In this document: one piece after another, positions 1 through 64,000 of the stretch
Position numbering within the stretch: position 1 is the first letter of the stretch
How the letters are laid out: every line of letters starts with the position of its first letter
NCBI GenBank assembly: GCA_025594325.1
Contig: JANHCV010000015.1
Location: 124,001 to 188,000 of the forward strand
Direction: 5' to 3'
Source: Blastocladiella emersonii ATCC 22665
Taxonomy: Eukaryota; Fungi; Blastocladiomycota
Length of the DNA: 64,000 nt
Notes under the pieces: generated by a model
What the model saw: the letters and a program-made list of their open reading frames with translations, nothing else
Database searches by the model: none
What the model was told of the DNA's origin: nothing
Translations under genes and position numbers: made by a program

Positions 1-870
1 GTGGGCCGCGCGGCGGCGTCGGTGTTGCCAAGCATGTCGTTGGTGCGTGTGGTTGTGGTGAGGAGGGGGCGGCGGGCGGGGGAGAGAGCGGGGGCGGGCG
101 GCGGCGCTCGCCCTTTGTTTGGCGGCCGGGTGGCTTGCCCGCCGCCGGGCCGCGGTGATCGCCGAAGGGCGGAGGCCACAAAACGTGACGCGCCTGTCAC
201 TTCAAGCACGCCCGCTCCCTGTGATTTTCGGGACTTCGCGTCGGCGCGAGTGCGCGCCCGCACTGCTGCTACAAGCCCGGCCCGGCCGCTCCTATCTGTG
301 TCGGTCCGCTCGAGCTCACCTCGCCCTGCGCTACCCGCCGCCTCCGCTCCATCCTGTTCCATCCGTGCGCCCAGCGCTGCTCCCAACTGCCCACCGTCGC
401 CGCGGCGAGCGAGCGCGGGTCGCGAAAAGCCGCGCCCCGACTGCGCGCCGTCTCGGCCAGCGCTGCGCCGCTCGTAGATCGTGCAAGCCGCCGGGCTCAC
501 ATGCTGAGCGCGAGCAGCTCGGGGCAGCGAGCGTCGATCGTGAGCGATCAAACGCCGTTCAGGGCGAGGTCGGCGGCGCCCGCCAGGGCCATGGCGACGT
601 TGCATGCGGTGCCGCCGCGAACAGCGTGCTCAAGGCCGTGCCGCACGCCGCACGGGGCGCCCGCGTTGGCCAGGGCGGCGGTCTCGCGCGGGGCTGCGCG
701 CCGGGCTGCGCGGCTGAGCGGGTCGCGAAGGACTGCTCGCGCGCGGGTAGGACGCAGGGCAGGGCCAGTGTTGGCGCCTGGCTCGACGCCGCCGCCGTCC
801 TGCTCAGTGCGACACGATGAGGCGAGGCGTGACGGGTCGGAGCCTCTCGGGAGCGCGCTCAGTCAAAGCT

Positions 871-2217
871 TCAAGTTGTTGCAGTGGTTACATGACGATA
901 AATTCGCGTTAGAGCGCTGTGTGTGATGCGGAGGGATCGGGGAGCGGGGGTTCGAGGGGCAGGGTGGTGGGGAGGTGGTCTGCAGCCGGCGGCCCTTGGC
1001 TGTGAAGCGGCGGGGAAGCTCTCAAAGGAGCGCGGCGGCCTGCAAAGCGGCGGGGGTGCCTGCAAAGCGGCGGGGGTGCCTGCAAAGCTGTGGGGAGCTG
1101 CCTGCAAAACGGGGTGAGCGCCTGCAAGCCTGAAACGAATTTCGTGATGTCCCTCGAAATGGGAGCGATCGTATCGCTCGAACAAATGAATGAAGGCGCC
1201 GGGATCGGAAATGTTCGGATTTAGGAAGCCGCAGATGAAGGCGCGTGTCGAATCTGTCTCGTCCACCCAAAATGTCTGAGGCGCCCATCCGCGATCCGCA
1301 ATCCAGTCGAGCAGGCGGCAGACGGAATTGAGCGTATCATTGCGGACACCTTCAAGAAAAGTCTTACACACGGGCGGTGTCGCAAGCACAGCAATGATCG
1401 ATTCCGGGTTTGGATGATGCTTGAAGACAATTTGGAGCGTGTCAAGACTCAAGTGCATCGCGGCAGAGATCGCGACGATGGTCAAAAAGTCGACGTGCGT
1501 GATTTCGCCGGTATCCTTGGCGTGCCTGGCCAGTCCATGCCAAAGGTTCTGGCGTAACTCTCCAAACGAAGGCGTCCAACCCGGGACCCAGAGCAGGAGG
1601 CTTCGTGAAGTAAACTGAGCGTTGGAAACAAGTCCAGGAAGGGAGCGGACAAGCTCCTTGAGCGCAAGCTCAAGGTGCGCTGCATTTCGAGTTACTTCGA
1701 AGTAGAGCGCAAGGGCAATTGCGTCAAGGATGGATTTGGTCGCGCCTTGGATGCTGCTCGCCTCATAATGCCCGAACTTGTCCTGCTCGGGCTCGTCATG
1801 CATGGACTGGATGAATTCGACGAATGCGCGCTGCTGATCCGTCGAGACACGAGAGAGTGTTTGCATAAGAGAGCGAAAAAGGTTCAAGTTGAGCGGAGGA
1901 TGAGGAAGCTCGCCAAAGTCATCATTGAGGGCTATCGCTGCGCTCGCCACGCGCGCAATTGCAGTAATCCAACCGGGATCAGGGTGTTGCTCATAGCGCT
2001 CTCGCGAGACCGACCCAAGGAGCAGCCGCGACAGCGCTTCGCCAACACAGTTGAACCACGAGAGCTGCAGGTGCCGAGAGCCGAGTACGGCATTTGTGAG
2101 GGCACGGCTCGCGCCGGCAACCCGTGCAGCGGGTGTGCTGAGTGCAACGACAACCTCGAGAAGCTCGTCTGGAAGCGATTCCAAGGTGTTCATTCGATTC
2201 ATTGCGTCGTGTTGCAT
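871..2217 (-). pseudogene. F-box-like orphan protein, copy 1, apparently truncated or frameshifted at a minisatellite
   Basis: N-terminal LESLPDELLEVVV resembles an F-box start. It is colinear with 3373-5441 (e.g. ISAAMHLSLDTLQIVFKHHPNPESII vs ISAAMHMSLDTLQIVFNHHPRPESII). Similarity is lost after YDRSHFEG, where a ~20-bp repeat begins. Codon bias is weak compared with the housekeeping genes. Confidence 0.55.
1039..1130. repeat. ~20-bp minisatellite (CCTGCAAAGCGGCGGGGGTG), 2 perfect plus about 3 degenerate units
   Basis: Read directly: cctgcaaagcggcgggggtg twice, then cctgcaaagctgtggggagctg, cctgcaaaacggggtgagcg, cctgcaagcc. Confidence 0.85.
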
Positions 2218-2847
2218 CGTGGGAGAGAGAGGACGTCGCGCGACGCGCCGCGGCCGATTTGACCGTTCGTCGTTCGCCGAGCGGCTGCCTCGCACATCCA
2301 CTACTCACGAAGCCCTTGAAAAAAAGCTTCAGGACTATATGCAACGCCTTTCTTGCATCATTTTGTAGTCTATTCGAGACTTTTGAGTACGCCGTCACGA
2401 TGGCACGCCGTGCTGGTGGGCTCTCCGCGAGCCAGCAACGTCTGCCCGCCGCGTCCTGGCGATCTTCGCACCCGTCACCTTCGTGTAACATGCAAATTTG
2501 TTGAGATGTCGCGCGGCACACACGAGGATGAGCTTGCGTTCAGCGGTTGGGCTCAGTCCGGATCGACACGAGAGCGAACCTGAAGCCGCCTCTTGCGCGT
2601 GCAACGACGACACGTGCTGACGTTGAGCGAACGGAAGCGTCTGAAAGGCATGGTTTTGCTGAAAACACAGCTGCTTGAGCCGTTCGATACGCTTGGCCGC
2701 GGGATGCATTTCGCCTCGACCGCTGGCCCGCGAACGCAAGCCAGGCCTTCCTCCACAAGCTCTCAGATCTGTCGTGTACGCTATCGACCGTCTCCCCGCC
2801 TACTTTGCGCTATGATTCAGGATTTTATTTTAACCACGGCAGCGATC

Positions 2848-3321
2848 CTAAGGCCAGCTTGAACGTGTTTCTCTCCTACGCCGCCTTGTATCCGGGCAGC
2901 CAACGCTGCTGGATTCGCGGCCATGGCGACTCGCTCTCCACGCGACTTCGCTGAGCTGCGGCCGACGCCGCCCAACCTCCTTTGCGATTGACGTAGCGAT
3001 ACGCGTACAACTCGTTTCCATGCTCACGAGCTCGAGCTGGGGCCATGTCCTGGCCAAGGCCACGATGTCCGTCAATCTGCGATCGACGTGCTGTGGCTGG
3101 TCCAGGTTTGTCCAGGCGGGCGTGGTGCGGGTGAGCATCGCGTCGCCGTTCCCGCCTTGCTTCGCGACGTGCAGTAGGAGATCCACGTTCAAGAGCTGGC
3201 GGCGTAGCAGTCGGTCCTCGTGCTCGCGGTCAAACCGTTGCGGTGTCGTGCTCGCGAATAAGGGAACGATGGGCGACGCAAGTCTACGAAAAATTGTACG
3301 AAATACACATATATAAATCAA
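2848..3321 (-). CDS. Possible small orphan ORF or downstream exon of the F-box-like locus
   Basis: 157-aa ORF with protein-like composition directly downstream of 3373-5441. No recognisable motif. Confidence 0.25.
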   Translation of the reverse strand: MIYICVFRTIFRRLASPIVPLFASTTPQRFDREHEDRLLRRQLLNVDLLLHVAKQGGNGDAMLTRTTPAWTNLDQPQHVDRRLTDIVALARTWPQLELVSMETSCTRIATSIAKEVGRRRPQLSEVAWRASRHGRESSSVGCPDTRRRRRETRSSWP

Positions 3322-3372
3322 AACTAGCCCGTTCAGCGGATCCGAACACCCTGAGGCCCATGTTCAGCGAGC

Positions 3373-5441
3373 TTACATGAAGCGCGTAGCTTTTATCAGC
3401 TCCAGCGATTTGGCCTCGTATTCGGCAAGAGTCCCGTCAGGAAACAGTTGCTTTATCCCCAGAAGTCGTGGAACAGAACCACTAAACGCTTGAAGAGCGA
3501 GTTCCGCAAAGCCCGAGGGGTCGCGGGCTGCTGCGGCGCGAAGCATGCCTGGCGCCAGAGCGCGTTGACTTGGAGGGGTGTAGTCGAACCCATTGGTTAC
3601 GATCACCATGAGATCAAGATTGCTTATAACATAACGGCTCCAGCCTGAAAAGGTGCTCCCGCTCTGGGCAATAGCTTCTGGCGGACAAAGCGCAAGGAAC
3701 TCGGTCCAAGCGGGAAGGAGGCGGGATCGAGCCGGCTCGGAGTGCATGTCTGGTGAATGAGAGCTCCAAAAGCATTTCTCCATGGCAAGTGACAAAAACC
3801 CGGCGTAAACGGCCGAGTACCGTGCGCGAACCGCAGTGTCAGGCGGGATCAGCTTCGCAAGGTGAGATTTGGCGTCCGATTGAAACATGAGTGGGATCAG
3901 ACACGCTGCGAGCGTTTGGATAAACAGGTATACACGCTCCCCAGCGCCTTTGAGTATGAGGTCAAGCAGGTGGCCTGCGATGGAGAGCCTGGTCTCCGCG
4001 GATCCCAGCCCCAGCAAGTCAAGGTCAAGTGCAAATCGACAGCCCGCAAGGACATCAATGTTTTTGTTGACAAGAGTGGCAACCGTTGTCGAGCCACAAC
4101 ACTCAATGGCGTGTGCAAAGACTCGTTCGTACACGTGCGGAAAGCGTACGCGCAGGTGCTTGACTTCACGCAGCATCGTATCAAAGAGCTGCCAAAGCCC
4201 CGCGCCCTCCATGCGTTGGAGCATTTCGCTCAGGTCGGAATGTAGGATGTCCGATAGGAAAGCCTCACGCACAAGTAAACTCCAGTACTGGAACTCTGCG
4301 ACCCACGGCCACGCGCGCGCAGCGGTGAGGGCAGGCACGACATGACCCGCCTTCGCCCACCGACGCAAGGCCTTGCAGAAAAGCGGCCGATAGCCATGCG
4401 TGGGCATGCGGCTGAAGCGATGAGAATCATATTTTTCGAAGAGGTGAATGAATGAATCCAGGCTGGAACGGCTTGGACAAAGATAGCTGCAGATGAGTAC
4501 GTTCGTTGGGATAATCTCGCCGAGGTCGTTTTCAATAGGCATCCAGCCGCGGGCCAAGAGCCAGTCAAGCAGGCAGCAAACAACCTCAAACGGATGATCG
4601 TTCATTTTTGCTCAAGAATCGACATGCACACTTGGGGCATCGAGAGAACACGAATGATTGACTCGGGCCGCGGGTGGTGATTGAAAACAATTTGGAGCGT
4701 GTCAAGGCTCATGTGCATGGCGGCTGAGATGGCAAGAAGTGCTAGATAGTCCACATGGATGACCTCGCCCGTTGCCGTGGTATGGCGCAACAATCCGATG
4801 ACGAAGCCCCGGAAGGAATCGTGAGAGCAGGTCATATTGGCCGAAATCCATGGTAGGACAATGTGTAACGGGAACTGCGCTTCAAGGGTAAGCATGGGGA
4901 GCGAGCGAACAAGTGTCGCAAGGGCATACTCGAACGTGGCAACATTTTTGGTTGATTCAAAGTAGATTGTAAGTATCAAAGCATCGATCATGAGATGGCA
5001 TCCGCTCTTGGGCAGGCTCAGCTTATTAACCCTGGTTTGGAGGAGTTCGACAACCGCGCGTTGCCGGGCGATCGAGTTGCGTGAGATTGACCGCATGAGA
5101 GCACGAAAAAAATTTAAGTGGAGCGGAGGGCGCGGAAGTCCGGCGAGATCGTCCTTGAGAGAGATAACTGCACCTGCACAATGGGCGACCGCGCTCGGCC
5201 AAGGGGAAAACTGTAAATAATGTGCAGAATCCAATTTTTTCGGAGGTAAAGCCAAAAGCAAGGATGTTGACAGCTGCGTGCCGACCCGGCCAAACCAGAC
5301 AAGGGCGAGAAGGTGGCAGTTGGCTGCTGCGTGCGCGAGAGTGCGGGAGGCGGTCACCAACCGCGACGATGGCGTGCCGAGCAGCAAAACGTGCTCGAGG
5401 AGTTCGGCGGGAAGCGAAATAAAATCAAGCGGTGGATCCAT
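3373..5441 (-). pseudogene. F-box-like orphan protein, copy 2 (~690 aa if repaired), with a 1-nt frameshift in an A5 run near 4605-4609
   Basis: ORFs 4602-5441 (FISLPAELLEHVLL) and 3373-4605 join as ...ILEQK-MNDHPFEVVCCLLDW if one A is added. That matches copy 1 FLEGVRNDTLNSVCRLLDW. The frameshift could be a homopolymer sequencing error. Confidence 0.6.
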
Positions 5442-6706
5442 GATACGTTTTCATTAGATTCATGAGTGCCGGCGCGTTTTGCGTTGCGGAAGAGAGAGCG
5501 CCTTGCGACGCGCCGCAGCCATTTCGACCCGACTGGCCGCTGTACCCGTCGCTCGCCATCTTCTACGATCGAACTCGATGAACATGACTGCAGTAGACTA
5601 CATGCAACGGACCTCTTGCACCTTATCAGTATCACATTCGATATCTTTGAGCTCTTCGTCGTGGTCGCCAAGTCGTGGAGTGCGCCGACGGCCTCCCGGC
5701 GGGCGATCTTCGACCTCGTCGTCGCGTCCGGCGCCGCATGTCCGTCACGTACTTTTCAGCTAGGGCGAGTCTCCGCCCTCCTCAATTAGCTGAGTTTGAG
5801 CGCGTCGAGCTGTGCATGTACGCGCGAGCCGTCCCATAAGACACGCTGCGCGAGAGGAAGCGGTCGCTTGGCCTGCACGCCCGTCGACTCGCAGACCAAT
5901 CAAGCGGCGTGACGTCCCCTCGCACGTTGGTAGTATGAAGCGCAGTCCAGGCGACCGCTGCGAGACGTCGATATACTGGGCCGCAGCGTTGGCAAAGCTC
6001 ACTGGCGCAGATCTTCCTGGTGTTGGGTTGCGGTTTCTGACCCCGCTCCGTGAATTTGTTTCGTCCATTTGCTTTGCCAAAGTAGTCGGTGTAGAGCAGC
6101 TCGCTTCGAGTCCTACGCTTTCTGTGTCTGCTAGTTGCTGAGCCTGGTCCACCTGGGTTGCGAGTGCAACTCGATAACCGCAGAGACGCTTCACTCTCAC
6201 TTGTCCTGACGGGCAGGATCCCGTTCGACACCTCTCTCACGGTATCGCGCGCCCTCCCTCGCCACAAGCCAGATCTTGTCACGCCCGCGGTACTCGCGTG
6301 AACCTGCGGCCGCCGTCAGCGAGTTGTCCGCTATCGCTCCTCTTGCTCGCGTATTCGATCCGTGTCCGCGCAGCACTTTGCCTGCCTCGCCGTGCATGCG
6401 CATCGACCGCTTCTGGGACGCCGCGTTGACATCCTATACTCGATCTGCTGGAGCAGCTTGGCCTCGTGCCCGCCTCGAGGCTGAGCCGTTGCTGGTGAGC
6501 AAGCGTTCCTGGCTGTTGAACGAAAGAACAACGCCAGCGGCCGCGGCGGGCCTCGGTCATCTGCATGCAGCGGCGACCGTACTTCATTGCTGAGGTCGCG
6601 TTTGAACGGAAAACACTCTCGGGGACGAGGACGAGGACGATGAAGACACACAAATGGATACTCTTTTGATAATAAAACTCTGTGCGCTACCAGCAAACAC
6701 ACACAC

Positions 6707-6763
6707 CTACTGCTTCTTCTCGGACAGAGCCGCGACGCCGGGGAGGTCCTTGCCCTCGAGGAG

Positions 6764-6796
<33 letters not shown>

Positions 6797-8046
6797 CGAG
6801 ATACCGGCCTCGGCCTTGTACTTGGCCGCGACGGTCGCGGTATCGCCGCCGCCGACGATCGAGGTCGCGGCGTGGTCCTTGGTGACGGCGAGGACGGCGT
6901 CGAGGACGGCCTTGGTGCAGGCGGCGAAGGGCTCGAGCTCAAAGACGCCCGAGGGCCCGTTCCAGAGGATGGTGCGGGCGTCGGCGATGGTGGCGGCAAA
7001 GGCCTTGGCCGAGGCCGGGCCGCAGTCGAGACCCATCCAGCCGTCGGGGATGCCGTCGGCGTCGGACACGACCTTGGTGTTGGCGTCGGCGGCGAACTTG
7101 TCGGCGATCACGTAGTCGGTCGGGAAGACGAGCTTGACGCCGTGCTTCTCGGCCTTGGCGACGAGGTCGTGGACGATCTTGGATCCGGGCTCGTCAAAGA
7201 GCGAGTTGCCGATGGCCATGTTCTGCATCACCTTCTTGAAGGTGAAGACCATGCCGCCGCCGATGATCATGGCGTCGACCTTGTCGAGCAGGTTGTCGAT
7301 GAGCTGGATCTTGTCCGAGACCTTGGCGCCGCCGAGGATGGCGAGGAAGGGGCGGCGGGGCGACTCGAGGGCCTGGGCAAAGAAGTCGAGCTCGCGCTTC
7401 ATGAGGAGGCCCGCGGCGCGGACGGGGAGGTCGATGCCGACCATGGACGAGTGGGCGCGGTGGGCGGTCCCGAACGCGTCGTTGATGTACACGTCGCCGA
7501 GCTTGGTGAGCGAGGCGCGGAACGCCGCCACCTTGTCCTTGTCGGCCTTGATCTTGTTGCCCTGCTCGTCCTTGGTCGAGCCCTCCTCCTCGAGGTGGAA
7601 CCGCAGGTTCTCGAGCAGCACCACGGCGCCGTCCTTGGCGGCGGCGCACGCCTCCTCGACGGCGGGACCGACGCAGTCGTCGAGGAAGGTCACGGGCCGC
7701 TTGAGCAGCGACTCGAGCTCGGTCGCCACGGGGCGCAGCGAGTCCTTGGCGACCACCTTGCCGTCGGGGCGGCCGAGGTGCGACATGAGGATCACGGCCT
7801 TGGCGCCGGCATCGAGCGCGTGCTGGATCGTCGGGATCGCGGCCACGATGCGCTGGTTGTTGGAGATGGTGGTGGTGCCCTTGGCGAAGGGGACGTTGAA
7901 GTCGACGCTACGAGGATGATGCGTCGCGCGTTAGGTTCGACGCGGCGCAGGGATGCGGACGCGCCGGCGGCGTACCGGATCAGGACGCGCTTGCCCTTGA
8001 GGTCGACGGCGGTGATGTCGAGCTTGTTGGAGATCTGGACGGGCAT
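6707..8046 (-). CDS. PGK1: Phosphoglycerate kinase (exons 8046-7976 and 7907-6707; ~423 aa)
   Basis: Motifs [54 protein letters not shown]. 68-nt intron gtacgc..cctaac..tag. Confidence 0.98.
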
Positions 8047-8846
8047 GGTGGCGTGGTTGTTGATGCGTAGCAGTGCGTGGGAGCAGCGACTGGGGGCGGG
8101 AGAGCGAGGGAGGTCGAGGAGGCGGCGCGCGTCTAAATAGGCCGAACGCGTTGGCGGCCAGGTTGGTGGCGGCGACCAAGGTTGCCAGCGGTGCCACGCG
8201 TGCCGCGGCTCGAAGAAGCCGACCCCGCCCGACCGCGGAAGGCGCCGGAGGAGCGCAGCTGCCGTGTGCACGTGCGCGCACGCAGGCTATTTCGATACCC
8301 GCTTCCGGATAGCGTATCCCGATAAGATACTGCCCGCACGTAATGCACGCCGCGCACGATTTAGCGTTTCATCACCGCGGCAGCAGCGCTGCAGGCAGGG
8401 CGAAAGCGAGTGCATGGTGGCGCATGGCGGGCATAAGCGCGATGATCTGCTCCACGTGGCGTCACGGCGGCGGGGTTGGGGAGACGGCTTATCGCGTTCA
8501 GTGGGTCCAGCAGTTGCACGCGTGCGGCCGCTGGCTGCTGGGATCGCGGCGGCCGCCCTCCCTCCTCTGCCCGCATCGTCTCTGCCCGTACCGAGCGAGT
8601 GTGCCACGTATCCGCCAAAGTACGGCCGCGCGCGCGCACCGACCACACCACACCACTGCCATGGATCCTGCTGCTGCTGCTGCCGTTGAGGCGGCCCGAC
8701 GATGAATGAAGATGGGGGTTCCTCCTTGAACCTTGCCGCCGCCGCCGCTGCAGCACCCGATCGCGCGTGGTAGTGCTGGTCGCCGTCACGCAGACCCCGA
8801 TCCTAACCCTCCTCCGACCCCCGCCCCGCCGTCCGTAGCCATCACC

Positions 8847-9929
8847 ATGCTCCGCACCGCCCTCTTTGCCCGCGTGGCTGCCATGTCGGCCGCCAAGCGC
8901 ACGCTGGCCACGGCGCCCGCTGCTGGTGCCGGCCACACCATGACGGTGCGCGACGCGCTCAACGCCGCCATGGAGGAGGAGATGCGCCGCGACGAGACCG
9001 TGTTCCTGCTCGGCGAGGAGGTGGCCCAGTACAACGGCGCCTACAAGGTGTCGCGCGGCCTGCTCGACAAGTTCGGTCCCAAGCGCGTCATCGACACGCC
9101 CATCACCGAGATGGGGTTCGCCGGCATCGCCGTCGGCGCCGCCCTGCACGGCCTCAAGCCCATCTGCGAGTTCATGACCTTCAACTTCTCGATGCAGGCC
9201 ATTGACCACGTCGTCAACTCGGCCGCCAAGGCCCACTACATGACGGGCGGCATCGCCAAGTGCCCCATCGTGTTCCGCGGGCCCAACGGCGCCGCGGCGG
9301 GCGTCGGCGCTCAGCACTCGCAGTGCTTTGCCGCCTGGTACGGCTCGGTGCCCGGCCTCAAGGTCGTGTCCCCCTGGAGCGCCGAGGACGCCAAGGGCCT
9401 GCTCAAGGCGGCGATCCGCGACCCGAACCCCGTGGTCGTGCTCGAGAACGAGATCATGTACGGCGCGTCGTTCCCCATGTCGGACGCGGCCATGAAGGAC
9501 GACTTCGTGCTGCCGATCGGCAAGGCCAAGATCGAGCGCGAGGGCACGGACGTGACGATCGTCGCGCACTCGCGGTGCGTCGGGCAGGCGCTCGACGCGG
9601 CGGCCGAGCTCGCGGCCAACCACGGCATCTCGGCCGAGGTCATCAACCTGCGGTCGATCCGCCCGCTCGACACGGCCACCATCATCGCCTCGGTCAAGAA
9701 GACCAACCGCATCGTGTCGGTCGAGGGCGGCTGGCCCCTGTTCGGCGTCGGGTCCGAGATCGCCGCCCAGATCATGGAGTCCGAGGCGTTTGACCACCTC
9801 GACGCCCCGCTCGCCCGCGTCACGGGCGCCGACATCCCCATGCCCTACGCCGTCCCGCTCGAGGCCGGCGCCCTCCCGACCATCTCGGTCATTGCCGAGA
9901 CCGCCCTCAAGGTGTGCTACCGCAAGTAA
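8847..9929 (+). CDS. PDB1: Pyruvate dehydrogenase E1 beta subunit, mitochondrial (360 aa)
   Basis: Motifs [55 protein letters not shown]. Arg/Ala-rich presequence. Strong GC3 bias. Confidence 0.97.
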
Positions 9930-10048
9930 GCACGCTGCCGCTTTGTGTCGTCGGCGGTGGCCAGCACATCCTGGCCGTTGCCCTTCCTCTCTCCTCATAT
10001 CAAAACAACAAACCTACGTCGGGACCGATTATATAAACGTGAATTAAC

Positions 10049-11717
10049 CTACCCCGTCAACTTCTCGGCCAGCTCCGCCGCGCGCTGCCACACACCCGCG
10101 ACATCGTACTCGGTCTCGCGCATCGCCACCACGCTCGCCACGCCGCCCAAACCGCGGGACGACTCGGTCCACCACCCGTCGGCCGTGTGCACCTGAACCG
10201 CCGCCACATCCTCCTCCTCGTCGTCAGCGGTCTCGGCCGCAGCGTGCATCCACGCCCATCCGCTCGCCGTCGCGACGCTCGCGCCCGTCGCCGCGTGCGT
10301 CACCGAGACACACCCGTCGCCGTCGTACCCGCGGTGCGCCTTCCCCGCCGCTGCAGCGGCGGCGGCGCGCTCGACTACGACCCCCGTCCCGCGCCGCCGT
10401 CCCGCTGCCGGCGCCGTCCACCACCCGTACGCCCCGCCACGGAGCTTCGGGACCACGTCCCGCTTCGCCCGTGTCGGCGTCGCGCGGGGGACGGGCAGCC
10501 ACGCCGCGAGGTCTTCTGCATCCCCCAAACACGCCGCGGCGGCCGCGGCGGAAGACTCGGCCGCACACGCCGCGAGACGCGGACACAGCGCCGTGTCAGG
10601 CACCCCTCCACCGCTGCCGGCGTCGCCGCCGCTCGGCAAGGTGAGGACCGCGAGTAGCGTCCACCCTGCCGGCGCGGCGTGCGCGACGACGCGCGTGGGC
10701 GTATCTGCGCCGTGCAGGTCGAGCGCGAAGCACAGGGTGCCCGGGACCACGCCGTCGCCGGCGCACGGGCGCGCGCGGAGGAGGGCGGGCGACGGCGAGT
10801 GTCGCAGGAGGTGCCACGCGTGGACCGCGCGGGCGGTCGTGCCCGGGTCGGCGTGCGTCGCGGCGACGTGGTGCGTTGGCGAGAGTAGGATTAGCGAGGT
10901 CAGGGAGGATGGGTACGGGTTGTGCTACGGCAAGCGGGAGCGGGGTGAGATGGCGGCGTGGCGAAGTGAGCAGCGAGCGGGCATACCGAGAGCGCCGAGA
11001 AGGGGAGACACGACGCGGACTCGGCGCGGGCGAGGATCAGCGATACGCGCGGGTCGGGCGTCGCGGACGCGAGGAGCGACGGGCGGAGGAGCGGGCACGT
11101 TGGTGGGTCGTCTACGTCGGCGCGCGGTCAGCGGGGACACAGCCACGACGTGCCGGGCGGAGAGCGTACCGTTGACGAGCACCTTCATGACCGCCGCGAC
11201 GGGCTTGTCGACGGCCGCCGTTGTCGCGCGGTCGCCGCTCGCGAGGGCGACCCACACTACACCCGACGCGCGTGTCAGTCGCCTCGCCCTCAACTACCCG
11301 CCAGCGGCGCGGCGTACCCTGCGGCCCAAAGATCGCCACAACCGCGTCCGCGACCGCCTGTACCGCGTGCCTAGCGATCCTGACGCTGCACTGCGCGGCC
11401 GCGCCACCCCCACTCGTCAGTGCAAGCGAGAGCCACCGGCGGGTCCCGTCGCTGCCCTCGGCGACACACACGGCGGCGGCGCACCGGGTCGCGTCTGTGT
11501 CGCTCGCAGCGGTTGAGGCGAGGCCCGCGGCGGCAGCGGATGCGACGGCGGCGCGCGCGAGAGTGCCCGGGTCGGGGGACGTGGAAACGGGGGAGGCGGG
11601 CCACTGCACGAGTAGCACGGGCGGCGCGGGGCGGTCCTCGGCCGCGATCGAGTCGAGCGGCAGCGGGGACGACGGCGCGGTCGTGAGCCAGAGCGCTAGG
11701 TGCAGGTGGAGTTTCAT
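10049..11717 (-). CDS. Four-exon Ala-rich protein, possibly a divergent CCZ1/HPS4/INTU-type longin protein
   Basis: Three gtacgc/gtatgc..tag introns join the frames into one ORF starting MKLHLHLALWL. The C-terminus DEEEDVAAVQVHTADGWW..VASVVAMRETEYDVAGVWQRAAELAEKL resembles the CCZ1 C-terminal pattern as recalled from memory. Confidence 0.55.
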
Positions 11718-11910
11718 TGCATCAAGCGAGGTTGGAGAGCGGGGACCGGCGGCGACGCGTCGCGTTTCACCACCCCTCGCTTCTTCGGTCGACACGGAGA
11801 CACGCACGAGTGGTTGCGAGGCGACACGTTTTGATATATGCAAGAGGTATGTACAAGTGGAGGGTGGGATTGAATGATACACGACAATGTCGACAACAGC
11901 GCGCACACGA

Positions 11911-12579
11911 CTACATGGCCACGGCGGCAACGGCGGCGAGCACGCCCGCGACCGCGACGACCACCGCGTTCCCGTGCGCCGGCGCCGCGCCCGAGAAGGC
12001 CGACGACGCGCTCGTCGGGCTGCTCCCCGGCGTCGCCGCCGACACGACCGTCGCGGCCGTCGACCGGGCCGCCGCGGCGGCGCCCTCGGACGTGACGCCC
12101 GCCGCCGAGGTCGCCGTCGAAGATGGAGCCATCGTCGGGGTACTCGCGGAACTCGACGCGCCGTCGGTGCCCGTCGCCGTCGACCCGCCGGAACCCGAGA
12201 TGGTGGTACGCGTGGCCGTGACCGACGACAGCAGCGAGCTGAGCACGTCGGCGGGCACGAGCGGCGGGCTCTGGAACGTCTGGCGGAACCCGGCGGGGAT
12301 CGCGGCCAGCGGCACGCATCGCGCCTCGGCGCACGAGGTGCACGACCGGTCGCGCACCGCGCACACGTCGCCGTTCACGCACGCCGACGCGCAGAACTTG
12401 ACCTCCTCGGTGCACATGAGGCAGTTGGTGCCGGACGCGTCGGGCGCGGGCGCCGCGGGGAGGGCGGGCGCACCGGGAACGGCGGGCAGCGCCGGGTTGT
12501 TGTTGCCGGTCTGGGCCGCGGCCGGCGACGCCGACGCGAGCGCGAGGATCAGGGTGGCGGCAATGGCGGTGAACTTCAT
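11911..12579 (-). CDS. Secreted, probably GPI-anchored Ser/Thr-rich protein with an 8-Cys Opy2-N-like domain (222 aa)
   Basis: Signal peptide MKFTAIAATLILALASASPAAA; CLMC-x6-C-x3-C-x5-C-x6-CTSC-x4-C; S/T stalk; hydrophobic tail NAVVVAVAGVLAAVAAVAM; TATA-like ttttatag near 12725. Confidence 0.8.
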   Translation of the reverse strand: MKFTAIAATLILALASASPAAAQTGNNNPALPAVPGAPALPAAPAPDASGTNCLMCTEEVKFCASACVNGDVCAVRDRSCTSCAEARCVPLAAIPAGFRQTFQSPPLVPADVLSSLLSSVTATRTTISGSGGSTATGTDGASSSASTPTMAPSSTATSAAGVTSEGAAAAARSTAATVVSAATPGSSPTSASSAFSGAAPAHGNAVVVAVAGVLAAVAAVAM

Positions 12580-13144
12580 CTTGGTGGTGGTGGTGGTGGG
12601 AGTAGATGGTGAAGGGGCGGGAGTGGTGATGCGATAAATGATGTTCTTGGGGGCGACCGACTTGTTGGACGCGGCGGATGTGCTTGGTGAGGGAGCGGGG
12701 ACGGGTAGGCGGGGGGAGCGCCGGTTTTATAGGGGCGGGGTCGCTGCCAGAGCACGGCGGCGTGCGGGCAGCGGCGGGGGCCGACCGCTAGAGCGACGGC
12801 GGGAAGGTGGAAGCAAGAAAGTGAAGGGCGGATCGAGTGTGGCGTGACGCGTGCGAACGCGGCGCACGCGTCTCGCACCGCGCCTTCCCCACGCCATCGG
12901 CCGATTCCCGCCTTGCGGTTCAGGGAAGGTGGAAGGTCGCACTCACGATGACTCGCCGCAGTGACGCGGATGCGCTTCCTCGGTGCCGCCATGGCGACTG
13001 CAGCTGCAGTCGAGCTGGATCCATCCTCTCTCCGCCGACTTCCAGTTCAGGAAACGGGTTTTATTCGCGAATGCACTCCTCCAAGGTCGATGAGAAACAC
13101 TCCTCGACGGGTATCGGGGGTCGCCGCGACGGCCGAGCGCGAGC

Positions 13145-14503
13145 TTACGAGCGCTTGGGGCCGGCCGACGCGCGGCGCGAAGCGTTCTGCTGCTGCGACA
13201 TCTGCTGGCCCTGGGCCGACTGCTTGCGGGCCTGCTGCTGGTTCGACTGCTGCTGCTGCTGAGCCTGAGCCTGCATCGACGGCTTGCGAGCGGCCTGCTG
13301 CTGCTGAGGAGCGGCCGACTGCGCGCGAGCCGCCGCGGCCTGGTTCTGCTGCTGCGCCTGATGCGGCGACTGAGCGCGCTGCTGCTGCTGCTGCGCCATC
13401 TGGTTCTGGTTCTGCTGCTGCATCGACTGCTTGCGGGAGGCCTGGGGCATCTGCGCCTGCTGCGCCTGAGCCGACTGGGCGCGCTGGGCCTGGGCCTGCT
13501 GCTGCTGCTGCGCGGCGGGCGCCTTCTTCATCGTGAGCTGGTTGTACGCCTGCTCGTACTGCTGCTGCGACATGCGGCGCGGGGCCTGCGCCTGCTGCTG
13601 CTGCTGGTTCGCGGCCGACGACGCCTGCTGCTGCTTATGCTGGGGCGACTGGGCGCGGGCCTGCTGCTGCTGCTGCATCATCTGCTTGGCCTGGGCCTGC
13701 TGCGCCTGCTGCATCTGCATCTGGAGCTGCATCTGCTGCTGGGTCATGCCCTGCTGCTGCTGCTTCTGCTGGGGCGACTGGGCGCGAGCGTTCTGCTGCT
13801 GCGCCTGCATCTGCACCGGCTGGGCCTGGGCCTGGGCCGACTGGGCGCGGGCCATCATCTGCGGCGCCTGCTGCTGCTTGGCCTGGAGTTGCGGCGACTG
13901 CGCGCGCACAGCGGCAGCTGCGTTCTGCTGCTGGTTCTGCATCTGCTGCATCGGCTGGGCCTCGGCCGACTGCTTGCGCGCCTGAGCCTGCTGCATCTGC
14001 TGGGGCTGCGCCGCCGACTGGGCGCGCTGCATCGACTGCTGCTGCTGCTTGGGCAGCTGGTTGGCCATCCACTGCGGGACGCGGGCCTCGTCGAACATCC
14101 ACGCGCCCGACAGGAACGCGTCGTCGGGGTGCTCGCGGACGGGCGTCGCGCGGTACACCTGCGCGGCGGCGGCGGCGGCCTGGTTCTGCTTCTGCTGCAT
14201 CGGCATCTGCTTGTCCTGGTTCTGGGCGGCCTGGGCCTTCTGCTGCTGCTGCTGCTGCTTGAGCTGGGCCGACTGCGGGCGGGCAGCGGCGGCCGCGGCC
14301 TGGTTCTGCTGGCCCTGCATCGACTGCTTGCGGGCCTGGTTGTTCTGCTGGCCCTGCTGGTTCTGCTGCTGCTTGGCCTGCTGCTGCTGCTGCTTCTGGG
14401 CCTGAGTCTGCTGCTGCATCATGTTCTTGGGGTTGGCGGCCTGAGCCTGCTGCTGCTGCTCGACGGCCTGGCGCTGGGCGGAGGTGATCTGCGTGCGACC
14501 CAT
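13145..14503 (-). CDS. Gln-rich low-complexity protein with 16 RxxS motifs, long variant (452 aa)
   Basis: Intronless ORF with strong CAG/GCC bias and a TATA-like element near 14600. One aromatic island: VYRATPVREHPDDAFLSGAWMFDEARVPQW. Confidence 0.85.
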   Translation of the reverse strand: MGRTQITSAQRQAVEQQQQAQAANPKNMMQQQTQAQKQQQQQAKQQQNQQGQQNNQARKQSMQGQQNQAAAAAARPQSAQLKQQQQQQKAQAAQNQDKQMPMQQKQNQAAAAAAQVYRATPVREHPDDAFLSGAWMFDEARVPQWMANQLPKQQQQSMQRAQSAAQPQQMQQAQARKQSAEAQPMQQMQNQQQNAAAAVRAQSPQLQAKQQQAPQMMARAQSAQAQAQPVQMQAQQQNARAQSPQQKQQQQGMTQQQMQLQMQMQQAQQAQAKQMMQQQQQARAQSPQHKQQQASSAANQQQQQAQAPRRMSQQQYEQAYNQLTMKKAPAAQQQQQAQAQRAQSAQAQQAQMPQASRKQSMQQQNQNQMAQQQQQRAQSPHQAQQQNQAAAARAQSAAPQQQQAARKPSMQAQAQQQQQSNQQQARKQSAQGQQMSQQQNASRRASAGPKRS

Positions 14504-14762
14504 GTTGAAAGAGAGAGGTGCTTAAGGGGAGGAGGTAGGATACAAGTGGTAGAACTCGATGTCGGAACAGCGTGGTGAGAGCGAGGGGACGCCCGAGCTT
14601 TATACGCTCGCCCCCGCTCGCTCGCGCCCGTGTGCCGGGCGGTGCACTCGCTCACTCGGTGCGCTGCCAGACTGTTGCGATGCACGGTGCGAGACAGGAC
14701 GACAAGCCGGCCGACTGACTGGCAGAGGCTTGGGAGGGAGAATGCTGCTGGAGACACGGAAA

Positions 14763-14820
14763 TGAAACGCGACGCGACTGGCCACGTGAGGCCAGCCCAA
14801 TCACGGGCGAGTGTCTCGCG
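14763..14820. promoter_or_regulatory. Cis-module: TGAAACGCGACGCG + CACGTG E-box + CCAAT + GTGTCTC, in the divergent promoter of the Q-rich and 4-TM genes
   Basis: tgaaacgcgacgcgactggccacgtgaggccagcccaatcacgggcgagtgtctc; a near-identical module lies at 47905-47980 on the minus strand. Confidence 0.6.
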
Positions 14821-15306
14821 GGCTGCCTCGCACGCCGTACCGCGTTCAACCGACACCGCTTTCCCTAACGCTCGAGCTTTAGAGCACCGAGCGGAGCACA
14901 TCGGAGGACAGCATGCAGAGAGCCCGCGTCCCACGCTCAAACCTTACGGTCCTCGGCACGAGCGCCGCCTCCGCCTCGCGACCAACCCTCTTACGCTGAA
15001 CTTCACTTCGGTCACGATGGCACACGTCAGGACGAACGCAACAATGAGAATGTATGAACTGAAACGTGAGTCGATCCCTGACCCGGACGCAAAGTGCGCC
15101 TGGAAGCGCACTCGGCCTCACCTCGTGGCGGCCGACCAATGGGCGAGCGAGGCCCAAGCGGTGCATATCCCGTGGCATCGGCACCCTCGATTGATTCTGC
15201 TTCCGGGCCGCCGCCACAGCTTCTTCTCCCCTTCTGCGCTCGCTCCCATGCCCAGCCGGCGGTTCAAGTCGTACACGCACCGTATCAAACCGCAACGCAG
15301 ACCACC

Positions 15307-16047
15307 ATGGCCGGCACCGTCCTGCATGGTACCATGACATCGAAGCCGCTGCCCAAGGAGAACCGCTCGTGCGCGGGCAAGCTCGGCTACCTCCTCGAGC
15401 ACCTCCTCATGTGGCTGGTCGGCATGCCGACCATGATCTTCATGTTCCTCCACGCGCTGGCGTGTGCCGGGCTCGGGCTGTTCATGATCTTCCTCGCACG
15501 TACGCCCTGACGACGAACCCGAAGACCCGCTACGGCGCGATCACTGAATCCGCTCGCCATGTATCATGCAGAGTCGACGACGCGCGCCGTGGACCGGCTC
15601 ACGTTCGGGCAGGCCGAGAAGCAGAATCCGGACAGCTCGTTCACGCGGGCCATGGAGAACGTCAAGTTCAGCGGCGCCGTGGTCCTGTCGGGCGTCCTTG
15701 CCGACGTGCTCGCGTACCTTTCGCTCGGCGGCGCGCGGAACCGGATCGTGTGGGCGGTACGTCGTTCCTGCTTGAGTCTCGGGCACCAGCAACACTGACA
15801 TACGCGTCCGTCCGCATCGTGACAGATCATGTGTGTCCTCGCGATCGGGATCCAAGGCTTCCGCGTGTACTGGCTGCGCGAGCGCGAAAAGTACGAGCGC
15901 ACGACGGCCGAGTGGGACTCGAGCTCCGAAACGGCGGCCACCGTCACGATCACGGCCGAGTTCATCGACCTTGGCTGCGTCGTGGTCGCGGCGATCGCCG
16001 GCTACTTTGCGCGCAAGGCGGACGAGACCGCAGCGATGCCAGTGTAA
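15307..16047 (+). CDS. Four-TM membrane protein of unknown function (exons 15307-15499, 15572-15756, 15826-16047; 199 aa)
   Basis: Two canonical gtacg..ctga(c)..cag introns give an open frame with four hydrophobic helices and high GC3. Confidence 0.8.
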
Positions 16048-16999
16048 CTGAAGCGAGTCGTGGAAGAATAGAAGTGGTTGCGAGGCTTTGCGTTGCACAA
16101 AACGCTCTACTCGCGACCCTGCGAGGCGGTTATCTGGCGCTCCCCTCGAGATCATGTTGCAACTGACGACGTTTCTGTGTAGCAGCTTCGAGCTGACTGA
16201 CTAGAAGCGAGAGGATTGAGCAGGGCGAGCCTGTCGAGCGCGGCGTGGACGACGGGAGCGGGAGGAGTTCAAATCTGCTTAGGGCAACGACGCCATTACA
16301 TTACTCAAACCGAGAAGGGTCACGATCTGTCAGCGGCTGCCTCGAAGCGCAAAAGGGCGGCAACCGCTGCCTTGCGGCACCAACAAACTCGCGAACCGCA
16401 GCGTGCGGACTCCATCTCCAAGGACGGATTGACGCTCTCGGAACGACCGAAGCGGGCGAGACGCTCGGTCTGATCGCTAACCCGGGACGCGCTGCGCCAC
16501 CCACGTGCGGCGTGCAGCAACGTGTCTTCAGCCGCGCCTTTGCCGTTGGCCTCCCTTGTTCTCGGCCGCGGCCATCAGGCATTCCATGAATCCCGCTCTA
16601 ACATGGCGCAACGCTCGACACCATGCATCATCATAACGATTCCAGGTTTACTTGGCGAACGGCGGCGTGCGTGCCGCCTGGCCTGCTGCGAACGCATCCC
16701 GCGTGAGCCCGCTGGCCGCGTCTGAGGGAGACGATCCGCATGCGCCTGTACGTGAAGGATCTAGGCTGGTATGCTTGCCCTAACGCGATCGTGACCTGGT
16801 TCCCGGCCAACTTGCTCAACCGACGAAAAGGGTTGCTGTAGCTCAAGAACGGGGGCTGGGTTCCTGCCGAGTAGAGCATGATGTCGAGGCGTCTATGCGC
16901 GACGGCATGCACCACAGCGAGTGCTTTTATAGGGCGGACCGAGTACGTGCTCAAAGCCTGCGCTCCTCGCCGTCTCACGCTCACGCTGAAGGACTAGAC

Positions 17000-18301
17000 G
17001 TGGCTCGGCGTGGGTCTCGACAAGTGTACGCCCTTCGGCTCGTCTCCTCTGGAGCGTGGACTCGTCGTCCGAGCCGCTCAGCGGTCGTCGCGATACCGAC
17101 GAGATCGGCGGCTCCGTTTCGCCGAGCGAGGTACGTTCGCGCGCCGTGGAGCCCAAAGGATGGGTGAACCAGCTGACATCGTCGCGATCGCTACGTGTAT
17201 GGCCAACAGGGCACCCTGCCTCGGACTCAAAACGGGCGTGCGAGCTCGGGGCGGTCGGGATCCAGTGGCAGTAGACTGCCCGCGCAGTACGATGGGCTGA
17301 CTTGAATTGCTGGACCGACATTTCGCGCTAACTGTACCACCCCTCGAGTAGCGCTGTTCGGCCTCGGCGTAAGCGTATCGAGGAGATTGCGGGTTCGGAT
17401 TCTACAAGAAGGAGCGTTGACGATGGCCGCGCCCCCACGTCACCGTACGAGCTCGTACGGATGACAACCACCTCTTGGCGCTGCTCACTCACACGGCCGC
17501 TTCGCGTAGATCTTCCGCACCGGAGAGCCCGCCAACAAGTCAAGGTTCCTCGCCGCCTTCATCATCGAGTGCCGTCGCACCATGGCCATCGCGACCAAGG
17601 ACGATCGAGTACGAGTACAGGTACGCATTTTCGGCGGCTAGCAGCATCAACCAGCTGAGCTGACACCAATCCCTGCGCAGCGCCGCGCACGACCATTTCC
17701 CGAGCACAGCACGTGCCGTCAAGGTTGGCAAGTCGCCGTGGCTCGTCAAGCTCCACGCCTGTTCTGGCGCGCGAGCTGTGTGACGGCCGCCAAGGTGACG
17801 ACGCGGGATCAAGGGTACGGATCCGCTCACGCTCGGTTCTGCATGGACCGCGGCTCACTCAATCGATACGGACGATGCAGCTCGCGACCTCAATTGCGTA
17901 GTCGTCGGCATTCTGGACGGTGACGCGCTTCCACTCAAAACGGACAAGGTCAAGACCAACGACGTGACGTGCGTACGCCTTTGCGATCTCGGCACCGTGG
18001 CTTCCGTGGAGGCCGGGACTGGCGACACGAGACGCGGGATGCTGACGCTTTGCGCTGCGCCGTGCTGCACTTCTAGGCCAAGATCCACCACCGGCATCCG
18101 CCGTGTCGTGCGGGCCGAGGCCACGACGACTCGGCGGTGCCTGCTCCGCTTCGAGCTCAAGTTTGAGAGCGCCAACATTCCCAACCCTCAACTCAAACCG
18201 CTGCGGGACGGCATCGGTACGGCCCTGCGTCATGTTCAGCTGCCGCTCTCGTTCACGGCTCATTCTCTTGTTACTCACGTCCGTGTGTAGCACCAACTTG
18301 A
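17000..18301 (+). pseudogene. Decayed multi-intron gene not visible in the ORF track
   Basis: Seven intron-like segments: 17131-17209, 17287-17351, 17455-17509, 17621-17680, 17815-17880, 17969-18076, 18217-18290. Exon phases are mostly consistent (PYELIFRTGEPANKSRFLAAF, RDLNCVVVGILDGD, RCLLRFELKFESANIP). Repair needs about one frameshift, and two TGA stops remain. Confidence 0.45.
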
Positions 18302-18726
18302 CAGCTGCAGTCGCACTACTTGCCACGCGCAACGCCACCACGGGTTTGAGCGCGTAACGTTCTGGGACCGTACTGCGTTGGAGAGTTCGCCGAGCTGCAG
18401 CCCGGTGCCCCGCTCGCCGCCAAACGACGCGTTCGTGCCGTGGACTCGCAGGGCGCCACGGTGGCGGCATCGCGCGGTGGTCGTGGCCGTAGCAGTCCGT
18501 TGCCGTTGCTAGACAGCGGCAATACCGCTGAGTATGTGCGCAACGAGGTCGTTGAGCAGCTGAACGGTTACGACGGCCGAGCGCGTGTCAGCTATGTTGC
18601 CCTGATCCTTCTCATGAGCTGCGACTGTGGCGCAGCGCCAGGTAGGCTTCATCAGGTGAGTGGCGCAGCACGTCCACGTTGGGCGTGTCCCCGCTGCTCC
18701 TGACCTTGCATTCCACCCATCACCTC

Positions 18727-19689
18727 TCAACTGTTCCTACCGTACCTCAAACCCGGCGACTGGGGACCAAGTCGCGCCGAGGAAGAGAGCAGGGTGAAAG
18801 AAAGGGGAGCTTTTTGCGCAGTGACCAACATTCCGACTGGGAGCGAGTGGACCATGGGTACAGGCTGGGCACAGGTGAAGTTGGGGACAAACTGGCAAGC
18901 GACACGGCAGAGCGTTGAGGGACAAAGACCCGGCACGTTGAGCAGCAGGCATTGATGGGCGGGGTGGTGAGGGAGACGATGATGTTGGACAAGAGTCAGG
19001 GGCGGCGGCCCTTGGACAGCGAGCAGCGGAGCCGTGGTTGCGTCAAGTGCGGCTGTTAGAGCTGGAACGCCGACGTGGAGAGCTGCGCCTGAAGTCGAGC
19101 GCGAGGAAAAAGGGTCAGCTCGTAGTTCAGTACAGCGAACGGAGCGGTAAGAGCGTGCCGAGTGGCGCTGGGTCTCGCCGACTTTGGACATACCGTCAGC
19201 CAGCGAATCCGGCGACGAGCCGCTGCCGCTGCCCTGCTCGGCCGACATGAAAATAACCTGGGACGACTTGCCAGGTCCGCGCGTAGCCTCCTTGGTCGGC
19301 ACCTTGAGCTGGGGGGCCGACGCGGCTGCATCGATGGTGCTACAAAGGACAACGAGTCAGCGTGCTGGATGTCAAAGGCGCCGAAATGACGCCATGTCCC
19401 CGCAGGGCCCGAGGCGCGCCTCCAGCTGTCCAGTCAGCGTAGTCGCCCGCTCTTCCGCAAACATGAGCTTGTTGGTGAGGCTGGTGTTGGTTGCGGCGGC
19501 CTTCTCCTCGCTGACGACGGCGTTGACGGTGACGGCGATGAGCATGCGCCAGGCCTCGTCCGAGTAGCCCGCGGGGGCGCAGTCAAGACTGACGCTGTCG
19601 CCGTTGGGGACGGGAGGCAGGCGCGCCGCCTCGGCGACCTTGGCGAGCTTGGTCCAGGCGCGCGGGATGAGGTCGGCCGGGACGTACAT
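18727..19689 (-). CDS. Orphan spliced gene (probably 3 exons) starting MYVPADLIPRAWTKLAKV
   Basis: High-GC3 first exon. The second intron is canonical (gtatgt..gctgac..cag) and keeps the frame. The first intron has a good acceptor but a weak donor (gtcatt). Confidence 0.45.
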
Positions 19690-20858
19690 GGCGGGCAATG
19701 CGTGGTGCACTGAGTACAAAGGGGACGAGGATGATTGAGAGCGAGGAAGACGGCGCAGGCGAGGGCGCGCGCGCGGGCGAGGTCAGGTGCGCGGTGAAGC
19801 AAGCAGACCACGCAAGGGCAAGGCGCGAGGCGATCTCGCGGGGAAGCACCGTCTTGACTTGTGTCACAAGGCCGAGGTGGCCTCAGGGCGTGACGCGCTG
19901 GCTAAACCGCACGCGCGCGGTTGTCACACCGCTGCCAACCGACGCGCCAAAAGTCGTTCCCTGCCATCGCCAATAGCGATAAGCCCGCGCTGTTTCTGCC
20001 GGTCGTCGCAGAGGCTTTGAGAGCGAGAACAACCGCGCGGGCCCTGGTCGCGGCGGGGATCCGGTTTGCATGAAGTTGCATTGAAGCTTCGAGACAATAC
20101 TCTGCACACGCATACGCACACGCACCCCGCGCTGCGCCCTCGTCAGCAGCCGCACTTGCACACACAGCACCGCCGCCGCTCAAACGCATCCGCGACGGCC
20201 CACGCAGGCGGCAGCAGCGGCGGTCCTTCGACCCGCTCGACGAGTTGAGTGGGGTGCAAGGCCTCGTTCGCGCGTGCTGCTGCGGCCGGACGTCAGTCGG
20301 GCCGTCGCGGCTAGGGAAGGCGGTCGGGGGTCGGGGCTCGGAGGTTCGGTGCAACATCACACAAGTCGGCTCGCGGGGACCCACAAGCGAGGCCTCGGTC
20401 TGCCCAGCTTCTCGTTGCATGCACTCGTAAAGAATGCAGGAGTGGTTATGTTCGAAACTGTGCCGGTCGGGGCCCTTGGCGGGCGGCAGCGGGCGCCGAC
20501 AGGCAGGCCGACAGGCAGCCTGACAGGGGAGGAGCAATCTGGGAGCCCGCGTCACGTGGAACTCACTTGATGTCTCGCACTGTCTCGCGCATCATCATCG
20601 GCGCCAGCAAGCCTCCGGCACCCCGATGCCGCGGAAAAGTTCATGCCGCCTGGCCACAACGGGTGGGCTCCGCGGCGACCTACAAAGGCCCTCCTGCCCC
20701 CGTCCCCGCCCCCGCTCACCCCTCAACATCGCTCCAACGGCCGATTCACACCGCCATCTCCTTTAGTATGTGTAAGCCTATTGTTCACGAGTTTGCTAAC
20801 GCTACCTTGTCTCTTCGCGCGCTCCTGTAGTCCGCTTCTCAGCAACCATCCTGCGCAC

Positions 20859-21374
20859 ATGCTTTCAACTACGCTGTCCGAGTTCAGCAAGCCGCACGAC
20901 TCTGCGCGTCCTCTGCGTAGAGTGCGTCACGCGCCGATGCAGCTCGAGGCCGTCGAGCGGCTTGAATCACTCGTGCTTGTCAAGTCGGCCGACCTGTCCA
21001 AGCTCACCAACTTATCGCGCAGGCTCGCTCAGTGCGCGCAGTCCAACAACGAGCCAACCTGTATTCCAACTGTAGACGCTCACGGCGGTTTTACCACTCT
21101 TGTTGGAGTGCTTGAGTCCCTGCTCCCAGCTCTCCTTGCTGTGGACACACACGCAATTCGTCCCAAGACGGTCGAATTCTCTATCCACACACGGAATCGC
21201 GACGACAAGAAGGTCATGGCCGTGGCGAAGGAAATTCTCGATGAACACAACAACCGCGAATTGATGTACCGCCAGAGAATGGCGGAATTCGACAAGGAGT
21301 TGGCTGACATTGAGGCGCGCTACGCTCGGATGCGGCAATCGATTTTCGGCTCTTGCCTCGTCATCGCGAACTAA
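20859..21374 (+). CDS. Orphan family member A (171 aa; N-terminal shared domain plus C-terminal coiled coil)
   Basis: Shares ARPLRxVRxAP..ESLVxVKSxDLxKLT..LExxLPALLAVDT with B. 5'-UTR intron 20766-20830 (gtatgt..gctaac..tag). AT-rich tract after the stop. Confidence 0.7.
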   Translation: MLSTTLSEFSKPHDSARPLRRVRHAPMQLEAVERLESLVLVKSADLSKLTNLSRRLAQCAQSNNEPTCIPTVDAHGGFTTLVGVLESLLPALLAVDTHAIRPKTVEFSIHTRNRDDKKVMAVAKEILDEHNNRELMYRQRMAEFDKELADIEARYARMRQSIFGSCLVIAN

Positions 21375-21756
21375 AAGTATTATATATTTCCCTTATACCC
21401 TTGGATATCCCTGCGTTTATCTCCCGCAACTCCTTCCTACAATATCTAAAACATCGCTTCTTTGTTGCTCTGTTGCTGAGGTCGTCCTTGCGCCCCCATA
21501 ATTCAATGTGGAAAGCGAGCTCCGTCGTAGCCTAGCGATAGGAGGTCAGTTTATTACTCTGTCACTTTTCGGCACTGCGCTCGGCCCACAACGACCTGTA
21601 CAACGACATATTCGTCGCCTTTCTCGACCCGCACATGTCGTCCTTGTGTGCGGAAGCTGGGGCCAACCTTGCCGCTGCCGCGAGAACTGAACATTCGCTC
21701 AATTCACAGTTAACGTTCATCGAATCTCAGACTACTTGGCTCACGACTCCGGGGAT

Positions 21757-21848
21757 GTGTTTGAACCGGAACAAATGCAATCAGATCAGTGATGGAACCA
21801 CTGATGCGCAAAGCGTTGCGCCACACCCGTGTCGGTGTCGCGAGACCC
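21757..21848 (+). repeat. ~92-bp element with two dyads, copy 1 (copy 2 at 23464-23555; partial core at 22277-22292)
   Basis: gtgtttgaaccggaa..atcagtgatggaaccactgatgcgcaaagcgttgcgccacac..gtcggtg vs gtgcttgaaccggaa..atcagtgatggagcgactgatgcgcgacgcgttgcgccacac..gtcggtg. Confidence 0.75.
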
Positions 21849-22735
21849 AAATACTCTTCCTGATGCGCGAGAGTGTACTGACGACTGGAAATCGTCAAAA
21901 AATGCGTTCCGTGCGGGCATGCGCCAGTGCGCGAGCTCCCGCGAGGAGCCTGATCGGTGCACCTTGGTAGTTGAAATCCATTCTAGCGATTGGGATCGAG
22001 TGCTTCTACAATGCCTGTCCACGCGGGCGTGAAAGGTGCGCGTGTACGATGAATAGGTACGACTCGGGATCAAGACGCTGAGATCAGTGAACTTGTCGCT
22101 CAAACCGATAACGAGTATGAATCGTCGCATCGGGATCCACCACCAACTACCGTCGCAAAGCCTTAACGTTCACCCGATCCCGGTGGTAAAACACCATCTC
22201 CGGGGTGGAATCAGATTCTTAGGAGCAAGCGCTGTACGAAAGAAGCCCGGAGGGATGAAATGCAAGACGGCACGAGACGCGTTGCGCCACACACGTGTCA
22301 TAGCCCACACGCGTCCGCCGTGGTCCCATTCTCCCGGTTCAGACGTTCGGGCATACTCCCGCCTCACGAAAAATTGTTGGATATCGGTGCGCAACTTCCA
22401 AACCCTCGCTGAAACGAAATGCGGGTGTGATCCTCTCACAGGCATAACTGCGATGAACACAGACTGACGAATATCGAGGCCTGCTGCAGCTATCCAACCA
22501 TCTCCACATTTCAAGCTCCTTTACCATTAACCTAAATATATGCTGCAGTTGCGCTTCGAGCAAGCCGCTCAAGATTCTGCCACGTGTGTTGCGCGAACTC
22601 CTCAATAGATACATTCTCCCCGGTTGGCGCGGAACTCTCGCAAGCGCCGTGAGCTGCCAAGTTCCGCTCTTGGTGCTACTACCTTCACGGCACAAAACCG
22701 GCATTCAGCACCGAAATCTCAACAAAGAGCCCCGA

Positions 22736-23242
22736 ATGATGCACGCTTCCCCGGGAGATAACAAAGCCCACGGCTTCGCGCGCCCTCTCCGAAATGTGCG
22801 TCCCGCCCCGGCACAGCCCAAGGTTGCTGTGAAATCCGAGTCGCTCGTATGCGTCAAGTCGGGCGATCTGTTCAAGCTGACCGCCATCGCACGCAAGCTC
22901 ACACCGTACGCGTTGGGTGGTACCGAGACGGAACCGGTACCTACTTCTGTCTCGGTTAGCGAGTTTCCTCAGCTAGTCGACACGCTCGAAACGATGCTTC
23001 CGGCACTGCTGGCCGTGGACACGCAAGTGGTTGCCTTGGCAGCAGCCAAAGCACGCCGCAAGGCCGAACACGCCCGGGTCAAAGCTGCGAAGCGGAAGGC
23101 GTTCTTTGACCAGCACCGGAAGCAAATGGAGGAATTTCACCAACAGATGCAGGAGATGAAGAAGAAACTGGCCGCCGTGGAGGCCTATTTCGGTATTACA
23201 ACCCGTCCGCTTCGCAAAGAATTGATGGTCCCTGTGACTTGA
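22736..23242 (+). CDS. Orphan family member B (168 aa; shared domain plus coiled coil)
   Basis: KAHGFARPLRNVRPAP..ESLVCVKSGDLFKLT..LVDTLETMLPALLAVDT; heptad-like tail QHRKQMEEFHQQMQEMKKKLAAVE. Confidence 0.7.
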   Translation: MMHASPGDNKAHGFARPLRNVRPAPAQPKVAVKSESLVCVKSGDLFKLTAIARKLTPYALGGTETEPVPTSVSVSEFPQLVDTLETMLPALLAVDTQVVALAAAKARRKAEHARVKAAKRKAFFDQHRKQMEEFHQQMQEMKKKLAAVEAYFGITTRPLRKELMVPVT

Positions 23243-23463
23243 TTTGCCCAAAAACGCCGCTGTCACTATGCAATACCCCCCAAATCTCGCTCAATACACT
23301 GGAGTATCTCTCTCGAGCTGGTCCAATGACAACGAAAGCTTTGGCAAGAGTAAGTCAGAGAATCCAGCACCGCACATGGCTTCCGGAATTGAGCTCAACC
23401 ATTAGTGCTGCGAAACCCGTCAAACGCGCGACCATGGACGCGCCGCGCCCCCCACGTTTCTCG

Positions 23464-23555
23464 GTGCTTGAACCGGAAGAGGCCCGCGCGGATCAGTGAT
23501 GGAGCGACTGATGCGCGACGCGTTGCGCCACACTCTTGTCGGTGCAGCGAGAACC
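23464..23555 (+). repeat. ~92-bp double-dyad element, copy 2, about 150 bp upstream of member C
   Basis: Aligns to 21757-21848. Confidence 0.75.
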
Positions 23556-23707
23556 TGACGCGCCGCTCGGTGCGCGGAAAGTTATTCCCACCTGACGCAT
23601 ATGATCGAGTGCGCATACTCTGTGCGGCGAGCCTTAGCCCGCGGACTTGGTGGCGCAAACGTGGACTTGGCTCGCTCTCCCACTTGTGCAAGCCAAGATA
23701 TTCTCAC

Positions 23708-24271
23708 ATGGAATCCACTCCTGTCGTGTCAACTCTCGTTGCAGCGCTCCCACAACGCTTCATTCGCATTCCTGCAGCGCAGCAGAATCTCGCTGCAGAG
23801 CCCAAGGCCCTTGCGTTCGTGAAGCTGGCCGACCTGCGTCAGCTGGCCACGGTGACACGAACGCTCCTCTTGGTCGCAACCGCGGGTGGCAAGGGTCTCG
23901 CAGCCTCGCCATCCATCACGAACGTCGACTCGAAGAACAGCTTCACGGCCATCGTCGACGTCCTGGAGGGCTCGCTTCCGGCCTTGCTCGAGGCGCCGCT
24001 CTTGCCACAAAGCTGCGCCATTCCAACAGAAAAGCCGTCGCCGCGTGACGCTGAAACGCGCGTGAAGCGCTCCTCACAGTCTCGAGGCAAGAAGACCGTC
24101 AACAAGACCAGCCCGCACTACCTCGAGGCGCAGGCCAAGTACGAGAAGATGCAACGGAATCTTCGAATCATCCAGGAGCGCATGCGTCACAACGAAGAAG
24201 TGTACGAAAAAGTGGGCGAACTGCGATCGCAGCTCCCCAGATTACGCCTCGCTCATGCAGGCCCATTTTGA
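23708..24271 (+). CDS. Orphan family member C (187 aa; shared domain plus coiled coil)
   Basis: LAFVKLADLRQLA..FTAIVDVLEGSLPALL; tail AQAKYEKMQRNLRIIQERMRHNEEVYEKVGEL. Confidence 0.65.
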   Translation: MESTPVVSTLVAALPQRFIRIPAAQQNLAAEPKALAFVKLADLRQLATVTRTLLLVATAGGKGLAASPSITNVDSKNSFTAIVDVLEGSLPALLEAPLLPQSCAIPTEKPSPRDAETRVKRSSQSRGKKTVNKTSPHYLEAQAKYEKMQRNLRIIQERMRHNEEVYEKVGELRSQLPRLRLAHAGPF

Positions 24272-24589
24272 TGCGACGTCAAGACCGCTTTTGCTTGTTG
24301 AATAGACCGCGAGTAGATCTAGCTTGTAGTGAGTTGCGCGGCAGTTTCAGGTGAGGAACGCGTAAAAAACCTTCGGGAGAGTTGCCCGACGCGTCGGAAA
24401 ATAGTGTCTCGCGCGGGAGACAGTTTGAAACGCGACGCGACGCGACGCGACGCGACAAGCGCCCTCCCGCCTGCCGTGATCGTTCCCACACTTGCCTTCT
24501 CCGAGTCGCTCGTCTTCAGGAGTCTTCGCTCTCGCACACGCTCCGCAAACTCATCTCGCACACGCTCCGCAAACTCATCCCATGCAGTC

Positions 24590-25956
24590 ATGTCGGCGCA
24601 CGGAGCCCCGCCGGCCTACCACGCTCACAACGTCGCGTCGTCACCCGCGCGCCACGGCCACAGCACAGGCGGGCGACTGGGCCGATCGCGGCGGGCGACG
24701 CACGACGACGACGGGACCGGGCAGCGGTCGCCGTCGCTGCGCAAGGCGACGTCGCCGTTCGTCGACTCGCTCGAGCCGCTGACGGACCTGATCCACGACG
24801 ACCTGGCCGACGACGACGCGGCCGCGTTCAAGGTCCCGCTGCTCTCGGACGCTGCGGCATCAGCGCTCTGCCTGCGCCGCTGCTGCCACGACGACGACCC
24901 GCACCGCGACCACCCGACCGGCCCGCCGCACGCGACGACGCGGTCACTCCTCGGCGGCGACGCCGCGCTGCCGCTGTACACGTACGAGCAGCTGCCGCGG
25001 TGGCTGCAGTGCAACCCGTACATCCGCACGGGGTACCGGTCCGGGTACAGCTACGCGCAGGCGTGGCGCAGCGCGTTTGCGGTGCACTGCGAGACGGGCA
25101 ACATCTGGTCGCACGCGGTCGCCGTGCCGCTGTTCGCGTGGCTCGCGGCGCAGACGCAGGCGGGCGCGATGCTGCCGGCAGCGGCGCACTTCTGGGACCG
25201 CGCGGTGCTCGCCGGGTATTTCGCGTCGGCGGTGGTGTGCTTTGCGTTCAGCGCGCTGTTCCACACGCACTACGGGAACAGCCACCGGTGCTACGTGCGG
25301 TTCGGGTGTCTCGACTACACGGGTACGCACGCGCCTCGTACTTGCTGTTGTCGCGTCGCGACGTGAGCGGTTCGACTAAAGTAGCAACGTTCGCGCGTGT
25401 AGGCATCTCGGTCCTGATCTGCGGCGGCGCGACGGCGCTGACGTACACGGCGTACTACGACGACGCCGTGTGGCGGTCCGTGTACATGGCGGGGTCCATG
25501 TCGGTGGGCGCAGTCGGCGTGGTCGGGCCCACGTTCGCCGTGTGGCACACGACGCGGTTCCGCGGGTGGCGCACCGCCATCTACACGGCGTCGGGCCTGC
25601 TCGGTTGCGTGCCCATGGCGCAGTTCCTCGCGACGCACGGGCTGCCCGCGGACGGGCTCGGGTGGTGGGGCCGGCACGGGTGGGCGGTTGTCGTGCTCAA
25701 ACTCGTGTGCGGGATCGCGGTACGGGTCGGCGGGCGGAGCAGTGGAAGCGCGGACTGACCCTCAGCACGAGTGTAGTTCTACGTCGGCAAGTTCCCCGAG
25801 CGGTGGTTTCCCGGCCGGTGCGATATCGTGGGGCATTCTCACCAGTGGTGGCACGGGTTTGTATCGAGCGCAACGCTCGCGCACGGGCTGCTCGTCCTCG
25901 ACCTGCTCAGCTGGCGCATCAACAGCAGCAGCAGCAGCAGCGGCGCGCTGCCGTAG
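24590..25956 (+). CDS. PAQR (IZH/AdipoR/HlyIII) family 7-TM protein (exons 24590-25322, 25403-25719, 25777-25956; 409 aa)
   Basis: Motifs LPRWLQCNPYIRTGYR, HCETGNIWSH, SALFHT, DYTGIS, FYVGKFPERWFPG, GHSHQWWH. Two canonical introns. The promoter has (CGCGA)5 and a 24-bp direct repeat at 24531-24578. Confidence 0.93.
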
Positions 25957-26454
25957 ACCAAGGCCGCGGCCGCTGTCCAAGCACGCGACTCTCGGTCAAG
26001 CGAGGCCCTTGAGAGTGATACACTGCATATAGAGAGCTCGATCAATAGACGCCCCATCGACTCACGCATTGTGGATCAACGAAGCGTCGAAGGGTGGTCG
26101 CCGAGAGGAGTGGCGTGGCGTGAGGTCATCGAGTCACGCACCACACGACACGCCAAAAGTCGGCAGGCGGCGAACGCGCGCGGTCGCCCGTCTCGCTCTC
26201 CCAACGCTACTGTAAACGTCATCGACCTCACGGATCACTGCGCGAGCACCCGCACTCGCCCCCCGCTCGACGCATCGACCCACACTTACTGTCCACGCAG
26301 CGCGAGGCCCGAAGACGCCACATCCTGCGCGCGCCGGCCAGTAACACCACACGTCATCAAGCCAGGTATGACCGCCGCGTACTCGCCTCCCGGCTCCGCG
26401 CACTCACGTACGCGGCTCTAGGAAGGCAGCAGCAGCAGCAGCAGCAACACAACC

Positions 26455-28057
26455 ATGGCGGACTCGGACTCGGACTTCCAGATGGACGAGTCGGAGGACT
26501 TTGAGTACTCGGAGGACGAGGTGCGGCTTCGGGTCTCTCGTCTGTGCCCACGCGGCACCTACTCACCCTCACGCGACCCGCACACCAATGGTGTAGTACG
26601 CGCCCATGACGGACGAGGACGAGAACGACGTGATCGGCGACGTGGTGCCTGACCGCGAGGAGCTCAAGGCGTACGAGGTCGAGTACACGGTGCGGTCTCT
26701 GGCCGAGATCACGGCGTTCCAGGAGCGCGAGTCGACGCACGTGGCGGGCATCATCGCGATTGCGCCGCAGCACGCGGCGACGCTGCTGCGGCACTTCCAC
26801 TGGAACAAGGAGGCGCTCATCGAGCGGTACATGGAGGACCCCGACAAGGTGCTCGCGGACGCGTGCGTGATCCTCGACACGGCGCGCGCGCCCAAGCCCG
26901 TGACGGTGCCCGGGTTCGTGTGCGACGTGTGCTTTGACGACGACGAGGACCTCGAGACGCTGGCGCTGTCGTGCGGGCACCGGTTCTGCGTCGGGTGCTA
27001 CGGGCACTACCTGCGGCAGAAGATTGTCGACGAGGGCGAGTCGCGCCGGATATCGTGCATGGGCAAGTGCTCGCTGATCGTCGACTCGGCCACGGTCCAG
27101 ACCCTGGTCGACGCGCCCACGCGCGCCCGGTACGAGTCGCTGCTGATGCGCACGTACGTCGACGACAGCGAGTTTTTGCGGTGGTGCCCCGCGGCCGGGT
27201 GCGAGCGCGCCATCGAGTGCCGCGTGCCGCGCGCGCGGCTCGACCAGATTGTGCCGACGGTCAAGTGCACGTGCGGGACCGAGTTCTGCTTCGGGTGCGG
27301 GCTCGACGGACACCAGCCGTGCGTGTGCTCGCTCGTCAAGCTGTGGCAGAAGAAGTGCAAGGACGACTCGGAGACGGCCAACTGGATCGCCACCAACACC
27401 AAGGAGTGCCCCAAGTGCAACGCCACCATCGAGAAGAACGGCGGGTGCAACCACATGACGTGCAAGAAGTGCCGGTACGAGTGGTGCTGGGTGTGCTCGG
27501 GTCCCTGGGCCGAGCACGGGCAGGCGTACTATAACTGCGGGCGGTTCGACGAGAACACGTCGGCGGCGGCGCGCGACCAGCAGGCCAAGTCGCGGGCGTC
27601 GCTCGAGCGGTACCTGCACTACTACAACCGGTTCGCGAACCACGAGCAGTCGGCGCGGCTCGACGTCAAGCTGTACCACAAGACCGAGGAGCGCATGACG
27701 CAGATGCAGACCAACACGGCGCTGTCGTGGATCGAGGTGCAGTTCCTCAAGCGCGCGCTCGACGTGGTGTGCGCGTGCCGGTCGACGCTCAAGTGGACGT
27801 ACGCGCTCGCCTTCTACATGAACCGCAACAACATGACCGAGCTGTTCGAGGCCAACCAGCGCGACCTCGAGATGGCCGTCGAGGCGCTGTCGGGCATGCT
27901 CGAGTCCGAGGACCTCGTCGACCCCGACAAGATCGACACGGTGCGCCGCGCCATCATCGACAAGACCGTCTACGTGCAGTCGCGCCGCGAGGTGGTGCTC
28001 ACCGACACGGCCGCCGGCCTGCGCGAGGGCCGCTGGGCGTGGACGCCGCGGCCATGA
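26455..28057 (+). CDS. ARI1: Ariadne-family RBR E3 ubiquitin ligase (exons 26455-26520 and 26597-28057; 508 aa)
   Basis: Acidic N-terminus, RING1, IBR (WCPAAGC), RING2 (TKECPKCNATIEKNGGCNHMTC), Ariadne domain (SLERYLHYYNRFANHEQS). Probable 5'-UTR intron near 26368-26421. Confidence 0.95.
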
Positions 28058-28369
28058 GCGGCGGGGGCGGCGGCTCGGAGTCTGTCATGTCCTGTGTGAA
28101 TGTGAACGGATCTTCTTTGAATCGGCTTGGCCTCCCTTGGTGATCAGTTTTTGAGCGTTGCGAGACGCGACGCGTCGCCCCTATTGCGCCACTTGGCGCA
28201 CGTGGCCGCGGTCCATGGGTCGGCGCGTCGCGCGTCTCGCGGCAGCGGGCAAGCCGTGCGCTTCGTGGGCCCAGCCCGCCCTTGCCTCGCGCCCCATTCT
28301 CGCTCCCGCTCTCTTCTCCCCCGAGCAAACGAGCGATACACACTGCCTGCAACGCTACACGCACGCTCC

Positions 28370-29326
28370 ATGACATCAACCACCGCGACGTCGACGCCCT
28401 TTGCCGCGGCGCTCGCCGCCGTCATCCCGCACCACGCGGCCGACGCCAAGATGGCCGTGCCCTTCTTTGCCGCCGCGTCGACCACGCGGCGGTCCGGCAC
28501 CACCGCCGCCCACGCGCTCGCGCTGTCGCACGTCTCCGACACGGGCGCGTTCCTCATCGGGTGAGTGGTGCTGCTCTCCTGCGAGAATCGTTTGACGGGC
28601 CGAGGGCTCATTTTTCGGGATTGTAGCTACGCGTCGCGCAACTCGCCCATGCTGAACGATATCAAGTCCAACAACATCACCGAGCTCGTGATCCAGACCC
28701 CGCCGCCTTCCAGCGGCAAGTCGTCCACGGCGAAGCAGCAGCTGTGGCGAATCGAGGGCAAGTGCTACGTGGCGTGCTCGCCGCAGCTCCTGATGCGGTT
28801 CCCGCCGCCGCGCATCACGGCCGAGGACCCGCGCCTGTACTGGGAGCAGCAGCGGCTCAGCGTGTTCCTGCGGCTGTCGCCCGCGATGCGCGCCCTCAAC
28901 CTGCTGCCGCCGCCCGGCGACCGGCCCGCCGCCCACCCGGTCGCCGAGATCCCCGACTCGCCCGAACCCGTCGCCAGCCTCGCCGCCCGCCTCATCGGGA
29001 ACCTCTCGCTCACCGAGGGCGCGCTCACCGGCAGCTCCGCCGCGAGTCCACCCATGAGCCCGCAGATGATCCGGAGCAATGGGGCAACGGCGGCAGCAAC
29101 ACCACAAGCTACGGCGGCGGCAGCAGCGGCGGGCCAGGGCATGCGCATGTCCGCGTCCACGGAACTCGTCGACTTTGACCGCGCCCTCGACAACTTTGTC
29201 CTCGTCGTCGTCAAGATCGCCCGCGTCGACGTACTCTCCTTTGGCACCACCGTCGCCGACTTTGCCCGCACCGTGCACGCCGTGTCCAAGGAGGGGCTCT
29301 GGACCTCCGAGATCGTGAGCCCCTAG
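28370..29326 (+). CDS. PNPOx-like FMN-binding split-barrel protein, YGR017W/Alr4036-like and divergent (exons 28370-28560 and 28627-29326)
   Basis: LWRIEGKCYV, WEQQRLSVFLRLSPAMR..PPPG and NFVLVVVKIARVDVL..WTSEIVSP follow the family pattern as recalled. Intron gtgagt..tag. Confidence 0.65.
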
Positions 29327-30369
29327 CGAGCGCGCGGCTCTGCGCGACTCGTGGGTGCCTGCTACGGGCAATCAATACACACACACACACGTCTACGATC
29401 CCCGTGCTCGTCTCGCTTCGCCTTCATCGACGCATTGTGATACGCTCGGCGCGCGACGCGACGCGACGCGTCAGCCCCGACTCCGTGGCCACCGGCCACC
29501 GCCGCCCGTGGCCGCCGTGAAACGTGTCGCAGACCACCACGGCCGTGGCCGTGGCCACGCGTGCGCGCGACACACACAGCTGCTGTATGGTTCGCGCTAG
29601 CACGAGCGCCGCATCGCGATGCGCCAGATTCTATATCCCCCTTCCTGCTCCCTTCGCGCCTCGCGCGCGGGTTACCAGATGACACGAAACCTTGGCGCGC
29701 AGCGCACGCCGTTCTGCCCCCGCGTCTCATGGTCATGACCATCCCGCCCCGCGCGACCCGCGCGTTGCGCCGCAGACGCACGCTGTGCCCTCGCCAGCGG
29801 AATACGCGCGGGGAATTGCCGGTCCAGTGGGTTCTGGCGTTGTTCTCGGCACGCGGTCGGGCGTGGCTAAGCCACAGCGGGTTCATGACTTGGCCGCGAG
29901 CGGGTCGCGGCCCGTGGCCCGCGGACGCGCCGACTGGTGCGCCCATGAGTTCAACACGGCTAACTCCGAACCCGCGACCACGGGTGCGACGACACGGCGC
30001 GGCTGAAGGGTGACTCGCGCGGGCAAAGAAACGAAAGCCCCGAACAATGGCCCGCGGGCAACGTGCGCGAGAGCGTGCGCGGCGGTCGCGGTCGCGGCAG
30101 CGCGACGTGATCGCTGTGTTGATCTGCCCGGTCCTGGAGGGTTGTGCGAGAGTATATAAAGTCGGCGGCCGCCCCGCACCTCGCTGGCTCGGATCTCTAC
30201 CTCCCTCACCAGAGATCAACCAAGACCAAGAAGTCGCTCTGTGCCTGGCCACGACGACGACGACCAAGACCGTAGACGGTTCCGCTTTCCTCCCCCTACC
30301 TCTTCCTTACACACTAGACGTGTTGTACCTGCATCCTCCTGTTGATCAGGCTCCCCATCACCCTACACC

Positions 30370-31636
30370 ATGACTCGCTCTACCACCTCCTCCCTCCGCT
30401 CCATCATCCTGGCCCTGTGCCTCGTCGCGCTGGCGGCCACCACGGTCCACGCGGCGCCGGCGCGCGTGGGCAGCTGGGTCGTCGAGATCGCGCCGACCGA
30501 GGACTTTGAAGCGGCCGCGGCCCGGATCGCGGGCGTCTACGAGTCGCACGGCATGCACGACGTGGCCAAGCGCATCACCAAGGTCCAGGTCGGCAACGGG
30601 TACCGCGCCATCGCCCTGCCCAACGGCGGCGACCAGATGCGCCAGATCCTCGAGGCCGACGACCACGTCCGCCGTGTCGAGCCCGAGATCGAGTGGCAGC
30701 TCTTTGAGACGCAGCGCGACGCCGTCGAGGGACTCGACCGTATCGACGCCCGCCAGGGACTCGACCGCTCGTTCACCTACCCCGGCAGCGCCGGCGAGGG
30801 CGTCGACGTGATCGTGATTGATTCTGGGATCGACGTCAACCACCCAGAACTCGCGGGCCGCGCGATGATGACGGACCTCACGGGCGAGGGCAACTTTGAC
30901 GCCAACGTACGTTTGGTCATCTCTCAACTCGCTCATTCGCGAGCTGGCACTAACCCTTCACCCCCCTCCGCTCCTCGCTCAATAGGGACACGGCTCGCAC
31001 TGCGCCGGCACCATCGGCGGGCGCCAGGTCGGGATCGCCAAGAAGGCGACGCTGATCGGGCTCAAGGTGTTCGACCGGACGGGCCGCGGGTCGAACGTGG
31101 TGATTCTGCAGGCGCTGCAGCTCGTCTCGCAGAACCTGGGCGCTCGCCGCCGCCCGACCGTCGTGAACATGTCGCTCGGCGGTCCTCGCGCGGGATTCCA
31201 GGGCGACACCACGGTGCAGCGCGCGATCGCGTCGCTCTCGCAGCAGGGCGTCAACGTGGTCGTGGCCGCGGGCAACGAGTCGCAGGACGCGTGCAACGTG
31301 TCGCCGGCGTTTGTCCCCGAGGCCATCACCGTGGCGGCGTCGGACCCGCGCAACGACCAGCTCGCCTACTTCTCGAACGTCGGCCGCTGCGTCGACATCG
31401 TCGCGCCCGGCGTCAACACCCTCTCGATCGCCGCCAACTCGGGCAACCGCTACACGTACATGAGCGGCACGTCCATGGCCGCGCCCCATGTCGCGGGTGT
31501 CCTCGCCACCTACCGCGGCATGGGCATGAGCGCGCAGCAGGCCCAGCAGAAGATCCTGTCCGAAGCCACGCCCAACGTCGTCCGCGGCTACCTCCGCGGC
31601 ACGCCGAACCGCCACCTGTTCATGTCCGCCCGCTAA
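30370..31636 (+). CDS. Secreted subtilisin (S8) with I9-type prodomain (exons 30370-30906 and 30986-31636; 395 aa)
   Basis: Signal peptide; catalytic motifs VIDSG, NGHGSHCAG, SGTSMAAPHVAG; oxyanion AAGN; TATA gtatataaa near 30152. Confidence 0.95.
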
Positions 31637-33507
31637 GCGCGTGTGCGAGTGGTGAACGCGTCCGTGCGCGCGCGCAGAGCTGGATCTCGGCGCGCAGCGG
31701 GGGTGTGTTGGCCATGGAGTTGTCGAGGTTTGAGTTTTCCTGTTTGTTTCTAAGCTTAGTATACGCGTTTTATCCTTCAAATCACTGTTTCGTGTGTCTC
31801 TTTGAGAGGGTATTGTGCAAGTCGGCTCGGCGAAGTCGCGAAGCCTCGAGGGAAGAGACGCGTTTCGAAAACACGTGACAGCTGCGAGACGCGTTTCAAG
31901 CCCAGGGCGGCTGCGAGGCAGCTGGCCGACCTGCTGGCCGACCGGCCCTTGACGTGGATGGACGACCAGCTCGCGCTCCCCTTAAAGAACGGTCTCCTGG
32001 GATTGATGAAGGTTCTCGCGAAGGAGGCAATCGTCGCGCGGAAGAGGACCGTCTCGGCCTCCGATGTTGAGCGAGGTACGACCGCCAAGCGGATGGTCAT
32101 GGGTCAGTAGGCGAGGCTGTCGCTTGAAGTAAGCGAGAGGCTGCTCGGTCAACCTCGCACGGGACCGAACAGCCGCCGCGTCGTAACGCGTGCTGGTGAG
32201 TTGAAAAGCGGGGCGAAGTACGCAGTCCTGCGAAACCTGGTGCCTCGACGTTCAACACGCTGAATCCAGCGCGGCACCCACGCCCGCGCTCGCGTGGCCG
32301 ACGACCTGGCGACGCATTAGACTCTGCCGCGGCCGGCGGTCGGCGCTTCCTTTGTCGTCATCGAGTAGCTGCCTTGGCAGAGCGAGCCGCGACGTCGCTG
32401 ACGGCGACCCGGCGCCTCCCGCAAGAGTGGCGGGCAACGATCGCACGATGAAGCGAGCTGCGGGGAACCCCCGCGCAACGCGGCACGCGTGCCGAAGCCG
32501 GCGGTTTCAGCAGCGAGGGGAGCGTAAGGCGCTTGTCGATGCGACTCTTCGGCGGGAGCGGCGACTTGCGGGTTGCGCGACCGGATTCGCTCCCGAAGGT
32601 CGCGAGGGTTGAGATGGACGACAAGGAGTGCTCGTTGATAGAGAACGTGTTGCTTCGCAACGCGGCGGAGGAGGTGGAAGCCCAGGATGAAGCGTCGCCA
32701 CGGTTCATGGACCATAGCCGGGAGTCCCGCGGTGAGGATCGCGACGGCTCATTATCGAACTTTCTCGCGGTTAGATGCGTTTCGGAGAGAGCCGATCTGC
32801 TTGATTGACCTACGGGACGGAGCGATGCCGACCGACGGGCAGTTGGTTCCAAAGCACGCGGTCACGGTCAACCCGGCCGTCTGCAGCGTCCTCGAAAGTG
32901 CGATAGGAGGGAGACCGCCCGCGCGAGGTCTCTCGCGATCTGATTCTCGATGGAACTTGTGCTCAGGCGAGCTCGAGCAGGCGGACGGGCGGCGGCTCCC
33001 AAGGTGCGGCGCGACGCGAGCGAGCGAAGGGGGGACGCAGACCCCAAGGCAGCGTCGCCGAGACAGGACGCAAGCTCGCGCAGCTTCAGCGCCGGGCGCT
33101 TTCTGCTCAGCGCGCCGGCGATGGGAGCAAGCGCGAGGACTCCTCGAGGTCGTGAGCGGGTGCGTCAAGGGGGCGCGACCGGGCGATCCTGGCGTGATGC
33201 ATCAAGTTCATAGAAACCACGCCATTTATTTTCATCCGTGATCCTCGCTGGGTTGCAGCCTGAGCACAACGCCTACACGAAGCGGAAGGGGAGGAAAAGT
33301 GGGGTGGCAACGGGCCACGTGACGGCGGGTTGGGTTCCGAGGGCGGCGACAGGCGGGTGTTTTTTTCTCGTTGCTGGGGGACTCTGCCGGCGGGCGGGGC
33401 GGGGCGGGCCGCTCCCGCCTCCCTCCCTCGCCCCGCGCACGCACCCACACTCGATATCGCGCCGACCCGCACTCCGAGCTTGCACCCTCTCTCACCGTAT
33501 CGTCACC

Positions 33508-34147
33508 ATGGCTCACGTTAACGTCTGGAACTCCCACCCCAAGAAGTTCGGCAAGGGCTCCCGCGAGTGGTCCGTGTCCTCTGCGCAAGAGCACGCCCGC
33601 CCCGCTGCCGCTGCCGCTGCCGCTGCCGCTGTCCTCGCTGCATCCGCCCGTATCATCGTCGTCACCTCGCCATCTGCACCGCAGCACACGGCTCCAACTC
33701 GCCTCGATCGGGCCGCACCGCCTCGCGGATGCCCGCTTTCGGCACTCCCGCCACCTGCTTGAATTCCGGCCCGATCGCACTCTCGAGCACTGAATGCGGC
33801 CATCGACCATCCCTGCGCCGCTCCACGACCCGCAAAACGACGACGACGGCGACAATGTGACCTGCAGCGACTCGGCGGCGGATGGCATCAGCGGCAGGCG
33901 GCTGCTCATCCCCACCCTCTCGAACGAGCGATCCGCTAACACCCCGCTCTCCTCCCCGCCCACAGCCGCAACTGCACCCACCGCGCCGGTCTCATCCGCA
34001 AGTACGGCCTCAACCTGTGCCGTCAGTGCTTCCGCGAGAAGGCCAACGACATTGGCTTCAACAAGGTACGCGTTGACTCGCTCGCTCGAGGTTGCGGTGG
34101 CTCAGCTCGCTCACTCTCTCCGTTCTCCTCACGCTTAGGTCCGCTAA
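33508..34147 (+). CDS. RPS29: 40S ribosomal protein S29/uS14 (exons 33508-33569, 33966-34065, 34139-34147; 56 aa)
   Basis: Spliced product [56 protein letters not shown] with the Zn-finger cysteines. Confidence 0.96.
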
Positions 34148-34570
34148 GCGGTTGTCGCCCCTGCTCGAAAGCCATGGAGCGATGAGGCTGGCGCCGCGGA
34201 GGCGGGCGACCAGGGCACCCCACCCTGCCGGTCGCCGTCGCGCTGTCGTCTCTCGGTTCCATTTTGATTTGGTAATAAAACAAACCAGTTGATTTACCTC
34301 CCTCACAGCGTGTCGTTGAAGATCTTCGAGCGTGCGAGAGCGAACGTGAGAGCATAAAAACGCAGAGGTGAAGGGAAAATCAGATTTTGGCCGTGGGGTC
34401 AGGTGACGGTCGCGTGCTCGCGGTTTCGGGCGGCACGTCATCACGTCGGCGAACGCGTATGATCGTCGCGCGTTTTTCGCTGCCCGTTGAGAGGCTCGCC
34501 GAGGAAGAGCACGTCGTCACCCCCGTCGTCGCCACCCCGCACACACTGATTGCAACGCATCAACGCGACC

Positions 34571-36240
34571 ATGACCGCCGAGAACAAGCCGACCACGGCC
34601 GCCCCCGCCGCCGCCATGGATGTCGATGAGCCCGCCGCCGCCGCCGCCGCTGCGCCCGTTGTCGACGCCGAGGCCGTCTTCCTCGCTGGTGCGCACATCA
34701 CCCGTACCAGGAGTCAGGCCAAACGCTCACGCCCTGCCCCCCGTAACAGACATCCAGCAGAACGTGACGCTGCTCGGCAAAGCGGTCGCCGACCTCGAGG
34801 GCCGCTTCGTGACCCGCGTCCTGCGCACCACGGCCGGTATCCGCAAGCGCCTCTCGGCGCCCTACCTCGCCAAGGCCATCACCCAGTCGCTGCCCGCTGG
34901 TACGCCACGGCGACCCCATGCGAGGTTGGAGCAGGCACCTGACGATACTCTGCACGCGTGTAGCGAGCAAGGTCCGCGCGTCGGCGCTCGAGCTGATCGG
35001 CCACGCGGCCGAGTCGGACGACGCCATGGCCGTGGACGAGCCCGCCGTGGCGTCGCCCAAGGCCAAGAAGCCCGCGCCGCTGCTGCCCGAGGTCGAGGTG
35101 TACCTCGGCCTGCTGGCCACCATCTACCTGCACGACCAGAACCAGCACAAGTCGGGCCAGCGCCTGGCGACCGAGCTGGTCGACGCGGTGCAGCACGCGA
35201 ACCGCCGCACCCTCGACGCGCTCGGCGCCAAGGTGTACTTTTACTACGCGCGGTTCCACGAGCTGCTCGCGCCCGCGGATGCCGTGGATGCCGGCCGCTC
35301 GCTGCGCCCTACGCTCCTTGCGCTCCACCGCACGGCGACGCTGCGCGGCGACGACGAGTCGACGGCCACGCTGCTCAACCTGGTACTGCGGTCGCTGCTC
35401 GCCGCCAACCTCGTCGAGCAGGCGGACCGTCTCGTCGCCAAGTCGGGTGGCCTCCCCGCGTCCGCGTCCAACAACCAGGTGGTGCGGTACCAGTACTACG
35501 TGGGCCGCATTGCCGCGCTGCGCCTCGACTACACGGCGTCGCACAACCACCTGCAGCAGGCGATCCGCAAGGCACCCGCGTCGCCCGCCACGGTCGGGTT
35601 CCTGCAGGCGGCGACCAAGCTCGCCATCATCGTGCAGCTGCTCATGGGCGAGGTGCCCGACCGCGCCACGTTCCGCCCGCCCACCATGCGCCGCCCGCTC
35701 GAGCCGTACCGCCAGCTCGTGCTCGCCGTCCGCCGCGGCGACCTCGCCCACTTCACCAAGGTGGTCGCCGACTCGTCGGCGGTCTTTGCCGCAGACCGCA
35801 CGCTCACGCTCGTGCAGCGCCTTCGCCACAACGTGATCAAGACGGGCATGCGGCTGCTCAGCGTGGCGTACTCGGCCATCTCGCTGCGCGAGATCTGCCT
35901 GCGGCTCGGGCTCGACTCGGAGGAGGACGCCGAGTACATGGTGGCCAAGGCGATCCGTGACGGCGTGCTGACGGCGGTCGTCGACCACGGCGCCGGCGTC
36001 GTGTCAAGCGCCGCGGCCGAGGCCGCCGCCGACGTGTACGCGTCGCGCGAGCCCCAGACGGCGTTCCACTCGCGCATCGCCTTCTGCCTCGACCTGCACA
36101 ACGCCAGCGTCAAGGCCATGCGGTACCCGGACCGGTCGGCGGTGCGCAACGCCGGCAAGGCGTTTGCCGACTCGGAGGAGGTCCGGGAACTCGAGAAGGA
36201 GATCCAGCAGCACCTCGAGGACGAGGGCGACGAGTTCTGA
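34571..36240 (+). CDS. RPN3: 26S proteasome lid subunit Rpn3/PSMD3 (exons 34571-34688, 34750-34899, 34964-36240)
   Basis: Motifs LPEVEVYL, RRTLDALGAKVYFYY, NNQVVRYQYYVGRI, QLLMGEVPDR, LRHNVIKTG, REPQTAFHSRIAFCLDLHN. Confidence 0.95.
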
Positions 36241-36532
36241 GTTGGTTGGAGGTTGCGCGTGTGTGCGGGCGTGTTGTTGGACCGCGCGCACGGCGAGGAT
36301 ATATCGTTGCAGTGTTTTCTCGTAGCCACGGTCGGTGTCGGTGCAGTGGACCGTTTTGGATCGCGTCGTTCACGCCGCGTGATGCGAGACGAGGTGGACC
36401 CGGGTTTCCTGCGGCCGGCCCCATGCGGACCGCCGTCGTCGTTTGTTGGGGGAGAGAGCCACTTCGTTCGCCTCTCCACCAGTCCGCTCTCTCCCGCCGC
36501 CGCCGATGAAACTCATGTAAACTTAACACGCC

Positions 36533-37693
36533 ATGGATCAACAACACCTACCCTCGCCGCCCGCGCCTGGCCTCGTCGCCGCGATCCTCAGCACCCTGTG
36601 CCCCACCCCCGGCGCCGGCGACACCGTGCGCACCGCGGCCGCGCAGCACGCCTCGTCGCTGCTGCGCCAGCGCATCGCCTTCCTCTACCCGCCCTCCTCG
36701 GCGCCGCTCCCCGCCACCGCCCTCGTCTGGCTCCCTCACCCGCTGCTCACCGACGCGTACCTGCGCCACGTCGTCGCCGCGCGCTGGACGCTGGGGAACG
36801 CTGACGCGCTCGCGAAAGACACGCACGTAGTCGTGCGCGATGCAGAGACGGTCGAGGCGTTGGTGGGCGTGGACTTGCGGCCGGACCCGGCGGACCCGGT
36901 GGCCGGGATGGTGCGCGTGGTGATGGTGCTGGTTTGGGAAGAGATGGAGTGGCGCGTGCATGATTTCCGCGTTATGGGGGAGGTGGAGTGGAAGCGGGTC
37001 GAGGCCGAGAGCCGGGTACGTCCTCAGCGCGCGCGGGGATGCGTGAGGCGAGGGTCTGACGCCGCCGTGTACGTGTAGCCGTCGCGCATCACCACCTCCA
37101 CCACTACGACTGCCCCTCCTCAGCCCGCTGCCGCCCTCTCCGACAACGACAAGGACGACGACTCGGACGACGGGTACTGGGCCGCGTACGACGACCGCCT
37201 CGGCGGGCCCGCTGCCACCAACCCGGCGCCAGCCCGAAACGCTAACGCCGACCCCGAGGACGCGTACTGGGCCATGTACGACACCGACACGCTGCCGCCG
37301 CTCCCGGCCAGCGCGCACCCTGGTGCGGGTGCTGACGAAGAGGTGGAAGAGGAGAAGGGCGCGCCGTGGTCGCCGACTCGCGCGACGGTGGACGCGCCGG
37401 TGTCGCCGACTACGACGGCTCGCGACCTCGCTGCTCCCGAACCAACTGCGCCTGCTGCTCCCGCACCAGCCGCGCGCGAACAACCGGCCGCAACCGCGGC
37501 AACCGCGGCACCCATCCCCGCTGCTCCCGCACCAGCTCCCACGGCCAGCGGCGCGTCCAAGGCCGCCGTCCTCCGCCACGTCCAGGACTCGGCCAAGTCG
37601 CTGTGGGCCCTGGCCCGCGCCGCCGGCTGCTCGCGCGAGGAGGTGCTCCTGGTGCTCGCGGCCGGGCTGGATGTGAATGACCATGAAGAATAG
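36533..37693 (+). CDS. Conserved-type fungal hypothetical protein (exons 36533-37015 and 37079-37693; 365 aa)
   Basis: A canonical intron joins the two ORFs in frame. Paired DDxYWAxYD motifs and a C-terminal HVQDSAKSLWALARAAGCSREE helix. Confidence 0.7.
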
Positions 37694-38355
37694 ACGTGAT
37701 GTATTGTAAGACCATCGACGCAGAGCGCACGACGCGATCGCGCCCACCTCCTGAGGTGTGGGTATCTCGAGACGGTTCGCGATTTCGGAACAAGTTCGAC
37801 TTGAGGGAGGCCGGATTGAGCGGGCTGCCGTTGTTCGCGGCCCGCGTCGCTACTCGCTAAAGCCGAAGCGGGGGTGGTCGGCGTTGTGCGACGCGGGAGC
37901 GAGTCGCACGACGAAGTCGGTCAAGCTCCCGAAGCGCCGCGAGCAGCCGCGTCGCGTTGAGCGACGATGGCCAACAGCTCTTTCAAGTCGCCGGACGCTC
38001 AGAGCGGCCCGTGTGACGCGGACCAGATCGAGGGACGGATTTTTGTTGGCGGCGCGGGAGCGAGTCGCTCGACGAGCAAGTTCGCCAAGGGCCGCGAGCA
38101 GAACATCGCGGCGAACGACGATAGCCGCGAGCGTGGCCATGATCAATCATCGACTTCCTCAAGAACTCGAGCACTCGCGAAGACCAAGCCAGAGATGAGG
38201 GAGAGGGTAACGATACATTTGAGGGGATTAAAAGATACTGGGACCAAAACGAGGGAGGAAGGAATCAAGACACAAAAGCGAGAGAGGGAGAGAGAAGAGA
38301 GACACAAAAACACACATCTACGCCGCTCTACTACTTGAACTCCGTGGTCGACTGC

Positions 38356-41300
38356 TTACCACTGGGCCTGGGGCATCTGCATCGTCGTGGTCATGCCGAA
38401 GGCGGGGGCCGCGGCCGTCTGGGCGCCGAACAGGGTCGACGACGAGCCCGACGAGCCGTTCATGGCCGAGTGCGACGAGGACGACGAGGCCTGGTGCGAC
38501 GACGAGGACGAGGACTGGGCGTGGTAGTTGGCCGACGACGACTGCGACTGCGACTGCGAGTGCGACGACTGCGACGACGACGAGATGTGCTGGATCTTGG
38601 GCGGCTGCACCTGCTGGTACACGGTGTGCTCGTGGGTCGTGGCGACCATGGACGAGCCGTTGGCGGCGCCGTTGGTGTAGCCGTTCGAGGCCGAGACCGA
38701 GTTGGAGTTGGTCGACTGCGACGACGAGGAGGCAGCGAACTCGGTCGACGACGAGGAGCCCGAGACCTTGCCGGCCGAGACGGCGACCGACGCCGACGAC
38801 GACGAGAACACCTTGGCGACCACGACGACGAGCGCGAGGTTGATGGCCGTGGACAGCGCCATGTTGCACCCGCCGGTCACCGTCGGGTAGAAGAAGGACG
38901 CGAGGAGGAGGACGGGGATCAGGGCCATGGACGCGTTCTGGATGAGGTTGGCAAAGTCGAACGAGGCCTTGACCGAGATAGTCGACGACGAAGTCGAGAC
39001 GGCGGGCGCAGCGGGCGCGGCGGGGACGGGGATCGTGGGCAGGACCGTGACCACAGGCGACGCGACGGGCGACACGGCGGGCGAGGGCACCTGGACCGTG
39101 GTCGAGGCCGAGACCGAGCCGAACATGGGGGTGATGACGAGCCACAGGAGCACGTTCAGGGCGAGGATGACCCAGACGTACGAGTTGCCGGCGACGTTGA
39201 CGAGGACCGTGTCGTAGGCCGAGTTGAAGGTCGACGTGACCGAGGTCCAGACGGCCGTGGTGGTGGTCGTGGTGGTCGTGGTCGAGATGTTCTCCATGAT
39301 CTTGCCGCCGAGGTGCGACACCGTGTTCGAGTCGACGTGGATGTCGAGGATGGGCTTGGCAATCGAGGCCGCGATCGCCGCGGCGAGGTACTCGGTGTAG
39401 ACGAAGCGGGCACCGTAGAAGAGCGCGACGGCAGTGGCGCCGGCGAGGAGGATCTTGGCGCCGAGGACGATGAAGGGGACGGCCGCGAGGGCAAAGGCGA
39501 TGGTCGACACCTTGATGAGCGTGGCCGTGTTCTTGATGGTGAGCTGGACCATGTTGACGAAGGCCTTGACGGCGAGGTACATGGCCAGGAAGCGGAGCTT
39601 GACGGCGAGCCAGGTGCCGACGACCGAGAGCGTCACCTTGCCCGTGAACGAGAGTACGTTGGAGCGCGTCGTCTCGATGGCGACCGTGGCCGAGCCCGAG
39701 GCAACGTCGACGGCCGTGTTGAAGGTGCCCTCGAGGTCGAACTCGGCAATGTTCTCGAACGTCTGGCCGTACAGGGTGTACGAGTCCTCGAACGGCACGC
39801 GCTCGTGGGGCATGCCGAGGCGGATCGCGGCGTGCATCATGACGCCGATGCTGAGGACCACAAGGATCCACGCGGGCCAGAAGGTCATGTCGACGAGGCC
39901 GACGTACGCGAGCGACAGCATCTGGATCGCGGCCGCGAGGTACATGACGTGGCGGGCCGCGCGGGGCGACATGACCGTCTTGAACAGGCGCAGGCCGAGG
40001 CGGACGCCGTCGTGGCCGATGTTGCTGGTGGCGAGGTTGAGCGTGGCGCTGAACTCGGCCGCCTGCTCGCCGACCGTGGTCGGCGCGGGCGTCGGGACCG
40101 CCGCGGCCATGGACGCGTAGTAGCTGAGCAGGGCCCACACGGCGCCGTTGAAGGACACGAGGCCCCACAGGAACTTGTACGAGTGGTTGTCGCAGCTGGC
40201 GCCGACCGCGTCGCGCGACAGGAGGGCGAGCACCGACAGGATCGACGTCTGGATCATGAAGGCGAAGCGCGAGATGCGCGCCGTCTTGGTGTCCTGGATC
40301 ACGACCGTGTTGGTCGAGCCGCCGAAGCCGCGGTCAATGGAGGCGTTGATCGAGAAGTCGAGGATGCGGGTGCCCGACGTGTCGACCTTGACCGTCTCTG
40401 AGCCGCTGCACTGCGTGCACTTGAACGTCTTCTCAATCTCGAGCTCGGTCTTGGACGAGGTCGTGGTGGTGGCCGAGGTCGAGGTCGACGTGAGCGTCTC
40501 GGTCGACGACGTGAAGCCCGTGGCCGCGTTCTGCTTGGCGAGGTACGCGTTGTACTCGGCGCTGCCCTCGAGGTACTCGGTGATGGAGCCGTCCTCGTTC
40601 TGGACGGCCATGAGCGCGGGCGCGACCATGGCGATCTCCTCGGTGGTCGTGGCCGAGATCCCGTTGTGCTTGGCCAGGTACTCGTTGAACTCGGCGCTGC
40701 CCTCGAGGAACTCGGTGACGGTGCCGTCGTCGTTCTGGATGGCGATGAGCGCGGGCGCGACCATGGAGAAGGACTCGGGCATGAGGTCGTTGACCACCTC
40801 GCCGCAGACGGTGCCCGTGGCGTAGAAGCCCGACGGGTACGTCTCGGGCATGGTCTCGAGGCGCTGGATCTCCTGGACCGTGATGAGCGGCTTGGTGATG
40901 GTGGTCTCGCCGGCCGCGGTGCCCGTGGCGTAGAAGCCGGTCGTGACCGTCTCCGAAACCGTGTCGAGGCGCTGCACGTCCTCGACCGTCATGGCCGCGT
41001 TGGCGACGACCGACGACGTCTCGAACGTCTCCTCGGTCGTGGTCGCGTGGAGCAGGACCTCGGGGCCGCACGACGTGACCGTCACGATCTCCTGCTGCAT
41101 CTGCTCGTCCTCGGCGACCGTGGTGGTCGAGGCGGCCGCCGTGGCAAAGGCCTGGTCGAGGTACACGACCTCGGTCTCGGCGTCGTGGATCTGGTACACG
41201 GGGCCGGGGCCGCACTCGGTCAGCGTCACCTTCTCCTCCTCGAGCGTCGTGGTGGTGAGCGTCGGCATCTCGACAAAGTTGGGGATGATTTCGCGGGGCT

Positions 41301-44300
41301 GGATGGCGGAGCCGCCGACCGTGAACGAGCCCGACGACGACGAGTACTGCTGCTGCGAGGTCGACGAGGCGGCCTGGAACGACGCCGACGAGGACTCCTG
41401 CTTGCCCGACGAGGTTGACGACGAGTACGAGGTCGAGCTGGTCAGCACGGGCTTGCCGACGGTCGTCGTGGTGGTCGTGTACGACGTGTTGACGACGGCA
41501 GGCTTGGTCGTAGTGGTCGTCGAGGTGATGACCTGGGGCTTGGCCGTGGCCGCGGCGCCCCAGCCGTGCGGGATACCGCCGTTGTTGACCGACGAGGACA
41601 TGGAGGTCGACGACGAGGACGACTGCTGCTGCTGCGAGGCCTGGAACGAGGCCGACGACGACTCCTGCTTGCCCGACGAGGTCGACGAGTACGAGGTCGA
41701 GCTGGTCAGGACCGGGGCCGCGACGGTCGTCGTGTACGACGTGTTGGACGAGGTCACGACAGCGGGCTTGGTGACCGACGAGGTCGTGTACGACGTGTTG
41801 ACGACCGCGGGCTTGGTCGTAGTGGTCGTCGAGGTGATGACGGCGGGCTTCACGGCCGACGTGATCACAACCGGCTTGGCCGTAGCCGCAGCGCCCCAGC
41901 CGTGCGGGATGGTGCCGGTCGGCTTGGGCGACGACGACGAGGTGGTGGTCGTGTACGACGTGTTGGACGAGGTGACGACGGCGGGCTTGGTGACCGACGA
42001 GGTGGTGGTCGTGTACGAGGCCGACGAGTTGGTGACAGCGGGCTTGGTCGTGGTGGTGGTCACCACGACGGGCTTGGCCGTAGCCGCGGCGCCCCAGGCG
42101 TGCGGGATGGTGCCGGTCGGCTTGGGCGACGACGACGAGGTCGTGGTGGTGGTCGAGCTCGACGAGGTGACGACCGCGGGCTTGGTCACCGAGGACGACG
42201 AGGTCGTGAACGACGACGACGAGTTGACGACCGCGGGCTTGGTGTTGGGCGCGATCACCACGGGCTTGGCCGTAGCCGCAGCGCCCCAGCCGTGCGGGAT
42301 GCCGCCGGTCGGCTTGGGCGAGGCCGAGGTCGTGTGCGACGACGACGACGTGTGCGACACCGACGAGTTGGAGGCGCCGGCGGCCATGGACGACGAGTTG
42401 CTCGACGACGACGACTGGAACGAGGTCGACGAGGTCGAGGCGCCGTTGGACGCGACGAGGCCGCCGCCGGCGACGACAATCTGGGGCTTGGTGGCGCCGT
42501 TGCCGAGCGCCGAGGACGACGTGGAGGTCGACGACGACTGCATGACGGTGGTGGTGCCCGTCGACTCGTCGTGGTGGATCTCGTGCGACGACGACTCGTG
42601 CGTGGTGGCGCCGTTGTTGGTCGAGACCGTCGAGGTGACGACAGCGCCGCCGTTGGGGCGGAGCACGACCGCGGGCTTGACGCCCTGCTGCTGCTGCTGG
42701 GTCACCGACGACGACGACGAGGACTCGAACGAAGCCGACGACGCCGACTCCTGGTGCGAGGCCGAGGCGGACGAGGACTCGAACGAGGTCGAGGCCGACT
42801 CGTGCGTGGTGGCGATGCCGAGGCCGGCGTTGGCGACGACGATGCCGCCGACCTGCTGCTGCTGCGTGGTGACGCCCGACGAGATCTGCTCGGTCTCGAA
42901 CGAGGTCGAGGACGCCTCGAACGACTCGGACGAGGACGAGGCCTCGAACGACGACGACTCGGCCGTGACCTCGGACTCGACGACGGTCACGTCGTGGGCC
43001 GTGTACGCGGGACAGACGGCGATCACGTCGACGTGGTGCACGTCCGAGCCCGTGAAGACGGCCTCCATCTCGGTCGTGTTGGTGGCCGTGGCCTCGGGGT
43101 CGACGAGCGTCGATGTGACGAGGGTCTCCTCGACGACCGACGGCAGGTTGATGATCTGGTCGGGGCGGATGATCTCGTCGCCCGACATGACGGCGCCCGA
43201 GTCGATCGTGGTGGCGGTCGAGGTCTCGAACGACGACGACGAGGACGAGTTGTTGGCCTCGAACGAGGTCGACGACGCCTCGTACGACGAGGACGACGAC
43301 GACTCGGCCGTGATCTCGGCCTCGGTGAGCACCGACGTGATGAGCGTCTCCTCGACAATGGCCGGGTACGGGATGATGGCGGGCTGCTCCTGCGACGTGA
43401 CCACGTCGACCTTGATGTCAGTCGACTCGGAGGTCGACGACTCGAACGACGACGACTCCTGGTGCGTCTCGGAGTGCGACTCGGTGGTCTCGAACGACGA
43501 CGACTCCTGGTGCGTCGTCTCGGCGGCGGTCAGCTCGCACGCGAGGACCGACGAGGACTCGGCGGCCTGGATCGTGTCAACGGACACGTTCTCGACGACC
43601 GACGACGACGACGTGGTCGACGAGGACTCGGCGGCGAACTGCGCCGTCTCGGTGGACGAGGCAAAGTCCTGCGACGTGACCGTGGTCGACTCGATGCGGC
43701 CCGAGCCGTGGCCGAGCAGCGGCGAGCTGGTGTCGAAGATGGCGCTGCCGACGGCCGAGTCGACAATGAAGCCGCTGTTCTGCTGCTGCTGCGAGACGGA
43801 GCTCGAGGTGTCGACGGCGAGCTGGTTGGACGACGAGGTCGACATGGACGAGGACGACGAGGCCTCGTACGACGACGCGGATGCCGAGGTGGCCGATGCC
43901 GACATGGCCGACGACGACGAGGTGGCCGAGGTCGAGCTGTTGTTGGCCGTGAGGCGGGCCTTGGTCACCTCGATGGACTCGTCGGCGGGGACGACCATCT
44001 CCTTCATCTCGTAGGTGCCGTTGGGGCGGCGGACGCGGATGCGGACGACCTTGAACGTGGTGGTGATCACCTCGTGCTCCTCGCCCTCCTCGGTCACGTA
44101 CGAGTGCGACTCCTCGTGCGCGGCGTGGCTCGACACGGCCTCCTGCAGGTTGGTCGTGATGGCCGACGACAGGGTCGACGACGAGACGGCGCCGGTGGTG
44201 ATGGCCGAGCCCGTGGTCACCGACGACGACGAGTTGGAGGCCTCGAACGAGGACGACGACTGAGTACGGGCGAAGGAGGCTCTCGAGTTAGTGGACCGAT

Positions 44301-46614
44301 TCCCAAAGCGAGCGACCGAGCGAGAGAATAGCGTACCGAGGAAGCCTCGTGCGACTCGAACGACGAGGAAGCCGACGACGACTCGGCGATGTTGAGCGAG
44401 GTCGAGGCGGAGCCAGCAATGGCGCCCGAGGTCGAGATGGACGACGAACCCTCGACGACGGCGACGGTGTTGGACTCGGTGGTCGAGGACGACGACTCGA
44501 ACTGGGCCGAGGACGACGACGACTCGAACTGAGCCGACGAAGACGAGGTGGTGTTTTCGACCTCGGTGGTGGCGACGTCGACGTTGACGACGGTGTTGGA
44601 CTCGGTGGTCGAGGACGACGACGAATCGAACTGAGCCGACGAAGACGACGAATCGAACTGAGCCGACGAAGACGAGGTGGTGTTTTCGACCTCGGTGGTG
44701 GCGACGTCGACGTTGACGGTGGTGACGTCGATCTCGGAGGTCGAGCAGGTCAGGTCGGTGGTCGTCATCTCGACGTTGGTCGCCGAGGTCTCGAACTCGG
44801 CCGACGACGACGAGGCCTCGAAGCTCGAGGACGACGACTCCTGGTGCGTCTCCTCATGCGACTCGGACGACTCGAACTGGTGGCCCGTGGCCGAGTACTC
44901 GGCCTGCTCGGTGATGACCTCGGTGTACTCGGTCTCGGCGGTGGTGCACTCGAGGTCCGTGGTGGTGACCTCGATGTCGATCTCGGCCGTGGTGGTCTCG
45001 AACTCGGCCGTCGAGCAGGTGAGATCGGTGGTGGTCACCTCGACGTTGGTCTCCGACGACGACGACTCGGCGTGCGACGACTCGAAGTGCGACTCCGAGG
45101 ACTCCATGTGCGACTCGGAGTGCGACTCGGCCGACTCGGTCTGGTTGGTGGCCATGGTCGAGTAGTCGACGGTGGCGATCTCGGTCTCGGCGACGGTGCA
45201 CTCGAGGTCGGTGGTGATCATCTCGGTGGCGTTGGCCGAAGACGACGACTCCATGTGCGACTCGGCCGACGACGACGACGACTCGGCGTGCGACTCGGTG
45301 TGCGACTCGGTGTGCGACTCGGCGTGCTGCTCCTGCGACGTGGTGGTGCACTCCCACTCGGCGGCGGTGCACTCGGCCGTGGCGGTGGTCTCCCCGCACT
45401 CGAACGAGGTGGTGGCGCACTCGGTCGACTCCCCGCACTCGACCTGGGCCGAGACGCACTCGGTCGACTCCTCGCACTCAAACGAGGTGGTGGTGGTGGT
45501 GGTGCACTCGGCCGACTGCTCCTGCGACGTGGCCTCGGTCTCGCACTCCCACTGGGCCGTGGTGGCGGTGGTGGTGGCGCACTCGTCGTGCTGCTCCTGC
45601 GAGGTGGCGGTCCACTCGGACGACTGGGCGGCGTTGCACTCGTCGATGGCGGCGCACTCCTCGGCCGTGAACTGCTGGGTGGTCTCCTCGCACTCGATCT
45701 GGGCCGAGACCTGGTTCTCGATGGCGATCTCGCACGTCTCGGCCGTCTCGGCCGTGACCTCGAGCGAGGTGTTGGTGATCTCGAGCGACGACGAGGCCGA
45801 CTCCTCGTGCGACTCGGCGTGCGACTCGGCGTGCATCTCCTCGTGCGCCGACTCGATGGCGAAGGTCTCGGTCGACTCGGCGGCAATGGCCTGGTACGAC
45901 GCGTCCGACTCGCCGCCGGCCATGACCGTGGCGGCGTACTCGGACGACGACGACTCGGTGGCCGAGGAGGCGGAGTACTCGGCCGAGGCGGACTCGGAGT
46001 GCGAGGCCGACGACGACGACGACTCGTACGAGGCCGAGGCGCCGTCGATCTTGGTCGAATCGATGACGGCCGAGCCGCTGGCGCCGCCGGCAATGACGGC
46101 CGTGGAGGCGGAACCGCCCGACGAGGCCGACGACGACATGTGCGACGACGAGCTCGAGCTCGACGAGGAGGCCGAGGCCGACATGGCCGAGGAGGCGGCG
46201 GACGAGGAGGCGGCGGACGAGGACGAGCTCGACGACGACGACGAGGTCACTGGAGCGGGGCGGGGCGGGGCGGGAAGCGCGTTAGTGGAGCGTTCGGGAA
46301 GTGAAGGTGTGATGGATGCGAGTCGCGTTCGGTTTCAGGAGGGGAGTCGCGATTTTCGGTGCACGGCGCGCGAACGGGCAGCAGGCGGCAGCGCGAACGG
46401 GGACCGCGTGGGGCCGAGCCATGGCAGCGCAAACGCGACCGGCCAGCGCGGTGGCTCGCGCGCCAAAACGCGAGCCACCCAGCTCGGTCCGGCTGCCCCC
46501 TCGATGCCGTCGCCGAGGAGCGCGGCGACAGCGCGAGCGGGATGCCGACGGTGGCGAGGAGAGGGAGGGCGAGAGCGACGTACGCTTAGCGTTGTTGCGG
46601 CCAGACTTGCGCAT
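38356..46614 (-). CDS. Giant (~2,615 aa) Ser/Thr/Glu-rich repeat protein with about 10 C-terminal TM segments (exons 46614-46584, 46249-44337, 44259-38356)
   Basis: Very strong GC3 bias over 7.8 kb. Introns gtacgt..actaac..cag (334 nt) and gtacgc..actaac..cag (77 nt) keep the frame. First exon MRKSGRNNAK. TATA near 46891. Confidence 0.88.
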
Positions 46615-47830
46615 GATCGGTGGTTGATGCTTGGGTGATGAGGGAGGGGCGACGCGCTGGCGGAGGTGCGGGTCGGGGTGGCAGCCGTGGGGCGTGCGGG
46701 CAAAGAGGTGCGTAGGCGGTGGTGGTCGACCGGGGATGGTGCGGCCGGGGCAGGGTAGGGTGGTGGTGTGTGAGGGTAGGACACAGATGGGCGCGAGCTG
46801 GCGAGCAAGCAGCGGGCGGGGACGGTTGGACGATGAGAGCACGAAGCGCTTGGCTGGACGGCGAGAGGGAGGGCAGGGGGGCGCGGCCCGTTATATAGCG
46901 GCGGGCGGGCCGAGGGATCTGATGCGGGCACGGCAGGCCAACGCGCAAACGCGAGCAGGCTCGGGCGCGAGAGCAGCGAGAGTTTGGGCAACGGCGAGCG
47001 GGCCCGCCCCGAACGGGAAGGTGCCCGGCGCGCTGCTCCTGCCCGCTCGCGAAACCCGAGCTGCGCGCTCCCTTCCGCTCGAAGCGCCGTGCTTCCGCGA
47101 CGCCGTCCGAGGCCTCTCGCGCTCGCCCGCTCGCCTGCTTGCTGCGTTCCTACACGATCACAGAAGGCCGTGGTGGTGAGCGCGAGCGCGAGTCCCCGCG
47201 ACGGGTCCCGCTGGTCGCCCGTCGTCGCTGAACACGCAGCACCGCGGCCGCTCTTTCTACGCACCTTCATCATCGTCGCGCCGGCGCGTCGGGCGTCGCG
47301 GTGGTGGTGGTACGGCCCGTGGCGAGTGGCTCGGCGCAGGGCATCATGCCTCGGCCTCTGCGTCACGGTGACGTGGTGATCGCGCTGCACCCGGCCATGC
47401 TGCCGCCATGCGCATGCATGGAGTCGCGGCCTCGTTTTCATCGGCGGCGTGGCTCGCGGCGGGAGCCTTCCGCTTGCGGCAGGGCCTGCCCGCAGCGCGC
47501 GGAAGACTTGCCACGTGACCGCGAGCGCGACGGATTGGTCGCGGCTCCGCCGGCGCGAATCCGGGGCCCATGGACCGCCGGCCAGGGCGCCGCGATCTCG
47601 TCGGCGCGCCGCACGTCATGCTGCGCACACCAGCTCCACGTCTCTGTCGCTTGATCGCGGTCGCATGCCCTCGTGGCCACCGTTGCGCGTGGTCGTCGCG
47701 CTGCGGTCCGCAGCCGCCCTTGCTCTGAGCACTCGGGCCCGAGCAGGCAGGACGGATCCGTGCTGGTCCATCGCTAAGCCCGCGGCCGTGGGAATCCGGC
47801 TCGCGTGCTTCATCATCGCATGCGCGGTTC

Positions 47831-47859
47831 CCGGATCCGGATCCGGATCCGGATCCGGA
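47831..47859. repeat. Self-complementary hexamer microsatellite (CCGGAT)4-CCGGA
   Basis: ccggatccggatccggatccggatccgga; 47836-47859 is a perfect 24-bp palindrome. Confidence 0.9.
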
Positions 47860-47904
47860 GAGAGGAAAGCGCGCGGCCAGGTGGCGCGGGGCGCGCGCGA
47901 ACGG

Positions 47905-47980
47905 TCAGCGCGAGACACGCCGTGAGACACGCACGCGCTGATTGGGCCGGCCTCACGTGGGTAAGACGCGTCGCGTTTCA
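47905..47980 (-). promoter_or_regulatory. Second, diverged copy of the TGAAACGCGACGCG/CACGTG/CCAAT/GTGTCTC module
   Basis: The reverse complement reads tgaaacgcgacgcgtcttacccacgtgaggccggcccaatcagcgcgtgcgtgtctc. Confidence 0.6.
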
Positions 47981-48271
47981 ACTCGCGTCTCCGGCCAGTC
48001 TCCGGCTGCTTCGCTGGCTTCTGAGTCGGCCTGCTTGTCGCGCTGTCGAGCGACATGGTGCATCGCGACAGTCTCGTAGGGCAAGTCAGCAAGCTTGCGC
48101 GGCACGATGACCTCTCGCTCCTCTCTGCAACTGCCCGAGTCAGCACATCCTCCTCTGCTCTGTGCGGATCGATGGGACGTCTATTGATCGAGCTCTCTAT
48201 GTGCAATGTATCACTCTCAAGGGCCTCGCTTCGTCGAGAGTCGCGTGCTTGAGCAGCTATTGGGCCTCAGT

Positions 48272-49635
48272 CTACGGCATCGCGCTGCTGCTGCTGCTGC
48301 TGTTGATGCGCCAGCTGAGCAGGTCGAGGACGAGCAGCCCGTGCGCGAGCGTTGCGCTCGATACAAACCCGTGCCACCACTGGTGAGAATGCCCCACGAT
48401 ATCGCACCGGCCGGGAAACCACCGCTCGGGGAACTTGCCGACGTAGAACTACACTCGTGCTGAGGGTCAGTCCGCGCTTCCACTGCTCCGCCCGCCGACC
48501 CGTACCGCGATCCCGCACACGAGTTTGAGCACGACAACCGCCCACCCGTGCCGGCCCCACCACCCGAGCCCGTCCGCGGGCAGCCCGTGCGTCGCGAGGA
48601 ACTGCGCCATGGGCACGCAACCGAGCAGGCCCGACGCCGTGTAGATGGCGGTGCGCCACCCGCGGAACCGCGTCGTGTGCCACACGGCGAACGTGGGCCC
48701 GACCACGCCGACTGCGCCCACCGACATGGACCCCGCCATGTACACGGACCGCCACACGGCGTCGTCGTAGTACGCCGTGTACGTCAGCGCCGTCGCGCCG
48801 CCGCAGATCAGGACCGAGATGCCTACACGCGCGAACGTTGCTACTTTAGTCGAACCGCTCACGTCGCGACGCGACAACAGCAAGTACGAGGCGCGTGCGT
48901 ACCCGTGTAGTCGAGACACCCGAACCGCACGTAGCACCGGTGGCTGTTCCCGTAGTGCGTGTGGAACAGCGCGCTGAACGCAAAGCACACCACCGCCGAC
49001 GCGAAATACCCGGCGAGCACCGCGCGGTCCCAGAAGTGCGCCGCTGCCGGCAGCATCGCGCCCGCCTGCGTCTGCGCCGCGAGCCACGCGAACAGCGGCA
49101 CGGCGACCGCGTGCGACCAGATGTTGCCCGTCTCGCAGTGCACCGCAAACGCGCTGCGCCACGCCTGCGCGTAGCTGTACCCGGACCGGTACCCCGTGCG
49201 GATGTACGGGTTGCACTGCAGCCACCGCGGCAGCTGCTCGTACGTGTACAGCGGCAGCGCGGCGTCGCCGCCGAGGAGTGACCGCGTCGTCGCGTGCGGC
49301 GGGCCGGTCGGGTGGTCGCGGTGCGGGTCGTCGTCGTGGCAGCAGCGGCGCAGGCAGAGCGCTGATGCCGCAGCGTCCGAGAGCAGCGGGACCTTGAACG
49401 CGGCCGCGTCGTCGTCGGCCAGGTCGTCGTGGATCAGGTCCGTCAGCGGCTCGAGCGAGTCGACGAACGGCGACGTCGCCTTGCGCAGCGACGGCGACCG
49501 CTGCCCGGTCCCGTCGTCGTCGTGCGTCGCCCGCCGCGATCGGCCCAGTCGCCCGCCTGTGCTGTGGCCGTGGCGCGCGGGTGACGACGCGACGTTGTGA
49601 GCGTGGTAGGCCGGCGGGGCTCCGTGCGCCGACAT
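48272..49635 (-). CDS. PAQR family protein, copy 2 (408 aa; ends SSSSSSAMP instead of SSSSSSGALP)
   Basis: Mirror of 24590-25956; differs only after the (AGC)6 run. Confidence 0.93.
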
Positions 49636-49953
49636 GACTGCATGGGATGAGTTTGCGGAGCGTGTGCGAGATGAGTTTGCGGAGCGTGTGCGAGAGCGAA
49701 GACTCCTGAAGACGAGCGACTCGGAGAAGGCAAGTGTGGGAACGATCACGGCAGGCGGGAGGGCGCTTGTCGCGTCGCGTCGCGTCGCGTCGCGTTTCAA
49801 ACTGTCTCCCGCGCGAGACACTATTTTCCGACGCGTCGGGCAACTCTCCCGAAGGTTTTTTACGCGTTCCTCACCTGAAACTGCCGCGCAACTCACTACA
49901 AGCTAGATCTACTCGCGGTCTATTCAACAAGCAAAAGCGGTCTTGACGTCGCA

Positions 49954-50517
49954 TCAAAATGGGCCTGCATGAGCGAGGCGTAATCTGGGGAGCTGCGATC
50001 GCAGTTCGCCCACTTTTTCGTACACTTCTTCGTTGTGACGCATGCGCTCCTGGATGATTCGAAGATTCCGTTGCATCTTCTCGTACTTGGCCTGCGCCTC
50101 GAGGTAGTGCGGGCTGGTCTTGTTGACGGTCTTCTTGCCTCGAGACTGTGAGGAGCGCTTCACGCGCGTTTCAGCGTCACGCGGCGACGGCTTTTCTGTT
50201 GGAATGGCGCAGCTTTGTGGCAAGAGCGGCGCCTCGAGCAAGGCCGGAAGCGAGCCCTCCAGGACGTCGACGATGGCCGTGAAGCTGTTCTTCGAGTCGA
50301 CGTTCGTGATGGATGGCGAGGCTGCGAGACCCTTGCCACCCGCGGTTGCGACCAAGAGGAGCGTTCGTGTCACCGTGGCCAGCTGACGCAGGTCGGCCAG
50401 CTTCACGAACGCAAGGGCCTTGGGCTCTGCAGCGAGATTCTGCTGCGCTGCAGGAATGCGAATGAAGCGTTGTGGGAGCGCTGCAACGAGAGTTGACACG
50501 ACAGGAGTGGATTCCAT
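49954..50517 (-). CDS. Orphan family member C, mirror copy
   Basis: Identical translation to 23708-24271. Confidence 0.65.
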   Translation of the reverse strand: MESTPVVSTLVAALPQRFIRIPAAQQNLAAEPKALAFVKLADLRQLATVTRTLLLVATAGGKGLAASPSITNVDSKNSFTAIVDVLEGSLPALLEAPLLPQSCAIPTEKPSPRDAETRVKRSSQSRGKKTVNKTSPHYLEAQAKYEKMQRNLRIIQERMRHNEEVYEKVGELRSQLPRLRLAHAGPF

Positions 50518-50982
50518 GTGAGAATATCTTGGCTTGCACAAGTGGGAGAGCGAGCCAAGTCCACGTTTGCGCCACCAAGTCCGCGGGCTAAGGCTCGCCG
50601 CACAGAGTATGCGCACTCGATCATATGCGTCAGGTGGGAATAACTTTCCGCGCACCGAGCGGCGCGTCAGGTTCTCGCTGCACCGACAAGAGTGTGGCGC
50701 AACGCGTCGCGCATCAGTCGCTCCATCACTGATCCGCGCGGGCCTCTTCCGGTTCAAGCACCGAGAAACGTGGGGGGCGCGGCGCGTCCATGGTCGCGCG
50801 TTTGACGGGTTTCGCAGCACTAATGGTTGAGCTCAATTCCGGAAGCCATGTGCGGTGCTGGATTCTCTGACTTACTCTTGCCAAAGCTTTCGTTGTCATT
50901 GGACCAGCTCGAGAGAGATACTCCAGTGTATTGAGCGAGATTTGGGGGGTATTGCATAGTGACAGCGGCGTTTTTGGGCAAA

Positions 50983-51489
50983 TCAAGTCACAGGGACCAT
51001 CAATTCTTTGCGAAGCGGACGGGTTGTAATACCGAAATAGGCCTCCACGGCGGCCAGTTTCTTCTTCATCTCCTGCATCTGTTGGTGAAATTCCTCCATT
51101 TGCTTCCGGTGCTGGTCAAAGAACGCCTTCCGCTTCGCAGCTTTGACCCGGGCGTGTTCGGCCTTGCGGCGTGCTTTGGCTGCTGCCAAGGCAACCACTT
51201 GCGTGTCCACGGCCAGCAGTGCCGGAAGCATCGTTTCGAGCGTGTCGACTAGCTGAGGAAACTCGCTAACCGAGACAGAAGTAGGTACCGGTTCCGTCTC
51301 GGTACCACCCAACGCGTACGGTGTGAGCTTGCGTGCGATGGCGGTCAGCTTGAACAGATCGCCCGACTTGACGCATACGAGCGACTCGGATTTCACAGCA
51401 ACCTTGGGCTGTGCCGGGGCGGGACGCACATTTCGGAGAGGGCGCGCGAAGCCGTGGGCTTTGTTATCTCCCGGGGAAGCGTGCATCAT
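50983..51489 (-). CDS. Orphan family member B, mirror copy
   Basis: Identical translation to 22736-23242. Confidence 0.7.
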   Translation of the reverse strand: MMHASPGDNKAHGFARPLRNVRPAPAQPKVAVKSESLVCVKSGDLFKLTAIARKLTPYALGGTETEPVPTSVSVSEFPQLVDTLETMLPALLAVDTQVVALAAAKARRKAEHARVKAAKRKAFFDQHRKQMEEFHQQMQEMKKKLAAVEAYFGITTRPLRKELMVPVT

Positions 51490-52850
51490 TCGGGGCTCTT
51501 TGTTGAGATTTCGGTGCTGAATGCCGGTTTTGTGCCGTGAAGGTAGTAGCACCAAGAGCGGAACTTGGCAGCTCACGGCGCTTGCGAGAGTTCCGCGCCA
51601 ACCGGGGAGAATGTATCTATTGAGGAGTTCGCGCAACACACGTGGCAGAATCTTGAGCGGCTTGCTCGAAGCGCAACTGCAGCATATATTTAGGTTAATG
51701 GTAAAGGAGCTTGAAATGTGGAGATGGTTGGATAGCTGCAGCAGGCCTCGATATTCGTCAGTCTGTGTTCATCGCAGTTATGCCTGTGAGAGGATCACAC
51801 CCGCATTTCGTTTCAGCGAGGGTTTGGAAGTTGCGCACCGATATCCAACAATTTTTCGTGAGGCGGGAGTATGCCCGAACGTCTGAACCGGGAGAATGGG
51901 ACCACGGCGGACGCGTGTGGGCTATGACACGTGTGTGGCGCAACGCGTCTCGTGCCGTCTTGCATTTCATCCCTCCGGGCTTCTTTCGTACAGCGCTTGC
52001 TCCTAAGAATCTGATTCCACCCCGGAGATGGTGTTTTACCACCGGGATCGGGTGAACGTTAAGGCTTTGCGACGGTAGTTGGTGGTGGATCCCGATGCGA
52101 CGATTCATACTCGTTATCGGTTTGAGCGACAAGTTCACTGATCTCAGCGTCTTGATCCCGAGTCGTACCTATTCATCGTACACGCGCACCTTTCACGCCC
52201 GCGTGGACAGGCATTGTAGAAGCACTCGATCCCAATCGCTAGAATGGATTTCAACTACCAAGGTGCACCGATCAGGCTCCTCGCGGGAGCTCGCGCACTG
52301 GCGCATGCCCGCACGGAACGCATTTTTTGACGATTTCCAGTCGTCAGTACACTCTCGCGCATCAGGAAGAGTATTTGGGTCTCGCGACACCGACACGGGT
52401 GTGGCGCAACGCTTTGCGCATCAGTGGTTCCATCACTGATCTGATTGCATTTGTTCCGGTTCAAACACATCCCCGGAGTCGTGAGCCAAGTAGTCTGAGA
52501 TTCGATGAACGTTAACTGTGAATTGAGCGAATGTTCAGTTCTCGCGGCAGCGGCAAGGTTGGCCCCAGCTTCCGCACACAAGGACGACATGTGCGGGTCG
52601 AGAAAGGCGACGAATATGTCGTTGTACAGGTCGTTGTGGGCCGAGCGCAGTGCCGAAAAGTGACAGAGTAATAAACTGACCTCCTATCGCTAGGCTACGA
52701 CGGAGCTCGCTTTCCACATTGAATTATGGGGGCGCAAGGACGACCTCAGCAACAGAGCAACAAAGAAGCGATGTTTTAGATATTGTAGGAAGGAGTTGCG
52801 GGAGATAAACGCAGGGATATCCAAGGGTATAAGGGAAATATATAATACTT

Positions 52851-53366
52851 TTAGTTCGCGATGACGAGGCAAGAGCCGAAAATCGATTGCCGCATCCGAG
52901 CGTAGCGCGCCTCAATGTCAGCCAACTCCTTGTCGAATTCCGCCATTCTCTGGCGGTACATCAATTCGCGGTTGTTGTGTTCATCGAGAATTTCCTTCGC
53001 CACGGCCATGACCTTCTTGTCGTCGCGATTCCGTGTGTGGATAGAGAATTCGACCGTCTTGGGACGAATTGCGTGTGTGTCCACAGCAAGGAGAGCTGGG
53101 AGCAGGGACTCAAGCACTCCAACAAGAGTGGTAAAACCGCCGTGAGCGTCTACAGTTGGAATACAGGTTGGCTCGTTGTTGGACTGCGCGCACTGAGCGA
53201 GCCTGCGCGATAAGTTGGTGAGCTTGGACAGGTCGGCCGACTTGACAAGCACGAGTGATTCAAGCCGCTCGACGGCCTCGAGCTGCATCGGCGCGTGACG
53301 CACTCTACGCAGAGGACGCGCAGAGTCGTGCGGCTTGCTGAACTCGGACAGCGTAGTTGAAAGCAT
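52851..53366 (-). CDS. Orphan family member A, mirror copy
   Basis: Identical translation to 20859-21374. Confidence 0.7.
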   Translation of the reverse strand: MLSTTLSEFSKPHDSARPLRRVRHAPMQLEAVERLESLVLVKSADLSKLTNLSRRLAQCAQSNNEPTCIPTVDAHGGFTTLVGVLESLLPALLAVDTHAIRPKTVEFSIHTRNRDDKKVMAVAKEILDEHNNRELMYRQRMAEFDKELADIEARYARMRQSIFGSCLVIAN

Positions 53367-54535
53367 GTGCGCAGGATGGTTGCTGAGAAGCGGACTACAG
53401 GAGCGCGCGAAGAGACAAGGTAGCGTTAGCAAACTCGTGAACAATAGGCTTACACATACTAAAGGAGATGGCGGTGTGAATCGGCCGTTGGAGCGATGTT
53501 GAGGGGTGAGCGGGGGCGGGGACGGGGGCAGGAGGGCCTTTGTAGGTCGCCGCGGAGCCCACCCGTTGTGGCCAGGCGGCATGAACTTTTCCGCGGCATC
53601 GGGGTGCCGGAGGCTTGCTGGCGCCGATGATGATGCGCGAGACAGTGCGAGACATCAAGTGAGTTCCACGTGACGCGGGCTCCCAGATTGCTCCTCCCCT
53701 GTCAGGCTGCCTGTCGGCCTGCCTGTCGGCGCCCGCTGCCGCCCGCCAAGGGCCCCGACCGGCACAGTTTCGAACATAACCACTCCTGCATTCTTTACGA
53801 GTGCATGCAACGAGAAGCTGGGCAGACCGAGGCCTCGCTTGTGGGTCCCCGCGAGCCGACTTGTGTGATGTTGCACCGAACCTCCGAGCCCCGACCCCCG
53901 ACCGCCTTCCCTAGCCGCGACGGCCCGACTGACGTCCGGCCGCAGCAGCACGCGCGAACGAGGCCTTGCACCCCACTCAACTCGTCGAGCGGGTCGAAGG
54001 ACCGCCGCTGCTGCCGCCTGCGTGGGCCGTCGCGGATGCGTTTGAGCGGCGGCGGTGCTGTGTGTGCAAGTGCGGCTGCTGACGAGGGCGCAGCGCGGGG
54101 TGCGTGTGCGTATGCGTGTGCAGAGTATTGTCTCGAAGCTTCAATGCAACTTCATGCAAACCGGATCCCCGCCGCGACCAGGGCCCGCGCGGTTGTTCTC
54201 GCTCTCAAAGCCTCTGCGACGACCGGCAGAAACAGCGCGGGCTTATCGCTATTGGCGATGGCAGGGAACGACTTTTGGCGCGTCGGTTGGCAGCGGTGTG
54301 ACAACCGCGCGCGTGCGGTTTAGCCAGCGCGTCACGCCCTGAGGCCACCTCGGCCTTGTGACACAAGTCAAGACGGTGCTTCCCCGCGAGATCGCCTCGC
54401 GCCTTGCCCTTGCGTGGTCTGCTTGCTTCACCGCGCACCTGACCTCGCCCGCGCGCGCGCCCTCGCCTGCGCCGTCTTCCTCGCTCTCAATCATCCTCGT
54501 CCCCTTTGTACTCAGTGCACCACGCATTGCCCGCC

Positions 54536-55498
54536 ATGTACGTCCCGGCCGACCTCATCCCGCGCGCCTGGACCAAGCTCGCCAAGGTCGCCGAGGCGGC
54601 GCGCCTGCCTCCCGTCCCCAACGGCGACAGCGTCAGTCTTGACTGCGCCCCCGCGGGCTACTCGGACGAGGCCTGGCGCATGCTCATCGCCGTCACCGTC
54701 AACGCCGTCGTCAGCGAGGAGAAGGCCGCCGCAACCAACACCAGCCTCACCAACAAGCTCATGTTTGCGGAAGAGCGGGCGACTACGCTGACTGGACAGC
54801 TGGAGGCGCGCCTCGGGCCCTGCGGGGACATGGCGTCATTTCGGCGCCTTTGACATCCAGCACGCTGACTCGTTGTCCTTTGTAGCACCATCGATGCAGC
54901 CGCGTCGGCCCCCCAGCTCAAGGTGCCGACCAAGGAGGCTACGCGCGGACCTGGCAAGTCGTCCCAGGTTATTTTCATGTCGGCCGAGCAGGGCAGCGGC
55001 AGCGGCTCGTCGCCGGATTCGCTGGCTGACGGTATGTCCAAAGTCGGCGAGACCCAGCGCCACTCGGCACGCTCTTACCGCTCCGTTCGCTGTACTGAAC
55101 TACGAGCTGACCCTTTTTCCTCGCGCTCGACTTCAGGCGCAGCTCTCCACGTCGGCGTTCCAGCTCTAACAGCCGCACTTGACGCAACCACGGCTCCGCT
55201 GCTCGCTGTCCAAGGGCCGCCGCCCCTGACTCTTGTCCAACATCATCGTCTCCCTCACCACCCCGCCCATCAATGCCTGCTGCTCAACGTGCCGGGTCTT
55301 TGTCCCTCAACGCTCTGCCGTGTCGCTTGCCAGTTTGTCCCCAACTTCACCTGTGCCCAGCCTGTACCCATGGTCCACTCGCTCCCAGTCGGAATGTTGG
55401 TCACTGCGCAAAAAGCTCCCCTTTCTTTCACCCTGCTCTCTTCCTCGGCGCGACTTGGTCCCCAGTCGCCGGGTTTGAGGTACGGTAGGAACAGTTGA
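54536..55498 (+). CDS. Orphan spliced gene, mirror copy
   Basis: Mirror of 18727-19689. Confidence 0.45.
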
Positions 55499-55923
55499 GA
55501 GGTGATGGGTGGAATGCAAGGTCAGGAGCAGCGGGGACACGCCCAACGTGGACGTGCTGCGCCACTCACCTGATGAAGCCTACCTGGCGCTGCGCCACAG
55601 TCGCAGCTCATGAGAAGGATCAGGGCAACATAGCTGACACGCGCTCGGCCGTCGTAACCGTTCAGCTGCTCAACGACCTCGTTGCGCACATACTCAGCGG
55701 TATTGCCGCTGTCTAGCAACGGCAACGGACTGCTACGGCCACGACCACCGCGCGATGCCGCCACCGTGGCGCCCTGCGAGTCCACGGCACGAACGCGTCG
55801 TTTGGCGGCGAGCGGGGCACCGGGCTGCAGCTCGGCGAACTCTCCAACGCAGTACGGTCCCAGAACGTTACGCGCTCAAACCCGTGGTGGCGTTGCGCGT
55901 GGCAAGTAGTGCGACTGCAGCTG

Positions 55924-57225
55924 TCAAGTTGGTGCTACACACGGACGTGAGTAACAAGAGAATGAGCCGTGAACGAGAGCGGCAGCTGAACATGACGCAG
56001 GGCCGTACCGATGCCGTCCCGCAGCGGTTTGAGTTGAGGGTTGGGAATGTTGGCGCTCTCAAACTTGAGCTCGAAGCGGAGCAGGCACCGCCGAGTCGTC
56101 GTGGCCTCGGCCCGCACGACACGGCGGATGCCGGTGGTGGATCTTGGCCTAGAAGTGCAGCACGGCGCAGCGCAAAGCGTCAGCATCCCGCGTCTCGTGT
56201 CGCCAGTCCCGGCCTCCACGGAAGCCACGGTGCCGAGATCGCAAAGGCGTACGCACGTCACGTCGTTGGTCTTGACCTTGTCCGTTTTGAGTGGAAGCGC
56301 GTCACCGTCCAGAATGCCGACGACTACGCAATTGAGGTCGCGAGCTGCATCGTCCGTATCGATTGAGTGAGCCGCGGTCCATGCAGAACCGAGCGTGAGC
56401 GGATCCGTACCCTTGATCCCGCGTCGTCACCTTGGCGGCCGTCACACAGCTCGCGCGCCAGAACAGGCGTGGAGCTTGACGAGCCACGGCGACTTGCCAA
56501 CCTTGACGGCACGTGCTGTGCTCGGGAAATGGTCGTGCGCGGCGCTGCGCAGGGATTGGTGTCAGCTCAGCTGGTTGATGCTGCTAGCCGCCGAAAATGC
56601 GTACCTGTACTCGTACTCGATCGTCCTTGGTCGCGATGGCCATGGTGCGACGGCACTCGATGATGAAGGCGGCGAGGAACCTTGACTTGTTGGCGGGCTC
56701 TCCGGTGCGGAAGATCTACGCGAAGCGGCCGTGTGAGTGAGCAGCGCCAAGAGGTGGTTGTCATCCGTACGAGCTCGTACGGTGACGTGGGGGCGCGGCC
56801 ATCGTCAACGCTCCTTCTTGTAGAATCCGAACCCGCAATCTCCTCGATACGCTTACGCCGAGGCCGAACAGCGCTACTCGAGGGGTGGTACAGTTAGCGC
56901 GAAATGTCGGTCCAGCAATTCAAGTCAGCCCATCGTACTGCGCGGGCAGTCTACTGCCACTGGATCCCGACCGCCCCGAGCTCGCACGCCCGTTTTGAGT
57001 CCGAGGCAGGGTGCCCTGTTGGCCATACACGTAGCGATCGCGACGATGTCAGCTGGTTCACCCATCCTTTGGGCTCCACGGCGCGCGAACGTACCTCGCT
57101 CGGCGAAACGGAGCCGCCGATCTCGTCGGTATCGCGACGACCGCTGAGCGGCTCGGACGACGAGTCCACGCTCCAGAGGAGACGAGCCGAAGGGCGTACA
57201 CTTGTCGAGACCCACGCCGAGCCAC
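55924..57225 (-). pseudogene. Decayed multi-intron gene, mirror copy
   Basis: Mirror of 17000-18301. Confidence 0.45.
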
Positions 57226-58177
57226 GTCTAGTCCTTCAGCGTGAGCGTGAGACGGCGAGGAGCGCAGGCTTTGAGCACGTACTCGGTCCGCCCTATAAAA
57301 GCACTCGCTGTGGTGCATGCCGTCGCGCATAGACGCCTCGACATCATGCTCTACTCGGCAGGAACCCAGCCCCCGTTCTTGAGCTACAGCAACCCTTTTC
57401 GTCGGTTGAGCAAGTTGGCCGGGAACCAGGTCACGATCGCGTTAGGGCAAGCATACCAGCCTAGATCCTTCACGTACAGGCGCATGCGGATCGTCTCCCT
57501 CAGACGCGGCCAGCGGGCTCACGCGGGATGCGTTCGCAGCAGGCCAGGCGGCACGCACGCCGCCGTTCGCCAAGTAAACCTGGAATCGTTATGATGATGC
57601 ATGGTGTCGAGCGTTGCGCCATGTTAGAGCGGGATTCATGGAATGCCTGATGGCCGCGGCCGAGAACAAGGGAGGCCAACGGCAAAGGCGCGGCTGAAGA
57701 CACGTTGCTGCACGCCGCACGTGGGTGGCGCAGCGCGTCCCGGGTTAGCGATCAGACCGAGCGTCTCGCCCGCTTCGGTCGTTCCGAGAGCGTCAATCCG
57801 TCCTTGGAGATGGAGTCCGCACGCTGCGGTTCGCGAGTTTGTTGGTGCCGCAAGGCAGCGGTTGCCGCCCTTTTGCGCTTCGAGGCAGCCGCTGACAGAT
57901 CGTGACCCTTCTCGGTTTGAGTAATGTAATGGCGTCGTTGCCCTAAGCAGATTTGAACTCCTCCCGCTCCCGTCGTCCACGCCGCGCTCGACAGGCTCGC
58001 CCTGCTCAATCCTCTCGCTTCTAGTCAGTCAGCTCGAAGCTGCTACACAGAAACGTCGTCAGTTGCAACATGATCTCGAGGGGAGCGCCAGATAACCGCC
58101 TCGCAGGGTCGCGAGTAGAGCGTTTTGTGCAACGCAAAGCCTCGCAACCACTTCTATTCTTCCACGACTCGCTTCAG

Positions 58178-58918
58178 TTACACTGGCATCGCTGCGGTCT
58201 CGTCCGCCTTGCGCGCAAAGTAGCCGGCGATCGCCGCGACCACGACGCAGCCAAGGTCGATGAACTCGGCCGTGATCGTGACGGTGGCCGCCGTTTCGGA
58301 GCTCGAGTCCCACTCGGCCGTCGTGCGCTCGTACTTTTCGCGCTCGCGCAGCCAGTACACGCGGAAGCCTTGGATCCCGATCGCGAGGACACACATGATC
58401 TGTCACGATGCGGACGGACGCGTATGTCAGTGTTGCTGGTGCCCGAGACTCAAGCAGGAACGACGTACCGCCCACACGATCCGGTTCCGCGCGCCGCCGA
58501 GCGAAAGGTACGCGAGCACGTCGGCAAGGACGCCCGACAGGACCACGGCGCCGCTGAACTTGACGTTCTCCATGGCCCGCGTGAACGAGCTGTCCGGATT
58601 CTGCTTCTCGGCCTGCCCGAACGTGAGCCGGTCCACGGCGCGCGTCGTCGACTCTGCATGATACATGGCGAGCGGATTCAGTGATCGCGCCGTAGCGGGT
58701 CTTCGGGTTCGTCGTCAGGGCGTACGTGCGAGGAAGATCATGAACAGCCCGAGCCCGGCACACGCCAGCGCGTGGAGGAACATGAAGATCATGGTCGGCA
58801 TGCCGACCAGCCACATGAGGAGGTGCTCGAGGAGGTAGCCGAGCTTGCCCGCGCACGAGCGGTTCTCCTTGGGCAGCGGCTTCGATGTCATGGTACCATG
58901 CAGGACGGTGCCGGCCAT
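58178..58918 (-). CDS. Four-TM membrane protein, mirror copy
   Basis: Mirror of 15307-16047. Confidence 0.8.
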
Positions 58919-59721
58919 GGTGGTCTGCGTTGCGGTTTGATACGGTGCGTGTACGACTTGAACCGCCGGCTGGGCATGGGAGCGAGCGCAGAAGGGGAGA
59001 AGAAGCTGTGGCGGCGGCCCGGAAGCAGAATCAATCGAGGGTGCCGATGCCACGGGATATGCACCGCTTGGGCCTCGCTCGCCCATTGGTCGGCCGCCAC
59101 GAGGTGAGGCCGAGTGCGCTTCCAGGCGCACTTTGCGTCCGGGTCAGGGATCGACTCACGTTTCAGTTCATACATTCTCATTGTTGCGTTCGTCCTGACG
59201 TGTGCCATCGTGACCGAAGTGAAGTTCAGCGTAAGAGGGTTGGTCGCGAGGCGGAGGCGGCGCTCGTGCCGAGGACCGTAAGGTTTGAGCGTGGGACGCG
59301 GGCTCTCTGCATGCTGTCCTCCGATGTGCTCCGCTCGGTGCTCTAAAGCTCGAGCGTTAGGGAAAGCGGTGTCGGTTGAACGCGGTACGGCGTGCGAGGC
59401 AGCCCGCGAGACACTCGCCCGTGATTGGGCTGGCCTCACGTGGCCAGTCGCGTCGCGTTTCATTTCCGTGTCTCCAGCAGCATTCTCCCTCCCAAGCCTC
59501 TGCCAGTCAGTCGGCCGGCTTGTCGTCCTGTCTCGCACCGTGCATCGCAACAGTCTGGCAGCGCACCGAGTGAGCGAGTGCACCGCCCGGCACACGGGCG
59601 CGAGCGAGCGGGGGCGAGCGTATAAAGCTCGGGCGTCCCCTCGCTCTCACCACGCTGTTCCGACATCGAGTTCTACCACTTGTATCCTACCTCCTCCCCT
59701 TAAGCACCTCTCTCTTTCAAC

Positions 59722-60792
59722 ATGGGTCGCACGCAGATCACCTCCGCCCAGCGCCAGGCCGTCGAGCAGCAGCAGCAGGCTCAGGCCGCCAACCCCAAGA
59801 ACATGATGCAGCAGCAGACTCAGGCCCAGAAGCAGCAGCAGCAGCAGGCCAAGCAGCAGCAGAACCAGCAGGGCCAGCAGAACAACCAGGCCCGCAAGCA
59901 GTCGATGCAGGGCCAGCAGAACCAGGCCGCGGCCGCCGCTGCCCGCCCGCAGTCGGCCCAGCTCAAGCAGCAGCAGCAGCAGCAGAAGGCCCAGGCCGCC
60001 CAGAACCAGGACAAGCAGATGCCGATGCAGCAGAAGCAGAACCAGGCCGCCGCCGCCGCCGCGCAGGTGTACCGCGCGACGCCCGTCCGCGAGCACCCCG
60101 ACGACGCGTTCCTGTCGGGCGCGTGGATGTTCGACGAGGCCCGCGTCCCGCAGTGGATGGCCAACCAGCTGCCCAAGCAGCAGCAGCAGTCGATGCAGCG
60201 CGCCCAGTCGGCGGCGCAGCCCCAGCAGATGCAGCAGGCTCAGGCGCGCAAGCAGTCGGCCGAGGCCCAGCCGATGCAGCAGATGCAGAACCAGCAGCAG
60301 AACGCAGCTGCCGCTGTGCGCGCGCAGTCGCCGCAACTCCAGGCCAAGCAGCAGCAGGCGCCGCAGATGATGGCCCGCGCCCAGTCGGCCCAGGCCCAGG
60401 CCCAGCCGGTGCAGATGCAGGCGCAGCAGCAGAACGCTCGCGCCCAGTCGCCCCAGCAGAAGCAGCAGCAGCAGGGCATGACCCAGCAGCAGATGCAGCT
60501 CCAGATGCAGATGCAGCAGGCGCAGCAGGCCCAGGCCAAGCAGATGATGCAGCAGCAGCAGCAGGCGCGCGCTCAGTCGGCTCAGGCCCAGCAGGCCCAG
60601 AAGCCCCAGGCCGCCCGCAAGCAGTCCATGCAGCAGCAGAGCCAGAACCAGATGGCCCAGCAGCAGCAGCAGCAGCAGCAGCGCGCTCAGTCGCCCCAGC
60701 AGCAGCAGAACCATGCCCGCAAGCAGTCGATGCAGGGCCAGCAGCAGCAGCAGAACGCTCGCCGCGCGTCGGCTGGCCCCAAGCGCTCGTAA
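59722..60792 (+). CDS. Gln-rich RxxS-repeat protein, short variant (356 aa)
   Basis: First ~281 codons are identical to 13145-14503. The C-terminal part differs and is shorter but ends in the same RRASAGPKRS. Confidence 0.85.
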   Translation: MGRTQITSAQRQAVEQQQQAQAANPKNMMQQQTQAQKQQQQQAKQQQNQQGQQNNQARKQSMQGQQNQAAAAAARPQSAQLKQQQQQQKAQAAQNQDKQMPMQQKQNQAAAAAAQVYRATPVREHPDDAFLSGAWMFDEARVPQWMANQLPKQQQQSMQRAQSAAQPQQMQQAQARKQSAEAQPMQQMQNQQQNAAAAVRAQSPQLQAKQQQAPQMMARAQSAQAQAQPVQMQAQQQNARAQSPQQKQQQQGMTQQQMQLQMQMQQAQQAQAKQMMQQQQQARAQSAQAQQAQKPQAARKQSMQQQSQNQMAQQQQQQQQRAQSPQQQQNHARKQSMQGQQQQQNARRASAGPKRS

Positions 60793-61042
60793 GCTCGCGC
60801 GCAACGTGGTCGCGCTCTCGCGACCTCGTATACCCGCCGGCAACGTACGCGTTGCGCAGGCACCGACCGGTGTGTTCTTGTGAAATATAATCGTGTCTCT
60901 TCTTCAAACTGGGTTTCTGATCGTGTTCGTGATGGAGCAACACTTGCCCGCGCTCAGCTCGAGTTGTTGAATGAAAGGGAATATTATTCAGCAATAGAGC
61001 TGTTGCAAAAGGAGCTAAGGGTACAACAATCAAACCACTCGC

Positions 61043-64000
61043 CTACGCGCACGCGGCCGAGACGAGCTCGACAGCCTCGAACCCGTATGACCCCGCAGCG
61101 AAATCACCAAAGCTGTACGCGTGGACGCGGTTCGCAGCCATGCCCGTGAACGACGCGAGCGGGACCTTGACACGGACGGGCTTCGCGGGGCCCATACCCG
61201 CGGGGGTGACGGGCACGACGAACCGATTGAGCGCGCTCATGGGCGACGACTGGCACGTCCCTGCTGCCGCGGTCGCGGCGAGCGCCTGCATCTCGAGGTT
61301 GAACTTGCCGCCGGCGGGGCCGCGCACCGTGAAGGCCAGGTGCGTGTACGGCGACACGTCGCGGCACTGCGCCGCCGTCGACAGCGTGCTCGCGTAGTAC
61401 ACACCGTTGGTCGCCGTCGCCGTGACCGTCAGGCGGCCCGCGGAGCGCGCGATCGCGGTCGCGGGCTCGCCGCCGGCCCACTGGTTCAGCGCGTTCTGGT
61501 CGGCGTTGGACGTGAACGACTCGACCGCGAGCTTGGTGCAGGTACCCGTCGGGACGGGCGTGGTCGTCGCGGTCGCGGTCGCCGTGGCGGTAGGCGTCGC
61601 CGTGGCCGTAGTCGCGGGCGGGTTCGCGCCGCACACGAGCTGGAGGTTGGTGAGCGTCCAGTCGACGTTCGCGCCGAACCCGGACAGGACGACGGCGTGG
61701 GCGCGCTTAAGGTCGGCGCCCGCGAACGCCGCGAGCGGGACGGTCGCAACCCCGTTCGCGACGTATCCGGTGAGCGCGACGCGGAACGTCGCGTCGGGGG
61801 CGCGCGCGGTGCAGTCGGCGTTGCGGAGCTGGAGCTCGAGGCCGGGGAGCGCGGCGCCGGCGGCGCTGGCCGTGATACCGAACGAGAGCGCCGCGAACGA
61901 CGAGATGTCGCGGCACGTGGCGCCGGCGAGGACCTCGGCAAAGTACGACGCGGCGGGCGTCGTGGTGCGCAGTGTCACCTTGTTGCCGCCGGGGTACGCG
62001 ATGGTCGCGCCCTCGCCGCCGGTCCACAGGCCGCCGAGCGCGTTGGCGCCCGCCTGCGCGAACGTGTCGATGACGAGCGGCGCGGTGCAGGTGCCCGGAG
62101 TGCCCGTCGCCGTCGGCGTGGCGGTCGTCGGGCCGGCCGTCGCGGTCGTGGTGGGGGTGGTACCGGCGCCGCACATGAACTGCATCTGGCTGAGGCGGAA
62201 CGGGGTGTTGACCTGCCAGTTGACGAGCGCGAGGGCGTGGCCGAGCTTGATGTTGGCGCCCGCGAACGCCGTCAGCGGGACCGTCGCGACGCCGTCCTTG
62301 ACGTACGGGCCGAGGGCGACCTTGAACGAGGCCGCGGGGTCGCGCGCGGTGCACGCGGCGGTGCGCTGCTGCAGCTCGAGCGTCGGGTAGGTCACCTGGG
62401 CGTTGGCGGTGGTCGGCGCGATGTTGAACTGGAGCGCCGAGTAGGCCGACAGGTCGCGGCACGACGCGCCGGCAATGTTGGACGCGAAATACGCGCCGGC
62501 GGCGGTCGCGGTCACCGTCATGGCGTTGCCCGCGTACGCGGCGTTCGCGAGCTCCGAGCCCGCCCACAGCTGGAGCGAGTTCTGCCCGGCCTGCGCGAAC
62601 GTGTCGACGACGAGCGGCGGGCACGTCGCGCCGCCGGTCTGTGTCGGCGCGGGCGTGGTGGTGGCGGTGCCCGTCGGGGTAGCGCCGGCGGCGCACGCGA
62701 GGCGGATCTCGCCGACGGCGAACTCGACGTTGAGCGGCCAGTCGCCGATGACGAGGGCGTGGCCGCGCTTGAGGTCGACGTTGGCGGCGAAGGCGGAGAG
62801 CGGGACCGTGGCGACGCCGTCCTTGACGTACTGCGCGATGGCGACCGTCGCCGACTGCGCCGGGTCGCGCGCCGTGCACGCGGCGTTGCGGCCCTGCAGC
62901 TGCAGGGTCGGGAAGGCCGCGGCGGTGCCCGTGGTGATCTGGCGGATCGAGAAGGTCACGGCCGAGTACACGGTCAGGTCGCGGCACGCCTGGCCGCCGA
63001 GGAGCGTCGCGAAATACGCGCCCGCGGCGGTCGCCTTGGCCGTCATGACGTTGTTGGCGTAGTTGCGGACCAGGCCTTCGGTGCCCGACCACACGCCGAG
63101 AGCGTTGCTAGATTGCGGGGGAAAAGGGCGAGAGAAGTGTCAGCAGAGTGGTCTCGGGCCACAAACGAGCGGTCTGAGCGCCAGCGACGCGTACCTGTCG
63201 GGGTTGGTGAAGGCATCGACGGGGAGCGGCGGGGCGGTGCACTGGCCGGGGGTGCCGGTGGGGTTGACGGGGCCGGTAGTCGTCGTAGTCGTCGGCGGCA
63301 GGTTGTTGCAGCGGTTGACGATGGCGAGGTCGTCCATGACGACCTGGTCGGTGAACGACGAGTACCCGTTGAAGAAGATGGAGAAGGCGCTGGCGGGGTT
63401 GTTGGAGATATCGGCGAGCGGGATGAGCACGTCCTGCTCGGCCCCCGTAAACACCTTCTCGGGCGTGTAGAGGTGGACCTTGACCGTCTTCTTGGGAACG
63501 TAGGCGGCGCAGTTGGCGTCCTTGGAGTCCATGCCGACCGAGTACTCGAACCCGCGCGGCGCCGTGACCTTGAACGACAGGTGCGTGAACTGCGACGCGT
63601 CGAAGCACTGCACCGTGTTGCCGAGCAGCGAGTACCAGTACGTATTGGCCGACTGCGCCTGCGACACGAGCTTGTTGTTGACGATCTCGAACCGCGTCAG
63701 GAACTCGCCCTCCTGCAGCAGGCCGAGCAGCGACTTGGGCGACGTGGCGTGGTTGAAGTCGTCGACGACGAGCGCCTTGTACCGGCACGTCGTGTCGGGG
63801 CACGTATCGCTGCCGATGGCCGGGACCGCGAGCGAGTACGCGGCGACGGGCGCCGCCTTGAACGACGACTCGCCGACGCTGGTGACGGCCGAAACGTAGA
63901 ACTCGCACTGCGACCCGACGTCGACGTTGATCGAGTAGGTCGTCGACGTCACGGGCACCATGCCCGACGAGAACGGCGGGACCGTTGCGCCGAACTTGAT
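61043..64000 (-). CDS. Modular, probably extracellular protein: FN3-like segment plus five ~150-aa CBM-like beta-sandwich repeats with Thr/Pro linkers (5' end outside the window)
   Basis: The frame is open to base 64000. Intron 63108-63194 joins FTNPDS|NALGVWSG. Repeats follow L(V)VDxF..N(A)LG..YF..C(R)DxSxY..LxF..C..VPLxxF. EFYVSAVTSVGES matches the FN3 C-terminal strand pattern. Confidence 0.85.

Follow-up and report, generated by a model that had tools for sequence, protein, structure and literature searches.

Structure and gene content of the locus

The window analysed was a stretch of 64,000 nucleotides from contig JANHCV010000015.1 in the nuclear genome of Blastocladiella emersonii ATCC 22665 (assembly GCA_025594325.1). 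B. emersonii is an early-diverging, apparently asexual fungus. The locus lies at ~137.7–184.6 kb of this 1.07-Mb contig, more than 130 kb in from the contig end. Its features, in window coordinates, are as follows.

13085–13658, minus: outer diverged margin, copy A (the Gln-rich gene's 3′ portion with ~60 nt downstream of the stop)
13145–14503, minus: Gln-rich gene, copy A, 452 aa; GCA_025594325.1 records the exact product
13659–25941: arm A of the perfect inverted repeat, 12,283 bp; matches arm B, reverse-complemented, with 0 mismatches; depth ~2x in the three libraries
15307–16047, plus: annotated gene of 199 aa (gene call); no Pfam family; mirror copy at 58178–58918, minus
19056–19689, minus: small annotated gene (gene calls); mirror copy at 54536–55169, plus
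20859–21374, 22736–23242 and 23708–24271, plus: three unannotated paralogous ORFs within 20859–24271; mirror copies at 52851–53366, 50983–51489 and 49954–50517, minus
24590–25956, plus: PAQR/haemolysin-III gene, copy A; Pfam HlyIII in two frames, sequence read directly
25942–26068, plus: inner diverged margin, copy A (last 4 codons of the PAQR gene, stop and 3′UTR)
25942–48283: single-copy spacer, 22,342 bp; 1x depth; host-like GC3 of 0.9–0.97
26597–28057, plus: Ariadne-type RBR E3 ligase, in the spacer (Pfam)
30986–31636, plus: subtilase, in the spacer (Pfam)
34813–36240, plus: proteasome subunit Rpn3, in the spacer (Pfam)
38356–46614, minus: giant Ser/Thr-rich gene, 2,615 aa, in the spacer (gene call)
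48163–48283, minus: inner diverged margin, copy B; all variant letters present in record 13 of library X3
48272–49635, minus: PAQR gene, copy B (P0001, H9P43_009571), 408 aa, with a full-length HlyIII domain
48284–60566: arm B, perfect inverted-repeat copy, 12,283 bp; junction with the right end of the spacer present on an independent X3 contig
59722–60792, plus: Gln-rich gene, copy B, 356 aa (protein alignment with copy A)
60567–60855, plus: outer diverged margin, copy B, homologous to 13085–13658

Direct comparison showed that 13659–25941 is the reverse complement of 48284–60566 with 0 mismatches in 12,283 bp, the arm coordinates summing to 74225 around a spacer of 22,342 bp (25942–48283). 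A blastn alignment widened the pair to 13646–26068 and 60579–48163 at 99.8% identity; its 17 mismatches and 5 gaps all fall outside the perfect core. Both comparisons bear out the preliminary description of a 12.3-kb perfect inverted repeat around a 22.3-kb spacer. The locus is a genuine gene-bearing chromosomal palindrome in the nuclear genome.

The genes at the ends of the arms, Gln-rich and PAQR, are intact in both copies, and the earlier mention of pseudogenic DNA in the arms was not borne out. The first 282 aa of Gln-rich copy A lie inside the arm, the boundary adjoining (CTG)4, and its GC3 is 0.95. Copy B has the identical N-terminal 282 aa followed by a shorter, diverged C-terminus with the same ...ASAGPKRS stop. 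No Pfam match was found for this gene. PAQR copy A has three exons, with introns at ~25323–25402 and ~25721–25776, and the perfect tract ends right after an (AGC)6 run, 4 codons short of the stop. The copy B protein matched PF03006 over positions 1–223 of 224 (E 5.8e-43; 147.6 bits, the cut-off being 26.2) and thus has a full-length seven-pass HlyIII domain by the Pfam gathering score. Among the arm ORFs scanned, HlyIII was the sole Pfam family found. A search with the PAQR protein for an orthologous locus in a relative found none; the matches were its own cluster, a 47%-identical protein on a Logan contig with different neighbours (EXOSC1, separase and CHORD) and the distant ascomycete Izh2.

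Most of the arm, from 14.6 to 24.3 kb, is without a host coding signature. The gene call for the small annotated gene is 152 aa long in arm A and 146 aa long in the sequence-identical copy in arm B. An exhaustive enumeration of introns for the 199-aa and 152-aa genes was set aside, having returned hundreds to thousands of equally valid models. The three unannotated ORFs have a GC3 of ~0.65 and were not gene-called. They share 28–37% pairwise identity and a conserved core and form a species-specific family, the sole match among 1.8 billion representatives being another B. emersonii protein, on contig 5. An exact-product look-up of the first of them returned no record. Coiled-coil leads for these ORFs from an atlas feature search were generic, scored at most 0.75, and were discarded. 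A paralogue locus (L004) was rejected as a third copy of the arm, its match being limited to the 46-aa core of the family.

Pfam scans of ORFs of the arm, spacer and flanks found no mobile-element, recombinase or viral domain, in agreement with the earlier remark that no recombinase or transposase is visible. Another 10 ORFs from the arm and 10 from the flanks or spacer gave no Pfam matches, an exact-product look-up of the Ariadne ORF returned no record, and tRNA and Rfam scans found no features. The arm interior has a GC content of 0.61 against 0.65–0.69 in the surroundings. This is the reverse of what long-term GC-biased conversion would give and is a point against conversion between the arms.

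Copy number of the arms in independent libraries

K-mer depth was taken from Logan contigs of three independent DNA libraries of the sequenced strain (X1, X2 and X3). In X1 the depth was 306.8 for the arm and 143.4 for the spacer (2.1x), unrelated contigs lying at 123–144x against 307x for the arm. The corresponding values were 40.4–71.7 and 21.2 in X2 (1.9–3.4x) and 8.8–12.5 and ~3–7 in X3 (about 2x). With the arm at about twice the depth of the spacer in all three libraries, a single arm falsely duplicated during assembly is not what the reads contain. The genome has two copies of the arm and, since the arm depth is 2x, no additional ones.

A single collapsed X1 contig of 11,416 nt spans ~14527–25942 without differences and stops at the inner boundary (25942), and the read graph forks exactly at this boundary between arm and spacer. 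An X3 contig (record 13) passes from the arm into the other arm–spacer junction. It has 0 arm-internal differences and carries every arm-B junction variant at 25959–26028, together with the unique sequence after them, letter for letter. These two contigs dispose of the idea that many differences between the arms were hidden by consensus polishing, although rare variants are lost from Logan contigs and bubbles may be popped in them, so that a very few inter-arm SNPs could escape the read data alone.

Diverged margins at the ends of the perfect repeat

At both ends of the arms the perfect tract changes abruptly to homology that is ~15% diverged and then to unrelated DNA. The outer margins (13085–13658 and 60567–60855) are ~85% identical, with repeat-unit indels, and their homology extends for ~0.5 kb. 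Over 74 aligned codons of the Gln-rich gene, dS is 0.23 and dN 0.048, a ratio of 0.21. The inner margins are 85.5% identical over 124 nt (15 mismatches, 3 gaps), a divergence of 12%, and homology is gone after ~26060. A tblastx comparison of the flanks with the spacer halves, made for an older and larger duplication, gave compositional matches only (≤35 bits). Both ends of the perfect tract lie at CTG/CAG-type triplet runs within the 3′ coding ends of the terminal genes, the outer end at (CTG)4 and the inner end directly after (AGC)6.

The neutral divergence of the surviving margins is ~0.13–0.23 per site. At a divergence of 12% the core would be expected to contain ~1,470 differences between the arms and it contains 0 in 12,283 bp. 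Margins that are 85% identical (dS 0.23 outside, 12% divergence inside) around such a core are the pattern of concerted evolution.

Origin and maintenance of the palindrome

The locus is most probably an old inverted duplication whose core has recently been re-homogenised by arm-to-arm copying. The duplication is considered old and the homogenisation recent because the tract ends pass into diverged homology before reaching unrelated DNA. A segment of ~13 kb, running from the 3′ end of the Gln-rich gene to the 3′ end of the PAQR gene and containing four annotated genes and three unannotated orphan ORFs, would have been duplicated long ago, in inverted orientation, across a 22-kb block of housekeeping genes. 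Later non-reciprocal homologous recombination, by arm-to-arm gene conversion or by long-tract break-induced copying, would have overwritten one arm with the other, the latest event being too late for any difference to have built up over 12,283 bp. The converted tract would stop at (CTG)4 on the outer side and at (AGC)6 on the inner side. Past these runs indels and ~15% divergence probably block pairing, so that the margins would escape correction and go on diverging. Crossover between the arms may also invert the spacer occasionally, in an unprogrammed manner.

That the process was gene conversion, that the triplet runs are its barriers and that the spacer occasionally inverts are all inferred from the sequence pattern in one strain. 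One very recent long-tract replacement would fit this pattern, as would continuing frequent conversion. The sequence was found in one sample only (S1). The preliminary description had suggested intrachromosomal gene conversion as the means of keeping the arms identical, and the diverged margins around an identical core lend this suggestion support.

Selection could in addition favour a doubled dosage of the arm genes (PAQR, Gln-rich and the orphan family) through two identical copies, for example at one stage of the life cycle. This is compatible with an old duplication that was re-homogenised, to which it adds a claim about function. In its favour, the Gln-rich and PAQR genes have stayed intact in both copies, and the dN/dS of 0.21 in the diverged Gln-rich margin indicates purifying selection. 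However, the stretch from 14.6 to 24.3 kb that lacks a host coding signature makes up most of the arm, and the orphan trio are not even gene-called. Selection for dosage therefore appears rather unlikely.

Long identical inverted repeats around a spacer permit inversion by homologous recombination (PMC6895784), and a programmed switch could be imagined, as in Ogataea and Komagataella, in which crossover between the arms flips the spacer and changes gene expression. This is very improbable here. No mating-type, HMG, alpha-box, homeodomain or recombinase domain was found by Pfam in the scanned ORFs of the arm, spacer edge and flanks, and no mating-type transcription-factor gene lies at or beside the repeats among them. 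The spacer is filled with housekeeping genes and the locus is well inside its contig rather than near an end. Furthermore, a crossover within identical arms alters no arm–spacer or arm–flank junction and would therefore leave every gene unchanged. The assembler (LJA) gave one continuous path, and presumably a single orientation of the spacer predominates. As far as its sequence indicates, the locus shows no sign of a genetic switch. The absence of a recombinase and of a mating-type gene in the ORFs scanned, and of any gene changed by crossover, leaves the proposal of an invertible cassette without support; the lack of a mating-type gene likewise leaves that of a developmental or gamete-related amplicon without it.

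An inverted duplication of entirely recent origin, arising for example by fold-back or template switching in the culture lineage, is slightly less probable again. It would account for the 0 differences over 12.3 kb, and the triplet runs at both ends could act as microhomology for template switching. However, homology that is in register and ~15% diverged continues past both ends, and the similarity of the inner 120-bp margins is non-repetitive and so not a low-complexity coincidence. The margins hold a complete second Gln-rich C-terminus with its stop and a second PAQR stop and 3′UTR. A new duplication could not create these and is therefore ruled against.

The palindrome might be an artefact of assembly, through a falsely duplicated inverted arm, a fold-back join between haplotypes or an identity made by polishing: the 12.3-kb arm exceeds the mean HiFi read of 10.5 kb, and the assembly underwent purging, manual refinement and Pilon polishing (PMC9730499). 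An artefact is now largely refuted, and hardly credible, given the doubled depth in three separate libraries, the branch of the graph exactly at the boundary and the recovery of the second junction in an independent library (X3). In addition, the flanks and the ends of the spacer are not alleles of one another, and diverged margins beyond the arm ends are not a product of such artefacts.

Just as implausible are a mobile element, a viral integration bounded by long terminal inverted repeats and a centromere whose repeats are homogenised, all of similar layout with inverted repeats around a unique core and suggested also by the atypical composition of the arm interior (GC 0.61, weak GC3): the scanned ORFs contain no transposase, integrase, polymerase or capsid domain in Pfam, the ends grade into diverged homology rather than forming sharp termini with target-site duplications, the copy number is two with no further copies, and the core is packed with housekeeping genes of host type (Ariadne E3, subtilase, Rpn3, the 2,615-aa protein), unlike the gene-free cores of centromeres of the Candida tropicalis or S. 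pombe type.

Comparison with known systems

In the flip-flop MAT loci of Ogataea polymorpha and Komagataella phaffii, inverted repeats flank an invertible chromosomal interval. The present locus resembles them in having inverted repeats around an interval that crossover could invert. It differs in having no MAT genes, no silencing neighbourhood of a centromere or telomere and no gene context altered by inversion.

The human Y palindromes P1–P8 and the X palindromes are like the present locus in having inverted gene-bearing arms of several kb and >99% identity (100% here) around a unique spacer, here at single depth. We know of no sex chromosomes and no sexual cycle in B. emersonii. Unlike the Y and X palindromes, the present one belongs to a zoosporic fungus and lies on an unremarkable nuclear contig of 1 Mb, its spacer carries housekeeping genes, and its arms are lower in GC than their surroundings, with no signature of GC-biased conversion. 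The identity of mammalian sex-chromosome palindromes is kept by arm-to-arm gene conversion, crossover inversions being rare (PMC3723533, PMC8600007).

Inverted repeats as a rule undergo gene conversion and crossover inversion, and the long inverted repeats of Candida albicans and other fungi mediate inversions, LOH and isochromosomes (PMC6895784). Those of C. albicans are likewise fungal nuclear substrates of mitotic homologous recombination, in which conversion preserves the structure while crossover turns the interval round, but they are mostly <1 kb (median 785 bp; PMC6895784), unlike the 12.3-kb perfect arms with old margins and a young core described here. The locus is a textbook type of palindrome, of the kind kept identical by gene conversion, and not a new system. 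The suggestion of an undescribed system is accordingly left without support. The locus is of value as a clean example in which old margins and young core are split within a few bases at triplet repeats in coding sequence, a natural marker of where conversion tracts stop.

It is possible, though on present evidence doubtful, that B. emersonii carries a dozen or more large, gene-bearing and perfectly homogenised palindromes on ordinary chromosomes. If so, an unusually active route of inverted duplication and very efficient intrachromosomal copy-correction would be implied, with genes maintained in a Y-chromosome-like manner across a whole asexual genome and triplet repeats acting as barriers to conversion tracts. 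The B. emersonii genome paper (PMC9730499) makes 0 mentions of palindromes. Users of the assembly should treat the orientation of the 22-kb spacer as unverified and should note that the arm genes are present in two copies and that the annotation gives different products for one pair of identical genes.

Structure of the palindrome

Direct comparison showed that 13659-25941 (arm A) is the reverse complement of 48284-60566 (arm B) with all 12,283 positions matching, and thus the exact inverted-repeat arms claimed in the preliminary description were confirmed. The arm pair has a coordinate sum of 74225 and encloses a spacer of 22,342 bp. A single blastn HSP, 13646-26068 against 60579-48163, had an identity of 99.8%, with 17 mismatches and 5 gaps, every one of them outside the perfect core. 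Identity over 12,283 bp by chance is not an issue. The palindrome lies >130 kb inside contig JANHCV010000015.1 (1,068,026 bp), on which positions are those given here plus 124,000.

Arm copy number

According to the genome paper (PMC9730499), the La Jolla Assembler (LJA) built the assembly from ∼186x of PacBio HiFi data (run SRR19593111, mean read length 10.5 kb); purging, manual refinement and Pilon polishing with 65-nt Illumina reads came afterwards. As the arm exceeds the mean HiFi read, a test for an assembly artefact was needed. Logan contigs from four DNA sequencing runs of the sample (X1-X4) were aligned to 23000-28999, which spans the inner boundary of arm A. These contigs are collapsed, and phasing across the 12-kb repeat is impossible with them. 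In X1, a single contig with a depth of 306.8 and a length of 11,416 nt spanned ∼14527-25942 with zero differences and stopped at the boundary; the spacer contig had a depth of 143.4 and unrelated contigs touching 23000-28999 were at 123-144. Depths in X2 were 71.7 and 40.4 for the arm versus 21.2 for the spacer, and the surplus above twofold, in the low-GC part, would fit the GC bias of old short-read chemistry. In X3 the arm was at 8.8-12.5 versus ∼3-7 for the spacer.

Contig ends in X3 and X4 bear a loxP-like linker sequence (..ATACGAAGTTAT..), which we take to be the 454 paired-end linker, and these runs would therefore represent a third, independent type of DNA library. They look like Cre-lox paired-end genomic libraries, the mate pairs of which could phase the spacer orientation. 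Record 13 of X3 covers 23514-26060, crossing the arm boundary, and its 14 differences are confined to 25959-26028. Each of the 14 differing letters is the letter of the arm B junction, and the unmatched tail of the record (TCCGCACAGAGCAG...) is the spacer right-end sequence adjoining arm B. The record is thus the arm B junction, and the reads therefore contain both inner junctions. There are two copies of the arm per genome. The preliminary description had named single-arm depth and many inter-arm SNPs hidden by polishing as signs of a false result. Neither was seen, since the arm is at ∼2x the spacer in X1-X3 and no differences occur in the collapsed X1 contig or in the 2.4 kb of arm in record 13, which carry no arm-specific variant. 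The duplication is genuine. A haplotype fold-back was also considered and is excluded, as the flanks and spacer ends are not allelic to one another, tblastx between them giving compositional matches only.

Ends of the perfect core

The perfect tract ends short of the homology on both sides, within the following genes.

13145-14503, minus strand: Gln-rich gene, copy A, 452 aa
59722-60792, plus strand: Gln-rich gene, copy B, 356 aa
24590-25956: PAQR/haemolysin-III gene, copy A, three exons, introns at ∼25323-25402 and ∼25721-25776 from reading of the sequence

At the outer end, the core stops beside a (CTG)4 run at 13659 within the Gln-rich gene. Residues 1-282 of the two copies are identical and the C-terminal parts are clearly homologous, being separated by repeat-unit indels and substitutions. 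Both copies terminate in ...ASAGPKRS-stop and similarity fades ∼60 nt beyond the stop. The 74 aligned codons of this margin gave dS 0.23 and dN 0.048, a ratio of 0.21, indicating that both copies are constrained and that the duplication is old.

At the inner end, the core gives out at 25941, directly after an (AGC)6 run. An additional GGC codon follows in copy A; identity then drops to 85.5% for ∼120 bp (15 mismatches and 3 gaps in 124 nt), and similarity is gone beyond ∼26060. This margin comprises the final PAQR codons and the 3'UTR, the C-termini being ...SSSSSSGALP-stop in copy A and ...SSSSSSAMP-stop in copy B. The latter is the annotated H9P43_009571 (408 aa), in which the HlyIII domain is full-length.

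Probable homogenisation of the arms

If the core had diverged as far as the margins (at least ∼0.12 per site), it should hold considerably more than a thousand differences; 0 were observed, which supports the earlier proposal that gene conversion keeps the arms identical. Core divergence has a 95% upper bound of ∼3/12,283 = 2.4e-4, and therefore the last homogenisation would fall within about the latest 0.2% of the age of the duplication. Non-reciprocal homologous recombination between the arms is the only ordinary process that would give old margins around an identical core. A segment of ∼13 kb, with the 3' end of a gene at either border, was probably copied in inverted orientation long ago, and arm-to-arm gene conversion or break-induced long-tract copying has probably erased the core differences. 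Such arm-to-arm events are known from Y and X palindromes (PMC3723533, PMC8600007, PMC8981503), and non-reciprocal recombination is the standard outcome for fungal inverted repeats (PMC6895784). Triplet runs are present at both tract ends. Heteroduplex extension may thus be halted by indel-prone microsatellites and the diverged sequence behind them, which would explain why the edges were never corrected. The genome paper (PMC9730499) makes no mention of palindromes or inverted repeats, and the locus is best seen as undescribed but mechanistically familiar, not as a locus-specific system.

Possible inversion of the spacer

A crossover within the identical arms would flip the spacer. All arm-spacer and arm-flank junctions would be restored and only long-range order would change; because every junction is recreated, coding sequences and immediate gene neighbourhoods would be unaltered. 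The assembler path is continuous through both arms. A continuous LJA path requires arm-spanning reads and a predominant orientation, although this assembly was additionally subject to manual refinement by its authors. On general grounds, mitotic crossover is likely to invert the spacer occasionally. Programmed switching is unsupported. The Ogataea/Komagataella flip-flop is defined by MAT genes and their silencing context, whereas nothing alike exists at the B. emersonii palindrome. Pfam searches of the scanned arm, spacer and flank ORFs found no recombinase, transposase, integrase, viral or mating-type domains, in agreement with the preliminary description for recombinase and transposase. The suggestion of an undescribed invertible or gamete-related amplicon is not supported, as those ORFs have no mating-type or recombinase domain and a flip would alter no gene. 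Scans for tRNA genes and Rfam families found none.

The spacer genes are of host housekeeping type (an Ariadne RBR ligase, a subtilase, Rpn3 and a 2,615-aa Ser/Thr-rich protein) and PGK and pyruvate dehydrogenase E1-beta are encoded in the left flank. The 2,615-aa protein (38356-46614, minus strand) has no Pfam family on record and consists largely of Ser/Thr/Asp-rich tandem repeats with periods of 24-198 nt.

Gene content of the arms

Each arm has four annotated genes (Gln-rich, 199-aa, small 152/146-aa and PAQR), and among 23 arm ORFs Pfam gave no family besides HlyIII. The features between the end genes are as follows.

15307-16047, plus strand: annotated gene, 199 aa
19056-19689, minus strand, mirrored at 54536-55169, plus strand: small annotated gene, letter-identical copies
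20859-21374, 22736-23242 and 23708-24271, plus strand: three tandem ORFs absent from the NCBI annotation
49954-53366, minus strand: mirror span of the three tandem ORFs

Annotation of the small gene is inconsistent, with 152 aa at 19056-19689 and 146 aa at the identical 54536-55169. The three tandem ORFs are a genuine family: the members are 28-37% identical, have ∼170-190 aa and retain a conserved core, RPLRxV...VKxxDLxxLT...LPALL, and their GC3 is ∼0.65 versus ∼0.95 for typical local genes. Searched as a profile against 1.8 billion representative proteins, the family has one relative only, a B. emersonii protein of 266 aa that is annotated on contig JANHCV010000005.1 (L004:10001-10801), and beyond this match that locus and the arm have nothing in common. 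The arm interior (14.6-24.3 kb) has a GC of 0.61 and is nearly without ORFs of the host GC3 of ∼0.95. No mobile-element domain accounts for its low GC, which has a minimum of 0.52 at 21.0-21.5 kb in a neighbourhood of 65-69% GC. A 62-bp element occurs upstream of family members two and three (21784-21845 and 23491-23552, 54/62 identical). Read depth rises and many contigs terminate there, and other genomic sites may therefore hold related copies.

The closest non-self PAQR relative (L003:950-1702) aligns to part of the query only, with 47% identity, and comes from run SRR32590478, on a Logan contig of 12.8 kb. Its neighbours, EXOSC1/Csl4, separase and CHORD, differ from those of the palindrome and it is therefore not syntenic. 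Upstream of the PAQR gene is a (GACGC)n pentanucleotide run, 24430-24456, shared by several unrelated contigs and raised in k-mer depth (535 vs 307 in X1). Next comes a tandem repeat of two perfect 24-bp units (24530-24579), likely in the PAQR 5'UTR.
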